Source: an uncultured virus (IMG/VR IMGVR_UViG_3300027917_000037) (lineage: Duplodnaviria > Heunggongvirae > Uroviricota > Caudoviricetes). From it: a stretch of 64,000 nt of DNA. The stretch lies in IMG/VR virus record IMGVR_UViG_3300027917_000037, one strand, 5' to 3'. This document shows, piece after piece, positions 1 through 64,000 of this stretch. Position numbers and translations under genes: made by a program. Within the stretch, counting starts at the first letter, position 1; every line of letters begins with the position of its first letter. A model generated the notes under the pieces. The model was not told the origin of the DNA, ran no database searches, and saw nothing but the letters and a program-made list of their open reading frames with translations.

Positions 1-1654
1 TAATAAGTTAAAATCTGAGGGATATGTTGTTATCCCACTTTATGCCGATATAGAAACCTTGCAGGGACATCTTCGTCCATGTTTAAATCGTAGTTTACCA
101 ATAAATCTAGCTGTTAGAAAAACCCATACAGGGAAAGGATATATACATTTAAGAACTTTCGATAGAACTATCGAAGGTGTTAAGCAGGAGAAACCAGAAC
201 ATGGTAAATGGGTCCATGTATTAAATGAGGGGGTGGGCCCAAATCTAGAACAGTATATAAAAACTTTTATGCAGATAGAGGGGGAGATAGCAGTATCAGA
301 TATACAAGACTTTCATTACTGGGCGAAAAAAGTCTATATTGCTTTCATGTTAAAAGGAACGCCAACATATATTTATACAGAAGATGTGAATTCTAAAATA
401 GATTATTGGACTGGAAGAAGAGTTAGTAAGGGGCCTCCACCCGGAACAAAAAGAACAGAGGGTTATTTAGTTCCAAAACAATCAGAACTTATTAGTATTA
501 TTACAGATAGTCAAAACTATAGAGATCAGGCAGAAAAATTAGGATATGTGGTGTATTCTCCCGGAGATTTTAACTTAAGTCTACAAGCCAAAACTAATGA
601 ATTTATTGAAAATAATACAATTTCATGGGAATCCTCTCTTAATAGGGGCACACAAACTTATTTAATTGTATTTAAAGAAGAGCCCCCAGCAAGAGCAAAA
701 TCTTTGGGATTATTTACACCAGATATTGTTGAGTGGATAAGTGGTAGTAATGGTAAAATTTTAGGTGGCGCAGATAAATTGGGTAATAGTTTTTGGAGTA
801 AAAAAGGAGGAGTTATGGTAGTTTTTCCTCAATCTCCATCTACACCGCCAGAGAGCACAAGTTTAAATATTACCCACATATCTGATTTTCAAAAGGAAAT
901 TAAAAAATATGATTTTCTTTATGAATTTAAAGCAATAACATCTTTTTTACAGCGAAAATATAAAAAAGGGCTTATGGTGGAGGAATGGAATAAATGGCGC
1001 AACTTATGGTCAAACACAATGCGTCTAAAACAACTTATTAATCAGCGTGGGGAGCCGGCAAAAATTAATGGACGGGAAAAAATTATATATACTACAGAAA
1101 AAGGGTTTAAAATTTTTAATGAAGTGGCAATATCACTATATGAAAATAAGAGTAGACGAATATATAATAACGAAAATTTTTTAATGTTAAGTATTAGAGA
1201 GGCAAAAGATCCATTAGCAACCTATAAGAAAAAAAGGGATTTTAATGAAACGCCCGAACCTGAAGGTAAAGTAGCGGAAAAAAACAAACATAGATTTGTA
1301 ATTCAAGACCATTCAGCCCAAAAGGCTGGAAGGCACTTTGATATTCGTTTAGAAAATGACGAGGGAACCCTTTCTTCTTGGTCTATCCCAAAACACAAAA
1401 TGCCAACAGGAAGTGAAAAATTGTTAGCAGTGCCCACAGAGGATCATCCGACATCTTATAATAAATTTGAGGGCAAAATTCCCGAAGGTTATGGGGCTGG
1501 AAAAGTTACAATCCACGATTCTGGAACTTATAAGGAAATAGAAAGACAGAGTGATAAGATCATTTTTAAGTTAAATGGCAAAAAGGAGAAAGGGACTTAT
1601 GTGTTGGTCAAAACTAAAAAGAATTGGCTTTTTATGAAACATAAGTCGGAATAG
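1..1654 (+). CDS. Large protein (5' end outside the window) with a C-terminal LigD-type DNA 3'-phosphoesterase domain
   Basis: Frame is open from base 2. The C-terminal ~150 aa (from ~1208) has LATYKKKRDFNETPEP, FVIQDH, HFDIRLE, SWSIPK, LAVPTEDHP, FEGKIPEGYGAGKVTIHDSGTY, which match the LigD PE domain. The N-terminal part is unrecognised. Confidence 0.85.
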   Translation, partial: NKLKSEGYVVIPLYADIETLQGHLRPCLNRSLPINLAVRKTHTGKGYIHLRTFDRTIEGVKQEKPEHGKWVHVLNEGVGPNLEQYIKTFMQIEGEIAVSDIQDFHYWAKKVYIAFMLKGTPTYIYTEDVNSKIDYWTGRRVSKGPPPGTKRTEGYLVPKQSELISIITDSQNYRDQAEKLGYVVYSPGDFNLSLQAKTNEFIENNTISWESSLNRGTQTYLIVFKEEPPARAKSLGLFTPDIVEWISGSNGKILGGADKLGNSFWSKKGGVMVVFPQSPSTPPESTSLNITHISDFQKEIKKYDFLYEFKAITSFLQRKYKKGLMVEEWNKWRNLWSNTMRLKQLINQRGEPAKINGREKIIYTTEKGFKIFNEVAISLYENKSRRIYNNENFLMLSIREAKDPLATYKKKRDFNETPEPEGKVAEKNKHRFVIQDHSAQKAGRHFDIRLENDEGTLSSWSIPKHKMPTGSEKLLAVPTEDHPTSYNKFEGKIPEGYGAGKVTIHDSGTYKEIERQSDKIIFKLNGKKEKGTYVLVKTKKNWLFMKHKSE

Positions 1655-1655
1655 G

Positions 1656-1676
1656 CTACTAATAATGGAATATAAT
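1656..1676 (+). promoter_or_regulatory. Putative phage late promoter
   Basis: CTACTAATAA-tggaa-TATAAT, an intergenic copy of the recurring motif. Confidence 0.65.
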
Positions 1677-1696
1677 TTAAAATATTGGAGTTTTTT

Positions 1697-1996
1697 ATGA
1701 GTACAGCCAACTACATCAAAAAACATTTTCTTGGAAAAGAGTTGTGCATATTTTTAGGGGATGATGCTGAAACTATTAATTATGATCAAGCATCTCCTGT
1801 AAATTGGGCGTATTATCGCGGAGTTGTGGAAGATGTTGATTTGGAAGATGAAATTGTGGTTTTAAATATTCCTGATGTAGGTAAAATGTACATTGATGCA
1901 TCTTGTAATGTTAAGGCTTTTTGGGAGCCAGGTTTTAACTTCCTTAAAGCAATGAAGACATCATTGACTAAGAAAATGGTCGGAGTTTCATCGTAG
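1697..1996 (+). CDS. Hypothetical protein
   Basis: ORF track starts at 1685; ATG 1697 follows GGAG and is the likelier start. Confidence 0.6.
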   Translation: MSTANYIKKHFLGKELCIFLGDDAETINYDQASPVNWAYYRGVVEDVDLEDEIVVLNIPDVGKMYIDASCNVKAFWEPGFNFLKAMKTSLTKKMVGVSS

Positions 1997-2004
1997 GAGT
2001 TTTA

Positions 2005-2655
2005 ATGGCCAGAAAACTTATTAAAGAAGCGCGCATATTGAAACGTAAGGGGAAATATTGTGTTGTTGGTCACAAAAAGAATAAAAGTGGCAATTATCAT
2101 AGTTTTGGCTGTTACAATACTAAAGAGGAGGCAGAAGGTCGTCTTAATCAAGTTCGCAAATTCAAGCATATAAAGTCTAGTATTATTAGCACTATGCATG
2201 AAATTTCTGGAGTTTTATATGAGCGTGGAATTATCCATGTCGCTGATGCACTAACCAACTGTATTAATTGTATAATACAAAATGATTCAAGAGAGCAGAT
2301 TGCTACGAAACTTGGTAAAATAATACCTCTTTTGCAGAAAAGGGGTGAAGGGAGTTTAACCGAACGGCTTGAGCAACTAATTCCTGAAATTTTGGTTTTG
2401 GAGAAGATAGATTGCGAAGTCGAACGACCAGTTTCAACAAAATATCGCATTTCAGCACAGCGTGCCTATAATATTGCAACTTTATTAAAGAAAAAATATT
2501 TGGAAGGGGAAATTGACGAAAATGATTTTGAGTATGAAAAAATGAGGGAATTGGAGTCTTTATTGAAGGCTGGATTCATTCTCCCCATGCCGAAATCATA
2601 TAAAGAACTTCCCGGAAATACAAAAAATTGGTGGGATCACTTTTCAAAGGGGTAA
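2005..2655 (+). CDS. Putative internal head protein
   Basis: AGGAG RBS; N-terminal LIKEA motif; two degenerate copies of the helical-hairpin motif. Confidence 0.55.
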   Translation: MARKLIKEARILKRKGKYCVVGHKKNKSGNYHSFGCYNTKEEAEGRLNQVRKFKHIKSSIISTMHEISGVLYERGIIHVADALTNCINCIIQNDSREQIATKLGKIIPLLQKRGEGSLTERLEQLIPEILVLEKIDCEVERPVSTKYRISAQRAYNIATLLKKKYLEGEIDENDFEYEKMRELESLLKAGFILPMPKSYKELPGNTKNWWDHFSKG

Positions 2656-2657
2656 TT

Positions 2658-3611
2658 ATGAGTATTTTTAACAAACTATCTGATTTAGCGAAGTTGGAGA
2701 TATTAAAAGAAGCGGGGTTTGATTCGTTTTATGATTTACAAAGAAGTCTTCACCTTATGTCTGTGGAAGATCTTGAAGAATTACGAGATAAGATAGAAGA
2801 TATTTTGGAGAAGCATGAGGAAAATTTAACTCCCCCTAAAGAAGAGGATATTGATTTTCATACAGAACTGGAAGATATTCAATTTTCTGATGATGGTTCT
2901 TCAAATAAAACAAATTTAGCCGATGATCTTCACCCCTTGATAGAGTTAGCTGATTCTTTGGATAGGCGCGGTCTTTATGATGCTGCCAAAATAATCGACG
3001 AAACGATTAAAAACAAAGTACAGAAGTTGTCAGATCCCATGAGAGTGCAGGCTGCACGGCTGCGTAAGAAGTTTGCTGAAAAAGAAAAATATTACGCAAG
3101 GGAAGAGTTAGAACAATTGCTCAACACTAAGTGGAGTGCACTAACCGATAAATTCAAAAACAGGGCGCGCGCTATGAGATCAACTTTTGAAAAACCCGAG
3201 TTGGATAGAATTGTATGGCGCTGGATAGATACGGGATTTGGTACAGGAGGAAAGAAAAAAGACGCATATGATATTCCACCTCCACTTACCAATAGAGATA
3301 TCCCAAGTCCACTTACGCAGAAAGATATACCTGGACCGTTAACACAAATTCCAGGACCACCTGCCCAAAAAGATATACCCGGACTGCTTACCCAACAAGA
3401 TGTGCCCAAATCAGCACCACAAAAGTTCCCTACATCCAGACCAACTAGTACTATCGACAAAATACGCTTTAATATTGAGAAAAGACTTAATATTTCTTTA
3501 GAAGGGCTTTCACCAAGACAAGTGGTTCAGGTTAGCAAAATTCGTAATCCTGGATTAGCACGACAATGGGTGGAGTTTCTACGCAGGCGTAAGGCCATAA
3601 GGGCAAAATGA
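2658..3611 (+). CDS. Putative internal head protein with a helical-hairpin motif and Pro-rich repeats
   Basis: LIELADSLDRRGLYDAAKIIDETIK; ILKEA motif; DIPxPLTQK-like repeats; ATG 2658 likelier than 2628. Confidence 0.6.
   Translation: MSIFNKLSDLAKLEILKEAGFDSFYDLQRSLHLMSVEDLEELRDKIEDILEKHEENLTPPKEEDIDFHTELEDIQFSDDGSSNKTNLADDLHPLIELADSLDRRGLYDAAKIIDETIKNKVQKLSDPMRVQAARLRKKFAEKEKYYAREELEQLLNTKWSALTDKFKNRARAMRSTFEKPELDRIVWRWIDTGFGTGGKKKDAYDIPPPLTNRDIPSPLTQKDIPGPLTQIPGPPAQKDIPGLLTQQDVPKSAPQKFPTSRPTSTIDKIRFNIEKRLNISLEGLSPRQVVQVSKIRNPGLARQWVEFLRRRKAIRAK
3270..3410 (+). repeat. About 6 degenerate ~9-aa repeats (DIPxPLTQK)
   Basis: DIPPPLTNR DIPSPLTQK DIPGPLTQ IPGPPAQK DIPGLLTQQ DVP. Confidence 0.8.
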
Positions 3612-3958
3612 GTGACTTTAAACTGTCAGTACATAAAGAGGCTCAGATTAACGCCGCAAGGCGTACCGCTCAATCTCTTTTTAAAATTATTCAGTTTATG
3701 TTCTACCGCATTCCTGAAAAAGACAAGAAAAGATTTTTTTCCAGAGTTCGTGGCAAAGTTGTGCGTATGTCGCCTGCACAATTAGGAGGTAAAAACTTAC
3801 CTCCATCCACTGCAATTGGACAGGCTGTAGCACTTACAAAGATTTTATTGAGTGGTTTAAATCCTGTGTTTGTTAAATCTGTGTTAATTGAGTTAACAAA
3901 AATGCTTGCCACAAAACCCCCACATACGCCACCGCCCCCACCAGGTCAAAAAATATAG
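3608..3958 (+). CDS. Hypothetical basic protein
   Basis: ATGA overlap with the upstream gene; N-terminal VHKEA motif. Confidence 0.6.
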   Translation: MSDFKLSVHKEAQINAARRTAQSLFKIIQFMFYRIPEKDKKRFFSRVRGKVVRMSPAQLGGKNLPPSTAIGQAVALTKILLSGLNPVFVKSVLIELTKMLATKPPHTPPPPPGQKI

Positions 3959-3967
3959 GAGGAATTA

Positions 3968-5470
3968 ATGACTGATTTTTTACTAAGCAAAAGAGCACAA
4001 CAACCACAACCCTCCTATACACCAACTCCTAATATAGTAATTGAACCTGTAGACCCTTTAGTTCAACAGGCTGTGAATAAAATTAAACAGACCGACCCTA
4101 ATTTTTTCTTACAAGTAGAGAAAATTGTTGTACATTTTGGCGGAGGTGCAGGACATCTTGGATATGTAAAGCGTGGTCCTGATGATAATCCACGCGTGAT
4201 TCACATTTACAAGGATCGTATTAAGGAGATTATTCAGAGAGATTTGGGTGGCAATATGAACGCTGCAAATTTTGAGCAAGCAGTTCAAGCAGCCATAGCA
4301 GAAGTTATTGGTCATGAAAGAGCACATATTGGTGAAAAACCTGAAGAATTTTTCCATGATGAGCCTGAAGCCGAGCGTGGAGGGGCAGAAATTCTACAAA
4401 AGATAAAGCCCCAATTTGTAGATGATTTATTAAATGCATCTTTAGTTTTGGATGACATTAGAAAAAAATATTTACCAAACACTCCCATGTCGGAACCAAA
4501 TTTGCCTTTTGTAATTTATTGTAAACATGCTAATAATAAACAGATAATTAGAGAAGGCATTAAAATCTTATGTGCAGATGATATGAGTCCTGTTGTCCTG
4601 GAAATTCAGGAAGCGCGTCAATTTAATAAAGATAAAATCAACACCTTTGCTAAAAGACTAGGATTAATAGAAAAAATTGCAGGAATTGATTTCGATACGG
4701 ATGATTTTGTATTACGTATTGCTGAGTTTCAAATTTTATGTGGTCTAAAACCTACTGGAAAAATTAATGAAGATATATTTAAGAAAGTAGCAAACATTCG
4801 TTTTAGCGAGTTCCCAAAGAATTTTGGTATTGTTATTCCTGGAAAACTTTACCGTGGGGCTTTGATTGATAGACCTATTCAACTTAGAGCATTGCGAGAC
4901 CAATGTGGTGTCCAGCGTGTTGTTTCACTACATGATAATTTTGAAATGCCTAGAATATGTAGTTTTCTCGGTATTGAGCATGTTCCCGCTCACATGGAAC
5001 GGTGTTCTATAGAAGAGCCTGGTCGTAGAGTTTTTGAGGATTCTGTATCAGAATTTTTGTTACAAAAACCAACTTACATCCATTGCTATTATGGACAAGA
5101 TCGTACTGGGGGTGTAATAGCAAGACTTAGAACCGAAATGGGTTGGCCATGCAAATTGGCTTATTTGGAAGCAAAATCATATGGTTTTAAAGATATTTTT
5201 GCAGATTTTATAGATTGGTTTTGCGAGCCTACTGGGGAATCGCCACCAGTAAATACAGACAAGATACGCATGATTCTTGGTGATAGGAGTCCTTATGTAA
5301 ATCCTGAATTAACGCAAAATCTATTAGAACCAACACCTACCGATTTGCCGTTCGGCAATCCTTATGATGAATTGAGTAATCACACCTACCTTACTTGGGC
5401 TGATACAGTCAATAACATCACACCTATGAGTATCACGCCACCAATTCCAACAGGGAGTCATGGAGTATGA
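3968..5470 (+). CDS. Multidomain protein: zincin-like HExxH domain, partial peptidoglycan-binding-like motif, Cys-dependent protein-tyrosine/dual-specificity phosphatase
   Basis: GHERAH...E at ~4313; IAEFQILCGLKPTGKIN; NFGIVIPGKLYRGA and the P-loop HCYYGQDRTG at 5081-5110. Confidence 0.8.
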   Translation: MTDFLLSKRAQQPQPSYTPTPNIVIEPVDPLVQQAVNKIKQTDPNFFLQVEKIVVHFGGGAGHLGYVKRGPDDNPRVIHIYKDRIKEIIQRDLGGNMNAANFEQAVQAAIAEVIGHERAHIGEKPEEFFHDEPEAERGGAEILQKIKPQFVDDLLNASLVLDDIRKKYLPNTPMSEPNLPFVIYCKHANNKQIIREGIKILCADDMSPVVLEIQEARQFNKDKINTFAKRLGLIEKIAGIDFDTDDFVLRIAEFQILCGLKPTGKINEDIFKKVANIRFSEFPKNFGIVIPGKLYRGALIDRPIQLRALRDQCGVQRVVSLHDNFEMPRICSFLGIEHVPAHMERCSIEEPGRRVFEDSVSEFLLQKPTYIHCYYGQDRTGGVIARLRTEMGWPCKLAYLEAKSYGFKDIFADFIDWFCEPTGESPPVNTDKIRMILGDRSPYVNPELTQNLLEPTPTDLPFGNPYDELSNHTYLTWADTVNNITPMSITPPIPTGSHGV

Positions 5471-5739
5471 TTAAATATTCGATATTATTATCTTTATCTA
5501 AACTAAGTAACAAATTGAAAGCTCGTGGTTTTGTACAGGCTTCAGAAAAGATTGATGAAATTTTGTACAAATTAATAGATGATTTGGAAAAGGATGAAAA
5601 TATTGAAGATCAGGAAACTGATGATTTATCGGCTATCATAAATTCTGTTGGATTACGGGGAGATACCAAACCAGAGCAACCAATGGGCGGCCTCACACTA
5701 GAACCATTCTTCTTTGATGGTGGAGATCTTCGCTATTAA
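5467..5739 (+). CDS. Small acidic protein with the helical-hairpin motif
   Basis: LSKLSNKLKARGFVQASEKIDEILY; ATGA overlap. Confidence 0.6.
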   Translation: MIKYSILLSLSKLSNKLKARGFVQASEKIDEILYKLIDDLEKDENIEDQETDDLSAIINSVGLRGDTKPEQPMGGLTLEPFFFDGGDLRY

Positions 5740-5763
5740 TGTATAGCGAAAAGTTGCCGAAAT

Positions 5764-5784
5764 CTATTAATAATATTATATACT
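5764..5784 (+). promoter_or_regulatory. Putative phage late promoter
   Basis: CTATTAATAA-tatta-TATACT. Confidence 0.7.
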
Positions 5785-5811
5785 TTTTGAAAACTTTGCA
5801 TGGAGAAGTGT

Positions 5812-6432
5812 ATGAAAAAACTTTTTGCACAGTATGTACAAAGGTCTTCAGAAATAACCGAAGAAGAGCGTGCAGCGGCGCGTGAAGTATTAAGTGCGTT
5901 CGATAAGTTTTTGAAACAATTATGGGCTGCACGACAACATGACCAGCGTTTGGTTAATGTGTTAAAAAAGAATAAAGATACAGACCCAAGCACACTGTTT
6001 GGAATAAGGCACTTGCTCCGTAGATTTCAGAAAGAAGTAAAACAGAGATATACAAACCTAATTGTCGATTTTGCTGGGAAGAAGGATGCGGATAAGGAAT
6101 CTATTTCTAAGGGTTACATCCACACCCTTCTACCTTTGGAAAAAGATACTCTTACTAGAAATATTAAAGTAGCCCTACAAGATGCAATGCAACAACTAAC
6201 AGAGTTCCTGGAGGAATTCTTGGAAGCATTTGAAGATTTTAACAATCCTGATCAAATAACTAAGATTGTTACTACATCTTCTAAAGCAGATCAAATTGTG
6301 CAAAGTATTGAAAATATTATTGACGGTCAACTTAAGCCACATTTTGAAAGAAATGTTTTAAAAAGAAAGCGTTTAGGTTCGGCTGGTGTCCGTCGTAGAA
6401 TCCGCATAATCGAAATGCTGGAGGAAAAATAA
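5812..6432 (+). CDS. Hypothetical helical protein
   Basis: ORF track starts at 5800; ATG 5812 follows GGAG. Confidence 0.65.
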   Translation: MKKLFAQYVQRSSEITEEERAAAREVLSAFDKFLKQLWAARQHDQRLVNVLKKNKDTDPSTLFGIRHLLRRFQKEVKQRYTNLIVDFAGKKDADKESISKGYIHTLLPLEKDTLTRNIKVALQDAMQQLTEFLEEFLEAFEDFNNPDQITKIVTTSSKADQIVQSIENIIDGQLKPHFERNVLKRKRLGSAGVRRRIRIIEMLEEK

Positions 6433-6578
6433 TGGCATTTGTTAAATATTCTGAAGGGCGCATTGATGGCGTTTATGATGATAAAGAGGATGCAAAAAAA
6501 GAGTTTAAAAACCCCAAATCTGAAAAACAAAAAGAAAAAAAGGAAATGGAAGATAAAGAAGAGGAAACAAAACAGTAG
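6432..6578 (+). CDS. 48-aa charged protein (not in the ORF track)
   Basis: TAATG coupling to the upstream gene with GGAGG; MAFVKYSEGRIDGVYDDKEDAKKEF...; fills the gap before the protease gene. Confidence 0.6.
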   Translation: MAFVKYSEGRIDGVYDDKEDAKKEFKNPKSEKQKEKKEMEDKEEETKQ

Positions 6579-6590
6579 GGAGAACTTTAA

Positions 6591-9500
6591 ATGGTAATAT
6601 TTAAAACTGCTAATTTTAATTTTTCTGTCGATGAGGTTTATGGTTCCGATTTTGTGGATCGAAATAAACATTTGGCTACACGAATTTCTAATCCCGATGT
6701 TGCAGATATTGACGAGGAAATAAAAGGCAGATTTAAAAAGTTTGCACAGGGGCTTAAAAAAGTAGCGCCAAAGGCTAAAGATTTCTTGTACTTCTCGTGT
6801 GTCATGATGCATAGTTCCGAAGCCGCACTTATTAATCAAGATACTGGGGAACCTATTTTAAAGGATGGGGAACCAATTACAGCAGAGTGGGAAATTAATA
6901 ATAAGACGGGGTCTTGGAAATGGAAGTGTTCAGATCCTAATATTAGACCATATAAGAATAATAATGGCGATATTTTCCCAGAAGGTGAACTTAAAAGAGC
7001 ATATCGTAACTGGATTGGTCGTCCTCTTTGCAAAGACCATCAAAGTTCTTCAGTAGATGGTATCCGAGGTATTATTGTAGACACATATTATGACGATAAA
7101 CGCAAAAGAGTTATTGCTCTTTGTGCTTTGGATAAAATTAATTATCCCGATTTAGCAAGAAAAGTTGCAACTGGATATGCCAACAACGTGAGTATGGGCA
7201 CTGCTGTCGGCAAATCTATTTGTTTTGAATGTGGTAATGTTGCGAAGGTCGAAGCAGATTATTGCCAGTGTGTAAGATCCAAATCCACATATGGAGAAAT
7301 CAACATAGATTTGTCACCAATTGAGTTAAGTCTCGTTGTTACTGGGGCAGATCCTAGAGCGCAACTTAGAAATGTAATTGCAAGTCTTGATAAGTATTCT
7401 AGCGAAAAACAAGCAAGAATTGAAGAACTTAGGCGAGCTGGGTGTGTAACTCCTGGCGAACTTGAGCGACTTGAGAAAGAAGTAAACGACCTTCGTAAAA
7501 CAGTACAATCAGTATTAGATTTGATTTCGTTAGAAAAGAAAGCGGGAATTGAAGAAGGAGAGCACACCGAGTTACGCAACCTTTATGAAGCGTTAGAGGG
7601 TGCGAAGAAAAGTGGAAACGAAGCAGCCGTCAAGGCTATCGAGGCTCGTATTGCTGAGGTAACTGATGTTGATGAGAAACCAACTGAAGTTGAACCTGCG
7701 CGATCTACGGGTGGTGATGGTTTCCGCATGGAAACAGAAAAGGCTCCCTATCAAATTCCTGAAGATTTTGAATCTAGACTTGCCAATGATGGAATCAATT
7801 CAATCAATAAAAAGCTGGACGCCATGGGACATGCACTTCGGGATTTAACCGAGGGCGTCCAGGAAGTTAAAAATTATAAGGAGGAGCAAATAATGTCTGA
7901 TAAGCTTCGTGAAAGGGCTGCAGCCCGTCGTGCAATGTTTCAAAAGTCCGCCTATTTTCAAGGAGGTGGTGGTGTAAATGAACCACAGACCTATCCAAAA
8001 GATCCAATGGCGGAGAAGGTAAGAGATAAAGAAGATAAGCAAATGGTTGGGGAAGGTATGGAGCCAGGGAGCGATGGTCTCGCTGGAGATGATCTTTCTC
8101 TTAAGCAAAAACTTCTTCGTGCTGAAGAGGAAGTTCGTAAACTTCGCCGAGAAGCCCTTCTTTCCAGCGGTGAGGGTGTTATTACCACTACTGATGGTAA
8201 GAAGTTAGTTCCTGTTCAAAGCCCAGATGGTAAAACCACTTATAAGGAAGTTGCTTCTGGTGCTGCAGACGATGTGGAGCAGGATGGTATCGACGCTGCT
8301 GTTGAGCGCTATCTTAAAGCCTATTTCCAGGGTGGCGGCGGCGTTAATGAGCCACAGACTTATCCAAAAGATTCAATGGCAGAGAAGGTAAGAGACAAAG
8401 AAGATAAACAAATGGTAGGAGAAGGTATGGAGCCAGGAAGCGATGGTCTTGCTGGAGATGACCTTTCGGTCAAACAAAAACTTCTTCGTGCCAAACTCCG
8501 TGCCAAATTTGTCATGGCTTTCAAGAACGACGATAAAACTATTATTGACAAAGATAATTCTCGTTGGGAGATATATGCTGGAACAGAAAAAGTTCTTACT
8601 GCTTCCGGTAAACAAACTTTTGAGGATGAACTTGAAGCAAATTGGGAGAACTTTGCAAGCAAGCGCTATGGGCGTGAAGTTCTGCGAGCTATTCGTGCTG
8701 ATGGTCTCGATAAAGTAGCAGAAATGCTTACTGGTAAGGGTCTTGAGAAAACAGCCCAACCCCCAATGCCAATTCCTGAGGGTGCGCCACCAACTCCAGA
8801 AGCTGCTCCGCCAATTCCCGAAGCCGAAGAAGGCAAGGAAGAGGGTGGGAAAGATCCAGTAGGAACTGCTGTTGATGCCCTCACTGAGCATCTTGAGGAA
8901 GCAGAAAAGGCTCTTGGTGATCTTAAGGATGCTTTAGAGGAAACCACTGGTGAAACTGAAGCTGCCCTTCCATCTCCAGCTGAGGCTGATGATGAAGGTT
9001 GTGCAGTATGCGATCAGGAAGCGGATGATATGGCAATGGCAGCAGCAGAGGAAGTTACCTCTACTGTTCAGGAAGTTTATAATGCTCTCGATGAAAGTGC
9101 AGATGAACTCGCCATGTTGGCCGAATCTCTTGAAAGCAGAGTGAAGGCTGGCAAGACTGCTGAAGATGATGTTACTTCTGAACTCCTTCGCCTTTCTACT
9201 GAGGCTATGAAAGAAAGTGAGGAACTTCGCAAAGAAGCCTCTTTGATTGTAGAGGCAGCCAAGAAGGATAAGAAGGATGAAGATAAGGAAGAAGAGAAAG
9301 AGGATAAGAAGGAGAAGAAAGAGGATAAGAAGGAGAAGAAAGAGGATAAGAAGGAGAAGAAAGAGGATAAGAAGGAGAAGAAAGAGGATAAGGAAGAAGA
9401 AAAAGAGGAAGAGGGTGAAAAGGAAGAGAAGGAAGAGAATGGTAAAAAGAAAACTAAGGCTGAAGTTCTCCTAGAAAATCTTCTTAAGGCTCGCGCGACT

Positions 9501-10532
9501 AAAAGGCGCGAAATGGTTCGTCAGGCTGAAGAACTGTTAGCTCCTGTTGAAGAACCAGTTGCTGAGGGAGGAGATATCGAGGAGGCAGTGAAGGCCGCTC
9601 TTGAGAAAATTCTTGCAGAGAAGGGCTTGGATTTAGATAAGTTCTTGGGCGAAGAGGCTGCCGAGCCAGAGCATCAACTTGATGAGGATGTAGCATTTGA
9701 GGTTGATGATCTGGAGGTTGACGACATGGCACTTGATGATCAATTAGCACAACTTTTAGAGGAGGAAGATATGGGCGAATTTGAAGATGAAGTTGAAGCC
9801 GATGATGGCGCTCTCGAAACTACTGCTGAAGATCGTCGTGCTTGGAGAGCAAAGGTTGCGGCTGAATATCAGTTGAAACTTGATCCAGAAAAGGCAGTTG
9901 AAACAGATATGCCTCTTGGGAAAAGCCATTCTGTTGAAGGGCTTGATACCAAGACTCCAGAGGCTGAGGTAGAAGGTATTGTAGAAATGCATAACAAGAT
10001 TATGCAACAGGTTAAAACTCTTCCAAAAGTTAGGGAGGCTATGGAGCATCTTGGTAGTCTTTTAAAGTCTGGTGAGCTGACTGTTGCTGATCTGGATAAT
10101 GAAGAGAAATTGGTTGCTCTTGCTGTTGATCCAGCTGCTGCTCAATATTGGAAACAGTATTGGGGACAAGGTGACCAGGCAAGCAAGCAGTTTGGTACCG
10201 AGTTAGTTAAGGAAGTTTCCAAGAAGAAAGCACAAGCAAGCCTTGATGAAGAGAAGGCTAAGATGCGTCGCGCTTATGATATCGCTCTTGAAATGCAGGA
10301 TAGGGGACTCATTTCAGATGATCCAAAGACACTTCATGCTCAAGTAGATGAAATCATGAAGTTTGATAACAAGGCTTTTGAGTCGTACAAACTTGCAGTT
10401 TCCAGGGTTGTAAAACCATCTGCTGTTAAGACTGCTGCTCCCGCTCTTCAGGTTGGGGTTAATTCTGACGAATCTATTACTCCTACTGAGCAGGGTGCAA
10501 ATCTGGTAGATCAACTTAAGAAAATGTGGTAA
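6591..10532 (+). CDS. Prohead protease-scaffold fusion
   Basis: N-terminal NNNGDIF...LCKDH...RGIIVD...VSMG..CFECGN...YCQC...ELSLVVTGADPRA resembles phage head-maturation proteases; followed by a long acidic coiled-coil region; lies upstream of the major capsid gene. Confidence 0.75.
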   Translation: MVIFKTANFNFSVDEVYGSDFVDRNKHLATRISNPDVADIDEEIKGRFKKFAQGLKKVAPKAKDFLYFSCVMMHSSEAALINQDTGEPILKDGEPITAEWEINNKTGSWKWKCSDPNIRPYKNNNGDIFPEGELKRAYRNWIGRPLCKDHQSSSVDGIRGIIVDTYYDDKRKRVIALCALDKINYPDLARKVATGYANNVSMGTAVGKSICFECGNVAKVEADYCQCVRSKSTYGEINIDLSPIELSLVVTGADPRAQLRNVIASLDKYSSEKQARIEELRRAGCVTPGELERLEKEVNDLRKTVQSVLDLISLEKKAGIEEGEHTELRNLYEALEGAKKSGNEAAVKAIEARIAEVTDVDEKPTEVEPARSTGGDGFRMETEKAPYQIPEDFESRLANDGINSINKKLDAMGHALRDLTEGVQEVKNYKEEQIMSDKLRERAAARRAMFQKSAYFQGGGGVNEPQTYPKDPMAEKVRDKEDKQMVGEGMEPGSDGLAGDDLSLKQKLLRAEEEVRKLRREALLSSGEGVITTTDGKKLVPVQSPDGKTTYKEVASGAADDVEQDGIDAAVERYLKAYFQGGGGVNEPQTYPKDSMAEKVRDKEDKQMVGEGMEPGSDGLAGDDLSVKQKLLRAKLRAKFVMAFKNDDKTIIDKDNSRWEIYAGTEKVLTASGKQTFEDELEANWENFASKRYGREVLRAIRADGLDKVAEMLTGKGLEKTAQPPMPIPEGAPPTPEAAPPIPEAEEGKEEGGKDPVGTAVDALTEHLEEAEKALGDLKDALEETTGETEAALPSPAEADDEGCAVCDQEADDMAMAAAEEVTSTVQEVYNALDESADELAMLAESLESRVKAGKTAEDDVTSELLRLSTEAMKESEELRKEASLIVEAAKKDKKDEDKEEEKEDKKEKKEDKKEKKEDKKEKKEDKKEKKEDKEEEKEEEGEKEEKEENGKKKTKAEVLLENLLKARATKRREMVRQAEELLAPVEEPVAEGGDIEEAVKAALEKILAEKGLDLDKFLGEEAAEPEHQLDEDVAFEVDDLEVDDMALDDQLAQLLEEEDMGEFEDEVEADDGALETTAEDRRAWRAKVAAEYQLKLDPEKAVETDMPLGKSHSVEGLDTKTPEAEVEGIVEMHNKIMQQVKTLPKVREAMEHLGSLLKSGELTVADLDNEEKLVALAVDPAAAQYWKQYWGQGDQASKQFGTELVKEVSKKKAQASLDEEKAKMRRAYDIALEMQDRGLISDDPKTLHAQVDEIMKFDNKAFESYKLAVSRVVKPSAVKTAAPALQVGVNSDESITPTEQGANLVDQLKKMW
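7893..10532 (+). CDS. Putative nested in-frame scaffold protein (internal start)
   Basis: AAGGAGG at 7878-7884, 8 nt before an in-frame ATG at 7893 (MSDKLRE...). Confidence 0.6.
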   Translation: MSDKLRERAAARRAMFQKSAYFQGGGGVNEPQTYPKDPMAEKVRDKEDKQMVGEGMEPGSDGLAGDDLSLKQKLLRAEEEVRKLRREALLSSGEGVITTTDGKKLVPVQSPDGKTTYKEVASGAADDVEQDGIDAAVERYLKAYFQGGGGVNEPQTYPKDSMAEKVRDKEDKQMVGEGMEPGSDGLAGDDLSVKQKLLRAKLRAKFVMAFKNDDKTIIDKDNSRWEIYAGTEKVLTASGKQTFEDELEANWENFASKRYGREVLRAIRADGLDKVAEMLTGKGLEKTAQPPMPIPEGAPPTPEAAPPIPEAEEGKEEGGKDPVGTAVDALTEHLEEAEKALGDLKDALEETTGETEAALPSPAEADDEGCAVCDQEADDMAMAAAEEVTSTVQEVYNALDESADELAMLAESLESRVKAGKTAEDDVTSELLRLSTEAMKESEELRKEASLIVEAAKKDKKDEDKEEEKEDKKEKKEDKKEKKEDKKEKKEDKKEKKEDKEEEKEEEGEKEEKEENGKKKTKAEVLLENLLKARATKRREMVRQAEELLAPVEEPVAEGGDIEEAVKAALEKILAEKGLDLDKFLGEEAAEPEHQLDEDVAFEVDDLEVDDMALDDQLAQLLEEEDMGEFEDEVEADDGALETTAEDRRAWRAKVAAEYQLKLDPEKAVETDMPLGKSHSVEGLDTKTPEAEVEGIVEMHNKIMQQVKTLPKVREAMEHLGSLLKSGELTVADLDNEEKLVALAVDPAAAQYWKQYWGQGDQASKQFGTELVKEVSKKKAQASLDEEKAKMRRAYDIALEMQDRGLISDDPKTLHAQVDEIMKFDNKAFESYKLAVSRVVKPSAVKTAAPALQVGVNSDESITPTEQGANLVDQLKKMW
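7950..8492 (+). repeat. Two 174-bp (58-aa) direct repeats: 7950-8123 and 8319-8492
   Basis: AYFQGGGGVNEPQTYPKD[P/S]MAEKVRDKEDKQMVGEGMEPGSDGLAGDDLS[L/V]KQKLLRA; the copies differ mainly at synonymous sites. Confidence 0.95.
9300..9392 (+). repeat. Perfect 21-bp tandem repeat, 4 copies plus a partial, encoding EDKKEKK
   Basis: (GAGGATAAGAAGGAGAAGAAA)4 GAGGATAAG. Confidence 0.95.
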
Positions 10533-10541
10533 CGCTTAACA

Positions 10542-10580
10542 AGTTTGGGGGAGTTTAAACTCCCCCAAACTCTTTTTCTT
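10542..10580 (+). terminator. Intrinsic terminator after the protease-scaffold gene
   Basis: Perfect 30-bp palindrome AGTTTGGGGGAGTTTAAACTCCCCCAAACT followed by CTTTTTCTT. Confidence 0.75.
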
Positions 10581-10598
10581 ATGGAAAAGGATATTCTT

Positions 10599-10775
10599 AT
10601 GACAATTACAAAAAAAGAATTAGAACTTGAATTTATTTCTTTGGAAAAATTTGGTTTAACTGAAGAAGAGTTGGAAGGGTATTTTGAGTTTTTTGAGGAT
10701 GCCTTTCAAATTGAAGATTCTAAAGTAAAGAAGATTAGAGTACTAAATACTAAAAAGAAAAAGGTGATGCAATGA
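10599..10775 (+). CDS. Small hypothetical protein
   Basis: ATG 10599 follows AAGGA; the track start (10545) lies inside the terminator. Confidence 0.5.
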   Translation: MTITKKELELEFISLEKFGLTEEELEGYFEFFEDAFQIEDSKVKKIRVLNTKKKKVMQ

Positions 10776-11005
10776 CCATTTATAAATCAGCGGCTGATGA
10801 AATTGCAGAGGCGATGATAGAGGCATTAGAAAAGGAAGCTGCTAGGTGGCCTGTTAGTTGGGAGGCGTTTAAAAAGGTTGTTGATAGTGCGACAAAATGT
10901 GAAGACTTGAAGACGCCCCAATCATGGATTGAACAGGGAAGATGTGCGATGTTTCAAGATCGTGCAATCGCCTATCTTGGTAAAAAAAGAACAGAATTGT
11001 GTTAA
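10772..11005 (+). CDS. Small head-region protein, paralog of the 11033 N-terminus
   Basis: YKSAADEIAEAMIEALEKEA versus IKYANEIAEAMAKTL...LKEA. Confidence 0.65.
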   Translation: MTIYKSAADEIAEAMIEALEKEAARWPVSWEAFKKVVDSATKCEDLKTPQSWIEQGRCAMFQDRAIAYLGKKRTELC

Positions 11006-11032
11006 CAATAATTATAGGAGGCATAGAAAAAA

Positions 11033-11530
11033 ATGACTAGCCTTAAGATTAAATATGCAAATGAAATTGCAGAAGCGATGGCTAAAACTCTTGGAGACGG
11101 GGAATTTACCAGCGTTTTTCTCAAAGAAGCCGACATGGGTCGTGGCAGCCCGGCTTTTACTAAATTTGTTGGTGATTTTCCTGCTGCCGCCGACAAAGAA
11201 ACAGGATTAGCAATATGGAACGAAAATTCTGGCGGCTTTGAGGAAGAAGAGGTTCCTATGGCTCAAAAAATGTGGGCTGATAAGTTTGGACAGCCTGTTC
11301 CTCCAGTCAGCCAGGCTGATGATGTTCAAATGGTTGAAGACGAGCAATTAGCCACAGACCCGTGTGTTTGCGAGAAGGAAGAAGAGGCTGATGATCATTT
11401 TGACATTGCAGCCGATTTTACTCTGGAACATCTTGCTAAATTGGCCGATACTCTCGATAGAAAGGGTTTTTCTAAAATTGCAGATGTTATCGATGAGACG
11501 ATGAAGACGATCGCTTCAAAAAAAAAATAA
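11033..11530 (+). CDS. Acidic head-region protein with the helical-hairpin motif; ends in an A10 run
   Basis: AGGAGG RBS; LAKLADTLDRKGFSKIADVIDETMK. Confidence 0.7.
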   Translation: MTSLKIKYANEIAEAMAKTLGDGEFTSVFLKEADMGRGSPAFTKFVGDFPAAADKETGLAIWNENSGGFEEEEVPMAQKMWADKFGQPVPPVSQADDVQMVEDEQLATDPCVCEKEEEADDHFDIAADFTLEHLAKLADTLDRKGFSKIADVIDETMKTIASKKK

Positions 11531-11805
11531 AAACTAGGTATAAAACCTGGAAGGGTAAAGAAGAAAAACCGCCCAAAGGAGCAGCCCATAAGGCTCCTAA
11601 AAAATGGTTTGCCGAAATGGTAAAAAATGTTATGTCTGGGAAAAGGAAGGGAAAGAATACTGACGATGGTCAAGAGGCTTCCGATAAAATTTCTAGAAAA
11701 AGGGCTGAAGAGATAGTTGGTAATATTTGGGATAATGAATTAACAGATGCAAAACGCAAAGAAATCTACAAGCGCTATGGTAAAACCAAGAGCCCAAACA
11801 AATAA
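11521..11805 (+). CDS. Basic -1-frame extension of the 11033 gene (track ORF 11617-11805)
   Basis: The -1 frame is open from the A10 run (11518-11527) through 11805; no obvious RBS before ATG 11617. Confidence 0.5.
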   Translation, partial: KKIKTRYKTWKGKEEKPPKGAAHKAPKKWFAEMVKNVMSGKRKGKNTDDGQEASDKISRKRAEEIVGNIWDNELTDAKRKEIYKRYGKTKSPNK

Positions 11806-11817
11806 TTGGGAGAAACT

Positions 11818-12510
11818 ATGTTAAAGATTATTCAGGCTGGAAATGCACTTCCATTCTCATATCCTGTTGATATTACATCCACTTTTCAGCCAGGTCAAAT
11901 AGGTCAGTTAAAACTTATTGGTCAAGATATTGTGGTTGGGTTATCTGATGGAACAGCACCGTTGGGAATTATAGATGATATTAGAACCAGTGCTTTTACT
12001 CAAACCGTTGTGGATGAAGTGGTTATTATAGCGGGAGCTGATATATATACTGACGGATATCGTTATTTTAATGGAACTGCATCAAGACAGGAATTAAATA
12101 ATGCTGGGTTAATGGCATCCAGTTTTATAGCCGATTATGAAGGGTTGGTTTTAAACCCAGTTAATGGTGTTTTAACTCTTCCTGCGGATGCGTTATTAAA
12201 CTGGGATGCTGATGGTGATGGCAATCCAGATAGCGTAAAGACAGTTGTAAATTATGTTTATCAAGTTCCATCGCTACCAGGCGATGATACAACTATTGGA
12301 AGCAACAGGATAACCATCTGGTTTCAAAGAGGTATTTTTGCTACAGACCAATTTGATTCTTTACAAAGATATCCTGTAAATGCAACTTTATTTGTTAATG
12401 AAGAGGGGAAGTTGACAAGCAGTCAACCAACATCTAATCATCCAGGTGTTGCAATGGTGACTGGGCCACCTTCATCTAATGTATCAAGTTTGGAATTTTT
12501 GTGGCTATAA
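11818..12510 (+). CDS. Putative capsid decoration/minor head protein
   Basis: Beta-rich; GSNRITIWFQRGIFATD...LFVNEEGKLT...VAMV parallels the 18396 protein; ATG 11818 follows GGGAG. Confidence 0.55.
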   Translation: MLKIIQAGNALPFSYPVDITSTFQPGQIGQLKLIGQDIVVGLSDGTAPLGIIDDIRTSAFTQTVVDEVVIIAGADIYTDGYRYFNGTASRQELNNAGLMASSFIADYEGLVLNPVNGVLTLPADALLNWDADGDGNPDSVKTVVNYVYQVPSLPGDDTTIGSNRITIWFQRGIFATDQFDSLQRYPVNATLFVNEEGKLTSSQPTSNHPGVAMVTGPPSSNVSSLEFLWL

Positions 12511-12528
12511 ATATTTGGAGGACATCTT

Positions 12529-12903
12529 ATGACTTTTTCAAAAGAAGACAAGGCTGCTTGGTTGGACAGCGAAATTATACGGGAGTTTGAAAAGATTGCT
12601 TTAGAAACAGATGTCCTCAATGGACCTCCTGCGGAGGCTTTCCAACCCCTTGAAACCGAAGAGGAGAAAGTATGGGAAGATGAAAGTGATGAAGATAAAC
12701 TCTTATCTGCCATTGAAGAGTTAGGTGTTACAGAAGAAGGAGAAGGGGATTTAAAGAAGGAACTTTCAGAAGTTTTTACTGCAAATCTTGTAACAAATCT
12801 CCAAAAACTTGCTCATCAGTTGGCAACAGAGTCCAAAATGAAAGCCGCTTATAAAATAGAGCGAACGATTATGAAATTAAAAAATCTACAGGGAGGCAAG
12901 TAA
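12529..12903 (+). CDS. Small head-region protein
   Basis: SEIIREFEKIALE shared with the 12904 and 16862 N-termini; C-terminal helical-hairpin motif. Confidence 0.65.
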   Translation: MTFSKEDKAAWLDSEIIREFEKIALETDVLNGPPAEAFQPLETEEEKVWEDESDEDKLLSAIEELGVTEEGEGDLKKELSEVFTANLVTNLQKLAHQLATESKMKAAYKIERTIMKLKNLQGGK

Positions 12904-15828
12904 ATGGCCAGGATTAATTTTGGAAACTCTATTATGGAGGAGTTTGAAAAAATAGCTCTTGAAAAAGGTTGGGTTATTAATAAAGAAGCTGCGCTGGACC
13001 CTAATATACAAAGGATGTGGGGTAGTTTAAATAATGAGCAAAAGGATAAAATAATTCCTGGTTGGCACAAACTTCTTCGTATGGATTTAGAAGACGCTTT
13101 GTCCGATCCGCAAATTGCTGAGCCTCTTTTGAAAGAATATAGATCAAACATGCCAGCGAAAGAAGTTCCAAAAGCAGAACCAAAACCAAAAGGTAATAAA
13201 ACCATTTATAGACTTCAACAGATTTTACATAGTGCAACTGGGATGCCTATGAGCAGGCGTCCTAGGGGCGTACCCGATGGGTTTTGGGGACCTATGAGTG
13301 CGGCTGCTTGGAATAAATATATTAAGAGTTTTAATATGCCACCATTTATTATTGAAGCGGAAGGTAATAAATTGCCGCCCATAGAGGATATTAAATGGAT
13401 ACTGGAAAATTCTGGTTCCGCCAAGAAAAAACCCGCTGAGACTGGAACACCAGTAGATGTTGAATTACCTACAATTCCAAGTCCAAGTCCTGTATCAACT
13501 GGGCCAGCGACAAAGGAGCATATACCAATGAGAGTTGATGATATGGCTATGGTTGCTTCTGCTGTAAGTGAACTTACCTCTCTTGCCAATGATCTTGAAG
13601 AAATGGGTGAAGAAAAAGTAGCCCTTGCAATAGATGAACAACTTAAATTATATAAAGAAGCAACTGACAAACTATATGATGTTATTGGAGAAACCGGCGA
13701 GCAACTTATTAATAGTGCCCACCCAGGTGGAGGCCCGACGCTCGTTCCTGCTGCCGAAGAAGGTGGTAAAGTAGAGACTATTGTTGAAGAGCATAAAAAA
13801 GTGGTTGATAAAACTTTAAAACAACCAACTGGTAAAGTTGCTGAAATATTGACCAAACTTATTGTTACGGCTAACCAACTTGAGGATGCTGGGGATATTG
13901 AGGCTGCAAAACTTGTTGATAAAACGATTGGAGAAGTTCAACAGGCGATAGACCCTTTCGTAAATAGGAGTGCAGTTTCCGAGACGGCTAACTCCGAGGA
14001 CAACGAAGTCTCGGTTAAGATCGCAGCAAACAAAGAACTTGACAAATATATAGGGCTTTGGGATAAAGCCATGCATATTTATAATAGTTTATATAAAGAT
14101 ATTTTTGGTTTTGCTACTGGCAGTTTTAGGCTTAGGTTAAAGCCAGATGTAACTGAGGGTGTAAGAGCATTACGAGAAGCATTTAAGTCCGCCCTTCCTA
14201 AAATAAATGACACCTCTAGTGTATGGAAGGAGGGGTGGCTTGATAAGAAGCAGTTAATAACACGTCTTTCAAATATTATTGGAATATTAAATGTAGGTCA
14301 TGACAAAATTGCTGCAGGTATGACAGATGCATTCTATTTCGATAGTGATGTTGATGGTGGAATTACTCGCTATAAGAAGATGATAAAGTTATGGTGGAAA
14401 TTACTAGGCGCTGTTAAAAATGATCTTAAGCGTGAAAAGGCGCCGAAAAAATTTGAACAAGGGGATGAGGTAATTAGGGTTAAATATTTAAAGTTATTGA
14501 AATTTTTGAAAAGTTTTGTAGTGCAGAATGTTATACCTATCTCCAAAATGCTTGGTGATGCTAAGCGCAAGGAATTAGAAACATGGATTAAAAACCGTTT
14601 ATATAACATCGAAAAACGCAAATCTGATGATAAGTTGCATCATGTACCAACTGCTGCAGAAGTAGTTGGCCTTCAACAATGGATTCAAAGTTTGCGTTCA
14701 GTAATTAAGAAGGCTTCTGTGAATCAAAACATTATTCGTACTGCTCAGCCTCCTGGAGCACCACCGATTGCATTACCTGGAATGAAGGGTCCGGCCAAAA
14801 GGCGTGCACCGAGTGGTAGAAGAGTAGTACGTAAGGATCCACAGGTTGAAGCATTACAGCAAGCAATGATTACTGCCGGTTTTCTTGCACCAGGTGAAGC
14901 TGATGGTTGGTGGGGACCTAAAACTGCTGCAGCATATAATAAAATGGTAGGGTCAGCTCCAATTGGGGTTAATATTCCACAAATACCAAATCCAAAAAGA
15001 CAGCGTCATGCAATGCGTCCTATAAATATGTTGGCATATGCTACTAAATTAGCACAATATATGGCATCAGAGAAACGTAAAAACTATGGTGCTATTCCTA
15101 TTGGTGGCGGATTTCAAATATCTTTACTGGATGTTTTTAAACCTGCACGGAAATTTATGGAATTGTTAAGTCAAAAATTCCAACACAATATGTCTGCTGA
15201 GGGAGCACTACAAGTTGTTGAAGAACTTCAGAATTATGTTGACACTAATAAAGCGGCAATGACAGTGAAGGATCCGCGTTCTGTACAGCAATGGAAAGAG
15301 GGTTTGGCAAGACTTAGTAAATCGCTTCCTGGAACACCAACTGTTGTGTTCAGAGGCGGGAAAGCCAAACCAGGAGGGCAACAACCTGGGCAGGCTGGAC
15401 AATTTGGACAGGCTGGAACTCCAACTGGCACAGTTAAAGTATATCTCCCTGGAAGTCTTTTAGGAAAATATAAAGGCGAAGGAATCAACTCTGCTGCCGA
15501 TTTTGCGGAAGCATTTGGTAGCCTTCCCTTGAGACAATGGTTGCGAAGTTTTCAAATTTTCAAAAATATATCCAGAAAACTAGGAATGACTCCCCAAACA
15601 TATGTAAAGCAAGTTAATGATATTCTAAGTGATATTCAGATAGCCATTCAAAAGTATAGAGGCAAAGTAGATTATTTTGATATTGGTGGCAAGAAGGTTC
15701 CATTGGTAGAGGTTGTAAATTTTATTAATATGTATCAAGGAGATGTGAATCTTTTGGCTGAAGATCTTAAGGCAGATCTTAATGCTCCAGAAGAATTAAA
15801 ACCAAAGGTACCAACATGGGCGAAATAA
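12904..15828 (+). CDS. Large putative internal/ejection protein with two peptidoglycan-binding-like domains
   Basis: IYRLQQIL...PDGFWGPMSAAAW and VEALQQAM...ADGWWGPKTAAAY; two helical-hairpin motifs; several K-x-A motifs. Confidence 0.65.
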   Translation: MARINFGNSIMEEFEKIALEKGWVINKEAALDPNIQRMWGSLNNEQKDKIIPGWHKLLRMDLEDALSDPQIAEPLLKEYRSNMPAKEVPKAEPKPKGNKTIYRLQQILHSATGMPMSRRPRGVPDGFWGPMSAAAWNKYIKSFNMPPFIIEAEGNKLPPIEDIKWILENSGSAKKKPAETGTPVDVELPTIPSPSPVSTGPATKEHIPMRVDDMAMVASAVSELTSLANDLEEMGEEKVALAIDEQLKLYKEATDKLYDVIGETGEQLINSAHPGGGPTLVPAAEEGGKVETIVEEHKKVVDKTLKQPTGKVAEILTKLIVTANQLEDAGDIEAAKLVDKTIGEVQQAIDPFVNRSAVSETANSEDNEVSVKIAANKELDKYIGLWDKAMHIYNSLYKDIFGFATGSFRLRLKPDVTEGVRALREAFKSALPKINDTSSVWKEGWLDKKQLITRLSNIIGILNVGHDKIAAGMTDAFYFDSDVDGGITRYKKMIKLWWKLLGAVKNDLKREKAPKKFEQGDEVIRVKYLKLLKFLKSFVVQNVIPISKMLGDAKRKELETWIKNRLYNIEKRKSDDKLHHVPTAAEVVGLQQWIQSLRSVIKKASVNQNIIRTAQPPGAPPIALPGMKGPAKRRAPSGRRVVRKDPQVEALQQAMITAGFLAPGEADGWWGPKTAAAYNKMVGSAPIGVNIPQIPNPKRQRHAMRPINMLAYATKLAQYMASEKRKNYGAIPIGGGFQISLLDVFKPARKFMELLSQKFQHNMSAEGALQVVEELQNYVDTNKAAMTVKDPRSVQQWKEGLARLSKSLPGTPTVVFRGGKAKPGGQQPGQAGQFGQAGTPTGTVKVYLPGSLLGKYKGEGINSAADFAEAFGSLPLRQWLRSFQIFKNISRKLGMTPQTYVKQVNDILSDIQIAIQKYRGKVDYFDIGGKKVPLVEVVNFINMYQGDVNLLAEDLKADLNAPEELKPKVPTWAK

Positions 15829-16865
15829 TCTATTTAAATAAACAAGCGGGTTTTGTTGAAGATGCCTTGAGAACAATCAAGGATAAAACGCATTTGTTTG
15901 ATCGCCCATTTGAAACGATTTTTGGTGCTATGCTTCCTATGATAATTTGGCCCAGATCCAAAATGCTTGGCGCTTTATTTTTTGTTGCTGAAGTATTAGG
16001 ATATGGTGGAAGTAATTTAGGTAAACTTATTGATAGGGCTGTTGGGTTTGGGACTAGTGGTAAACCTAATTTATCTGACGAAAGTCTTAAAGGTGCCGCC
16101 ACGGGTGTTATTGATAAAATATTGGCTAAATTGGGAATAAAAGCAGAATCGATGGCTAAAGATTTGTGTGAAATAAAACAATCCATAGAGATCCACGATT
16201 TGGTAACAATTGCTGCTTATGTTAAACAAAACCCAAACATTAAGGTTGCTTACCCTGGTAGGACCAGGTTTTTGCGTCGATTTCTAATGAAAACAAGTAG
16301 GGGTGGCAGATTGGGTCTTATTAATGGTTTGTGGTGGGTTTTGAAGACATTTGCTAAAGGCTTGGTTGGGTTAGGAATTGCGGGTGGTATCGCTGGTACG
16401 GTAGGCCTCAAACCTTCAGGAAAACCAGGTGTTGCTCCCGGTGAGGGTGGCGGCTTGGAAAAATTATTCCCGCCTAGCAGAGAATCTAAACCATTATTAA
16501 TGAGGGAACAAAAAACAGACCTTTATCTTAACACACAAAATAATGTGGAAGCTACTTTAATCCACTTCCTTGATGCCCAGTATAAAATAAAGTTTAAAGA
16601 CAAGGGAAAATATATGACTTTTTCCCAAATGTTCAAAGAATTGAATGGATATCCGTTAAAAGGTTCTGGGGAGATGCGAGATATATTAAAGTTGGTTGAA
16701 GGGTTAAGTTGGGGAGAACTTGAACAAATAGACAATAAACGCACTTTTGTTGGACCGAAATTAGAGGCAATTGCTAAAAAACTGCTTCCAGTGATGAAGT
16801 TAGAAAGTGGCGTTACCGAAATTGACAAAGACTTAGCACATGCTTTGCGAGGAGTCTATAAATGA
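15816..16865 (+). CDS. Putative internal/ejection protein with hydrophobic Gly-rich segments
   Basis: LNKQA and IKVA motifs; GLWWVLKTFAKGLVGLGIAGGIAGTVGL. Confidence 0.55.
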   Translation: MGEIIYLNKQAGFVEDALRTIKDKTHLFDRPFETIFGAMLPMIIWPRSKMLGALFFVAEVLGYGGSNLGKLIDRAVGFGTSGKPNLSDESLKGAATGVIDKILAKLGIKAESMAKDLCEIKQSIEIHDLVTIAAYVKQNPNIKVAYPGRTRFLRRFLMKTSRGGRLGLINGLWWVLKTFAKGLVGLGIAGGIAGTVGLKPSGKPGVAPGEGGGLEKLFPPSRESKPLLMREQKTDLYLNTQNNVEATLIHFLDAQYKIKFKDKGKYMTFSQMFKELNGYPLKGSGEMRDILKLVEGLSWGELEQIDNKRTFVGPKLEAIAKKLLPVMKLESGVTEIDKDLAHALRGVYK

Positions 16866-18259
16866 GCAGAGAATGGGACCGCAGTTCAGTAATGAATGAT
16901 TTTATCAAAATTGCTGCAGAATCAGGGCTGATAACCACAAATCTTAAGCCGGAAGATAAAGATTTTGTTGGTAACCCAAGTAAAGAGACTCCTGTGAAAG
17001 ATCATAGGAGATATGAGCCTACAGAAGAATATGATATTACCAAAGGCGAAGATTTAGTGCAACAGGCACACCCGGAAAAAATACAGGTAGCAGATGCTAT
17101 GGGAGAGGGTGGCGTAGTTGAAAATGTAAACGAGCAACAGGAAAAAGATATCGACATTGCAACAAAAATGCCTACAGGTGCATTTATCGGTGTGCATGCA
17201 GAACTTATTAATGGTTTAATCAAAGTTGCTACGCAACTTGATGATGAAGGAAAACATAAAGAAGCCAAGCATATTGATAGGGCAATTGAGAGGTTAACTC
17301 ATCTCCCTTTTTCCAAAAGCCACCTACATAAAGAAGCGGGGTGGCCATTAATATTGTTTACTATTATTTCTGCCTTTGCCCCTGCTGTAGTTGATTGGTT
17401 TAGAACCAAACCTGGAAGATACAAGGGGGCACCGCGTGTCCGAAGAATGAAAGAAAGAGGTTTGGTTGGTAGGAGAGGCCGAGCAGCATCCTTGGTGGCA
17501 ACGGGAGTTGGTATCCTTGGTTTGCTTGGAAACAAAATTACAAGTTTGCAAGAAGGTATTAAAAAGGATACTCAGGATCTTCTAAGTGTTTTGGGTAAAG
17601 CAGATAGCACTTCTGCTAAAAAGGCTTATAATATTTTCAAACCTTTAGCACAAAGTTTATTACAAGCCAATTTATCTTCAGAAAAGGGGATAAAAGAGTT
17701 TGCGAGTGTAGTTATGAAGATGAATGCAACGCTTCCAGAATTAAAAAAATATATTTCAGTATATACCCAACTTGAAGATCCAAGCGTAACGGGATTTGGG
17801 TTAAGTGGCAGAGTAGAAGCAAAATTTGATGATTTTGAAGAAAGCCTACAAGAGGCTGCAAAGACTGTTGCAGATATTACAAGTGTCGGGGCTAAAGCAA
17901 ACATTAATGCTCTTAAAGATATGAAGCAAACTGCCCCACAAGTTGCACCAACTGTAAAACCCCAAGTAACTGGTGATTATAATATTCAGTTTCTACAACA
18001 AATCCTATTCAATAGGGGTTTTCCAAAAGGTGATATTTGGAAGGGTAAAGTTACTGGTGTAATGGATATAAACACTATTGTTGCAGCCAAAGAACTAGAA
18101 CAGAAGTTAGATAATGCTTTGAAATCTTTTATAGAAAGCAAAAACCTTACAGGCAGTTTTGAAGGTCAGATAGTTAAGGAAAGACAGGTTGTAATGGGTG
18201 CTCATCAACTGTTGAAAATTATTATGTTAACGGAAAAATATATATCTGAAAAAGGTTAA
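16862..18259 (+). CDS. Putative internal/ejection protein, partial paralog of 12904
   Basis: Shared YD..GE.L...AHP...EGG.VE...E.......K.PTG block; helical-hairpin motif; LHKEA followed by a hydrophobic helix; C-terminal PG-binding-like IQFLQQIL...VTGVMDINT. Confidence 0.6.
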   Translation: MSREWDRSSVMNDFIKIAAESGLITTNLKPEDKDFVGNPSKETPVKDHRRYEPTEEYDITKGEDLVQQAHPEKIQVADAMGEGGVVENVNEQQEKDIDIATKMPTGAFIGVHAELINGLIKVATQLDDEGKHKEAKHIDRAIERLTHLPFSKSHLHKEAGWPLILFTIISAFAPAVVDWFRTKPGRYKGAPRVRRMKERGLVGRRGRAASLVATGVGILGLLGNKITSLQEGIKKDTQDLLSVLGKADSTSAKKAYNIFKPLAQSLLQANLSSEKGIKEFASVVMKMNATLPELKKYISVYTQLEDPSVTGFGLSGRVEAKFDDFEESLQEAAKTVADITSVGAKANINALKDMKQTAPQVAPTVKPQVTGDYNIQFLQQILFNRGFPKGDIWKGKVTGVMDINTIVAAKELEQKLDNALKSFIESKNLTGSFEGQIVKERQVVMGAHQLLKIIMLTEKYISEKG

Positions 18260-18305
18260 TTATTTTAAGCAGTTGTGTTTCAGTTGCACTATAAGTAGTT
18301 AGAAT

Positions 18306-18326
18306 CTATTAATAATAAAATATAAG
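18306..18326 (+). promoter_or_regulatory. Putative late promoter for the decoration + capsid genes
   Basis: CTATTAATAA-taaaa-TATAAG. Confidence 0.7.
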
Positions 18327-18395
18327 ATTGAATAAGTTGCTTTAAGCACTTAAGATCAAAGACCTATTTAGTAAAAATTTTTGGAGGAATAAGAA

Positions 18396-19037
18396 ATGAC
18401 CCTTTATATTTATCAGCCAGGCGTTCAGCCACTAGGACAGTTTGATGTTCTTGATGCATATCTTGCTGGCATCAAAGGTGGTGAGATCGGAACTCTTTAT
18501 CCTGCAGCCAGAACGGTTAGTTCAACTGAAAAGGCAGCCAAAGATGCTCTTGATGGTTACACCAACCTTACCGATGTGAAGCGTGCTGCTGTTGCTAATA
18601 GCATTACTGCTACTACGCAGCGCCCACTGTGGTTGCTTGACGATGGTACAAGCGGCTATGGTACTCTGTTTGGTCAGGTCATTGGTACCCCTGTTGGTCT
18701 TTCCACTACTGGCACCAATCTTGGCCCACACACCTCAACTGGAAGCGGCAAAGTAACTTGCTGGGATAAGCCAGGCCTTTATGCCGTCTCTGTTGACGCA
18801 GTTGACACTGCTGCTGATGGTTTGGTAATTGCCAATTCTAGTTGTGATCCTGGGTTGAAACTCGATTGTACTGCAACCGGTCTGCTTACCCCAACTGGAT
18901 CTACTAATGCTGTTGGTGTTGAAGTTGGTCGCTTTGTAGAGTTCGAGACTAGCCCATCCTTGGTTAACACTCCAGCCTCGCTGGTCGGTGCTACTGAGGC
19001 GGCTGTTCGCGCGATTTTCCATTACAAAGTAGTCTAA
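18396..19037 (+). CDS. Putative capsid decoration (cement) protein
   Basis: Gly/Thr-rich beta protein immediately upstream of the capsid gene; GGAGG RBS; GSGKVTCWDKPGLYAV. Confidence 0.65.
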   Translation: MTLYIYQPGVQPLGQFDVLDAYLAGIKGGEIGTLYPAARTVSSTEKAAKDALDGYTNLTDVKRAAVANSITATTQRPLWLLDDGTSGYGTLFGQVIGTPVGLSTTGTNLGPHTSTGSGKVTCWDKPGLYAVSVDAVDTAADGLVIANSSCDPGLKLDCTATGLLTPTGSTNAVGVEVGRFVEFETSPSLVNTPASLVGATEAAVRAIFHYKVV

Positions 19038-19047
19038 GTACTATAAC

Positions 19048-19070
19048 CTCCCCCTCTAATCGAGGGGGAG
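19048..19070 (+). other. GC-rich hairpin without a U-tail, upstream of the capsid gene
   Basis: CTCCCCCTC-taatc-GAGGGGGAG. Confidence 0.6.
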
Positions 19071-19124
19071 TCTAATCTAGCAAGAAGAGAGATTAAAAAC
19101 AAAATACAAGGAGGACAAAGATAA

Positions 19125-20156
19125 ATGTCTCTTTTTAGCACACACGGAAAACAGGGCGAACTAAATGCTGGTTCAGTAAAAGACGCCCTTTCACAGATTG
19201 TTAAGTATGCTAGCGTTCTTGAAGAACTGCAGCCATCCAACACTGGCATGGCGCAGCGCCCATCTTTCACAGATGAGCAGCGTGATGAATTAATTAAGCG
19301 CGCCCTTATGACTCAGGAAGGCAAGATTGCTCTTGGTCAGGCAATGGCTAACCCAATTCGCCGCAACTTGGATTATCAGGGTGTTGGTCGTAGGGTTCTT
19401 GTTATTGACCCGCTTCCACAGGGTGCTCTTCCAGTTTACGACCGTGATATTGATGTTGCTGCCGTTGTAGTTTCGTCCAATGGTTCAGCTCCCGAAAGCC
19501 GCGTGTTCGGCGACAGGGTGACCGTACCTGAGTTCGAGGTAGTTTCCAATCCTACCGTTCGTATTGCTGAAGTTCGCCGTCGTAGATTCAACGTGATCGA
19601 TCGTGCCCAGCAGAAGGCTCGCCAAGAAATTCAGGCACAAGAAGATGCTAACATTTTCGCAGCCTTGGATTTCGCAGCCGATGCAACTCTTGGCGGTGAG
19701 AACACTGCTCAGGATGTAGCGGATGCTGGTCTTCTCAAGAGAGATCTAGTTGAAGTTAAGAAGCAAGTAGATCGTTGGGATCTTGTAACAACCAAGTTCC
19801 TCATGAATATTAATGAGTTCACTGATATTCTTAATTGGGGTTCCGGTGGTGGCCAGGGAACTAACGGTGGAGAGGTTGATCCTGTAACGATGCGTGAGAT
19901 CCTTCAGACTGGTCTATATGCCCACATCTGGGGTGCTGACATCATCGTTTCTAAGGTTGTTCCTTCTGGAACCATCTTTGGTACTGCCGATCCTGAGTTT
20001 GTCGGTGTTATGCCTGTCCGTCAGGACATTGAAGTGCTGCCCGCTGATGAACCGAAACAGTTAAAGCTAGGATGGGTTATTTCCGAGATCATCGGCATTG
20101 GTATTGTGAACCCACGCGGTTGTGCTGTCGGTCGTAAGTCTGTTGCTGTAGGTTAA
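19125..20156 (+). CDS. Major capsid protein (HK97 fold)
   Basis: 343 aa; AAGGAGG RBS; LGQAMANPIRRNLDYQGVGRR...PEFEVVSNP...IQAQEDANIFAAL...GLYAHIWGADIIVS; downstream of protease/scaffold and decoration genes; followed by a strong terminator. Confidence 0.85.
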   Translation: MSLFSTHGKQGELNAGSVKDALSQIVKYASVLEELQPSNTGMAQRPSFTDEQRDELIKRALMTQEGKIALGQAMANPIRRNLDYQGVGRRVLVIDPLPQGALPVYDRDIDVAAVVVSSNGSAPESRVFGDRVTVPEFEVVSNPTVRIAEVRRRRFNVIDRAQQKARQEIQAQEDANIFAALDFAADATLGGENTAQDVADAGLLKRDLVEVKKQVDRWDLVTTKFLMNINEFTDILNWGSGGGQGTNGGEVDPVTMREILQTGLYAHIWGADIIVSKVVPSGTIFGTADPEFVGVMPVRQDIEVLPADEPKQLKLGWVISEIIGIGIVNPRGCAVGRKSVAVG

Positions 20157-20182
20157 TAAAATCAAATAGTTAGATAAATTTT

Positions 20183-20225
20183 AAAACTTGATGTGTGAGC
20201 TTTGCCTCGCACATCAAGTTTTTTT
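20183..20225 (+). terminator. Intrinsic terminator after the capsid gene
   Basis: AAAACTTGATGTGTGAG-ctttgc-CTCGCACATCAAGTTTTTTT. Confidence 0.9.
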
Positions 20226-20308
20226 GTCGACATAAGTGGCCCAGCCCATCTTATATTGTATAGGTGGTGAAATCAATTTTGGGTTGGGTTATTTAGAAAG
20301 GGTCTATA

Positions 20309-22333
20309 ATGTCAAAAAAAATTTCAAACGAAGATCTTATTGAAAATCTGCAAGAACTCTATATAAAACTTGGTAGAGTTCCTAAAAAAATTGATATTCA
20401 AGTTAATAAGGGATCGAAATATGGTTGTTCAGCATATATTAGGGCTTTTGGTACTTTAGCAAACTCTTTATTGGCTGCAGATTTAAAACCACATCAAATT
20501 AGAGGATTAGAGAAAAAAGATGTTGTAGAAGATATAAAAAAAATTTATAAACAACTAGGTTATACACCACAACATGAAGAATATAAAAAGTATAGCAACA
20601 TCGCATATAGTTTTCCTACAATATGTAAACTCTTTGGCTCTTGGACTAAAGCTTTAATTGCGGCTGAAGTTCCTGTATCTAATGCGGGCAAAGCGAATAA
20701 AGAATTTATATTACAGGAACTTCAGAAATGGTACGTCAAAAACAACTGTGATGTTAATTGCTTATCTTATTGGACATTGCGCCATGCAAAGAAGAATGGT
20801 GAATTTGTATTTTCTTGTGCCACAATAAAAAATCACTTCCCAAACATGGTATGGGAAAAAATAATGAAACAAATTGATCCTTTATATGAAACTAAGGATC
20901 CTTTTATTGGTAGAAAATCATATGAGGGTAAAGATGGGAACGAATATTTATCACTATTAGAATTAAGGGTGGGAGATTATTTATGTGATTTAAAAGAACA
21001 AAATAAAATATCGGATTATGATTACGAAATGCCCGTTTGTATAGATAAGTTATGGACATGTGATTTTGTTGTGGAGAGTAATGGAAAGAAGCTGTGGTTA
21101 GAACTTGATGGAATGAAAAATAACAGAAAAATGCCTTATTCAAGTGGGCACAATGAAAAAATAAATTATTATATTGAGAATAAGTTTGATTATGCGGTTC
21201 TCACACATAGCAATAATATTGTTAATAAGTTGAACTTGTTGCTAAATGTTAATACTGTTACACTGGGAGGTAAAATATTTAATAGTAGCGAAATCGATGA
21301 TGAATATACTTTTTTCACAAAAGAGGAGGTATATAACTATCATAAAGAGCATGACGAGAATTGGATTATATGTAATTTAATTATACCGTTTTATGATTTT
21401 TTATTACAATATATAGATTTAAATGGTTGGATTTATCCACAATATAATGATGTAGAAGAAACTTTGAAAATAATTAAATCGTCTTCTGGCAAATTAAGTT
21501 CTTCTAGCAGGGTTGGCACCCAATTTCTGAAATCTCATTTTAAAAGTTTTTGGGAAGCTTCAAATGGTACAAACTTGAGTCCTATTGAAATGATAAATAA
21601 TAAAAAGATGATGTTATACTATTTAAAATACCGTTTTGGTATCAGTAATAGTAAAAAATATAAATATAATTTTGGGGAACGGCAAGTGGAATTTAATGAA
21701 TTGTTTGATATTTCTTTCAAACAAGTTCGTAAAATTCTAGAAGTAAATAGGGTGGTAGTAAGTCTATTTAAACCACTTGTTGCCAAATATGTTTATCAAA
21801 AGTATGGTTTTGAGGGTATTAGGGTTTGGGATCCTTGTGCGGGATTTGGTGGGCGTTTAATGGGATTTATTGGAAGTTTTGAAAAGGGAAAATATATAGG
21901 TAATGAACCTAATAAAAAAACACTTGGGGAGTTGAAACATTTAGCAGATAAGTTAGGAAATAAGCGGTTTGTTTTACACGACACTCCTATAGAAACAGCG
22001 GCTATTCCGAAAGTTGATTTAGTTTTCACCTGTCCGCCATATGATTTCAAAGAACATTATTGCGATTGTGAAACCCAATCTGATGTTAGATATAAAACCC
22101 ATAATGAGTGGGTGAGAGGTTTTCTTACAACATTATTGACAAAAGCATACAAATCATTAGGCGGCGGCGGCGGTAAATGTATAATTATATTTGATAAAAA
22201 TAATTGTAAGCCCTGTATTGAAGTTGCAACGCAACTTGGTTTTACCTTTATTGAATATATTCCTATCTCAAATTCTAAAACCCACCTCAACCCAAGTCCA
22301 AATACCGAATATTGTCTTACCTTCTCTAAATAA
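20309..22333 (+). CDS. Fusion of homing-endonuclease-associated repeats, a PD-(D/E)xK-like nuclease and an amino-DNA methyltransferase
   Basis: N-terminal repeats (LQELYIKLGRVP...YIRAFGT; IKKIYKQLGYTP...FGSWTKAL); SLLELRV...TCDFVV...WLELDG; VWDPCAGFGGR and DLVFTCPPY; more AT-rich than its neighbours. Confidence 0.75.
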   Translation: MSKKISNEDLIENLQELYIKLGRVPKKIDIQVNKGSKYGCSAYIRAFGTLANSLLAADLKPHQIRGLEKKDVVEDIKKIYKQLGYTPQHEEYKKYSNIAYSFPTICKLFGSWTKALIAAEVPVSNAGKANKEFILQELQKWYVKNNCDVNCLSYWTLRHAKKNGEFVFSCATIKNHFPNMVWEKIMKQIDPLYETKDPFIGRKSYEGKDGNEYLSLLELRVGDYLCDLKEQNKISDYDYEMPVCIDKLWTCDFVVESNGKKLWLELDGMKNNRKMPYSSGHNEKINYYIENKFDYAVLTHSNNIVNKLNLLLNVNTVTLGGKIFNSSEIDDEYTFFTKEEVYNYHKEHDENWIICNLIIPFYDFLLQYIDLNGWIYPQYNDVEETLKIIKSSSGKLSSSSRVGTQFLKSHFKSFWEASNGTNLSPIEMINNKKMMLYYLKYRFGISNSKKYKYNFGERQVEFNELFDISFKQVRKILEVNRVVVSLFKPLVAKYVYQKYGFEGIRVWDPCAGFGGRLMGFIGSFEKGKYIGNEPNKKTLGELKHLADKLGNKRFVLHDTPIETAAIPKVDLVFTCPPYDFKEHYCDCETQSDVRYKTHNEWVRGFLTTLLTKAYKSLGGGGGKCIIIFDKNNCKPCIEVATQLGFTFIEYIPISNSKTHLNPSPNTEYCLTFSK

Positions 22334-22381
22334 TACATACCTATCAATATTTACGAATTATACTACATACTTAATGGAGTA

Positions 22382-22669
22382 ATGATGTCTTTTGTAAAAA
22401 GAACAGATGGAACAGTAGTACATACGGGAGGGCATATAACCAGCCGAGGTTCACTAGAATCTATTCGCTATGGTTCTTCTGCGCCCGCAACACCAGAAGA
22501 TTTCGAATGGGAAAAGCGCGTTCTTGCGGTTGCTGGCAGTTTGGATATGGCTAATTACTATTATGAAGATGATTCGGTGGAAACAGAAATAATATCCAGA
22601 CTTTGGGGTATTTATAAGCGTGCCGAGCCTAAATTTAATTCAGATTATTTTGAACCATCAGGAAGATAG
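22382..22669 (+). CDS. Hypothetical protein
   Basis: GGAG RBS; preceded by an imperfect promoter motif (CTATCAATAT at 22341). Confidence 0.55.
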   Translation: MMSFVKRTDGTVVHTGGHITSRGSLESIRYGSSAPATPEDFEWEKRVLAVAGSLDMANYYYEDDSVETEIISRLWGIYKRAEPKFNSDYFEPSGR

Positions 22670-22686
22670 AAGACTGAAGAAAAAAT

Positions 22687-22707
22687 CTATCAATAATAAA
22701 GAATAAT
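22687..22707 (+). promoter_or_regulatory. Putative phage late promoter
   Basis: CTATCAATAA-taaag-AATAAT. Confidence 0.65.
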
Positions 22708-22744
22708 GGTGGAGTAATATATATTCTTACAAAGGAAGGTAAAG

Positions 22745-23005
22745 ATGGCGAAAATGTCAGAAAAGGAAACAAGAGAAAAATTATTCAGACATGCTAAAAG
22801 AATTGGGGCCGAAGGAGATTTACAAAATCTCTTTAACAAGTGGGATAGAGCACTTGCTCTCGCGCCTCCAGGTGAAAAAGTTGAAATGTCCAGATTAGCA
22901 ATTTTGGAAGTACAGGCACTTTTGGATATCTATGCCGAGGAAGGAGATGGTTTAACAATTAATGATGAAGTAGTTATTACACCAAAAAAAGGAAAAGGGG
23001 AATGA
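22745..23005 (+). CDS. Hypothetical protein
   Basis: ORF with RBS. Confidence 0.6.
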   Translation: MAKMSEKETREKLFRHAKRIGAEGDLQNLFNKWDRALALAPPGEKVEMSRLAILEVQALLDIYAEEGDGLTINDEVVITPKKGKGE

Positions 23006-23280
23006 GCAAGACAATAAATAGTGGAAGTAAAAAATATCTAATTGATTGCCGAGATGGAATTTACAAAATTGGAAACATTACAGGCAATGTGCCTAAGGGT
23101 CATGATTGTATATTAGACGGTTGGCATTTAAAAGATGGGAAAATTATTGGAAAAGGTCAAGCAATTTTTGTTCCAGGAAAAGGTGAATTCAAATTAACAA
23201 ATAGTATTATTGAGAGTGCACATAATAGAATTTATATGGAATTTATGGATTCCCTATTATGGCGTAAATTTAGAATTTAA
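23002..23280 (+). CDS. Hypothetical protein
   Basis: ATGA overlap. Confidence 0.55.
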   Translation: MSKTINSGSKKYLIDCRDGIYKIGNITGNVPKGHDCILDGWHLKDGKIIGKGQAIFVPGKGEFKLTNSIIESAHNRIYMEFMDSLLWRKFRI

Positions 23281-23300
23281 AGATTAAGGAGGAGAAGAAA

Positions 23301-23528
23301 ATGGAAGAACAGAAAGTTTCTACAGGAAGTATTGTATGGTTCAATGATAAACGAGGTTACGGGTTCCTACAACCCGATGATGGAAGTAAAGATTTGTTTG
23401 TACATTATACAAATATTGTATCAGAGGCAAAGTTTAAAACATTAGTTGCTGGTCAGCGAGTTTCTTACACTGTTGGTAGTAATAAGAACGGCCCTCAGGC
23501 AGAAAATATTACCATAATTGGTGAATAA
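23301..23528 (+). CDS. Cold-shock domain protein (CspA family)
   Basis: GSIVWFNDKRGYGFL (RNP1), DLFVHYTNI (RNP2), FKTL..GQRV, GPQAENI. Confidence 0.95.
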   Translation: MEEQKVSTGSIVWFNDKRGYGFLQPDDGSKDLFVHYTNIVSEAKFKTLVAGQRVSYTVGSNKNGPQAENITIIGE

Positions 23529-23544
23529 TTACACGGAGTTTTTA

Positions 23545-23994
23545 ATGGCAAAAACTCGTTATGTTTTAAGAAATTTATCAAAATATGACATCAATTTGGG
23601 TGATTTGCGTTATAAAATTCCTGCTGGTCAGGCTAGAGATTTATTATCAAAAACAGCTCGATTGGACTGGGAAGATATTAAAAGATCGAGAGAAAGTGGT
23701 TCAATTAAAGTTCGGCTGGGTAAAACCCTCATGGAAGTTTATGATGTAGTTAAGCCACCAATTCCAAAAATGGAGATGGTTGATCCTTCAGCAATTGTTT
23801 TTCCGCGTAGAGTTAAATCATCTATAATTTTGGAAATGGAAGATGTGTCTGAGGAAATCAAAAAGATTTCCCTTGTTGAAGAAGATGAATTTTTAAGAGA
23901 ATTGGATGATGATCTTAATGAAGGGAAAGCGCCTCTTATAGCCTCTGAGGAAAAGGATGATAAGGAAGAAGTTAAGACCAAAGATTCGGTGTGA
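23545..23994 (+). CDS. Hypothetical protein with an acidic C-terminus
   Basis: ATG 23545 follows GGAG. Confidence 0.6.
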   Translation: MAKTRYVLRNLSKYDINLGDLRYKIPAGQARDLLSKTARLDWEDIKRSRESGSIKVRLGKTLMEVYDVVKPPIPKMEMVDPSAIVFPRRVKSSIILEMEDVSEEIKKISLVEEDEFLRELDDDLNEGKAPLIASEEKDDKEEVKTKDSV

Positions 23995-24289
23995 AATTTG
24001 TGCCTTAGAAAAAAAGGCAATTTTACACCGACATCATATAATTCCCAGACAAGATTGTAGAAGTACAAATAACGATAATAATTTAGCAGTTCTCTGTCCA
24101 AATTGTCATTCATGCGTTCATACGGGCGAGATCATTATTATCGGAGTTTATCATACGACTGGCGGCTTACAACTTATGTGGTTTAAAAAAGGGCAAGATC
24201 CGCCTTTACCTGAGGAATTTTGGTTGGTTAAAGATAATCCTTTAGTTATTACTCTAAATGGCGACGAGGATGATTTTCCAGATGAATAG
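23957..24289 (+). CDS. HNH endonuclease
   Basis: CEIC...HRHHIIP...N...NLAVLCPNCHSCVH. Confidence 0.85.
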   Translation: MIRKKLRPKIRCEICALEKKAILHRHHIIPRQDCRSTNNDNNLAVLCPNCHSCVHTGEIIIIGVYHTTGGLQLMWFKKGQDPPLPEEFWLVKDNPLVITLNGDEDDFPDE

Positions 24290-24297
24290 GAGAAAAT

Positions 24298-24570
24298 ATG
24301 GAAGAAAAAGAAGTTGAGTTTATTAAACTTTCTGAAGATGAAATTAATGTAATCAAAGAATATCAGAAAACTATTGATGGGGAGAAAGCATCTCTTGGGG
24401 GTTTGCGTTTACAGTTTCTATCATCTGAACAAGATATAATAGAAAAAATCAAAAAGGCTCATGGAGATTTTCTTTCTCATTTAAAGGTACTTTCGCAAAG
24501 CAAGAATGTTCCAACTGATGGTGAGTGGGTTTTCGATCCCACGGCATTTGTTTTTAGGAAAAAAATGTAG
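24298..24570 (+). CDS. Hypothetical coiled-coil protein
   Basis: AGGAG RBS. Confidence 0.6.
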   Translation: MEEKEVEFIKLSEDEINVIKEYQKTIDGEKASLGGLRLQFLSSEQDIIEKIKKAHGDFLSHLKVLSQSKNVPTDGEWVFDPTAFVFRKKM

Positions 24571-24584
24571 CGGGGTGGTTATAG

Positions 24585-25265
24585 GTGCCAAGGACACCTG
24601 ACTCATTTCCTGGCGTTCGGGAAGATGAGGGTTTAATACTATCTGATGACGGATATGGTATTCCCCAGGCTGAAGGCGGTTTACGCTACAGCGATGGATA
24701 TTTTTATGCCAAAGACTCTTATGGAGTCTTCAATTTAAGAAGTGGAGAAGGTGGTGTGGGGGATGTGCCCCACGCTCCTAATCATATCCATGGCGGATCT
24801 GATGAAATAGATGGAGATATACTTGATATTGATTTTGATCCCACACATTATACGCCAGATACGAGTCCATCGGAAGTTACAAGTTCTGAAGAACTTACAG
24901 CACATTTGGCTGGAATTGATGGATATTTGCATGACTTAGGTACTGACAAACTTGATATCGATGATCATAGAACACTTCGACATTTGATACATTTTGTTGA
25001 TGAAGGTCCTGGTGATGGCTTTGTGTCTGGTGCTACAAAACAAATATTACCTGCTGGAAATCCTTTCCCAACTCAAATTGTTTGGAAGGATTCTGGTGGC
25101 AACAATCTTGTTGTAAAAACAATCACTAGAAATGGAAATCAAACACCTGCAACAATCGAGTGGAAAATGTATGATTCAGATGGTGTATCAGTTTTAGCAA
25201 TTGTCACCGATACGATTAATTATTCGGGTATTTTTGAAATTTCTAGGACGAGGAGTATATCGTAA
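24585..25265 (+). CDS. Putative virion appendage/fibre protein
   Basis: HAPNHIHGGSDEI fibre-type motif; three DGY. Confidence 0.55.
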   Translation: MPRTPDSFPGVREDEGLILSDDGYGIPQAEGGLRYSDGYFYAKDSYGVFNLRSGEGGVGDVPHAPNHIHGGSDEIDGDILDIDFDPTHYTPDTSPSEVTSSEELTAHLAGIDGYLHDLGTDKLDIDDHRTLRHLIHFVDEGPGDGFVSGATKQILPAGNPFPTQIVWKDSGGNNLVVKTITRNGNQTPATIEWKMYDSDGVSVLAIVTDTINYSGIFEISRTRSIS

Positions 25266-26797
25266 TGGCTGGTGATTCCCCTGCTGCAATTTTGTTTGAT
25301 GCCTATGGAAATGAAATTGCACTTGCTGATGGTTATCAAATAACTGTTGATACAAAGGGAATACCTATCATTGTTGTAAACAACAATGATGAAGCAATGT
25401 TGGTTAGATCTGATAATGATGGATATTTATTAAGTACCGCTCGAATTGAAGATCCACTTCCAGCAGGAACTAATATTATTGGTGAGGTGGGTATAGATTC
25501 AACCAATACTGGCGGCTTGGCATTAGAGATTACTCAACAAACACTTGCCACAGAATCAACTTTGGTTGATGCTTATAACAAACTCGACAGCCTTGAATCT
25601 AAAGATTTCGCTACTGAAACCACGCTACAGACTTTGGCTACCGAAGCAACACTTATTGATGCTTATAATAAGTTGGACAGCCTAGAGGCTAAAGATTTTG
25701 CTACAGAGATTACCTTAACCAGTCTTGAAAGTAAAGATTTCGCTACGGAGACAACACTTCAAACTTTAGCCACAGAAGATACACTTACTGATGCTTACAA
25801 TAAATTAGATAGTTTAGAAGCAAAAGATTTTGCTACTGAGGCAACTCTGGCAAATTTAGAAGCCAAGGATTTTGCTACAGAAACCACGCTACAGACGCTT
25901 GCAACTGAAGCAACCTTAACAGATGCCTATAACAAATTAGATAGTCTTGAGGCGAAAGATTTTGCCACCGAAGCCACATTATCTGATGCCTATGAAGCAA
26001 TTAGAGATATTCTTTACACTGATGGTATAAAGAAGATTACAGATCCCTTACCAATAGGTGATAATGATATCGGTAGGGTTAAATTAATAGATGCTTACAG
26101 CACTCAGATTCCAATCTTGGATGGATATGTTCTAGAAACTACTGCTCCTGGATTACCAGTGATGGCTAAAAATGTGGTGGATGACTCTGCACAATTTTTA
26201 CACACTGATGAAGATGGCTATTTACAAGTAGTTTCTTCAAATACCTTTACCGTTAGGTCTAGGGGTGTGGTTGGAGCAGACTTTTCCAAGTCTGACATTA
26301 ATGCAACTGAAACCTACTATATTGGAATAGATTTAGATAATAATAGTGGAGCAGGACCATACAAACACGCCTGGTCATCAGGGGAATGGATCAACATTAC
26401 TGCAATTAATGGTTTACTAATTAAAGAAAAACCAGGAGATGAATGGGATGGTTTTGTTGGTGTGATTTTACGCATAGATGGAACAGATTCAGATATTGGT
26501 TGGCTTCAAATTGGTGCATTACATGCTCGCGATACTGGGGATTTCGAGTCTACAGCAGTTTCAGATAAATTCGATACTCCTTTAAATTTAGAGGTTAGTG
26601 GTGGAGATTTGGTAAAGATTGCGCTTGGTTATATATCAACCAGCGTTACGGCAGTTAATACTGGGATAACACTTTCAGATATACAGGGAAACAATGTTAC
26701 ACCTGCTATTGGTGACGTGGTGATAAAAGCTATTCGGTCGGCATCTAGTAGTGGTGTGGCAGATATACACTATTATATTGGATACTTAGTGGAGTAA
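25265..26797 (+). CDS. Putative fibre protein with coiled-coil repeats
   Basis: Repeated TLATEATLxDAYNKLDSLEAKDFATE; LPAGTNIIGEV and LPIGDNDIGRV motifs. Confidence 0.65.
   Translation: MAGDSPAAILFDAYGNEIALADGYQITVDTKGIPIIVVNNNDEAMLVRSDNDGYLLSTARIEDPLPAGTNIIGEVGIDSTNTGGLALEITQQTLATESTLVDAYNKLDSLESKDFATETTLQTLATEATLIDAYNKLDSLEAKDFATEITLTSLESKDFATETTLQTLATEDTLTDAYNKLDSLEAKDFATEATLANLEAKDFATETTLQTLATEATLTDAYNKLDSLEAKDFATEATLSDAYEAIRDILYTDGIKKITDPLPIGDNDIGRVKLIDAYSTQIPILDGYVLETTAPGLPVMAKNVVDDSAQFLHTDEDGYLQVVSSNTFTVRSRGVVGADFSKSDINATETYYIGIDLDNNSGAGPYKHAWSSGEWINITAINGLLIKEKPGDEWDGFVGVILRIDGTDSDIGWLQIGALHARDTGDFESTAVSDKFDTPLNLEVSGGDLVKIALGYISTSVTAVNTGITLSDIQGNNVTPAIGDVVIKAIRSASSSGVADIHYYIGYLVE
25541..25995 (+). 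repeat. Degenerate protein repeats (DAYNKLDSLE x4; KDFATE x6)
   Basis: Visible in the translation; codons have diverged. Confidence 0.85.
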
Positions 26798-26799
26798 AT

Positions 26800-27411
26800 A
26801 TGACGTTTGAAGATAAACAACCGATTGTACAAATAGTGTTATATGATGGTTATGGTAGACCATATGCTGTTCCAGATGGATATGCTGTTCCATTAAACAC
26901 CCCAAGTGATATCGCTGCTGGAATTGATGAGTATGGAATGTGCCGTAGAATGATGATGATTGAGGATGAAGCAGTTCCAGATTTATGGAGACTTGCTATT
27001 ACTGGAAAAGTGTCAGTAACAATACCTCCACCACCTGCGGGAGGTTCTCCTGTAGCATATTATGCTGATGATCCGCTTTCTGTTAGTCAGGCTATATCGC
27101 CACATGATATATCATTTGTTATTGCAAGTGGAAAAACATTTCACATTCAACAAATTATTGCTGGATGTCAGGGAGACCCTGCTGCAGATGGCTCTAAGTG
27201 TGAGGTGGTATTTGATGATGGCACAGAACACTTGGTAGATAGAATATATGTAATGGGAGAGACGCAATTTGGTGATTATCCAGATACCTCTCAAGCTAGG
27301 GATGGTACAGAGATGGTTGGAAATGGGACTAATACAATAATACTTAGAAGAACAAGGCTTAGTAATTCAGATCAAGAAATTGATATTGTGGTTAGAGGAT
27401 ATGTTATTTAA
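26800..27411 (+). CDS. Putative virion appendage protein, paralog A
   Basis: Aligns over its full length with 27411-28019 (GCQGDP..DGSKCE, RDGTEM.GNGTNT, QEID.V.RGY.I). Confidence 0.65.
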   Translation: MTFEDKQPIVQIVLYDGYGRPYAVPDGYAVPLNTPSDIAAGIDEYGMCRRMMMIEDEAVPDLWRLAITGKVSVTIPPPPAGGSPVAYYADDPLSVSQAISPHDISFVIASGKTFHIQQIIAGCQGDPAADGSKCEVVFDDGTEHLVDRIYVMGETQFGDYPDTSQARDGTEMVGNGTNTIILRRTRLSNSDQEIDIVVRGYVI

Positions 27412-28019
27412 TGTCATTTGAAGATCATCAGGTTATAAAACAAGCAGTCAAGTATGATGAGTATGGTGTACCATTTGCCGTTTCGGATGGTTATGAGGTG
27501 CCTACAAATACCCCTAGTGTTATTTTCACTGGCGCAGATGAATATGGATATGGGACAAATGTCTCTATGGTGGAAGATAGCAATGTTCCAGATTTATATA
27601 GAGTAGCAGTTACAGGTAAGGTATCAATACAAATTGTTGCCACACCAGTTGGTGGAACTAATATTCAGGTTGTTGCAGATACTCCTTTGGGAATAAAAAA
27701 ACAGACTTCACCACACGATACGGTCTATGTAATACCAAATGAAAAAAAGTTATATGTAACACAAATTGTTGTTGGTTGTCAGGGTGATCCAAGTGTTGAT
27801 GGTTCAAAATGTGAACTTATATTTAATGATGGTAGTGATCATCTGTTAGAAAGGGTATATGTTATGGGATTGACCACATTCAATTACCCAAATGTTTGTA
27901 CAACGAGAGATGGTACAGAAATGATAGGAAATGGAACCAATACTTTTATTGTAAGAAGAATAAGACTGAGTGTTGCTGAGCAGGAAATTGATGCTGTGGC
28001 AAGAGGATATATAATATAA
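27411..28019 (+). CDS. Putative virion appendage protein, paralog B
   Basis: Tandem paralog of 26800; TAATG coupling. Confidence 0.65.
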   Translation: MSFEDHQVIKQAVKYDEYGVPFAVSDGYEVPTNTPSVIFTGADEYGYGTNVSMVEDSNVPDLYRVAVTGKVSIQIVATPVGGTNIQVVADTPLGIKKQTSPHDTVYVIPNEKKLYVTQIVVGCQGDPSVDGSKCELIFNDGSDHLLERVYVMGLTTFNYPNVCTTRDGTEMIGNGTNTFIVRRIRLSVAEQEIDAVARGYII

Positions 28020-28420
28020 TGGCATTACACATACAAGCAGATGAGTGGACAAAAAATCAGAGTGTTGGAAGTGATTGGGTGACTGTTTGGACAACAGATA
28101 TTGTTCAATTTAAAGCCAAGTTTTTCCACGCTATTTGGCAAATCAATTCAAGTTATATGCGCGTAAAACTTACATATAACGAAGAAACTTCGTTGGATTT
28201 AGATTTAAATGAACTCGCATCTGATTTTAAGTTGTCTTTACCACAAGATCCTGCACACAAGTTTATGTTAACAGAATATCAATCTGGGTTATGGATTATG
28301 ATGCCACCAGAACCATTTTATACAAATATTGGTTCTAGTATATCCATACAAATGAAATCAACAAACAGTAATAAAACATATGTTGTAAGTCGCGGTATTA
28401 CCGTGTGGGGGCAGCCATGA
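28019..28420 (+). CDS. Hypothetical beta-rich protein
   Basis: TAATG coupling. Confidence 0.55.
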   Translation: MALHIQADEWTKNQSVGSDWVTVWTTDIVQFKAKFFHAIWQINSSYMRVKLTYNEETSLDLDLNELASDFKLSLPQDPAHKFMLTEYQSGLWIMMPPEPFYTNIGSSISIQMKSTNSNKTYVVSRGITVWGQP

Positions 28421-29547
28421 GAATGAAAGAACTCGATATATCATATAGTGTATGGAAAGATGTGGTGGATGTCAACCCATTGTGGGAAACATACCACATG
28501 ATGGATGGGTACAATTCCGCACTTTTGTGGGCCGGCGGCGAAATCGCACAACATACGGGGCGAGTGCATCATTCAGAATTTATATATTGTTCAATGGTTG
28601 ATGCCGACAGTTATGAAGATTGGGCAACTAATTTTGTATCTACAAGCATTCGTGTTTTCAAAAAGGATGATGCTACTGCTTATATTCTTTCTTTTACTGC
28701 CCCATTAACATGCGTGCATTTGAGCGCACCAGAAGAGCCTGATGGTAAGCCGGTTATGGTACAAGCTCCATTTACAGATGGGCTGTATATGTTCGTATCA
28801 GCAAGGGGCGATTCTTTAGATGAATATGGAACTCTTTCACGCGGAGAAGGAACCAAATTAATAATCAATTATGATGCCTATGAAAGTGGTGAAAAAGAAG
28901 TTGTTGCGACATTTTACGAATGTATAGAACTGCATGACGGTCATGTCGATTTTGATCCAGATGATTGGGATTTTGACGATGAGTGGTCAATAGCAATTAG
29001 AATTCCAGCAACTACTGTTACACCTAATGGTAGTAATGAAGGGAATTGCAATTTAGTAGCAGCCCAAGAACTCTATCCGTGGGATAGTGGCACAACTTAT
29101 TCCTTCGGCGATATGGTAACTCATAATGGAGTAAACTATTATTGTGTGGCTGGTCACATCAACCAAGAACCTCCAAGCGCATATTGGGTAAATGCAGTGA
29201 ATGTTATAGTGCCGGCTGCTGGTGATGGTGCCTATGATGTCGATCTAAGTGAAGCAATTCCTGTTCCATACGAGGATGCTGGTTATTGGGACTATAATCC
29301 ATGGACCGATGTATTCACTCCAGCGGATGCAGGTGCCGACTGGATGTTGTTTGATTTTGCCATGGATGATGTTTATTTAGTTAAAAATATGATATGCTCC
29401 TCTAGAAGAGGATTTTGGGAACTAGACGCCTATAAAGTTGAGCCAATTTATGCTAGATGGAAATTAGTATTTAGTACAAATCGTAATGCGGTTGGCCCAG
29501 CAACAATAGGCGGTCATTATACTTGTTTTAGGGAGGATACAACATGA
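28405..29547 (+). CDS. Acidic protein with a CBM5/12-like carbohydrate-binding module
   Basis: PWDSGTTYSFGDMVTHNGVNYYCVAGHINQEPPSAYW; true start may be 28417. Confidence 0.65.
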   Translation: MGAAMRMKELDISYSVWKDVVDVNPLWETYHMMDGYNSALLWAGGEIAQHTGRVHHSEFIYCSMVDADSYEDWATNFVSTSIRVFKKDDATAYILSFTAPLTCVHLSAPEEPDGKPVMVQAPFTDGLYMFVSARGDSLDEYGTLSRGEGTKLIINYDAYESGEKEVVATFYECIELHDGHVDFDPDDWDFDDEWSIAIRIPATTVTPNGSNEGNCNLVAAQELYPWDSGTTYSFGDMVTHNGVNYYCVAGHINQEPPSAYWVNAVNVIVPAAGDGAYDVDLSEAIPVPYEDAGYWDYNPWTDVFTPADAGADWMLFDFAMDDVYLVKNMICSSRRGFWELDAYKVEPIYARWKLVFSTNRNAVGPATIGGHYTCFREDTT

Positions 29548-29666
29548 AGCCGCTAACCAGAGGTAAACGCAAATATGTACCCAAAGATGTATGTAAGCAT
29601 CTTGAAAAAATTGAGGTTGAGAAAAAAGAAACTGAAAAAAATGAAAAGAACGAGGATAAGAAATGA
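29544..29666 (+). CDS. 40-aa charged peptide (not in the ORF track)
   Basis: GGAGG RBS; ATGA overlaps at both ends; MKPLTRGKRKYVPKDV... Confidence 0.5.
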   Translation: MKPLTRGKRKYVPKDVCKHLEKIEVEKKETEKNEKNEDKK

Positions 29667-30550
29667 AAACAGCATTGGTAGTTGCTGGTGGTGGTAGTAG
29701 GGGTGCGTTTGGTGTTGGTGTGATTGAAGTTTTGCGTGAAAAAGATGTTACATTTGACCTTATAACTGGAACGAGCACGGGGGCCCTTATTGCTCCTCTG
29801 GCAGCATTGGATGATATCGATGAATTAATTAGGCAATATACTGAAGTTAAAACTAAGGATATTATTCGTAAAAACTGGCGCGGTTTGTTTTGGAAATCAA
29901 TTTATCATACACGCCCCTTAGAGAGGCGTATTCGAAAAACACTTATGGAAGGTTTTCCAAGTCGCTATAAACAATTGATGTTACCCGAGGCACCACGAAT
30001 GTTTGTTTGTACCGTAAGTCTTCAATCAGTAGCAGCACAATATTTTAGTCAAATATCTGATGATTTGGCTAAGGGTTTTGGCTGTTTGGAAGATATGGTA
30101 CAAGCCATTCTCGGGTCAGCAAGCCAGCCGATTTTCATGCCCCCGCCTGAACTTTTTGGAGAACAATGGGTGGATGGAGGTATACGCGAAATTGCACCCC
30201 TGGGTGTAGCAATTAAGGCTGGCGCGGAACGCATTTTTGTTATATTACATAGTGCAGATGAGGGGTTTGATAAAAGTACTGAAAAGTATACCAACTTATT
30301 ATCAATAGGTAAAAGAACATTAGATTTAATGCTTGATGAAATTATTTTGAATGATGTACGATATGCTGAATTATATAATCGTATGATTCGTCAGTGTGGT
30401 AAATTTGATGGAAAAAGAAATGTTGAAATTACTCTTATTAGGCCAAAAAACCCACTACCATCAGATGGCTTAACTTTTAAGCCTGAAATAATGCAACAAA
30501 TGCGTGTACTTGGACAAGAGAGAGCACAACAAATATTATCAAATAAATAA
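29663..30550 (+). CDS. Patatin-like phospholipase
   Basis: GGGSRG oxyanion motif, GTSTG nucleophile, SASQP, WVDGG. Confidence 0.92.
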   Translation: MKTALVVAGGGSRGAFGVGVIEVLREKDVTFDLITGTSTGALIAPLAALDDIDELIRQYTEVKTKDIIRKNWRGLFWKSIYHTRPLERRIRKTLMEGFPSRYKQLMLPEAPRMFVCTVSLQSVAAQYFSQISDDLAKGFGCLEDMVQAILGSASQPIFMPPPELFGEQWVDGGIREIAPLGVAIKAGAERIFVILHSADEGFDKSTEKYTNLLSIGKRTLDLMLDEIILNDVRYAELYNRMIRQCGKFDGKRNVEITLIRPKNPLPSDGLTFKPEIMQQMRVLGQERAQQILSNK

Positions 30551-30561
30551 CAGGAAGTACG

Positions 30562-31230
30562 ATGTATCTGATCATCAGCGATACACACATTGGAGATAGA
30601 CATTCTAATAAATTTTTACCAGGGCTTTTTTCAGTTTTAAAAAAATATTCACAATATGATAATTGTCATTTGGTTTTAAATGGTGATATTATCGATTGGG
30701 CAAAACATTTGGGGTTTGATGAAAGACATAGAGTATTTTTTACTCTTATTGGTAAGTTTAAAAAAATAACATATATTGAAGGGAATCATGATTGGTTTGT
30801 AGCAGGTTTAAAAGATGTTATTCCATGCATATCTTTTAAGGAAGAATTACTTTTACACTTAGATAATAAAATTGTAAGAATAATTCACGGCCATCAGACA
30901 GATTTTTGGGCAACTAAGTTACCAAGATTTAATAGATTTTTGATAAAATTTAACCATTGGGGTTATAATTTAATCAATGTGGATGTTCAGCACAAGGTTC
31001 GGAAAACATGGTTGGTTCAAAAATTTCTTTTAGAAAGGCAAGAAAAAAAACTTATTCGTAAAGAAAATATAGCAAATGTGCTAATAGCGGGGCATACGCA
31101 CAGGCCATGTGTTCGAGAGTGTGACGGTATTGTGTATTATAACACAGGGGATTGGGTCGAGGCCGATCATCGAGCATTTGTTATAATTGATGATCAGAAT
31201 AATATTGAGTTAATTAAATACGAAGGTTAG
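30562..31230 (+). CDS. Calcineurin-like metallophosphoesterase (LpxH-like)
   Basis: SDTHIG, NGDIID, GNHD, IHGH, GHTH, YNTGDW. Confidence 0.88.
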   Translation: MYLIISDTHIGDRHSNKFLPGLFSVLKKYSQYDNCHLVLNGDIIDWAKHLGFDERHRVFFTLIGKFKKITYIEGNHDWFVAGLKDVIPCISFKEELLLHLDNKIVRIIHGHQTDFWATKLPRFNRFLIKFNHWGYNLINVDVQHKVRKTWLVQKFLLERQEKKLIRKENIANVLIAGHTHRPCVRECDGIVYYNTGDWVEADHRAFVIIDDQNNIELIKYEG

Positions 31231-31240
31231 GAAGACTAAG

Positions 31241-32851
31241 ATGGATAGATATGAAATAAGAAGGGAAGTTCAAAAGGCATTTTCAAAGGGAAGTAAAGAT
31301 AATTTATATAAAGCGTTGCGTGCCGAAGATACCGCTGCCTTAGTCGATATTCTATGGGAATACATGGAAGAAGCAGATAGTGGGTATGTGGCAAAAAGAG
31401 AACTTGTTGATAAGCAAGATGAATTGGAAGAGTTACTGAAAAAAATAAAGGCATTAAATGATAAATCTGGTCAGCGTACCAGGTGCCTTGAAATCCTACC
31501 AGATAGAAGGGCATTAATTCAACTTGGACCTCTAAAAGAAGAGGTTATGATTTCTCCTTCCGTAGATCTTAAACAATTAAAAGCAGGTACTGAGGTGTTG
31601 GTGATTGGCTGCAATGAGGGGCGTATGATTGCCGCTGTGCGCAAACCTTCACTTAATGAAGGAAGAATAACAAAAATTCACCAAATTTTGGATGATGAAA
31701 GGGTTATTATTGAAGATGGTGGTCATGAATTTATCCTTCGACTTGCTGAGGGCGTGGAATGTGAGGTTGGGAATAAAATTCGCTATGATTTAGAAGCACA
31801 GCTGGTTTTGGAAGTTCTTGAAAACACTGAAGCTTCCGTTTTTTCATTGTCGGAAGTTCCAGAAGCGACCTTTGAAGATGTTAAAGGTTTGGAAGAAGAG
31901 AAGGAATTTTTAAAAGAAAAGATTGTTTATCCTATAGTTTATAAAGAAAAATTTAACAAATATGGGATCAAGCCAATTCGCGCAGCATTATTTCATGGCC
32001 CAAGTGGATGTGGTAAAACTTTTATTGCTGGCGCCATTTTTAACGAAATGATTCGCCTTAAAAAGGAAGGACCCTTATCGCAAAATCCGAAAGATTATAA
32101 AGGTTTTTTTGTAATTAATGGCCCAGAAGTTTTAAATAAATGGGCAGGAGCAACTGAAGAAACAATACGAAAAATCTTCGAAGAGGCTCGAAAAGTTGCA
32201 GCAGAATCGAATTGTCCATCCCTTATATTCTGGGACGAAATTGAAAGCATTACAAGAAAGCGAACGGATTCAGCTACTTACACTCCGGAAAAAACTGTTG
32301 TTCCAACACTTTTAGCTGAAATTCAGGGGTTAGAATCTACGCATAATGTAATACTAATAGGGGCGACCAACAGGCCCGATCTGATTGATCCTGCGCTGAT
32401 GCGCCCTGGACGCTTGGGTGATGCAATTATCGAAATTCCGCGCCCTGAAAGACAAGCAGGGCAGAAAATATTAGAAAAGGCCTTTAATCGTGAAGGCTTA
32501 CCATCAGGTTTAGAAGCACTCCTGGAAGAGGATTTAGTGGGGCAGCTGATTGCTAATATATATGATAATGAAAAACCATTGGCTGTTGCAAAGTTAGTTG
32601 ATGGATCATCTAAGCCCCTGATGAGACAAGAAATGGTAAATGGAGCTTTGTTTGCTCAATTGGGAGAAGAAATAGTTAGAAAAACATGTATGGTAGAAAT
32701 TAAAAACGAGGAAACTCCTAAAGTATCAGAATTATTAAAAATGTCTGATAATATTTTATTAGCGCAAATAGGAGTTCTTGACGCTGGTGTTAAAAACGGT
32801 TTTACGCTAGATATATCCAACTATGTTATTGATGTTTCTTTAAATGCCTAA
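31241..32851 (+). CDS. AAA+ ATPase of the ARC/Mpa (proteasome-associated) type
   Basis: N-terminal coiled coil plus two OB-like segments; GPSGCGKT; INGPEVLNKWAGATEETIRKIFEEAR; IFWDEIES; GATNRPDLIDPALMRPGRL. Confidence 0.85.
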   Translation: MDRYEIRREVQKAFSKGSKDNLYKALRAEDTAALVDILWEYMEEADSGYVAKRELVDKQDELEELLKKIKALNDKSGQRTRCLEILPDRRALIQLGPLKEEVMISPSVDLKQLKAGTEVLVIGCNEGRMIAAVRKPSLNEGRITKIHQILDDERVIIEDGGHEFILRLAEGVECEVGNKIRYDLEAQLVLEVLENTEASVFSLSEVPEATFEDVKGLEEEKEFLKEKIVYPIVYKEKFNKYGIKPIRAALFHGPSGCGKTFIAGAIFNEMIRLKKEGPLSQNPKDYKGFFVINGPEVLNKWAGATEETIRKIFEEARKVAAESNCPSLIFWDEIESITRKRTDSATYTPEKTVVPTLLAEIQGLESTHNVILIGATNRPDLIDPALMRPGRLGDAIIEIPRPERQAGQKILEKAFNREGLPSGLEALLEEDLVGQLIANIYDNEKPLAVAKLVDGSSKPLMRQEMVNGALFAQLGEEIVRKTCMVEIKNEETPKVSELLKMSDNILLAQIGVLDAGVKNGFTLDISNYVIDVSLNA

Positions 32852-32861
32852 TAAGAAAAAA

Positions 32862-32882
32862 CTATCAATAACAAGATATTAG
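32862..32882 (+). promoter_or_regulatory. Putative phage late promoter
   Basis: CTATCAATAA-caaga-TATTAG. Confidence 0.65.
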
Positions 32883-32958
32883 GTTAGGAAGACGCTAGTG
32901 TGCCCTTTGGGGCAGTTCATGTTTTGGTTAGTTTTTATGTTAATGTTAAGGAGTAGTA

Positions 32959-33378
32959 ATGCCAAGGTCCCTAATACGGGGTCCTCAGGTGCTCGACAGG
33001 TCTATTGAGGCCGTAGATTTAGCCAAGGACTCGGTTATTACGGAAAAGATAAAGGATGGCAATGTAACCTGCGTGAAGTTAGCGCCTGGGTTATGTGATC
33101 GCTTCCTGGCCAGTTCAACTCCAATTGCAAGAGTGAGGTTGACGGCAGATTTTCCAGCGGATGCGGATTTCACTATTCCTAACGGATTAACATATAGCCA
33201 AACAGAATTTGTTGAAAGAGTTGCTGTTTACAGAAATGGTCAGCTTCTTTACAATGGAACAACACAACCAACTAACGACGCAGACCCGACAGATGTTTAT
33301 CCTGGTAGCGATAATTCAAAAATCAAGTTTTGCTGGGGATTAACACGGGGTGACACCATACAGGTAATCGTATTATGA
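32959..33378 (+). CDS. Short fibre-like protein sharing its termini with 33632
   Basis: RSLIRGPQV versus RSLLRPDQL; VYRNGQLL...DTIQVI versus IYWNGQLL...AVIQIV. Confidence 0.6.
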   Translation: MPRSLIRGPQVLDRSIEAVDLAKDSVITEKIKDGNVTCVKLAPGLCDRFLASSTPIARVRLTADFPADADFTIPNGLTYSQTEFVERVAVYRNGQLLYNGTTQPTNDADPTDVYPGSDNSKIKFCWGLTRGDTIQVIVL

Positions 33379-33608
33379 GTGAACAAGAAAAAATTTACAC
33401 CACTAGTGATATTGCTCTTGCTGCTTACCTTAAGTTACAAGGTCTGCGACTAATTGAATGTGGGCGTCAGGATAGTAAGTTCCATTTTGTTTTTGAAGAT
33501 CCTGATGATGATGCTGAAAAATTGGCTTTAGATTTCGTTAATAGTGATATGAGACGATACGACGACGAGATGCGTTCGTTAAAGAAAATAATATATAGTA
33601 AAAAATAA
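33375..33608 (+). CDS. Small phage protein (DUF5659-like)
   Basis: YTTSDIALAAYL...G......FHFVFED pattern. Confidence 0.55.
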   Translation: MSEQEKIYTTSDIALAAYLKLQGLRLIECGRQDSKFHFVFEDPDDDAEKLALDFVNSDMRRYDDEMRSLKKIIYSKK

Positions 33609-33631
33609 TGTTAATTGGAGGACTTAGATAA

Positions 33632-35257
33632 ATGATGGCTCAGCGTTCATTACTCCGTCCAGATCAATTGGATTCCAACGGAAGTTATAATTTTGCCCAA
33701 CTTGTCATTGACGGTTATTCGGGTGGAGACTTGCAAGATGGTTATCTAATGGGTTTGGTTCTTACCGACGGTTATGAAGGAGGAAGCGAAACCGTAAGAA
33801 TTGATGCACATGATGGTGCTATCAACCAGGTGGGTACGGGTCAAGTTACTTTCAATGGTAATGTGCAGGCAAACCAGAATGTAACTATTGAGGGTGATTT
33901 AACAGTAAGAGGTACTACCACATCTATTGAAACCGATCAAATGGTTGTGACTGATCCTATTACTGTAATCAATGCTACTGGCACTGAAGCATTAGATGAT
34001 TGGACAGGTTTTACTGCACGAGATACTGATGGCTACAATAGAATTGGTTGGGTGTTTGAGGAAGGCGGAGTTGATGGATATTGGGCTGTTTCTTCAGTAT
34101 ATAATGCAGACCCAGATGCGGTACCAAATCATGCACTTGCCTTTTTAGGTGATGGCTACACCAATGGAGATCTCTCTTCAACTGATGATGGGGATTCTGG
34201 TGCCGATAAAATTGGTATTACAGCAATTGATGGAATTAATGCTGATAATGTACAGATAGCGTTAGAAGCATTGGACGACAATATTGACATTAATGCTGGT
34301 AATATTGCAACAAACGCAAGCAATATCGCAACCAATGCAAGCAACATCGCAACAAATGCAAGTAACATTGCAACAAATGCAAGTAATATCGCGCAGAATG
34401 CTGCCGATATTGATGCTTTGGAACAGGGAACTACATATAATCAGTGGACTTTGAACACTGATGCAACGGCTGGTTCTGATGAAGATGCATGTTTCATCAT
34501 GAGTGGCGGCGATGGTGCTAATCTCGTTGATGGTTATTTCTGTGTAATTACAGATTCTGTTGGCGGGGATAGGTTCCAGATGCAGTTGTACGAAGGTGGT
34601 GCTAAGCAATCTACAGATCTACACCTTGGCACCGCAAGTGAAACTGCAAGTGCTGATGCAACTCTTACCTTCAATGCTGGTAATGGTGTTGACGCATATC
34701 AGGCTTCCATTTCTCTTGATGGTAATAGTTCTGATCAAGGTGATTTGATCTATACTGCAGTTGATCACCTCTTCACTGGTGATATTCTTCCATCTGCTGA
34801 TTGTACATATCAACTTGGTGATGAATCACATAGGTTCCTTGATGCATATTTCTGTTTGTTTACTCCAGCAAATTATACACCAGTTGGTAGTAACTCGAGT
34901 TTGGAAGGTCACCTTAAGGGTCTTGATAATGCTATTACTGGTGGTGGTGTTGCACTTCAGCCAGAAAGGGGCGTTTATTACATCACTAATGCTGAGGCTA
35001 CTGCAGATACTTTAGATTCTAGCAGAGCGGTTGATCAGGGTACAGCCGTAGATGTTAGTGGCTGGACCGATGCAGATTTTAGAGATTATGCATGGATCTA
35101 TTGGAATGGTCAGCTTCTTGTTAATGATCCAACACCAGCAGCAAATCAGGGGGCTGTGCAAAATGATGTTGCAAGAGAGACGGGCACACTGCAAAACCTT
35201 ATTTTTGCTGGCGATCTTAAGAAGAATGCTGTTATTCAAATTGTCGACTTTAGATAA
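33632..35257 (+). CDS. Trimeric fibre protein (collar/whisker or head fibre)
   Basis: GDLTVRGTTTSIET...DPITVIN motif, IATNASN heptads, seven DGY; own terminator. Confidence 0.7.
   Translation: MMAQRSLLRPDQLDSNGSYNFAQLVIDGYSGGDLQDGYLMGLVLTDGYEGGSETVRIDAHDGAINQVGTGQVTFNGNVQANQNVTIEGDLTVRGTTTSIETDQMVVTDPITVINATGTEALDDWTGFTARDTDGYNRIGWVFEEGGVDGYWAVSSVYNADPDAVPNHALAFLGDGYTNGDLSSTDDGDSGADKIGITAIDGINADNVQIALEALDDNIDINAGNIATNASNIATNASNIATNASNIATNASNIAQNAADIDALEQGTTYNQWTLNTDATAGSDEDACFIMSGGDGANLVDGYFCVITDSVGGDRFQMQLYEGGAKQSTDLHLGTASETASADATLTFNAGNGVDAYQASISLDGNSSDQGDLIYTAVDHLFTGDILPSADCTYQLGDESHRFLDAYFCLFTPANYTPVGSNSSLEGHLKGLDNAITGGGVALQPERGVYYITNAEATADTLDSSRAVDQGTAVDVSGWTDADFRDYAWIYWNGQLLVNDPTPAANQGAVQNDVARETGTLQNLIFAGDLKKNAVIQIVDFR
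34283..34408 (+). repeat. Heptad repeat I-x-x-N-x-x-N (IATNASN x4 plus flanking variants)
   Basis: Asn-at-d pattern typical of trimeric coiled coils. Confidence 0.9.
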
Positions 35258-35290
35258 GGAAAGATAGCTTAGCTCTTAGCCTAGCTTAAT

Positions 35291-35321
35291 AGGGCGGCGG
35301 CGGATGCCGTCGCCCTTTTTT
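35291..35321 (+). terminator. Intrinsic terminator
   Basis: AGGGCGGCGGC-ggat-GCCGTCGCCCT followed by a T run. Confidence 0.88.
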
Positions 35322-35341
35322 AACTTTGAAAGGAGAAAGAG

Positions 35342-35719
35342 ATGGCAGAAGAAAAACAAACAATGACACAGCGAGCGGCAGGTGTGGCTCCAAACAGGGC
35401 AGAAAGCCCAGAAGAATTAAAACTTATGGTTCAGGCATTAGAAGAAATTCAATTGTCGCTGGAACCGGTAAGAGATCAGGCGTTAGACCGCAAGGCCTTC
35501 TTTACTGGATATGCACAATGTGCTGAAGAAATGATTAAAGCCATAGTGGCAAAAATGGGATTTTTGAAAACACAAGCCACACAAAAAAAAGAATATATTA
35601 GCACAATGGAGAAAGAGGCTGAAGAAGCTGAGAAGCGTAAAAGAAAAGAGGTGAAGACTGCTTCAAAATCGAATGGCAAAAGTCGTAGGAGAGCACCAAG
35701 CGAAGACTCTCCTACATAG
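35342..35719 (+). CDS. Hypothetical coiled-coil protein
   Basis: AAGGAG RBS. Confidence 0.65.
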   Translation: MAEEKQTMTQRAAGVAPNRAESPEELKLMVQALEEIQLSLEPVRDQALDRKAFFTGYAQCAEEMIKAIVAKMGFLKTQATQKKEYISTMEKEAEEAEKRKRKEVKTASKSNGKSRRRAPSEDSPT

Positions 35720-35727
35720 GAGGGTAG

Positions 35728-36027
35728 ATGCCAACTATAGCTCTCATTACTGCTGGTGGTGTGGGTGAACACATCCATGTTGAGGAAGACTTAACCAGCC
35801 AGATTGATGGTAGTAGGCTTACATTTACCACCAGTCAAGAATATGAGTCAGGGTCTCTTCGTGTAATATACTCTGGAGTATACTATACGAAAGATAATGA
35901 TTTCTATGAAACTGATGCGTATGGTGCAGCGAGCACTACTCAATTCACTCTATTCAATGATGATCCTTTCCCTCCTGAACTAGGTTGTCCACTTTTCGTA
36001 GTATATCGCAGATTAATAACAGTGTGA
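35728..36027 (+). CDS. Small virion-associated beta protein
   Basis: DLTSQIDGSRLTFTT...GSLRVIYSG...DFYE pattern seen in phage structural domains. Confidence 0.55.
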   Translation: MPTIALITAGGVGEHIHVEEDLTSQIDGSRLTFTTSQEYESGSLRVIYSGVYYTKDNDFYETDAYGAASTTQFTLFNDDPFPPELGCPLFVVYRRLITV

Positions 36028-36036
36028 GGTTTTTAA

Positions 36037-36360
36037 ATGGGTTTGATAGGTCCATTTCAGCCAGGTGATGTAGCGAGAATTCCATTGGAAATTACTATTA
36101 ATGGAGAGGCTATTGCTATAGTTGATCCAAGAGTTGAGCGTATAGTTCTACCTGATGGTACTGATGCTCCTGGATATCCCAAGCCGATGCAGACTATTAA
36201 ATCTGGAACATATATGTTAGAGACTATATTTAATACAATTGGAAATTATACTGCAATTTTACAGGGCGAGTTGGGTAATAGAACTATAGAACAAATAGCT
36301 GAATTTGTCGTTGAAAAGCCGTTCGGATATCCCCGAATTGAAATTGCTTGCGACGACTAG
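36037..36360 (+). CDS. Small Ig-like protein
   Basis: Beta pattern GTY......IGNYTA; located in the neck cluster. Confidence 0.5.
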   Translation: MGLIGPFQPGDVARIPLEITINGEAIAIVDPRVERIVLPDGTDAPGYPKPMQTIKSGTYMLETIFNTIGNYTAILQGELGNRTIEQIAEFVVEKPFGYPRIEIACDD

Positions 36361-36372
36361 CGGAGGGTATAA

Positions 36373-37257
36373 ATGACTACCACTACCAGACAGGTAATAG
36401 TTGGGAATTCTGTAATATTGGAAGTTGACATTTGGGACGCCAGGGGAAACAGAATTGATGCCGACTCTCAACCTATGGTTTCAATTATCGATTCAAATGG
36501 GGTTGTGCAAAGGGATTTGTCAAGCACAGATGTTGTACGGATTCAAGAGGGAAGATATCGTTATATCTATTCCGTTGCTTCAACTGCCACAACTGGTGTG
36601 TGGGTGGATCATTGGCGTGCTACAGTTAATGGTTTTACGACTGATAGTCGTCTTAGTTTTATTGTATTAACAGCCAGTGCTGATATTGAAGTGGCTGGTG
36701 ATCAAATTGGAGACCCACCACGCATTACTTGGAGTGAAGAGGAAATTATTGGCATCAATATATTGCTGGAATGTTTGGGCAATAGGCTTAAAAATAATTT
36801 GCAAGTAGAAAGTATTGATGCATATGGAAACATAGAATATGTGGATTGTCATGTATTTTCGAATGATGAGTTGGTTTGGTTTTTAAAATGTAGTCTTAGT
36901 GAGTTTAATCAAACACCACACTTTACAGATTTCACTTTTGCTGATCAAGTGATTTATCAAAGATTTGGTCATATAATTGTAGAAGGAGCATGTATTTTAG
37001 CATGGGCGGCACAAATGGTGATTGAGGCTGGAAGGGAGTTTACCATTACTGATAATGGTATCACTATGAACCCGCCGCCGTTATCGAGTGTTTTAAATAA
37101 TGAATTGGCTCAATTCGTTAGCAGACATACTGAGATGTTGAAATATATCAAAACAAGTATTAAGCCACAACCAATTGGGTTTGGAGGTTTTAGAGTCTTG
37201 GCCGTGAGCCCAAATTACATGAGGCTTCGACACCTCAGACAAAGAAGAATTGTATAG
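36373..37257 (+). CDS. Putative neck/head-tail adaptor with an N-terminal Ig-like domain
   Basis: GRYRYIY......GVWVDHW followed by helical FSNDELVWFL..SLSEFN.TP...FTITDNG; positional argument. Confidence 0.55.
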   Translation: MTTTTRQVIVGNSVILEVDIWDARGNRIDADSQPMVSIIDSNGVVQRDLSSTDVVRIQEGRYRYIYSVASTATTGVWVDHWRATVNGFTTDSRLSFIVLTASADIEVAGDQIGDPPRITWSEEEIIGINILLECLGNRLKNNLQVESIDAYGNIEYVDCHVFSNDELVWFLKCSLSEFNQTPHFTDFTFADQVIYQRFGHIIVEGACILAWAAQMVIEAGREFTITDNGITMNPPPLSSVLNNELAQFVSRHTEMLKYIKTSIKPQPIGFGGFRVLAVSPNYMRLRHLRQRRIV

Positions 37258-37265
37258 GAGAAATC

Positions 37266-37520
37266 ATGTTAGTTAAGAAAAAGATTGAATATTTAGGTAT
37301 AAATAGTCCGAATACGCCCGCTCAGGTACGAGTGGAAGTTGCTGGATTAAAACAAGCCATTAAGGTCGCTGAAGAGTTGATTTGCCGATTAGAACAAGCC
37401 GTAGCAATTGCTGCTTTAAACAATGAGGAGAATCATGCTGAACGCCAAAAAACAAGCAAAACAGAGGGTACAGAAACAAAAAAGATTGAGGGAAATGAAG
37501 GGGTTAATACGGAAACTTAA
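37266..37520 (+). CDS. Hypothetical protein
   Basis: AGGAG RBS; 3' end overlaps the next gene by ~90 nt. Confidence 0.45.
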   Translation: MLVKKKIEYLGINSPNTPAQVRVEVAGLKQAIKVAEELICRLEQAVAIAALNNEENHAERQKTSKTEGTETKKIEGNEGVNTET

Positions 37521-37953
37521 AAATGCTGTCAAGAAAGAGGAAGAGTATATTGAAAAATGTGAGAAGTATAACAAAGATGTAGACTTCATTGATGATGTAA
37601 ATATTTCTTTTGATGATGAGTTGGATGTTTCTGCCAAAACAGTTAATGGCGAGATTTTTCTGAATGGAAAGTTGTTCGACGAGGGTGAGTGGGATGACAA
37701 GATGCGTTATATCATCCATGAAGTTACTCATTGTTTTCAACAAGAGGCTGGTAAAGTAGACGGTAAGGTGGATAAAGATAACTATTTAGATGATGATAAT
37801 GAGCAAGAGGCTTTTCGTGCACAGATATCTTATATGGCGGATCACGATTCTCCAGAAGAGTTGCAACGGTATCTGGAACAATTGTTAGACCATCATGATA
37901 TAAAAGGGCGCGAACGCAGGGAAAAGATTAAGGAATTGACGAAAGATATTTAA
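37423..37953 (+). CDS. Zincin-like metallopeptidase domain protein
   Basis: IIHEVTHCFQ...YL....EQEAF; start may be 37435 (after GAGGAG). Confidence 0.65.
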   Translation: MRRIMLNAKKQAKQRVQKQKRLREMKGLIRKLKNAVKKEEEYIEKCEKYNKDVDFIDDVNISFDDELDVSAKTVNGEIFLNGKLFDEGEWDDKMRYIIHEVTHCFQQEAGKVDGKVDKDNYLDDDNEQEAFRAQISYMADHDSPEELQRYLEQLLDHHDIKGRERREKIKELTKDI

Positions 37954-37954
37954 T

Positions 37955-37975
37955 CTATTAATAAAATGCTATTTT
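37955..37975 (+). promoter_or_regulatory. Putative phage late promoter
   Basis: CTATTAATAA-aatgc-TATTTT. Confidence 0.6.
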
Positions 37976-38007
37976 TTATAGGTATTTTAATGGCTGGTGC
38001 CAAATAA

Positions 38008-41000
38008 ATGGTTGTTTTTACTAATTTTTCTCCATTTCGGGATGAAACTAATGTTGCCAGAACTGCTGTAGTAAGTTTTACTATGGTTGATGACGGTTAT
38101 GGTATTGATATCAATACTTTAAGCGTTAAGTTTGGAACGCATCAGATTCTGAGTGCGGGATCTTTTATAGATGGTTATACGGGCAGGATTTTTTCTGCTG
38201 CAGGGAAACATGTAGTGGGTATATATCCTACCTCGCCATTTTTTGAGAGAGCATCGAAGATAGATATATATATTGGGGTAAATGATGGATATGGCACATT
38301 GAATTCAGAAAGTTATAGTTTTTATACGGCTGGGTATAATGCACCAGCATCAGAGCCAATTACAACTTCAATACCTCGTTCATGTCCACAGGCGCCACCA
38401 TTTTTCCCACCAACAGATATAGGATTGGTAGCAGCACTTGATTCTGGGGTGGGCACAGAGGTAGAACTACAATGGAAAGCAGCCGCACCACATAACGAAA
38501 ATAATGTAATATTTTACAATGTTTATTATTCCACAGACAGAAGTGCTGTTTTTGACGGATATCCAGACTTCATTGTAAGTGATACTGAGGCTACAATTGG
38601 AGGTCTTGCTCCAGGAGATATGCATCATTTTGGTGTTAGAGTGACCGAATTTGATCCACTTCTTTTCACGATCAGTGGTTTACAACAGGCTGGACCAAAT
38701 ATGTTTTTCTATCCCATGGGAACATTGGATGGATATATATCAGCATCAGCAACTTTTATTCCAGCCGCCACTGATGGTTTCCCACAATTTGGTATTATTC
38801 ATTTAGGGACAGAACTCGTAAAATACGGGTCACTAAGCATTTCTCCTCCAGGTTTTGTTGTGGCTACAAGTGGGCGCGGTTATGCTGAAACTATTGCCGA
38901 ACCTCATGCAAACAATATTGCAATCAGGTTATTCGGAGGAAGAGAAGATAGTAATACAAAAATCGTCCTTGCAACCCCAACCTTTCAGAAACCAAACTAT
39001 GCTTTAACTTGGGTTAGATCAGATGGTTATGGCGCTGATGGCTATCGCGATGGTTACGATGGATATGATGCCTATTATAACGCCGCTCTGGGAGCAAATC
39101 GTTTATTTGATGGATATGATGGTTATTACAGACATCATGGTAAAACATATGATTCAATCACCACCGATGGAACCAATAACGATAATTCCGGAACCTTTCC
39201 AAGACTTGATTATTGTGGAACCTGGAGGGCTATGTCCCCACAAAGTTTTATGCAGGGGCAATGTAGACCATCATATTTTGGTGGGGCTCAGATACGGTTT
39301 GATGATGATGGGTACAGGCACTTGGTGAAAGTTCCTGATGTTAGAACTCACATGTTACAAAGAGAGGAGTTATTGCTTGAATCCACTGGAGAGCCTTTAA
39401 TACTACTTCGTAGAATGTGGACAGGTACACGCTGTCTGTGTTATATGAATAGAAGAGAACATCCGGATGCCAGGTGTCCTGTTTGCTTTGTTCCAGGTTC
39501 TTTGGTAAACACAAAAAATGGTTATATTCCAATTGAAAATGTGAAAGTAGGAGATTATGTATTATCTGATGATGGGACATATAACAAAGTAAATAAGGTT
39601 ATGGAAAGAGAGTTTGATGGTTATTTACGAAAAATTGAAACACATAGCACAACTCCGCTGTTGGTTACACCAGAACATCCATTTTTAACTATATTAAGTA
39701 ACCATGAAATTTCAAGATCCTGTGGTCCAAAATGTAGTGCTTTTATTGAAAACGGAGATGGAACGGCTAGACATGCAGAGCCAAGATTGTTACCAAGTAA
39801 TCGTTGGTGGGCTAGAGTTACAACTCCACAAGGTAATAGGATAAGTTTAGGAACTTTTAATACAAGAGTTGAAGCAGAAAAGGTTATTAATAACTATTAT
39901 ATAACCACTTACTCTCCAAAACATAAGTTAGATTGGAAAAATGCAGAAAACATAAGTGTTAACGATTGGTTAGTTAATAAATGGTCTAATGAAATAAAAG
40001 ATATAGATACAATTAAAATACCTTCTAATTTTACTAAAAAGACAAAACTTGGCTCTAAAAGAAATGGAGTAGAAACATTTCATCTTAATGAGGAGTTTTT
40101 GTGGATAGTTGGAATGTATATTGCTGAGGGCTCCCATGGTGCTAGGCATTTATGTTTCTCGCTACATAAAAATGAAGTAAATTTTCAAAAAAGGATTGTT
40201 AATTATTTTAAAAATTTAGGATTTAATTCTACTGTACGCAATACATCAGAAAATGGTGTAGCAATTGAAATATATAGTACTTCACTATCAAAGTGGTTTC
40301 CAGAAATGCTTGGTACAAAATGTTATAATAAGAAAATACCTGAAGATTTTATGACACTACCTAATAATAAGTTGAAAGCCTTGTTGCAAGGGATTTATGA
40401 TGGGGATGGGAATAAAGCACAACTTGAAATTGGCCAAACCTCAAAAATTCTTGCATTTCAGATAATTGATATTTTGCATAGATTGGGTAAACAGCCTCTT
40501 ATGAATATAAGGCAATCTGAAATTAGAACACCAAAGGGTAATAAAAGGAAGCCGTGTTATATTGTTAGTTGGGAAAGTGATGATTTTCGCCACAACAATA
40601 GAAAAGGTAAGTGGGATTTCAAAGAAGAGGTGCTTGTTCGTGTTAAAAATTCCACTTCAGTTCAGTATAAAGGTAAGGTGTATAATTTAGAGGTTGATGA
40701 AAGACACACCTATGTAGTGGAAAATATTGTAGTTCATAACTGCTTCAGTACTGGATTTGTACAGGGGTATGTGCAATTTTTCAATCCAAGACGATCTGAC
40801 AAGCGTCTTTTGGTCAGAATCGATCCTGCTACCGACGATTTGAATATTGTTGATCGTGGCGGTCTTGAGCCCATGTATGAACCAAATGGTTGGACATTAC
40901 CATTCCCTGCAATTAAAGATAGGGATATTCTGATTAGATTTAACCCAAACAATACAGAAGAGTTCAGATATGAAGTTTTAGATGTTACAAGAGTTCGTGC

Positions 41001-41286
41001 GATGTTTACTCAAACAGGTGCACAAAAACTTAGAATAAAACGTCTACCTAAAACAGATATTGCTTATCAATTTCCAGCGGTTAGAGATACTAGTCCAACT
41101 CCAGGTTCGTTGGTAACATCAACTGATAGTGGTCCTGGATTAAATGCTCACTCTCATCAACTTGTTTTAAGGGAAGGAACGGATGTTTTGAGTTTGCGTG
41201 GGGCGACTCTTGTTGCGGAAAACCACAATCATATAGTGGTTAATGGTATTGTTCAGCCTGTTTTGGGGCATACACATACTTTATAA
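38008..41286 (+). CDS. Putative neck/head-closure protein (Ig-like, FN3, DGY-rich, Cys cluster) containing an intein
   Basis: FN3-like VELQWKAA...YNVYYS...GLAPGDMHHFGVRV; extein RCLC...RCPV|CFSTGFVQGY; C-terminal HSH/HNH/HTH. Confidence 0.7.
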   Translation: MVVFTNFSPFRDETNVARTAVVSFTMVDDGYGIDINTLSVKFGTHQILSAGSFIDGYTGRIFSAAGKHVVGIYPTSPFFERASKIDIYIGVNDGYGTLNSESYSFYTAGYNAPASEPITTSIPRSCPQAPPFFPPTDIGLVAALDSGVGTEVELQWKAAAPHNENNVIFYNVYYSTDRSAVFDGYPDFIVSDTEATIGGLAPGDMHHFGVRVTEFDPLLFTISGLQQAGPNMFFYPMGTLDGYISASATFIPAATDGFPQFGIIHLGTELVKYGSLSISPPGFVVATSGRGYAETIAEPHANNIAIRLFGGREDSNTKIVLATPTFQKPNYALTWVRSDGYGADGYRDGYDGYDAYYNAALGANRLFDGYDGYYRHHGKTYDSITTDGTNNDNSGTFPRLDYCGTWRAMSPQSFMQGQCRPSYFGGAQIRFDDDGYRHLVKVPDVRTHMLQREELLLESTGEPLILLRRMWTGTRCLCYMNRREHPDARCPVCFVPGSLVNTKNGYIPIENVKVGDYVLSDDGTYNKVNKVMEREFDGYLRKIETHSTTPLLVTPEHPFLTILSNHEISRSCGPKCSAFIENGDGTARHAEPRLLPSNRWWARVTTPQGNRISLGTFNTRVEAEKVINNYYITTYSPKHKLDWKNAENISVNDWLVNKWSNEIKDIDTIKIPSNFTKKTKLGSKRNGVETFHLNEEFLWIVGMYIAEGSHGARHLCFSLHKNEVNFQKRIVNYFKNLGFNSTVRNTSENGVAIEIYSTSLSKWFPEMLGTKCYNKKIPEDFMTLPNNKLKALLQGIYDGDGNKAQLEIGQTSKILAFQIIDILHRLGKQPLMNIRQSEIRTPKGNKRKPCYIVSWESDDFRHNNRKGKWDFKEEVLVRVKNSTSVQYKGKVYNLEVDERHTYVVENIVVHNCFSTGFVQGYVQFFNPRRSDKRLLVRIDPATDDLNIVDRGGLEPMYEPNGWTLPFPAIKDRDILIRFNPNNTEEFRYEVLDVTRVRAMFTQTGAQKLRIKRLPKTDIAYQFPAVRDTSPTPGSLVTSTDSGPGLNAHSHQLVLREGTDVLSLRGATLVAENHNHIVVNGIVQPVLGHTHTL
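39484..40740 (+). mobile_element. Intein (419 aa) with a LAGLIDADG homing endonuclease
   Basis: Begins CFVPGSLV; block B TPEHPFL; IVGMYIAEGS and LLQGIYDGDG; ends VYNLEV...YVVENIVVHN followed by Cys+1. Confidence 0.95.
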
Positions 41287-41304
41287 GGAGTGTTTATATA
41301 AAAG

Positions 41305-44300
41305 ATGACTACTAATTACCCAGGAGCAATCGACGGCTATTCTCAAATTCGCATTGTGCGTGATGGGATAGACGAAATTATTGCTGGAGATCACAATGAT
41401 TTACGCAGTGCTGTTGTTGCCATAGAACAAACTTTAGGTATTAATCCGCAAGGTGCTTTTGGATCTGTTACTGCGAGGTTAAATGATGCGTATGCAAATA
41501 TCGAACAGCATGCAGCAGGTAATGCTCCTCGGCACACAGATAGTCAAATTGACAGCCCTGCAAGATCTGGTGCTGTATATAGTTTGGCAGATGGTACTGT
41601 ATCTTCGCAAATTGTTGAGTTATTGGGTAATTTAAATTCGGTTAAATCTACTACAACAACATTAGAAACTGCCGTTGCAGATTTGGAGAGTTCAGTAAGT
41701 AATGCTTCCATAGCGCGAGCGTTTGATGGTTTTGTAATGGAAGGTATGGCTGTTACACAATATGCTGGTGGTCCGAATGCTGCTGTTGCATCTGGGCGTG
41801 TAACTGTTGGTGGAACTTATGCTACCTATTCTGGTGGTCATATAACTGTTAGTTCAACTCCTGGCACATATTATATATATGCGCGAATAAGTGGTGGGAG
41901 TTTAACCCTTGGCGCTGCTACCTTAGCCTCTTTACCTCTAGATCCTGAAAACTCTATTGTGTTACTTCATAAAATTACACACTCTGGTACAACATGGAGC
42001 AGTGATAGTACGGAAACTGCAGACATACGTCGTTTTGGAATGTTTGTTAATAATAAAAACTGCTTTACCGTTGGAAATACCCCAAGTGCTGGTGCGGATG
42101 GCTATGGGTGCGATTTTACAAGTTTAAGAGGTGCTGTTGAATATGTTAGAGTGCTTAATACTAGCACAAAATCTCTTTCTACAAAAAAGATTATGTTATC
42201 GAGCGATATTGAAGTGCAGACTGCTGATGCTAATATTCTTCTCGACATTGAAGGGATGGAGATTGATGGTGCTGGTCATAAAATAACTCTTTCTGATGAT
42301 GAACCTATATTCCTTGTGGAAGCCGATGATATTTGTATTAAGAATTTAGTACTTGAAGGTACAATGGGCAGCCCAAGTGATGGTTGTCTTGCCAGAGTTG
42401 GATATTCTAGCACTGTAGATGGTACGCGTATTGCTGATTGTGTGGGATCTGGTTTGCCATATTTCTTGCGATGTGGCGATGCTTCTGGAACCACAGCCAT
42501 GAATACTGCAGTAATTTCCAATAATAATATTGAAGTGCTTACTGGTGGTATCGAATATGTTTCGTCTACTAAATATCACCAATCCATTAATTCTAGTATT
42601 ATTGAGGGCAATAGGTTTTCTCAAGGAACTTCGTTTAGTGCCACCTCATATAGTGCGATTAGAGTGTCTATGGATTGTGTTGTTACGAATAATGTTATCC
42701 AGGGTGGTTTTGATACTGGAATACTTATAGGTAAAGGTGAAAGGGGTGTAATATCCAACAATGTAATCATTGGCTATTCCTCTTCCGCCCTGATGAATAA
42801 TGGTATAAGCGCTTGGACTGATGACACAGATGACGATACAGGTATCATTATCTCAAACAATATAATCAGAGGTGTTGTTAATTATGGAATTGATTGTGCT
42901 GCTGGCACTGCAGACGGTCAATATTTTATAGTTTCGAATAACCTAATAGATAATTATGAAACAGATAGACCAGCAACTATGGTTGGAATTAGAGGTACTG
43001 CCAGCAATGAGCAAACTTGGATAGTTGGTAATAAGATAACAGCACCTGGTGCTTATGGAATAACAGATGCTTTTTATACTATCAATAACCAAATATTGGG
43101 GCACACTAGTGTTACGACTACTACGGCAGCAATTAATAATGTAACTGGTCTTATTGGTAATATGGCATGTAATAACCACATCTATAATTGTGCAGGTGTG
43201 GGTATTGCTTTGCAAGGGGCCGATAAATGTATTGTAACAAGCAATCTCATAACTTCAAGCAATTCTGGTGCGACAACTGCTATAACGAGCACAGGAACCG
43301 AAACTGCTATCATTGAGGGTAATATAATCAAAGATTATGCATCTTGTATATCTATGGTTAGTGGTCAAAATCTTACAGTTTCTAATAACAGGTTGATAGA
43401 TTTTTCTACCAACGGAATAGTTTTTGATGCCTCTGATGAGTGTATTGTTATTGGGAATTGGATTGTTGGTGCTGGAGGAAATTCTGGTACGGCAATCTCT
43501 GGTTTTGATGCCGGATCGATCATTGCAAACAACCATATTTCTTATATAGGTCAGGGTGGTGGTGGTTACTTTGCAATTATTCCTGAGAGTAGTTCTGCAG
43601 ATAATGTAGTAATAAGTAACAATGCTTTTAATAATATTAGGTGGGGTGGGATTATGGGTTGCACAGAAAGTGTTATTTCTGGCAATTCATTTTACAATGT
43701 ATTTGATACTTCGATTGATTGTGATGGTGCTGCCGAATTGTTAATTGCAAATAATGTATTTATGGGAGTTGGAAATTCTGTTGCAGCAATAGCAGATATA
43801 GGAAATAGATCGTCAATAAATGGAAATTTAATTAGTCTTTATGGAACGGGTGATGGGGATGAAACAATTCGAGCAGGTTCTTCCAAAACTTATTGTTCCA
43901 TCACAAACAACACAATTATAGAATGTAGAGGCGCTGGTATAGATTGTAATAACGGAAGTTTTTTCCTTGTTGCTAATAATTATTTGCACGGTAATGGGAG
44001 TAACTCTGGCGATGGTATTATAAATGTAGAAGAGTATTCTTCCATAGTTGGAAATGTAATAGGATATTATGGAAACCTAACCTCCAATAATGCCATTGAG
44101 ACAGCGGCCGGTGCAGGTAAAACAGTAATTGCTAACAATTATATACACCACCCCGGCTCAGGGATGGACACAGTAATATCTCTAGGTGTCGAGACATATT
44201 ACTTTGTTGTTGGTAATAGTCTATTAGATGTGCCAAAAGTGGGTATAGATTGTGGTGTTTCATCATGGTCCGTGATTGCTAATAATTTTATCAAGGGGGT

Positions 44301-45480
44301 TTCTTCAGGGACCACTGATATGAATGCGATCCTTGGTGTAGGGAATGCTAATCTTATACAAGGAAATTATATAATCAATCCCAATTATAATGGAATCGTA
44401 GTTGATGGTAGTTCCGTTTACTGTGCAGTAAATTATATTTATAATGCAAACAACTATGGAATTCACATTCGTTATGCAACCTGTGATAACTCAAGTATTA
44501 TAGGAAATTACATAACAACAGGTAACCGTGGAATACAAGTAGATGGTGCAGACCATATAGTTATACATGATAATAACATATATCCAACAGGTAATGGAAT
44601 GGAATTCAATTCTGTTGAATATCTTTCCCTACACAACAATTATATATATAATGCCGGTGCCAATGGAATTGTTTTTATTGATTGTCTATTCGTGTCGGCA
44701 TGTTCTAATTTCATCTATAATTCGGGCGATCATGGTATGGCTCTTTCTAGTACTGGTAATGATTGGGTTGTTAGTAATAATTATATTGGTTCGGCAGGTG
44801 ATTCTGCAATTCACGCTACTAGCGGAACATTTTTCCGTATGCGTTTTTCTGGTAACTATATACATGATCCCGCTGATGTTGGAATACTATTAACAGCAGG
44901 TAATGCTGTGATTAATGACAACATTATTTATCATAGCGGTTTGTCGGGAATGCAACTTTCTGGCAATGGGCAAACTATTGTTGGTAATTGCATACATTCC
45001 CCTGGAATTAGTGGAATTGAGGTAACGTCTGGAGGAACGGATAGTGTAATTAGCAACAACCACATAACTTATGCTTATTTCGGCTACGGCATACGCTTAA
45101 ACGCAAATGCACATAGATCAAACATATGTGGTAATATAATCCGAACTGCATTACATGGTATAGAAACCCTTGGCTGTGATGATTGTGTTCTTTCATCAAA
45201 CTTGGCTTATGATGTGACGAACAAATCATTCTCTGTTGCGGGCGGCGATGATTGTATTGTAATAGGAAATAGATCAGTTTCTTCAGGGTCAACACCATTA
45301 GATTGCTCAGTATCTTATGGTACTCTTATAATCGGTAATTGGTTTGATACCTCGACAATTATTAACGGAGCCAATTATTTGGTAATAGGTAATTTATGCG
45401 AAGGTGGAACGCCAGCTGGTTGGAGTGGGCCACCTGCAGGTGTGATTGTATCTGGTACTAACTATGAGACATATGCATAG
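41305..45480 (+). CDS. Large parallel beta-helix tail spike/fibre
   Basis: Dozens of I-x-x-N-x-I (ISNN, IIGN) rungs; N-terminal NYP...LRSAVVAIEQTLG anchor. Confidence 0.85.
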   Translation: MTTNYPGAIDGYSQIRIVRDGIDEIIAGDHNDLRSAVVAIEQTLGINPQGAFGSVTARLNDAYANIEQHAAGNAPRHTDSQIDSPARSGAVYSLADGTVSSQIVELLGNLNSVKSTTTTLETAVADLESSVSNASIARAFDGFVMEGMAVTQYAGGPNAAVASGRVTVGGTYATYSGGHITVSSTPGTYYIYARISGGSLTLGAATLASLPLDPENSIVLLHKITHSGTTWSSDSTETADIRRFGMFVNNKNCFTVGNTPSAGADGYGCDFTSLRGAVEYVRVLNTSTKSLSTKKIMLSSDIEVQTADANILLDIEGMEIDGAGHKITLSDDEPIFLVEADDICIKNLVLEGTMGSPSDGCLARVGYSSTVDGTRIADCVGSGLPYFLRCGDASGTTAMNTAVISNNNIEVLTGGIEYVSSTKYHQSINSSIIEGNRFSQGTSFSATSYSAIRVSMDCVVTNNVIQGGFDTGILIGKGERGVISNNVIIGYSSSALMNNGISAWTDDTDDDTGIIISNNIIRGVVNYGIDCAAGTADGQYFIVSNNLIDNYETDRPATMVGIRGTASNEQTWIVGNKITAPGAYGITDAFYTINNQILGHTSVTTTTAAINNVTGLIGNMACNNHIYNCAGVGIALQGADKCIVTSNLITSSNSGATTAITSTGTETAIIEGNIIKDYASCISMVSGQNLTVSNNRLIDFSTNGIVFDASDECIVIGNWIVGAGGNSGTAISGFDAGSIIANNHISYIGQGGGGYFAIIPESSSADNVVISNNAFNNIRWGGIMGCTESVISGNSFYNVFDTSIDCDGAAELLIANNVFMGVGNSVAAIADIGNRSSINGNLISLYGTGDGDETIRAGSSKTYCSITNNTIIECRGAGIDCNNGSFFLVANNYLHGNGSNSGDGIINVEEYSSIVGNVIGYYGNLTSNNAIETAAGAGKTVIANNYIHHPGSGMDTVISLGVETYYFVVGNSLLDVPKVGIDCGVSSWSVIANNFIKGVSSGTTDMNAILGVGNANLIQGNYIINPNYNGIVVDGSSVYCAVNYIYNANNYGIHIRYATCDNSSIIGNYITTGNRGIQVDGADHIVIHDNNIYPTGNGMEFNSVEYLSLHNNYIYNAGANGIVFIDCLFVSACSNFIYNSGDHGMALSSTGNDWVVSNNYIGSAGDSAIHATSGTFFRMRFSGNYIHDPADVGILLTAGNAVINDNIIYHSGLSGMQLSGNGQTIVGNCIHSPGISGIEVTSGGTDSVISNNHITYAYFGYGIRLNANAHRSNICGNIIRTALHGIETLGCDDCVLSSNLAYDVTNKSFSVAGGDDCIVIGNRSVSSGSTPLDCSVSYGTLIIGNWFDTSTIINGANYLVIGNLCEGGTPAGWSGPPAGVIVSGTNYETYA

Positions 45481-45492
45481 GAGTTATAAAAT

Positions 45493-45795
45493 ATGGAATG
45501 GGAAATCAATAATACTTTCATATCCGCAGTTGACGGCTATGATGGTTATGAATTTCATGGGTATTTAGACGGTTATCTTTCAGATGAAAACTATTTACAA
45601 GAAAGTGTTTTCGCTCTAAGTATAGCTGACGTTTATAGTTTAAAAAATACAGTATATGCAAAGTATAATTATTATACATCAATAGAAAGTCCATCTGATA
45701 AGATTACTAGAAGGATTCTTCGTCTTTCTCAAATGAAAACTAGATTTGATGGTATTATAGCTGGATTGGTAAGAGATGGTTATGACGGTTATTAA
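45493..45795 (+). CDS. 100-aa DGY-rich protein
   Basis: VDGYDGYEFHGYLDGY ... RDGYDGY-stop; AGGAG RBS. Confidence 0.65.
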   Translation: MEWEINNTFISAVDGYDGYEFHGYLDGYLSDENYLQESVFALSIADVYSLKNTVYAKYNYYTSIESPSDKITRRILRLSQMKTRFDGIIAGLVRDGYDGY

Positions 45796-45811
45796 GAAAG
45801 GAGATATGATA

Positions 45812-46189
45812 ATGGACAAGGATTTTATACTAAAAGTTATTAGAGATTTTGAGACCATTCAAAAAGTAGTTTCCACAAGGCTTGCAGAACTAAAGGCGAT
45901 GGTGGGCGACTCAACTTCTAAGCCTATTAAAAATGATATGTCACAAGAGATTGAAAAAAGGAAATCTGAAATGATGGCGGAAATGGAAAGAATTCGTCAA
46001 GAGGCTTTGGCATCTGCACAAGCCAGCATGTCGCAGATTCCTAAAGATATGCCTATGGCACCGGGTGGTATCCCAGGTATGCCAGGTGGGATGCCCACTG
46101 TGCCTGGAGCCCCACCTTTTACACCGGAAACAATAAAGCAATGGAAAGAAATAAAAAAATCAGAGGAAAAAGATGGTAAAAAAGAGTGA
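45812..46189 (+). CDS. Hypothetical coiled-coil protein with an MPG-rich segment
   Basis: AAGGAG precedes ATG 45806/45812; the track starts at 45776. Confidence 0.6.
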   Translation: MDKDFILKVIRDFETIQKVVSTRLAELKAMVGDSTSKPIKNDMSQEIEKRKSEMMAEMERIRQEALASAQASMSQIPKDMPMAPGGIPGMPGGMPTVPGAPPFTPETIKQWKEIKKSEEKDGKKE

Positions 46190-46484
46190 TTATGAATATC
46201 AAAAAACCCAATCACGCAAGTGGAAATTGGTGCTATTAGTGATTCTATTAGCCACATTGGGAACTGTAGTGCCACCAGTGATTAGTGCGTGGGTTTTTGG
46301 GGCACTAAAACCTTTGGTGATTATTTCAGGAACAGAATATGTTTCTGTTTTAACACTAGTGGTTTCAGCATACTTTGGTGCAAATGTTTTTCAAAAGCAT
46401 GTTGAAAATAAGGCTTCGGCATCATTGGAATTGAAAGCGAACATGAATGTATCAGATGGTAATAATGAAGAAGGAGAGGCATAA
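46173..46484 (+). CDS. Small membrane protein, holin-like
   Basis: SRKW plus a hydrophobic helix; second helix ending AYFGANVFQK; charged C-tail. Confidence 0.55.
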   Translation: MVKKSDYEYQKTQSRKWKLVLLVILLATLGTVVPPVISAWVFGALKPLVIISGTEYVSVLTLVVSAYFGANVFQKHVENKASASLELKANMNVSDGNNEEGEA

Positions 46485-46502
46485 TTTTTGGAGGAATAAA
46501 AA

Positions 46503-49500
46503 ATGGCTGACAGCAACTATCCTAACAGCCTAGACACTGATTTGGAACTCCCGCAAGTAGATGATAATATTACTGAAATCGGCGGAGAAGCGATCAATGG
46601 TTTACGCAGTGCAGTGTTTAATATTGAAGAAACTTTAGGTTTGGACCCACATGGTGCCGCTGCTGATGTTGCAACTAGGTTGGATCAATCTTTAAATCCA
46701 GATGGAACCATCAAGGCTTCAGCACTAAGTGCCGTTGGTTTGGTTACTTTACCTATTACGAACAGTCAGATTGCGACCAACGCTGCAGTAGAAGAGTTAA
46801 AGTTAGATCTTGATTATTCTACGGTACAGTTAAAAACATGGATAGACGAACTTAATGTTTTTATGCGTTCTGTAAACGAAAAGGTAATTGTAGATATTTT
46901 CAACTTATCTCAGCATATTGCACATCCGAGCGCTTATGGGCGCCATTGGACGCAAGATATTGATGGATATACTGGAACCTATGCCTCCTATAATCTCCAG
47001 GGAATAATTACAGATTTAGATACACGCATTATCGATCATGTTACTGATCTTGTTGATGCCCATGATGCTAGTGCCATTTCTGCTGATGATACAAATCTTG
47101 ATTTTACTGCAACCGATGTGCAAACCGCATTAGAGGGTTTGAATGATTTGGGTATTACTGCAGTAATTAGCCATCAAAACAACCAACATGGAAATGGTAT
47201 TTTACGCACTCAAAACACAAATCTGAATAATAGCGATCATAATAAAGTTTTAGTTACTGCTACATCTATATTAGGTGGTGTTACGGCAGGTGATACCAGT
47301 ATTCAGTTTTCTTCCGCCCCGACAGGGCTGGCGGAAGTATTGAGAGGGGATGTTGTAGAAATAGATACTGGAACAGACACCTATCGTTTTGATGTTAATA
47401 AAATAGAAACTGGATCTCCTAGTGTTGTATATATTTTTGGTAATATACCAGTAAGCGTTGGCAGTGCGACAGCGACCATATATCGCACTTCTGAAGAAAC
47501 ATATGCTCCTTCGCCGCTTATTTTAACACTTAGGCAAACCTATGAAGGTGGTTCGGCTGCTGGTGCAATAGTACAAATGATACACCCTAGTGCTCCCTAT
47601 TTATTAAGTAACGGGGCGGATCCACGATCGCTATCTTCAACTATTAAAAATATCAAAATAGCCTGGTCAGTTGGGTCGACAACCGGGGAAACAGAGGAAA
47701 TCGATGTACATAGTATGATGCAAAACTTTGCGCCCACAAGTGGTTATCCAATTGGCACATGGACAGTAGAAAACTTTGTCGTAGCTCTCAACAACTTGTT
47801 TAGGGCAGAAAGTACTTCTGGAAGTTACTCAGGTTCGGGATTCCCTTATCACTATCCATTGATTGCTTTTGCCTATAAAGGCGAGATAGGAATTGCACTT
47901 GACGAAGGGGTAGATGGATATGTGGAACTGCGCGCAATCGAACCCCCTTCATCAAACGGTGCATGGAGCGCTTTGGGTTTTGTTGAAGGGGATAGGGCGT
48001 ATTATGTAGAACCCCGTAGTTGTTATATTGATGGCTATGAAATCTCTTCTGTTAGAAAGATTATCGATACTACTGGTGAAATCAACTCTGCACCAGACGG
48101 TATTATAAATATGGCAGTCAATCCAACTACTTCTGGAGTTCCAGAGGCAGGAATAGTTAGGTTAAAAAATAGTTCCACAGATGATGGGACTTATGTTTAC
48201 AACAATATATCAGTCAACACACTGCTTATCGCAGAGCATAATTTTGTTGGAAGCGGGGGAAGTATAGATGTTGAAGTTTATGCTGATTCCTTTAGAATTA
48301 AAAATGAAATAGATCACGTTTTGTATGAACTTTTTGTGGATGGTTATGAAAATACATCTGTAGAATTGCGAGGAGCGGAGAGAGTAAAATATAGGGCAGC
48401 AAATACGGGAAACCCAGAAGAGTGGTTTGATATTATTAGCATTTCTAGAAACCTTGGTGCTTCTGAAATGCGCATATATATTGATGGTTCCGACAATGTT
48501 ACTCTTGGTGAACGCTCTGGTCTTATTGGTATAACTAATCCTGGCGAGAGTGTCAATTTATATGGCTGTGGTGAAGGTTATGTTTTCAAACTGTATGATG
48601 CTGGTGGAGTAAACTATGTTGAATTAATGATTGTAGATACTGGATTCTCGGGCTCCACTAATGGAATTGATCTTGATATCTTTGACAGAATTAGTGAAGA
48701 AAAATACATTCAAGTTGGTACTGTTACTTATAACGCTGCAAACTTAACTACAAGTTTATCCCACTTGGAAGATACCAGGGCTAAAGGAACGGTTAGAAGA
48801 AAGGACATAGGAGAAGATTATACTAGAGATTATGTTACCTATCCAGTTTCCCGATTAAGGGGTTGTGGTGTTTTCAGAGGTCTTGAAATGTCAGGGGTGG
48901 GTGGTAGTACTCTTACAGTAACTGGTGGTGAAGTTCTGGTTGATGGGATTGTGTATCAGATTGAGGGAAGAGATTTTGCTATTCCAGAAGATAGTGCTTC
49001 TCTATATTATCTCGTATATGTGGATAATCAGGGCGTCTTACAACTTCAAAGAGATAATTACCATGCTTCTGGTGTTCTCACCACGCCTGAAGATTATAAT
49101 GTTTCCGTAAGTTCTGATAAGGCCTTTATAGGCGGTTTATCTGTCAACTCTTCAAATGTTATTACTTGGATTGGAGACTATCGTCGTTTTGTAGGAACAA
49201 TTGATGAAAAACTAGAAATTACAGTAAGTGATGACCCCAAATATGGATCTTTTACCTCCCTACATTCTGCGGTTAATTGGATTGGTCTTCAAGAAACTGG
49301 GGGCGGATCCCCATCATGTACTATAACAGTCAAAGGTCAACTTACCGTGGATTTATCTGACACTGATAATTATCCAGTTCCCCTACCTTATGGGTGTACT
49401 TTACGGGGAGATGGCCGAGCCACTGGCTCCCTTGCTTCAAAGGGAGGTAGAATATTATTACAAAACAGTGGTGCTAGTTATGCTGTAAATGTGCGTAACG

Positions 49501-51527
49501 GTATAGTTAGGGATTTGGATTTTCAGTTTGACTCTGGTGCCTCTTGTTCTTACATTTTATCTATAGGAGATAATGGTGTAGTGGAACGGTGTCTCTTTGA
49601 TAATGTTTCAACTTCTGCACTTAATTTGTCTGGCACCAGTATAAGGATAATAGGCAATAGGTTTTACTACATAAGTTCTGGTACGGCAGCAATTGTTAGT
49701 AGTGGAACAATGACTGATGCTATAGTTGCAGAAAATTATTTGGATGTTGCATCTTCAGGTAGCGCCTTTATGAATCTTGGGAGTAATGATTTAAGTTACT
49801 CTTTTGTTCGCAATAATTATGCAAAATTTAGGGCAACAGGTGTATTTATAACATGTGATGATGTTTCGTATTCTACAGTTGAATCAAACACCATTCTATT
49901 TACCGGATCTTTTAGTGGCACCGGAAACCGTGGCATTGATGTGGATGATTTTACTTATGTGCGTGTAGTGAATAATACATGCTTCGGAGTGGGAACTTTT
50001 ATATCAGCTGATACTATAAATCAAAGTTCTATTAGCGGGAATCATTTTAATAGCATTTATCGTTTTATTCAGGCTATGGGTGGCTTTATAGATGTTATTA
50101 TTGATTCGAACATCATCGTTTCTTCTCAGAGTATGGATGATATTATATATGCTTTAGATTCAAATTATGTTATTATTACAAGGAATGATTTTCAACTAAA
50201 TGGCACGGTGGGGTCGGTTATAGATGTTGGGGGTTCTTATGCATATTATGTGTTAATACAAGGTAATAATATTACTATAGGTACCTCCAGTACGTCGGCT
50301 GGCGATATGATTGTTTTTGGCAGTTCTGCAGAAATCACGATCAGCGACAATTTTCTAGGTGCCTTTGCAAATCAAACGCCAGCCAACAGCATAATCCATT
50401 TTTCTGGAAATATAGACTGGGCTGTAATTGCGAATAATGTCATCGAGAATATGGTATCATCCTCACTTGGAATGCTATATGCATTATATTTTAGTAGTAC
50501 CGGCAGCACTGGTAATGCGGTTGTCACAGACAATACTATTTTAGATTTCAATGGAACCGGTGGTGCGGGAATTAAGGCTACAGAACATATTTTTAAAATA
50601 AATGACAACTATATTTATAACTGTTACAATTGTTTGAACTTGACGAGTGAGGCGGCAATTGGAAATATAATTTCCGGTAATAGATTTTTCAGTTCTGCTA
50701 GTGCAATTACTGTTTATTTGAATTGGACAACAGCATCTGACGAAGGCAGAAATATATTTACTAACAATTATGTATATAATGATACAGCGACTGCGGCACC
50801 TTTAGTCCAAATTAGTGGCGCTCAGAATAAATGGAATGTTATTACAAACAATGTACTAGAATTTGGGCAAGCTTCTGTCGATAGATCCTTATTGTTTGTA
50901 GATGGCGCTTTTCATGTGATCTCAAATAATGTTTTTGTTGGTGATTCATTCACGCACGCGACTTATGCTCCAGTATTATGTTATGCCGATGATACATTGA
51001 TTTCAAATAATGTTTTTGCCATTGATATTGCATCTGTTACAGCTGCCACCATGATTAAAATTTCGGGTGCAACAAATGTTGTTGATTATTTTAACAAGGG
51101 ACAAACATATCAAGCAATACTTCCTTTTTCAAATTCAGATGGTGATATGACAAAAGACATTGGCGTTACCAGCAATGTGGTATTATATAGTACCACGATT
51201 GGTGATGCACAGGTTTTGGAATTTACTGCAAGAGATGTTCCTGTGGGAGCAGAAATTACAACAATAGAAGTGCTTATGGAATCTGCCCTTAGCTCTAGCT
51301 GGGATGCTTTGACGGTAGCCCTTTACGAACGGGATAGTTGGGATGAGCCGACAAACACAACTCAAATTGCTTATGATACATTTAAGGGAACAAGTAGCAC
51401 ACCAGTAGTAAAAACTATTAGTTCGGTTTCTTTTGAAATGGGTACTAAGCCAGTATGTCTGAAGTTCGACTCGGAATATTCATCAAACCTATGGATTTGG
51501 ACTCCCAGGATCACTTACATTTTATAG
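46503..51527 (+). CDS. Large tail fibre/spike with a C-terminal parallel beta-helix
   Basis: N-terminal NYP...LRSAVFNIEETLG shared with 41305; AHDASAIS...TDVQTALE fibre motif; beta-helix rungs. Confidence 0.85.
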   Translation: MADSNYPNSLDTDLELPQVDDNITEIGGEAINGLRSAVFNIEETLGLDPHGAAADVATRLDQSLNPDGTIKASALSAVGLVTLPITNSQIATNAAVEELKLDLDYSTVQLKTWIDELNVFMRSVNEKVIVDIFNLSQHIAHPSAYGRHWTQDIDGYTGTYASYNLQGIITDLDTRIIDHVTDLVDAHDASAISADDTNLDFTATDVQTALEGLNDLGITAVISHQNNQHGNGILRTQNTNLNNSDHNKVLVTATSILGGVTAGDTSIQFSSAPTGLAEVLRGDVVEIDTGTDTYRFDVNKIETGSPSVVYIFGNIPVSVGSATATIYRTSEETYAPSPLILTLRQTYEGGSAAGAIVQMIHPSAPYLLSNGADPRSLSSTIKNIKIAWSVGSTTGETEEIDVHSMMQNFAPTSGYPIGTWTVENFVVALNNLFRAESTSGSYSGSGFPYHYPLIAFAYKGEIGIALDEGVDGYVELRAIEPPSSNGAWSALGFVEGDRAYYVEPRSCYIDGYEISSVRKIIDTTGEINSAPDGIINMAVNPTTSGVPEAGIVRLKNSSTDDGTYVYNNISVNTLLIAEHNFVGSGGSIDVEVYADSFRIKNEIDHVLYELFVDGYENTSVELRGAERVKYRAANTGNPEEWFDIISISRNLGASEMRIYIDGSDNVTLGERSGLIGITNPGESVNLYGCGEGYVFKLYDAGGVNYVELMIVDTGFSGSTNGIDLDIFDRISEEKYIQVGTVTYNAANLTTSLSHLEDTRAKGTVRRKDIGEDYTRDYVTYPVSRLRGCGVFRGLEMSGVGGSTLTVTGGEVLVDGIVYQIEGRDFAIPEDSASLYYLVYVDNQGVLQLQRDNYHASGVLTTPEDYNVSVSSDKAFIGGLSVNSSNVITWIGDYRRFVGTIDEKLEITVSDDPKYGSFTSLHSAVNWIGLQETGGGSPSCTITVKGQLTVDLSDTDNYPVPLPYGCTLRGDGRATGSLASKGGRILLQNSGASYAVNVRNGIVRDLDFQFDSGASCSYILSIGDNGVVERCLFDNVSTSALNLSGTSIRIIGNRFYYISSGTAAIVSSGTMTDAIVAENYLDVASSGSAFMNLGSNDLSYSFVRNNYAKFRATGVFITCDDVSYSTVESNTILFTGSFSGTGNRGIDVDDFTYVRVVNNTCFGVGTFISADTINQSSISGNHFNSIYRFIQAMGGFIDVIIDSNIIVSSQSMDDIIYALDSNYVIITRNDFQLNGTVGSVIDVGGSYAYYVLIQGNNITIGTSSTSAGDMIVFGSSAEITISDNFLGAFANQTPANSIIHFSGNIDWAVIANNVIENMVSSSLGMLYALYFSSTGSTGNAVVTDNTILDFNGTGGAGIKATEHIFKINDNYIYNCYNCLNLTSEAAIGNIISGNRFFSSASAITVYLNWTTASDEGRNIFTNNYVYNDTATAAPLVQISGAQNKWNVITNNVLEFGQASVDRSLLFVDGAFHVISNNVFVGDSFTHATYAPVLCYADDTLISNNVFAIDIASVTAATMIKISGATNVVDYFNKGQTYQAILPFSNSDGDMTKDIGVTSNVVLYSTTIGDAQVLEFTARDVPVGAEITTIEVLMESALSSSWDALTVALYERDSWDEPTNTTQIAYDTFKGTSSTPVVKTISSVSFEMGTKPVCLKFDSEYSSNLWIWTPRITYIL

Positions 51528-51536
51528 GAGATATAA

Positions 51537-52016
51537 ATGAAGTCTGGAATAGAAATGTTAGAAGAGCTTAAAAATTCTGTTGATCTTTTAAACAAAAGAT
51601 ATGAGGTTGTTGAGCAAACCATGAAAGAAATTTTAAACAGAATGAATGGTTTTCAGCAACCTGTTGCATCAATGGAAGAGATGAAGCCAACAATTGCAAG
51701 TACGGTTCCGACGCCCGTGCTACCTTCCAAGCCAACTATAGGAAGTTTTCAAACTTCGAAAAATAGTACAACAAAGGTTATGGGGAAAATAAAGCATGAA
51801 GGTAGAGCGCTGATCGGTGCAGAAGTTACCGTGAAAGATTCTGCTGGTAAGGTTGTAAAAGAAACGAGAACCAACAAGGCTGGAGATTGGATGTGTTTTT
51901 TGCCAATGGGAAAATATAACGCAAAATATAGTTTAAATGGTATTTTGGACACATCTGTAGATTTTCAGGTAACTCCTGGGCAGACATTATTGAGAGTTGC
52001 ACAACCAAAATCGTAG
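51537..52016 (+). CDS. Coiled coil plus a carboxypeptidase-regulatory-like beta-sandwich domain
   Basis: LIGAEVTV......ETRTNKAGDW...LPMGKY. Confidence 0.6.
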   Translation: MKSGIEMLEELKNSVDLLNKRYEVVEQTMKEILNRMNGFQQPVASMEEMKPTIASTVPTPVLPSKPTIGSFQTSKNSTTKVMGKIKHEGRALIGAEVTVKDSAGKVVKETRTNKAGDWMCFLPMGKYNAKYSLNGILDTSVDFQVTPGQTLLRVAQPKS

Positions 52017-52027
52017 GAGTATGGTGA

Positions 52028-52807
52028 ATGAGTACATCACATAGAGTTTATTCGGATTTGTTCCAACTATCTGATTTTGTTCAGCAAGTTGCCGTATCAC
52101 AATCCAAGAATCTCATTATAGATGTTTTACGAGAATACTTCAAACAAGATACATTTTATAGGTATTCAACGGATGGTTTTGGGTTTCCATTGACACCTAA
52201 TGTTACCGATTTGCCTCCAGATATTCAAGAAGAGCGCACAACTCGTATTTTTATTGGGGACATCTTCCGCTTCGACAAGAGATATTGGCCCGCAATTGTA
52301 GTTAGACACGCTTCTGGAAGAACCTATCATGTAAGTTTCAATCAAAATTATACGACCAAATATAGACTTGATTTGGTGGTTGATGGTTATGGAGAGCGTT
52401 CCTATATTAGAATACCAACGCATAAGGTTGTTGCGGGCGCTTGGGATCAGAGTTTTGATGTTCAAATCGCTGCGGAAAGTATTCCAGATAGGGAAGAATT
52501 AACGGATATTGTATCCTCTTTCTTCATTGGTAAAATTCGCCAAGAGATTTATGAATCGGGACTTTTTATTCGCAATGTAAATATTGGAGGGGAAAGGGAA
52601 GAGGATTGGGGCAACGATAAGGTATATCTGCAAAACATCACTCTTGATACATATTCTGAATGGCGACGAGAAATTCCAATCAATGCTAACGATCTGTTGG
52701 AAACAATTAATTTCTGTTTCAATTATGGACTTTTTGGTGGTGAGAATTTTGCCACTTCAACAACTCTTGTAACTACAGAGGATAACACCATAGGAATAGA
52801 TGTTTAG
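52028..52807 (+). CDS. Putative tail completion/terminator protein
   Basis: Located before the sheath gene; WPAIVV...DREELTDIV pattern. Confidence 0.5.
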   Translation: MSTSHRVYSDLFQLSDFVQQVAVSQSKNLIIDVLREYFKQDTFYRYSTDGFGFPLTPNVTDLPPDIQEERTTRIFIGDIFRFDKRYWPAIVVRHASGRTYHVSFNQNYTTKYRLDLVVDGYGERSYIRIPTHKVVAGAWDQSFDVQIAAESIPDREELTDIVSSFFIGKIRQEIYESGLFIRNVNIGGEREEDWGNDKVYLQNITLDTYSEWRREIPINANDLLETINFCFNYGLFGGENFATSTTLVTTEDNTIGIDV

Positions 52808-53295
52808 TGTTCCCATTTGCGTAGAGCACAACAATTCTTACATAACATCACATATCCTTCCAATTCATTTCTAAGTCTTTGCAAAGACATATTTTTTGCC
52901 CTGCCAATCGAGAATGTTCCTTTTTCAGAGTAAAATTCATATACGGGCACAGGATATGAGATGCCACAATCATGACATGCCCCGCCATACATTTGGATTA
53001 TTGTTTCCAACTTTTCCTCGAACTTTAGTCTTTTTACCAATTCTTGACAAGACATACAATAACTAAAGGGTTTTCCGCTATCCTTTCTTTTATAAAACTC
53101 AGATGTTTTTTTGGTTTTTTGGCATCTTACACAAAACGCTTCACCCTCTTTTAATTGTATAATGTACGGTCTGGTATTATTACCTTTTAGCGGCGAGCAA
53201 TCCATACAAAACTTTCTGCCTGAAAGATTATAAATTTGTCCTTCTATGTTGATTTTATTAGGAAAATCTTTCCCACAATTTTTGCATTTTGGCAT
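52804..53295 (-). CDS. Cys-rich Zn-finger protein with a degenerate HNH-like domain
   Basis: Multiple CxxC; YGGACHDCG...EL....MLCKNC; AGGAG RBS; the only convincing minus-strand gene. Confidence 0.75.
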   Translation of the reverse strand: MPKCKNCGKDFPNKINIEGQIYNLSGRKFCMDCSPLKGNNTRPYIIQLKEGEAFCVRCQKTKKTSEFYKRKDSGKPFSYCMSCQELVKRLKFEEKLETIIQMYGGACHDCGISYPVPVYEFYSEKGTFSIGRAKNMSLQRLRNELEGYVMLCKNCCALRKWEH

Positions 53296-53309
53296 GATTT
53301 GCTCCTATT

Positions 53310-53330
53310 ATTATATGTTTTTATTGATAG
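53310..53330 (-). promoter_or_regulatory. Putative late promoter (minus strand)
   Basis: Reverse complement reads CTATCAATAA-aaaca-TATAAT, directly upstream of the minus-strand gene. Confidence 0.72.
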
Positions 53331-53384
53331 CAAAAATAATTCTCTCACTACCCACCTGTTACGCAAGTGTTTGAAATTTAAATT

Positions 53385-53405
53385 CTATCAATAACCAAAT
53401 ATATA
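53385..53405 (+). promoter_or_regulatory. Putative late promoter for the tail operon
   Basis: CTATCAATAA-ccaaa-TATATA. Confidence 0.7.
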
Positions 53406-53508
53406 CTTGAATAAGTTTATTGTAGTTAAACCTCGGTTTTCCTGCAGTTTTTAGCAAAATTGAAAGGAGTATATATCAACAATCAAAAATAGTTGGAGGA
53501 TTGTTTAA

Positions 53509-56055
53509 ATGGCTAATATCCCTGGTATTTTAGGTTATATTCAACCGCAAACCATCGCAAGAGTAAGAACTCTTTCGAGGGCTGTCTCTATTCCTGGCGG
53601 TCTTAGAGTGCTAAGTGTTATTGGTGAGGGCTTAAGAGAAGAAGTTCTCATCGATTCTGCTGCTGGAGATGGGACTGATGGATGGGATCCTACATTTACA
53701 GTAGCATCTGATGGATATGGTAGGTTCTTTAGGACCGCTAACTATCCTTTGGTTGAAAACCGTTCGGAGCTATATTTGAATGGCTCAACATTAAGAGTTT
53801 TAGAAGACACTATTGATGGAAACTCTTTTTCGTCATCTTATGATGCAAGAATTGACCCAACTACTGGAAAAATTGAATTGCAATCAGCCAGTTTTGTCGA
53901 TCAGGGTGGAGAATATTATCGTGCCAGTAGCAGCAATACTGGGGATGGTTACCTATCCGCCCTTACACTTGCAGATACAAATGCTCCAGCGGAAACCTGG
54001 ACCATTCGTTGTACCAGCGTTTTAAGAGATAGTTATAGTGCTCCTATAAGAGGTGAGGCAACATTTATTGCCAGCGGCTCTGTTAGCGGTCAACTTTCTG
54101 ATGAATATGGCCAACCATACACATGGAAAAGTGATGGGAATGCGGTAAGTAATGGGATTATCTCCTTTGCTATCTATAATCTGTCTCCTAACCAGCCATT
54201 TACTGTTGGTGATAGGTTTACTGTGGAAGTTAGTAGCCGCGTCCTCCAATCACGAGACCAACTAGAAGCACGCTATGTTGCCACGCTCGATCTGAATGAT
54301 GCACAAACCTTTACTGATCCAAGTAAACTATTTGATAAGCATGGTACCGCTAGCACAACCAACACTTTATCTTTGGGAGCACAGATGGCTTTTGAGAACG
54401 GCGCAACTAGCGTTCTTGCCATTCAGGCCAAGCCACCGCTACCACGAAGAACTTCTGAAGTTGTTCTAGCAGTTTATGATTCTATTACGGGAACTGGAGG
54501 TGCATCAGGTAACTCTGATCCAGATGATCTCATTTTCTATGTTGATGCTCCTGGAAAACCCGATACAGATACAGAAGTGTATTTCTTCTTACAAAATACA
54601 GATGGAACGGAAACTCAAATTTTTCCAAATAAGGTGAGTTTCTATGATCCAACTATTACTGCTTCTTTCTCACAATATGAGACTACAGGCAGTTCAACAA
54701 ACCTTTTGGCTGATTTCATGGACCCAAATCAAACTGGTCAACCGTTTAGTTATACGGTAGTGAGTGACGATCAAATCGAGGCGGGCGCATCTGATGGTCA
54801 AATCACTCCAATTGGTGTTGGCAGTACTGCTTGGTTCTACAGCGCATCTGCACAATTTACTGCCGCTGATGCATATGCAAGCCCGGCTAAGGAACTTGAC
54901 TTCCATAACACCGCAACCGCCAATTTGGGTCGCTATGAGATTATTGCAATTCAAGATGAAAATACTGTCAAGATTCAAAGGGCATCTGGATCTTTTGTAA
55001 CAGAAACTAGTGTTTCTTGGCAAATGCTTACCAGTGGAAATCAATCCCAGAGAATCCTGTTCACTACAGACCTTGCTCTTGCTCAAGGCAAGGGGCTTCG
55101 TATATCCTATATAGACTACTACGATGCTGATTTCTTCGATGCAAACTGGGCAGAAGTTCTTGATGTTCTAGAAACTCAAGATGCACAAATTCTTGTGCCC
55201 CTTCCAACACAAACTTTCTCTGCTATTCAGCAAGCGTTTAGAGTACACTGCGAGCGTATGTCTTCTCCATATTACAAGCGTGAGCGCATGCTTCTAACTG
55301 GTGCTCTACAAGGTCTTGACCCAGAACATGTTACTGGTGAATCGATGGCTGCTGTCGAAGATATTGGTATTTTGGAAGGAATTCAAGGCGATGACCCGGA
55401 AGAGGTTTTGGCTGGAAATATTGAAGATTTGGCTAACTATGATGTTAGTGTAAACTTCGGTGACACTTATCGAGTTGTGTATTTCTATCCAGATGAAATT
55501 GTCCGAGTAATTAGTGGCTCAAGAACAACTTTACCTGGTTATTATATGGCCGCTGCAGCTGGTGGTTATCTGGCTGGTGAGCCAAACATTGCACAGCCTC
55601 TTACATTTAAAACATTGGTTGGTTTCACTATTCTTAATGATAAGATTTTTAAGGAGACCGTGCTTAATTCGCTTGGTGATAAGGGCATTACCGTTGTGCA
55701 ACCAGTTACTGGCGGCGGGAGAGTTCTTCATGGTAAAACAACCACACAGAGTGGATATCCAGAAGAAGAGGAAGTGTCCATTATCTTTATTCGTGATCAG
55801 GTTGCAAGAACCATGCGCCGTAGTTTCCAAGCATTTATTGGACAACCAGAAGATCCTACATTGGGGCCCTCTCTTACAGCCAGGGCTATTTCGTTACTAA
55901 ATGCGTTTGTTTCTCAGAATCTTATTACCGCATATCGTAATTTGTCAGTAAACCGTGATGAAACAGAACCAAGACAATGGAATGTGGTTGTTGAAGTACA
56001 GCCCAACTATCCCGTAAATTGGATCTTTATAGATGTTAGTGTTGGTTTGTTTTAA
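53509..56055 (+). CDS. Contractile tail sheath protein
   Basis: HCERMS....RER; MAAAAGG...QPLTFK...GITVV...RVLHGKTT...EVSIIFIRD...FIG...PNYPVNWIFI sheath C-terminal pattern. Confidence 0.9.
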   Translation: MANIPGILGYIQPQTIARVRTLSRAVSIPGGLRVLSVIGEGLREEVLIDSAAGDGTDGWDPTFTVASDGYGRFFRTANYPLVENRSELYLNGSTLRVLEDTIDGNSFSSSYDARIDPTTGKIELQSASFVDQGGEYYRASSSNTGDGYLSALTLADTNAPAETWTIRCTSVLRDSYSAPIRGEATFIASGSVSGQLSDEYGQPYTWKSDGNAVSNGIISFAIYNLSPNQPFTVGDRFTVEVSSRVLQSRDQLEARYVATLDLNDAQTFTDPSKLFDKHGTASTTNTLSLGAQMAFENGATSVLAIQAKPPLPRRTSEVVLAVYDSITGTGGASGNSDPDDLIFYVDAPGKPDTDTEVYFFLQNTDGTETQIFPNKVSFYDPTITASFSQYETTGSSTNLLADFMDPNQTGQPFSYTVVSDDQIEAGASDGQITPIGVGSTAWFYSASAQFTAADAYASPAKELDFHNTATANLGRYEIIAIQDENTVKIQRASGSFVTETSVSWQMLTSGNQSQRILFTTDLALAQGKGLRISYIDYYDADFFDANWAEVLDVLETQDAQILVPLPTQTFSAIQQAFRVHCERMSSPYYKRERMLLTGALQGLDPEHVTGESMAAVEDIGILEGIQGDDPEEVLAGNIEDLANYDVSVNFGDTYRVVYFYPDEIVRVISGSRTTLPGYYMAAAAGGYLAGEPNIAQPLTFKTLVGFTILNDKIFKETVLNSLGDKGITVVQPVTGGGRVLHGKTTTQSGYPEEEEVSIIFIRDQVARTMRRSFQAFIGQPEDPTLGPSLTARAISLLNAFVSQNLITAYRNLSVNRDETEPRQWNVVVEVQPNYPVNWIFIDVSVGLF

Positions 56056-56076
56056 GTAGTGAGGTTATAAATTTAT

Positions 56077-56667
56077 ATGCCCTACCCAACTTCTGGCAGT
56101 CTAATAAGTCCCAAAATCCACAGCGGTCTATCAACCCAGGTTGTTATAAAGGTTGGTAGAACCACTGTTGGAGCGATTCAGCGATTACAAATACAACAAA
56201 ATCGCGAGATGAGCGTATGGGAAGAGATTGGAACAGATGGGGTAGTTGAAATTCATCCTAAAGGTGCTGCCAAAATATCGTTAAATGTTTCAAGAATTGT
56301 TTTTGATGAGTTGCGCATTACAGAGGCTTTTGCTCGTGGGTTTGTTAATTTGCAAGCCCAACGCATCCCTTTTGATATTCAGATAATAGATAGATCTTCT
56401 AGTATGACTGAAACGGATGCAATAATTCACACACTGCATAATTGTTGGTTTAAGAGTTATGCTCCATCATATCAAGCCGACAATTATATAATATCAGAAG
56501 AGGCAACATTGGTGTGTGAATACATAACGTCTTCAAGACAAGGACAGAGTGTTTCTGTTGGCGGGGCTCGCGGGGTTACTTACGAATATGATACAGTTGA
56601 AAGATCAACTGATATTAACGGAAGACGTGGCAGATTGGATTCTGCTGGACTATCGACAAGAACTTAG
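56077..56667 (+). CDS. Tail tube protein paralog 1
   Basis: Follows the sheath gene; VGAIQRL...EIG...NCWF..Y. Confidence 0.75.
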   Translation: MPYPTSGSLISPKIHSGLSTQVVIKVGRTTVGAIQRLQIQQNREMSVWEEIGTDGVVEIHPKGAAKISLNVSRIVFDELRITEAFARGFVNLQAQRIPFDIQIIDRSSSMTETDAIIHTLHNCWFKSYAPSYQADNYIISEEATLVCEYITSSRQGQSVSVGGARGVTYEYDTVERSTDINGRRGRLDSAGLSTRT

Positions 56668-56694
56668 ATGAATGTTTATGGAGGATAATATATA

Positions 56695-57324
56695 ATGTCA
56701 CCTACCTATCCAACTACAGGATCGACACTGAATAGCAAAATTCACACCGGTCTGTCTACACAAATCATCGTGAAGGTCGGCACGGAAACTGTTGGAGCGA
56801 TTCAGCGTCTACAGGTCACACAAAGCAGGACTCTCGAAAGAATCAGAGAAGTTGGGTTAGATGGCGTCTTGGAGATTGTTCCAAGGCAAGCAACCGAATA
56901 TGAAGCTACAATTTCACGAATTGTGTTTGATAGGTTGCGACTTCCTGAGGCTTTTGCCAGAGGGTTTATTAATATTAAAGCACAATTAATACCATTTGAT
57001 ATTTTGGTAATTGACCGTACTAATGGTGATGGAGAAGGGGCGGTTTCGCATAAACTGACTAATTGTTGGTTTAATAGATATTCTCCTACCTACCAGGCTG
57101 ACAATTTCATTATTACAGAAGAAGCAACGGTTTGGGTTGAAGATATTAGCACAACTCTTGGAACCAGTGAGGCTAATGCGGCACAGGGTGGTGCTCGTGG
57201 TGTAAATTATCAAGTTAATGAGAGAGAGCGTCAAACTGATCGTGGTGCTGGTGGTAGCTCTGGAGGTGGTTTCAGAGGAACCATGGATGTTCCTGATCTT
57301 ATTAACGCTGCTTTTGAAGAGTAA
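56695..57324 (+). CDS. Tail tube protein paralog 2 (probably the major tube)
   Basis: Closely similar to 56077; GGAGG RBS; followed by a hairpin. Confidence 0.78.
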   Translation: MSPTYPTTGSTLNSKIHTGLSTQIIVKVGTETVGAIQRLQVTQSRTLERIREVGLDGVLEIVPRQATEYEATISRIVFDRLRLPEAFARGFINIKAQLIPFDILVIDRTNGDGEGAVSHKLTNCWFNRYSPTYQADNFIITEEATVWVEDISTTLGTSEANAAQGGARGVNYQVNERERQTDRGAGGSSGGGFRGTMDVPDLINAAFEE

Positions 57325-57336
57325 TAAGTTTTTCGA

Positions 57337-57378
57337 CGGGGGCGTATCAGCGCCCCCGCCTTCTTTCCCTCCTTTTTT
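57337..57378 (+). terminator. Hairpin/probable terminator after the tube genes
   Basis: CGGGGGCG-tatcag-CGCCCCCG followed by a pyrimidine tract. Confidence 0.6.
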
Positions 57379-57438
57379 AAAATGATGAAAGTTCTTTTTT
57401 TAACACTCCATGTTAAACCAAATAAGTAGAGGTGTATA

Positions 57439-57894
57439 ATGCCAGAATTGAAGCATAGTGTCTTTGGTACTGTAGGTTCATCTGAGCCTAAAGTGTCTGA
57501 GCAGAAAGAGCCAACTCGTATGTCTGTTGATGATCTCCAGTCTTTAATTGAATTAGGTTGCGTTCGCGACCAGGTTGAAATTAATGGAAGAACTTTTTCC
57601 ATGAGAACTCTGAATGCAATGGAACGATTAGAACTTGCAAAGTTTTTGGGTGATGAACCGACCGCAGAAAGATTGTTTGATTTTAATACCAAACTGCTTG
57701 CAGTATCCATTGAAACCGTAGATGGCCTTCCATTTGAAGATTTCCATTCTAATCCTAAATTAGATCCTATTCAACGCAAACAGGAATTGTTGGCTGTAAT
57801 GCAATCTCCGGTTCTTGGAAAACTGTTGGAGTTTTATAATGAAATTACAGAAAGATGTGATGCACAGTTTGATCTAGAAGAAATAAAAAACTAG
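57439..57894 (+). CDS. Tail assembly chaperone (G-like)
   Basis: Lies between the tube and tape-measure genes; FSMRTL..ME pattern; ends at slippery A-AAA-AAC. Confidence 0.8.
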   Translation: MPELKHSVFGTVGSSEPKVSEQKEPTRMSVDDLQSLIELGCVRDQVEINGRTFSMRTLNAMERLELAKFLGDEPTAERLFDFNTKLLAVSIETVDGLPFEDFHSNPKLDPIQRKQELLAVMQSPVLGKLLEFYNEITERCDAQFDLEEIKN

Positions 57895-57949
57895 CAGAGG
57901 GGTCATGGCACCGACTCCGATGGAAACTTTGTAAAGCATTGAGGGTGCC
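57885..57949 (+). promoter_or_regulatory. -1 programmed frameshift signal: slippery heptamer plus pseudoknot
   Basis: AAAAAAC at 57885-57891; stem 1 GGGGTC/GACTCC; stem 2 GGCACC/GGTGCC. Confidence 0.75.
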
Positions 57950-58310
57950 CGTTGATCATAAAGTTTTTCAACAATCTAATGATGCTCAAATGCTTTGGTA
58001 TCAAATTCAAGTTGCTTTAGACGATAAAGATCAATTTGAAATATTAAGAGATGTAGCAGAACATAATGCTATGTTTATGAATCCTGAGGGAGTACAGCAA
58101 GTGAGAGATGCAAGGGAAAATACCTATGAAACTCCTGAAGATGAATTTAATGATATGCTTAAAGATACATTTGGTCGAGATATACCAGAGGTGCCAGAAA
58201 ACGAAAGAGTTTCATTTAAAGATATCTTAGAACAGCAGAGAAAAGACAAAAGAGTTGATCCATATTTGGAGATGGAATTAGACGAAGTTAGTTTTATACC
58301 ACTAAAGTGA
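57888..58310 (+). CDS. Tail assembly chaperone -1 frameshift extension (T-like)
   Basis: The -1 frame is open from the slippery site (KLAEGSWHRLRWKLCKALRVPVDH...) and is continuous with track ORF 57939-58310. Confidence 0.8.
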   Translation, partial: KLAEGSWHRLRWKLCKALRVPVDHKVFQQSNDAQMLWYQIQVALDDKDQFEILRDVAEHNAMFMNPEGVQQVRDARENTYETPEDEFNDMLKDTFGRDIPEVPENERVSFKDILEQQRKDKRVDPYLEMELDEVSFIPLK

Positions 58311-58320
58311 GGCTTTATAA

Positions 58321-60600
58321 ATGGCTGACGATCCAACCACTAGTACCATAACTCAGGAAGAATTAGATAGGCTTAAAGAATTAGAACAAACAAAGGCACG
58401 ATTGGTGGCTCAAGAAGCAAAATTACGGGCTGAAGGAACACTAACAAAAGAGCAAATGTTGGAGTTCAGTAAGGCAATTGCTGCGGTTGATCTACAAATT
58501 GGAAGTTTGAAAGATAAATTAAGTGTTAGTGAGCGTATGAGCAGGGAGTTGGGTAGTGCTGTAGAGTCTGTTAAAAAACAGTTTGGTGCTTTGGGTGGAC
58601 CTCTTGGTGCAATTGTCCAACAAATTGGTGGGGGGCTGGTTGATGCACTTAGCAAATATGGACATGCTGCAGCAACTATAGGATCATCCCAATATAGAGA
58701 TTTTGTTAATCCTTTGCAAAGTGGTTCGTTGGCTGTTTTAAGTTTAATTCCAGGAGTTAAGTCTTTAGATGAAGCAATTTCTAATTTAAGAAAAACACAA
58801 ACATCTGCTCGTATTGCTGCTACACTTTTTGGTGTCGAAATTAAAGAGGCCGATCGAGCAGCAAGTGAATATCCTCAAGCGTTACGCAGATCTGCTGCGG
58901 CTACAGGTATAACCACTGAAAAACTTAATGAAATGACACAGGCTATGCGTATTGTTCCAGGAGCACTGCGTTTGGCACAAGGTGGGTTTGCTGGCATTAC
59001 TGCTATTCAAAAAGAGGCTATTCAGCCGATGGCAGTATTAGCAACCGTTAGTTCGGCTTTTGGCATGACCTCTACAGAAGCAGCAAATATGGGTGCTGAA
59101 GCCTGGAAAAATTTTGGGCAATCGGCAGAAGATACTGTGCGCCAAATGGGTATTATGGCAGATGCTTCGCGTCAAACAGGAGTTGATAGGCGTACGGCAC
59201 GAGAACAAATTCAAAGCGCTAGTTCCAGTTTGGCCATTTTTGGTCAACGCACAGGGGCTGCGGCCGGTACATGGACGACTTTTATGTCAAGTCTTAGAGG
59301 GGCTGGAGTTCCCATCAGCGAAGTAGGAAAAATTGTTGAGAGTGTAACGCAAAGTATTGCTGGTATGAGCGTTCAGCATCGCGCTTTTATTGGTATGATG
59401 AGTGGTATGACGCAAGGTCGTACGGCTTTAGGTGGCGCGTTACAACTTGAACTAGCAATGAGATCTCCTGAAGGTATGCAACGCAATCTTCAATCTCTAA
59501 CATCCACCTTAGCACAGTTTGCTGGCGGTAAAGTTATAACCCTAGAAGAAGCGGCACGCAATCCGCAATTAGAAATGCAATTTCAATTACAGCGACAAAT
59601 GCTTGGCAAATTGACTGGCATTACTAGTTCCGAACAGCAAAATAGAGTATTAGAGACTCTACAGAATGTCCAACGGGGCGGCATGTCTCAAGTCGAAGGA
59701 AGTCGCGAGTTAGAAAAAGCATATAAAGAAGGTAAAACCATTCAAGAGCGTAACCTTTCAGCACTACAAAGAATTGAACAAGTTTTAAGAGCAGGGTTTG
59801 GTCAAGAGGCTGATGTTCAACTAGAAGATGTGGATGAGGCTTTTAGAAGTTTACGTGGTGTAGGACAGGATGTTGGTGGTGGCCTACGAACGGCAGTAAG
59901 GCAAATTGCTCAGGCTCCAATAAGAGGTCGAATGGCTGGCACTACTGCAGCAGAAAGCGCTTTTGAGGCGCTTGGTAGGCAGGCCAGATGGGGTCCAAGA
60001 GGAGCGGCTGAGGGAGCGGCTCGCCGACAGGGAGAGCCAATGCAATATGTTAGCAGATTAATCAACAGATTGACCGGCGGTTTGTTCGAAAGATATGGAC
60101 GAGCCCCGACAGTTCGTGCGAGACAGCCAAGGAGACCGGCTGGAGAGCCTATTCCAGCCAGAGTTCCTATGATTTTGCGTGCCCCTACAACACAGCGTCG
60201 AGGTGTTGTTCCAAATATTAGAACCCCTGCAAGAAGAGCGAGAGGGGTTGATCAAAGGATTGCACCTACGGCAAGAGGTACAAACCGTGCACTATCTGCT
60301 TTGACAACTGGAATGGCAAGAAGAGATGGCCGTAAGGTGCAACTTATGACAGAACTTCTCGGGGTTGTTAAGCGCTTGACACCTGCCGAAAGAACAGCAG
60401 TACCTGAAGCACTATTAACTCGTGCTCCTGGAGCCACACCGCCTGGTGTACCGACTCCCGTAGTAACTACGGAAAGAGCAGGAACAACCTCTACCATTAC
60501 AGTTAAAATAACTGATGAGGGAAGAACAGATGCGAGCAAAAAGATACATGATGATGTTTTGACAGCCGTTTATAAAAGCGTATTGGGTGTCAACTATTAG
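58321..60600 (+). CDS. Tape measure protein
   Basis: Ala/Gly/Gln-rich helical protein directly after the chaperones; Arg/Pro-rich C-terminus. Confidence 0.8.
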   Translation: MADDPTTSTITQEELDRLKELEQTKARLVAQEAKLRAEGTLTKEQMLEFSKAIAAVDLQIGSLKDKLSVSERMSRELGSAVESVKKQFGALGGPLGAIVQQIGGGLVDALSKYGHAAATIGSSQYRDFVNPLQSGSLAVLSLIPGVKSLDEAISNLRKTQTSARIAATLFGVEIKEADRAASEYPQALRRSAAATGITTEKLNEMTQAMRIVPGALRLAQGGFAGITAIQKEAIQPMAVLATVSSAFGMTSTEAANMGAEAWKNFGQSAEDTVRQMGIMADASRQTGVDRRTAREQIQSASSSLAIFGQRTGAAAGTWTTFMSSLRGAGVPISEVGKIVESVTQSIAGMSVQHRAFIGMMSGMTQGRTALGGALQLELAMRSPEGMQRNLQSLTSTLAQFAGGKVITLEEAARNPQLEMQFQLQRQMLGKLTGITSSEQQNRVLETLQNVQRGGMSQVEGSRELEKAYKEGKTIQERNLSALQRIEQVLRAGFGQEADVQLEDVDEAFRSLRGVGQDVGGGLRTAVRQIAQAPIRGRMAGTTAAESAFEALGRQARWGPRGAAEGAARRQGEPMQYVSRLINRLTGGLFERYGRAPTVRARQPRRPAGEPIPARVPMILRAPTTQRRGVVPNIRTPARRARGVDQRIAPTARGTNRALSALTTGMARRDGRKVQLMTELLGVVKRLTPAERTAVPEALLTRAPGATPPGVPTPVVTTERAGTTSTITVKITDEGRTDASKKIHDDVLTAVYKSVLGVNY

Positions 60601-60609
60601 GAGATTTAA

Positions 60610-61434
60610 ATGGCTTTTGATAATAGGGTTCTGCCAAATTTAAGTTCTAGTGCCAATACCTCTTTAACAAACAAGGTAGAAAGTAGAGAGGGTAATCTAA
60701 CCCTTCCTGATATTGTTGCTGAAAATCCGCAAACACCCCATGGAAGACGGAATAGGCAGTTGCTTCGCTGGAGAGTGCCTGGATTGGGATTTGTGGATAT
60801 GTATATTAACCCACAACAACTGCAAATTCAGGAAAAGAAAATCATCCAAAAACAGCGTACAAAGGGTGGATATATAATACAATATTGGGGAGAAGAATTA
60901 ACAACTGTCAGAATAGACGGCAATACTGGTGCTGCAGGAATTGAAGGTATTAATATCCTATACAAGGTATACAGAGCAGAACAAAATGCTTTTCAAGAAG
61001 TCGAGCAAACTCTCGCTGATAGACTTAATTCGCTAACACGTACTTCAACACTTGGTAGTTTTGCAAATAAGGCATCTCAACAGGGTTTAGGCGCTGCCGC
61101 AGGTAGTCTTGTCAGCGATATGCTAGGAGGAGCCAAAAATCCCCCACTTCTTCCAACTTTAGGATCTCTTGCAGTTGCAGTGGAATTGTATTATCAAGGT
61201 TGGGTTTTTAAAGGTTTTTTTGAAGATTTTAGTGTTACTGAATCCGTTTCTAATGGTGTAGGTCTTTTTACTTATAATATGACATTTACTGTCACAGAGC
61301 GTCGTGGTGTTCGCACAAACTTCATGCCATGGCATAGGCAACCTGCAACACTCGACAGATCTTCTGGCAACCCTAATGGATTTAATAAGGCGGATGCCAG
61401 ATCGACACCCTTAAGTTTTGGTGGAGAGGAATAA
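60610..61434 (+). CDS. Putative baseplate/tail-tube initiator protein
   Basis: MYINPQQL....K......TKGG....YWGEEL...; Y.G..FKGFFEDFSVTES.....F.Y.M.F.V; follows the tape-measure gene. Confidence 0.65.
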   Translation: MAFDNRVLPNLSSSANTSLTNKVESREGNLTLPDIVAENPQTPHGRRNRQLLRWRVPGLGFVDMYINPQQLQIQEKKIIQKQRTKGGYIIQYWGEELTTVRIDGNTGAAGIEGINILYKVYRAEQNAFQEVEQTLADRLNSLTRTSTLGSFANKASQQGLGAAAGSLVSDMLGGAKNPPLLPTLGSLAVAVELYYQGWVFKGFFEDFSVTESVSNGVGLFTYNMTFTVTERRGVRTNFMPWHRQPATLDRSSGNPNGFNKADARSTPLSFGGEE

Positions 61435-64000
61435 TGGCAATAGTTTTTTCATCTCAGGCAAATCTTTCTGGTTCGGGAAACATTCTTGGAGATTTAGCAG
61501 ATTCTTTTGGTATTCCAGGTTTCCCAGAGCCCGATACAAGAAAAAGTGGCATAACTTCTGACATAGAATCTGTTCGTAATAAAATGAACGATATTGTTGG
61601 AAAGTTAATGGGAAAGAAAGAGTCTTTTGATCACAACTATGTTGGAAGTGGTAAAAAGGAGGTTATAGGTAGCGGTTTGGAAGGAGGTACGGCTTCACCT
61701 ATTGAAGAGGCTAATATTAGACAAGTTTACAGTCAAACACCACAACTTAGTGTTATTATAAGGAAAAGAGCATTTTCTTCTCTAAGTCACCTTTATGACG
61801 GCTCTTTAATGGATGGGGCAGAAAAGTGGCTTTTGCGAGCCACCAAACGTTTAATAGAGCGTAAGTGCTTTATTATGGCTGAATATGAGCGTCTCATGAA
61901 AGTAGAGAGAATGTTATTGGCTGGTGCAAGTACCGCATCAGTACTAGCCTCATTGATATCTTCTTCTCTCGATGACACAGACACGGGTTCGGAATGGGGT
62001 GAAAGTGAAAAGGCAAATGAGTTTACTTCAGCGGTAGCGTTGGAGCGTATTATAGAAGCCAGACAGCCTGTGACCGTATCGACATTTTTCAAAGACCCAG
62101 AAAGTGTTGGGTTGGAAGATTTGGGTGAAGGAAGTGGTGCTTTTGAAATAACTACCATTTCAGATTTAAATACAAGTTTAGATATAGATGGTAATGGATC
62201 ATGCTCGTTTACTATTGAAGACCCATATAAAATTCTTTTTGTAACCGAAGAAGATATTGAAGTTTCATTAAGGGAAACGGCGCCATCAAATCTTCAATCT
62301 GCACATAAAGGAAAACAGGTAACAACATTGTTAGAAAGCGCTCAGGTAGCAGATGATTCTCTTACTGCAAGCAGAAAGGCAAGGGGTGTTAGCCAAATTA
62401 CCTTTTCTGTTAGTATGAGTGGTTCTAGTGGTGTTAGTGCAGTTATTGATGCTTTAGGGTTTGAACTTACCACAAATAATTTTGATGATGTGCCAGAAGG
62501 ATACGAACTTAATAGTTTTGAACGAACGCTATTTGGAACTGTTATGGCGGGGCTAAAAGCCTATGATCAAATGGTAAGACTCAATATCTTAAAAGGAGTT
62601 AATGCTGCAAACAATTCACAGGAAATGGCTGAAAATATGTCGTATGCTCGTAAAAGGATGCGGTTATTTTATCTTGGAAAATCAATTATCCAACCAATGG
62701 ATTCGATAAATGTTTTTCTTGCGGGCGGCACACGCAAATCTGGTGAAGGAGAGGATGTCACAGAAGATAATGATATATTCAGTCTCGATGGCGCAATTAG
62801 TACGGCTGCTTCTGTTTTATCCCATTATAGAGAGGATGGGCAATTAGATCAGGGTCCAGACGAAGATTTGCTCAGAGAAGAGTGGGAGGAGGCGGGAAGT
62901 TTTCTTACTTTTGAAGATTTCAAAAAAGTCAGGTCTGTTCAACTCAGCACCGAAAGTAGCACCCATGTTTTCGGCGGTCTTGTAAAAACTGTAGTAGATA
63001 AATTTGATGCAAGTTCTGGAAAGTATACTATGAGTGTACAGGTTGATTCAAACATGGAATGGCTTAAAATATCTAGGTATAATAGCCAACCTTCTTTAGA
63101 TCAAACACAAGGATTGGTGTATGATCCATTTACTCCATTTACCTATGAAACTGATGCAGCCACAGGTTTACCTACAGGTGAACCAAGATTGCTACCCGAA
63201 AATGAACGCCTGTTGAATAATGACTGTCGTAAAATTTTTCACGATACTGGCGTCAAACGAGGTAGTGAAGTCAAAGGGCTGAATGACTTATTAGTGGATG
63301 TGCAACACTTGGGCGGCAACTTAAAAAAAATGTTTCATCATACTCCAGGTCTCAAATATAGATGGAAAGATGGGATTATGACTGCCATTTATGACATGTC
63401 GACCACAAATCCTTTAAATGGTAAAAGAGTGGATTATAAACAATTGCGCAGGGATGTGGGTTTATTTACCTCAAACACCCCATTTGATAACATGGATGCT
63501 GCTAATATTATTAGTGTAATGGTGACTGGCCAACCGTATAATATTAATAGTTTTATTCAAAGTGCTCTTAATAGCGGTACTTTTATTACTGACACATCTC
63601 TTAATAACAAGAAGAGTTATTTTTCAAGCCTTCTCGATATTCAAAATTCTTTTATAAGAACTCATGGTAGTTTTGCTCCTTATAAATATTTTGCTGTTGA
63701 TCCTGATGATCTTGCAAAAGCCATTTTATTACAACAAAGATTAACTGGAAAATCAAGTGAAATGCAACGACTTCAAACTCAATACGCAAAACTTGCGGAT
63801 AAGGTTGCTAATTTTTCTGGGAAGCAAAGTGCTGCAATAACAAAACTTTTGTCTGGTTTAAAACAGAAGCGTTTAGAGATTAAATCACAATTACAGCGCG
63901 CTTCTACTGAATTCTCTGAACTCACAAAAACCGGAGAATCACTTAAGGATAATGTTATTCAAATTGCTGGAAATGATATCTCCTTTGATCTTGCGGACAT
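61434..64000 (+). CDS. Large putative baseplate hub protein (runs off the window)
   Basis: TAATG coupling at 61432-61436; reads MAIVFSSQANL... and the same frame is open at the window end (...QIAGNDISFDLAD); absent from the track, consistent with no stop codon. Confidence 0.65.
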   Translation, partial: MAIVFSSQANLSGSGNILGDLADSFGIPGFPEPDTRKSGITSDIESVRNKMNDIVGKLMGKKESFDHNYVGSGKKEVIGSGLEGGTASPIEEANIRQVYSQTPQLSVIIRKRAFSSLSHLYDGSLMDGAEKWLLRATKRLIERKCFIMAEYERLMKVERMLLAGASTASVLASLISSSLDDTDTGSEWGESEKANEFTSAVALERIIEARQPVTVSTFFKDPESVGLEDLGEGSGAFEITTISDLNTSLDIDGNGSCSFTIEDPYKILFVTEEDIEVSLRETAPSNLQSAHKGKQVTTLLESAQVADDSLTASRKARGVSQITFSVSMSGSSGVSAVIDALGFELTTNNFDDVPEGYELNSFERTLFGTVMAGLKAYDQMVRLNILKGVNAANNSQEMAENMSYARKRMRLFYLGKSIIQPMDSINVFLAGGTRKSGEGEDVTEDNDIFSLDGAISTAASVLSHYREDGQLDQGPDEDLLREEWEEAGSFLTFEDFKKVRSVQLSTESSTHVFGGLVKTVVDKFDASSGKYTMSVQVDSNMEWLKISRYNSQPSLDQTQGLVYDPFTPFTYETDAATGLPTGEPRLLPENERLLNNDCRKIFHDTGVKRGSEVKGLNDLLVDVQHLGGNLKKMFHHTPGLKYRWKDGIMTAIYDMSTTNPLNGKRVDYKQLRRDVGLFTSNTPFDNMDAANIISVMVTGQPYNINSFIQSALNSGTFITDTSLNNKKSYFSSLLDIQNSFIRTHGSFAPYKYFAVDPDDLAKAILLQQRLTGKSSEMQRLQTQYAKLADKVANFSGKQSAAITKLLSGLKQKRLEIKSQLQRASTEFSELTKTGESLKDNVIQIAGNDISFDLAD

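Follow-up and report, generated by a model that had tools for sequence, protein, structure and literature searches.

A recurrent Asp-Gly-Tyr tripeptide on structural proteins of huge phages related to Bacillus phage G

The tripeptide Asp-Gly-Tyr (DGY) occurs 47 times, in 14 of the 57 plus-strand open reading frames (ORFs; 20,199 amino acids) of a 64,000-nucleotide stretch of DNA from an uncultured virus of the Caudoviricetes, the window analyzed here; about 4 occurrences are expected across these ORFs, a roughly tenfold excess over chance. The window represents the structural module of a phage related to Bacillus phage G, and the carriers of the motif are supported as fiber, spike, sheath, neck, and decoration proteins. 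We tentatively propose, as possible though short of probable, that DGY is a selected short tag read by a factor, most plausibly in Tyr-linked glycosylation.

The excess in the window is real and confirmed. A first-pass annotation of this DNA had counted by hand about 45 DGY in 14 mostly unrelated proteins, with a few expected by chance, and had placed the selection at the level of the peptide, not of a DNA repeat. All of this stands: the program count agrees protein by protein, and 3.6 occurrences are expected under a composition model and 8.6 under a dipeptide Markov model. The mean over 2000 within-protein shuffles is 3.9 (maximum 11), and block shuffles over 10, 20, and 40 residues (1000 each) give means of 5.05, 4.36, and 4.24 and maxima of 18, 12, and 12. 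DGY ranks first among all tripeptides in the window (Poisson p 1.9e-35) and DAY second (18 vs. 3.3 expected), while for the five permutations of the same residues, each expected 3.6 times, the counts are 0, 5, 5, 7, and 0. At the DNA level, the plus strand matches GAYGGNTAY 47 times, always in frame 0 of a gene and never in another frame; the minus strand of the window holds a single match, and codons within DGY are used as they are elsewhere. With flanks clustered at ≥35% identity, the 47 sites fall into 45 clusters, that is, unrelated contexts and no repeated domain, and 31 sites have no second DGY within 12 residues.

Could the signal nevertheless arise merely from composition, from a DNA motif, or from a single repeated domain? 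Low-complexity arrays do supply some counts, as the 16 sites with a neighbor within 12 residues indicate, and part of the DAY signal is a DAYG[NAD]P turn of ordinary type, shared by the sheaths devoid of DGY. The shuffle, Markov, permutation, frame, codon, and context controls refute this reading, which has next to no chance of being right: neither the global nor the local shuffles, nor the Markov or permutation controls, come near 47. DGY is, moreover, the top tripeptide in four genomes, and as the leading outlier in the three others it reaches log10 p values of -108 (in one contig), -52, and -23.

The 14 carriers, with the DGY positions given as residue numbers, are as follows.

11806..12510, plus strand: 234-residue protein, called a decoration protein at first pass; 1 DGY (83)
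18396..19037, plus strand: 213-residue head-decoration-like protein encoded directly upstream of the major capsid gene; DGY 53–55, DAY 20–22
24585..25265, plus strand: 226-residue appendage-cluster protein; 3 DGY (22, 37, 112)
25265..26797, plus strand: 510-residue appendage-cluster protein; 4 DGY (22, 52, 286, 317), 11 DxY
26800..27411, plus strand: 203-residue protein, 56% identical to its paralog at 27411–28019; 2 DGY (16, 26)
27411..28019, plus strand: 202-residue paralog of the preceding protein; 1 DGY (26)
28405..29547, plus strand: 380-residue protein with a CBM_5_12 carbohydrate-binding module; 1 DGY (34)
33632..35257, plus strand: 541-residue fiber-like protein; 7 DGY (27, 36, 46, 133, 148, 174, 300)
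38008..41286, plus strand: 1092-residue intein-bearing protein, called a neck protein at first pass; 13 DGY
41305..45480, plus strand: 1391-residue beta-helix tail spike (Beta_helix, NosD, and tail spike PHROGs); 2 DGY (10, 265)
45493..45795, plus strand: 100-residue Tyr-rich protein; 5 DGY (14, 17, 26, 95, 98)
46503..51527, plus strand: 1674-residue spike-like protein; 4 DGY (154, 471, 510, 613)
52028..52807, plus strand: 259-residue protein, called tail completion at first pass; 1 DGY (119)
53509..56055, plus strand: 848-residue tail sheath; 2 DGY (68, 146)

Pfam and PHROG searches returned no family match for the 234-, 226-, and 100-residue proteins; the last of these ends in DGYDGY and has no homolog in the contigs of five relatives. 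The fiber-like protein has only a weak PHROG tail-fiber match (E 6.6e-4), and the fold of the 213-residue protein weakly resembles phage capsid decoration or cement chains (8hdt_G, probability 0.66, TM 0.48). An internal two-fold repeat is found in the 510-residue protein, and DEY takes the place of one DGY of the 203-residue protein in its paralog. In the intein-bearing protein, 1 of the 13 sites (residue 537) lies within the Hint/intein region (492–914), and the product includes the array SDGYGADGYRDGYDGY...FDGYDGYY. The window sites are skewed toward the N-terminus, with 18 of 47 in the first 60 residues, at least one such site in 10 of the 14 carriers (p 7e-7), and only 2 of 47 in the last 40% of the protein; this bias was looked for in the relatives G002, G005, and G006 and was not found. 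The first-pass annotation had taken DGY as a marker of outer-surface proteins that is missing from internal ones. Its first half is upheld only in part: it is backed by the fiber, spike, sheath, neck, and decoration carriers and weakened by the ordered turns of the sheath sites (see below) and by the N-terminal lean, the N-terminal parts of fibers and spikes usually facing the particle. The second half is true in the window but statistically weightless, because only 1.34 DGY are expected by chance in the 48 DGY-less ORFs (a second ORF call gave 62 in all; P(0)=0.26). The major capsid protein and both tube-like proteins have no DGY in all six genomes compared.

The motif is exact and nearly independent of its flanks. 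Across 1024 proteins of the DGY-rich relatives, DGY occurs 297 times against 39.6 expected (7.5x). DAY, which aligns with DGY among orthologs, reaches 2.2x, whereas the near-variants NGY (1.1x), EGY (0.8x), SGY (0.9x), and DSY (1.0x), the Tyr replacements DGF (1.1x), DGW (1.5x), and DGH (1.2x), and all permutations, among them YGD (0.8x) and DYG (0.9x), stay near 1x. Over 287 unique sites, the best flank position carries 0.23 bit; position -1 (Y-3) favors Leu (2.6x) and Phe (2.0x), the residues there being Leu, Ser, Gly, Ile, or Phe, and not Pro. Sites also cluster, 100 of 266 consecutive pairs being ≤30 residues apart, and low-complexity arrays include (DGY)6 and (DGY)5 in G010, the DGYADAYADGY type in G007, and the array given above in the window. 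Two known kinds of element were considered and rejected. A repeated domain or tandem repeat family would share flanks, and these are absent (45 clusters from 47 sites, flank information ≤0.23 bit). The tyrosine corner of Greek-key domains has Gly at Y-2 and often Pro at Y-3, whereas DGY has Gly at Y-1 and no Pro at Y-3.

The enrichment spans a clade. Among the genomes compared, G002, G005, G006, and the window form a DGY-rich set and G007 and G010 a DGY-poor one. Close IMG/VR relatives carry DGY at 9–12x per contig. In the complete 442-kb relative G002 the enrichment is 4x genome-wide and 9–10x in two DGY-rich blocks, one of which is the tail/fiber/head block; the 482 ORFs outside these blocks hold 18 DGY against 11.9 expected, near background and not depleted. 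In more distant relatives the excess is confined to large fibers adjoining a sugar-transferase island: the big fibers of the DGY-poor contigs hold 17 vs. 2.14 expected (G010) and 6 vs. 1.38 (G007), with the remaining proteins at or below expectation. DGY occurs also in Ig-like repeats. Bacillus phage G, the nearest cultured relative, has a major capsid protein that is 50% identical and shares the capsid lineage and a decoration gene directly upstream of the capsid gene, but it lacks the virion-wide pattern: its 497 kb hold 52 coding-strand DNA matches, about background, and the 14 DGY in gp420–431 belong mostly to one repeated domain. A search of the literature available found no paper on such a phage system, in keeping with the earlier remark that no described system like it was known to that annotator.

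The sheath and neck proteins illustrate how sites are gained on kept folds. The AF2 model of the 53509..56055 product (pLDDT 82.5) has the core fold of a contractile tail sheath, aligning over 307 residues with the phage 812 sheath 8q1i_O (VIA Z 31.3, rmsd 2.5) and over 308 with the pyocin sheath 3j9q_A (Z 27.0, rmsd 2.8), and a PHROG tail sheath match spans residues 672–845; both DGY sites appear to lie within the non-core part of the protein. They are modeled as well-ordered turns (pLDDT 80–90): residues 68–70 come ahead of strand 73–75, and D146–G147 form a coil from which Y148 starts strand 148–154 (pLDDT about 90). Exposed loops had been anticipated at first pass; in the 213-residue decoration protein (model pLDDT 78), the site falls in a low-confidence coil (39–61; 10-residue blocks at pLDDT 61–65). 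Among 115 full-length sheath homologs, the 82 at ≥57% identity hold 1–5 DGY and 32 of the 33 at about 50% identity hold none (mean 2.59 vs. 0.03 per sheath). Site 146 is kept in 81 of the 82 and site 68 in 65, against a mean column conservation of 0.76. Because the DGY columns read [DN]GT, PDG-RHF, or DG[SEQ] in the DGY-less group (n = 33), Tyr was added after a pre-existing DG turn; the alignments thereby show new DGY sites arising through Tyr gain following existing Asp-Gly turns. In 96 neck homologs, the first 500 residues hold 5–12 DGY (mean 7.05 vs. 0.21 expected) spread over 30 alignment columns, of which 5 are near-universal, 2 are occupied in about half, and 23 are sporadic.

Other carriers follow suit. 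The first-pass annotation had raised the question of whether homologs lack the motif at aligned positions: the sheath, spike, tail-completion, and decoration orthologs of DGY-poor relatives are mostly DGY-free; those of the last three hold 1–6 DGY in DGY-rich contigs and none in G007 and G010. The 1674-residue spike-like protein has 3, 5, and 6 DGY in G002, G005, and G006, respectively, and the single site of the 259-residue protein is retained in the same three relatives; both orthologs lack DGY in G007 and G010. Homologs of the 213-residue decoration protein hold at least one DGY in 27 of 27 cases at ≥37% identity and none in 13 of 15 at 31–37%. Orthologs of the 234-residue protein have DGY in L003, L005, L006, L020, L017, L013, and L016 but not in G002, L007, and L010.

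These ordered turns lend themselves to a purely structural or assembly role, in which a tight Asp-Gly turn with a Tyr opening the next strand, and no external reader, would stabilize exposed beta-rich domains or aid docking on the particle. The placement of both sheath sites relative to their strands, the Leu and Phe preference at position -1, the retention of the core sheath sites above the average column, and the N-terminal bias in the window speak for it. We consider it unlikely, given that the turn-equivalents NGY, DGF, and DGW are not enriched, that same-fold orthologs manage without DGY and phage G without its virion-wide pattern, that (DGY)5–6 arrays and the low-confidence decoration loop cannot form turn-plus-strand units, and that the N-terminal bias is absent in G002, G005, and G006. 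A different precedent is offered by the HxH His boxes of the T4 long tail fibers, which hold iron in the gp37 tip structure. Like these, DGY is short, has its key residues at i and i+2, and recurs in fibrous virion proteins within a single phage group. It might be a binding micro-site, not an attachment site: the Tyr phenolate and the Asp carboxylate would face the same side and together hold a metal (Fe3+ or Ca2+) or a host glycan, with avidity or stability coming from the large number of weak sites. Exact chemistry with a small middle residue tolerated (DAY), the clustering and acidic Tyr arrays, and the fibers, spikes, and decoration proteins among the carriers accord with this idea; it seems improbable to us all the same, as a three-residue word in 45 unrelated contexts would hardly adopt one geometry. 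The T4 boxes, moreover, use His instead of Asp and Tyr and are confined to trimeric fibers, with metal binding proven, whereas for DGY binding is hypothetical and the motif extends to sheath domains and Ig-like repeats that are not necessarily trimeric.

Alternatively, DGY could accept some other Tyr or Asp change, such as sulfation, phosphorylation, oxidative Tyr cross-linking, or Asp-Gly succinimide chemistry, which we regard as quite improbable. Asp near Tyr fits Tyr sulfation and kinase sites, and Asp-Gly-Tyr peptides are reported to serve as aspartimide-prone models. G002 encodes a Hanks-type kinase, a PP2C phosphatase, and a Cys phosphatase, the last of which is also encoded in the window (HC-x5-R motif); the kinase, however, has no homolog in the other contigs compared, and G005, the richest contig in DGY, lacks the Cys phosphatase. 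Sulfotransferase genes were found only in DGY-poor contigs, within the islands of G007 and G010. Tyrosine sulfation was rejected as a candidate, an accompanying sulfotransferase being absent from the 59 window ORFs scanned, from 355 scanned G002 ORFs, and from the 23 G005 ORFs scanned downstream of the fiber genes. No tyrosinase or peroxidase family was seen.

A glycosyltransferase as reader of the tag finds an ambiguous genomic setting. A Pfam scan of the 59 window ORFs, which covers the window alone out of its genome, detected no glycosyltransferase, sulfotransferase, or kinase. Sugar islands of about 20 kb, with nucleotide-sugar synthesis and 5–10 transferases, lie directly downstream of the fiber genes in G002, G005, G007, and G010, and by homology a GT4-like gene adjoins DGY-bearing fibers in 8 of 10 contigs. 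Because DGY-poor lineages have the islands and the GT4-like gene too, these do not explain the step change in DGY; the islands might equally act on DNA or on host polysaccharide. The GT4-like protein is of a generic type, with only sub-threshold matches to the protein O-glycosyltransferases SdgA/B and GtfA. Gene content compared between the DGY-rich and DGY-poor sets revealed no DGY-rich-specific enzyme, a comparison of low power because the contigs are fragments.

Known three-residue glycosylation sequons include N-x-S/T and the Bacteroidota O-glycosylation motif D-S/T-A/I/L/V/M/T. DGY resembles them in being very short, with scarcely any flank requirement, in marking many unrelated surface proteins, and in being gained and lost at permissive loops; the Bacteroidota motif also starts with Asp. 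As with a sequon, the short motif is enriched on its putative targets (47 vs. about 4 in the window). Transferases lie beside fibers in G002, G005, G007, and G010, DGY-poor lineages included, and in 0 of 59 window ORFs. Known acceptors, however, are Asn, Ser, and Thr, with enzymes outside the cytoplasm, whereas the only hydroxyl of DGY, the putative acceptor, is on Tyr and the proteins are cytoplasmic phage parts. Mycobacteriophage virions are glycosylated by phage-encoded glycosyltransferases (Freeman 2023, via PMC12619734). Glycosyltransferase genes are phage-encoded here as well; there the glycans sit on virion proteins, reportedly at the C-termini of capsid and tail-tube subunits, whereas DGY is internal and the capsid and tube proteins have none. 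Glycosylation of that type was rejected on these zero counts and on the scarcity of sites in the last 40% of the proteins. Tyr O-glycosylation does exist in the S-layers of bacteria, repetitive surface proteins whose Tyr residues carry beta-Glc or beta-Gal (PMC2943079), and the putative linkage here would resemble it; according to that review, S-layer sites differ in their variable sequence, their number (2–4 per protein), and transfer by an oligosaccharyltransferase during secretion, with no DGY rule.

In weighing the glycosylation tag, we counted in its favor the exact residues, the bare tripeptide, the directional change on kept folds, the arrays, the adjoining islands, the limitation of the excess in DGY-poor contigs to big fibers beside an island, and the precedents of S-layer Tyr glycosylation and mycobacteriophage virions; counted against it were the ordered sheath turns with Y148 opening a strand, which would suit a structural motif as well, the zero counts in the major capsid and tube proteins, a window without a Pfam-detectable transferase, the occurrence of islands and the GT4-like gene in DGY-poor lineages, and the lack of an enzyme specific to the DGY-rich set. 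That the motif is read, that a glycosyltransferase reads it, and that Tyr is the acceptor we infer. Under the proposed tag, selection would repeatedly place DGY on outward-facing structural proteins of this phage lineage because some factor recognizes the exact side chains: an Asp carboxylate and, two positions on, a Tyr hydroxyl, separated by one small residue. The likeliest reader would be a glycosyltransferase encoded by the phage, which would add sugar to Tyr in the cytoplasm, either ahead of assembly or in the course of it, and the resulting particle would carry a glycan coat.

If the motif is read, it would provide a simple sequence rule for the outward-facing proteins of uncultured giant phages and a handle on the coating of their particles or their adhesion to hosts. 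If DGY binds a metal or glycan, it would bear on host and trace-metal binding by large aquatic phages, and a Tyr-directed sequon, if true, would amount to new biochemistry and a useful protein-tagging tool. In its fullest form, which we rate as somewhat unlikely, a huge-phage lineage would write a DGY code on the virion exterior, a phage enzyme would read that code and link sugars to Tyr, and single Tyr substitutions following existing Asp-Gly turns would redraw, sub-lineage by sub-lineage, the set of coated proteins. Were this true, tyrosine glycosylation would gain its first defined sequon, and tailed phages their first described glycan coat spanning the whole particle.

The tripeptide Asp-Gly-Tyr (DGY) occurs 47 times in the window, in 14 proteins (57 ORFs, 20,199 aa), against an expectation of 3.6 based on composition, 8.6 under a dipeptide model and 3.9 when residues are shuffled within proteins. 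The excess claimed by the first-pass annotation from a manual count is borne out by the within-protein shuffles, which give about 4 DGY and a maximum of 11 in 2000 runs, and block shuffles of 10, 20 or 40 residues raise the expectation only to 4.2–5.1. DGY ranks first among the tripeptides of the window (p 1.9e-35), followed by DAY (18 versus 3.3 expected), and each of the five other orderings of these residues turns up 0–7 times; composition, global or local, is ruled out by the global shuffles, block shuffles and permutations. Tyr follows 47 of 159 Asp-Gly pairs, and Asp precedes 47 of 91 Gly-Tyr pairs. Selection on the peptide and not on the DNA, as had been proposed, is confirmed: every one of the 47 matches to GAYGGNTAY is in frame, a single match lies on the other strand, and codon usage inside DGY is the same as elsewhere, which rules out a DNA-level motif. 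A single repeated domain is likewise ruled out by the flanks of the 47 sites, which form 45 clusters at an identity threshold of at least 35%; 31 of the sites are isolated. The enrichment is not an artefact. The reported lack of DGY in the inner proteins is true but carries no statistical weight in the window, because just 1.34 would be expected in those proteins.

The + strand carries all large ORFs of the window, and genes were named by PHROG and Pfam scans.

Features of the structural module named by PHROG and Pfam scans
inside 6591-10532, + strand, protease-like region
19125-20156, + strand, major head protein (phrog_2522, E 1e-77)
inside 38008-41286, residues ~492-914, intein (Hint_2, Intein_splicing) interrupting the DGY-rich neck-like protein
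41305-45480, + strand, beta-helix tail spike
53509-56055, + strand, tail sheath
56077-57324, + strand, two tube-like virion proteins

Among cultured phages Bacillus phage G comes closest, with a capsid gene 72.7% identical in DNA over the aligned 9% of the query and a capsid protein 50% identical to that of the window. Relatives of the capsid protein are encoded on 409 IMG/VR stretches, and the nearest IMG/VR record, G001, is a 23-kb fragment. A tblastn search of 50,697 phage records returned one unrelated partial match for the appendage-cluster protein starting at 25265 and none for the fibre-like protein starting at 33632. Another carrier of DGY in the window (28405-29547) contains a CBM_5_12 carbohydrate-binding module (E 5e-8), which suggests that this appendage protein binds a polysaccharide.

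The window has several other genes of note. Within the structural module, 29663-32851 encodes a patatin-like phospholipase and a metallophosphoesterase together with an ARC/Mpa-like proteasomal AAA ATPase; the ATPase scores 266 bits with TIGR03689, below the 505-bit cut-off, and has no homolog in any of five related contigs, while the patatin-like gene has a weak homolog in G005 and the phosphoesterase weak homologs in G005 and G007 (26–31% identity). Immediately after the capsid gene stands a homing-endonuclease-type gene (HNH_repeat, 20309-22333), with a small HNH gene nearby (23957-24289). A 163-aa gene on the opposite strand (52804-53295) precedes the sheath and has three paralogs in G002. 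The left-edge ORF (2-1654) encodes a LigD-type 3'-phosphoesterase domain; its homolog in G002 has an extra 2'-5' RNA ligase domain and adjoins an ATP-dependent ligase.

The preference is for the exact word. In the DGY-rich set, which comprises 1024 proteins, DGY reaches 7.5 times its expected count and DAY 2.2 times, and NGY, EGY, SGY, DGF, DGW, DGH, DSY, YGD and DYG stay between 0.8 and 1.5 times. Among 287 unique sites the flanks carry at most 0.23 bit at any position, the strongest preference being for Leu (2.6 times) or Phe (2.0 times) just ahead of Asp. The window sheath has two DxYG[x]P turns, DSYGAP and DEYGQP, at residues 174–177 and 198–201, and these are kept as DAYG[AD]P in a group of sheaths of about 50% identity that lack DGY; part of the DAY excess is thus an ordinary structural turn and not a DGY variant.

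Sequence comparison indicates that the enrichment is a property of the lineage. When 50 capsid loci of at least 10 kb were examined, DGY reached at least 3.8 times expectation in 16 of 17 at 80% identity or above and in 3 of 33 at 72–78%. Coding-strand versus other-strand DNA matches number 102/8 (G002, a 442-kb contig rated complete), 130/8, 69/1, 165/5 and 90/3 in the close contigs, and 26/2, 33/2, 16/4, 26/2 and 11/2 in five more distant ones. By proteome, observed and expected DGY are 47 and 3.9 in the window, 161 and 14.1 in G005, 87 and 9.4 in G006, and 74 and 17.8 in G002, all four with DGY as the top tripeptide; the DGY-poor contigs G007 and G010 have 21 and 13.5, and 22 and 10.2, with no tripeptide outlier of comparable size and no replacement word standing out. 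Within G002, DGY is concentrated in a tail, fibre and head block (41 versus 4.5 expected) and a second block at 249–276 kb (15 versus 1.5), with 18 versus 11.9 expected outside both. Phage G differs from the window's lineage in standing at background, its 497 kb holding 52 matches on the coding strand; of the 14 DGY in gp420–431, most belong to a single repeated domain. Lacking virion-wide DGY, it is ruled out as a cultured model.

Homologs at aligned positions record both gain and turnover. For the sheath, 82 of 115 full-length homologs are at least 57% identical and carry 1–5 DGY (mean 2.59 versus 0.19 expected), with DGY at residue 146 in 81, at 68 in 65 and at 429 in 40 of the 82; 32 of 33 homologs at about 50% identity have none. 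These latter sheaths show [DN]GT, PDG-RHF and DG[S/E/Q] at the three columns, and therefore Tyr was added after a pre-existing Asp-Gly turn. In residues 1–500 of the neck protein, 96 homologs, about one-eighth of them with the long, intein-bearing length, carry 5–12 DGY (mean 7.05 versus 0.21 expected) distributed over 30 columns, five near-universal (an array at 339–371), two filled in about half and 23 sporadic. The head-decoration-like protein (18396-19037) has DGY in all 27 close homologs and none in 13 of 15 distant ones; its DGY follows a conserved AADV, at the start of an indel-rich stretch, and the alignment places its DAY at residue 20 opposite DGY in four relatives. In G002, G005 and G006 the spike, tail-completion and decoration orthologs have 1–6 DGY; in G007 and G010 they have none.

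Sub-lineages also differ in their carriers: the richest contig, G005, nevertheless has no DGY in its sheath (49% identical). Its chief carrier is a 3634-aa protein (piece L125, 1490-12394) with 57 DGY, two in each of about 25 repeats, which look Ig-like by eye, plus the array FDGYIDGYVDVDGYIDGYFVPDGYQLDGYFDDGYDGY. A G010 protein (piece L121, 64991-74878) contains a perfect (DGY)6 at 2115–2132 and (DGY)5 at 2587–2601, with one codon triplet reiterated within each; these look like recent slippage in an otherwise DGY-poor lineage.

In the decoration-protein model (pLDDT 78), DGY 53–55 lies in coil between strands 30–38 and 62–67, with pLDDT 61–65 there, and a fold search gave no match at E ≤0.001, only weak capsid-decoration rows. 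In the sheath model (pLDDT 82.5; 80–90 locally at both sites), D146-G147 are coil and Y148 opens strand 148–154, and DGY 68–70 is just ahead of strand 73–75. Fold comparison with minimal sheaths aligns about 300–315 of the 848 residues of the sheath (for example phage 812 chain 8q1i_O, Z 31.3, rmsd 2.5, 307 aligned; pyocin sheath 3j9q_A, Z 27.0, rmsd 2.8, 308 aligned) and the PHROG family match covers residues 672–845, from which we infer, judging by the first and last aligned residues only, that the DGY sites probably occupy extra domains; the sheath profile had no match among PDB sequences. Extra domains of other sheaths face outward. Window sites lean N-terminal, with 18 of 47 in the first 60 residues (quintiles 22, 17, 5, 1 and 2). 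This bias is absent from G002, G005 and G006, where just the last fifth is somewhat poor, and N-terminal docking is rejected as a general rule.

As to a reader, that is, a factor recognising DGY, the annotation had suggested a search for co-occurring glycosyltransferase, sulfotransferase or Tyr-kinase genes. Sugar islands lie by the fibres in relatives, DGY-poor ones included, and the 59 window ORFs scanned include no Pfam-detectable glycosyltransferase, sulfotransferase or kinase. A G002 sugar block (293.7–313.2 kb), beginning immediately downstream of the fibre genes, encodes a two-domain GT4, a 1129-aa GT2, a GT47-like protein, methyltransferases, an aminotransferase, a nucleotidyltransferase, a GDP-mannose dehydratase and epimerases, and a second block pairs a CMP-sugar synthetase with a GT29 sialyltransferase-like protein. 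Similar islands occupy the same place in G005, G007 and G010, with sulfotransferases in those of G007 and G010. The GT4 protein is a generic GT-B enzyme whose first domain has homologs beside fibres in 8 of 10 contigs, DGY-rich and DGY-poor alike; the GT2, considered as a candidate lineage marker, is full-length in G002 and G003 only and partial in G004, G005 and G007. No enzyme specific to DGY-rich contigs emerged from the gene-content comparison, which has little power because the contigs are fragmentary and 432 of 580 G002 ORFs lack a homolog in the others.

Among all 355 G002 ORFs of at least 140 aa lying within one piece (the scan left out 15 boundary-crossing ORFs and all shorter ones), there is no sulfotransferase or tyrosinase-type family, and there are single genes for a Hanks-type kinase, a PP2C phosphatase and a Cys phosphatase. 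The window's own 500-aa protein at 3968-5470 combines an HExxH near residue 116 with a Cys-phosphatase domain (IHCYYGQDRTG, CX5R signature); G006 has a homolog, as does G002, whose copy passes the Pfam Y_phosphatase2 cut-off, but G005 and G007 have none, and its absence from DGY-rich G005 rules it out as reader. G002 (L081-L103) further encodes a PARP-like protein, ThiF/E2-like proteins, a serpin, PrkA-SpoVR-DUF444, tubulin, a chaperonin, trigger factor, and the translation factors IF3, EF-Ts, RF-1 and S21.

Several features argue that it is the three side chains that count and that some factor recognises them: the exactness of the word, flanks that impose no requirement, the arrays, the use of many alternative columns, and a step change while the folds stay the same. 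Of the possible forms of recognition, sugar transfer to Tyr ranks as the most plausible, if tentatively, in view of the sugar islands and of the Tyr glycosylation known from bacterial S-layers (PMC2943079). The island alone fails to explain the spread of DGY, since the fibres of DGY-poor contigs adjoin it too. That DGY forms a metal or glycan micro-site is rather unlikely; the exactness of the word and the arrays would also fit it. A turn-plus-strand structural or docking motif is equally unlikely: the coil-then-strand setting in the sheath speaks for it, and the lack of enrichment of NGY, DGF and DGW and the absence of the N-terminal bias from G002, G005 and G006 speak against it. Other chemistry on Tyr or Asp is less likely still; a Hanks-type kinase occurs in G002, but sulfotransferases were found only in the islands of the DGY-poor G007 and G010.

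The first-pass annotation knew of no described phage system of this kind, and our literature search, with subscription journals outside its scope, likewise found no paper linking the DGY motif to phages or virions and, among the matches listed for Asp-Gly-Tyr, none on phages. The analysis shows the exact specificity for DGY, its turnover and step changes among orthologs, its place in the secondary structure of two models, and sugar islands in DGY-rich and DGY-poor lineages alike. Among the proteins of DGY-poor contigs, enrichment is limited to the big fibres adjoining the sugar island (17 DGY versus 2.14 expected in G010, including its two perfect arrays; 6 versus 1.38 in G007, with DGY/DAY arrays), a pattern consistent with an ancient association between arrays in fibres and a transferase, after which the tag may have spread in the window's lineage.
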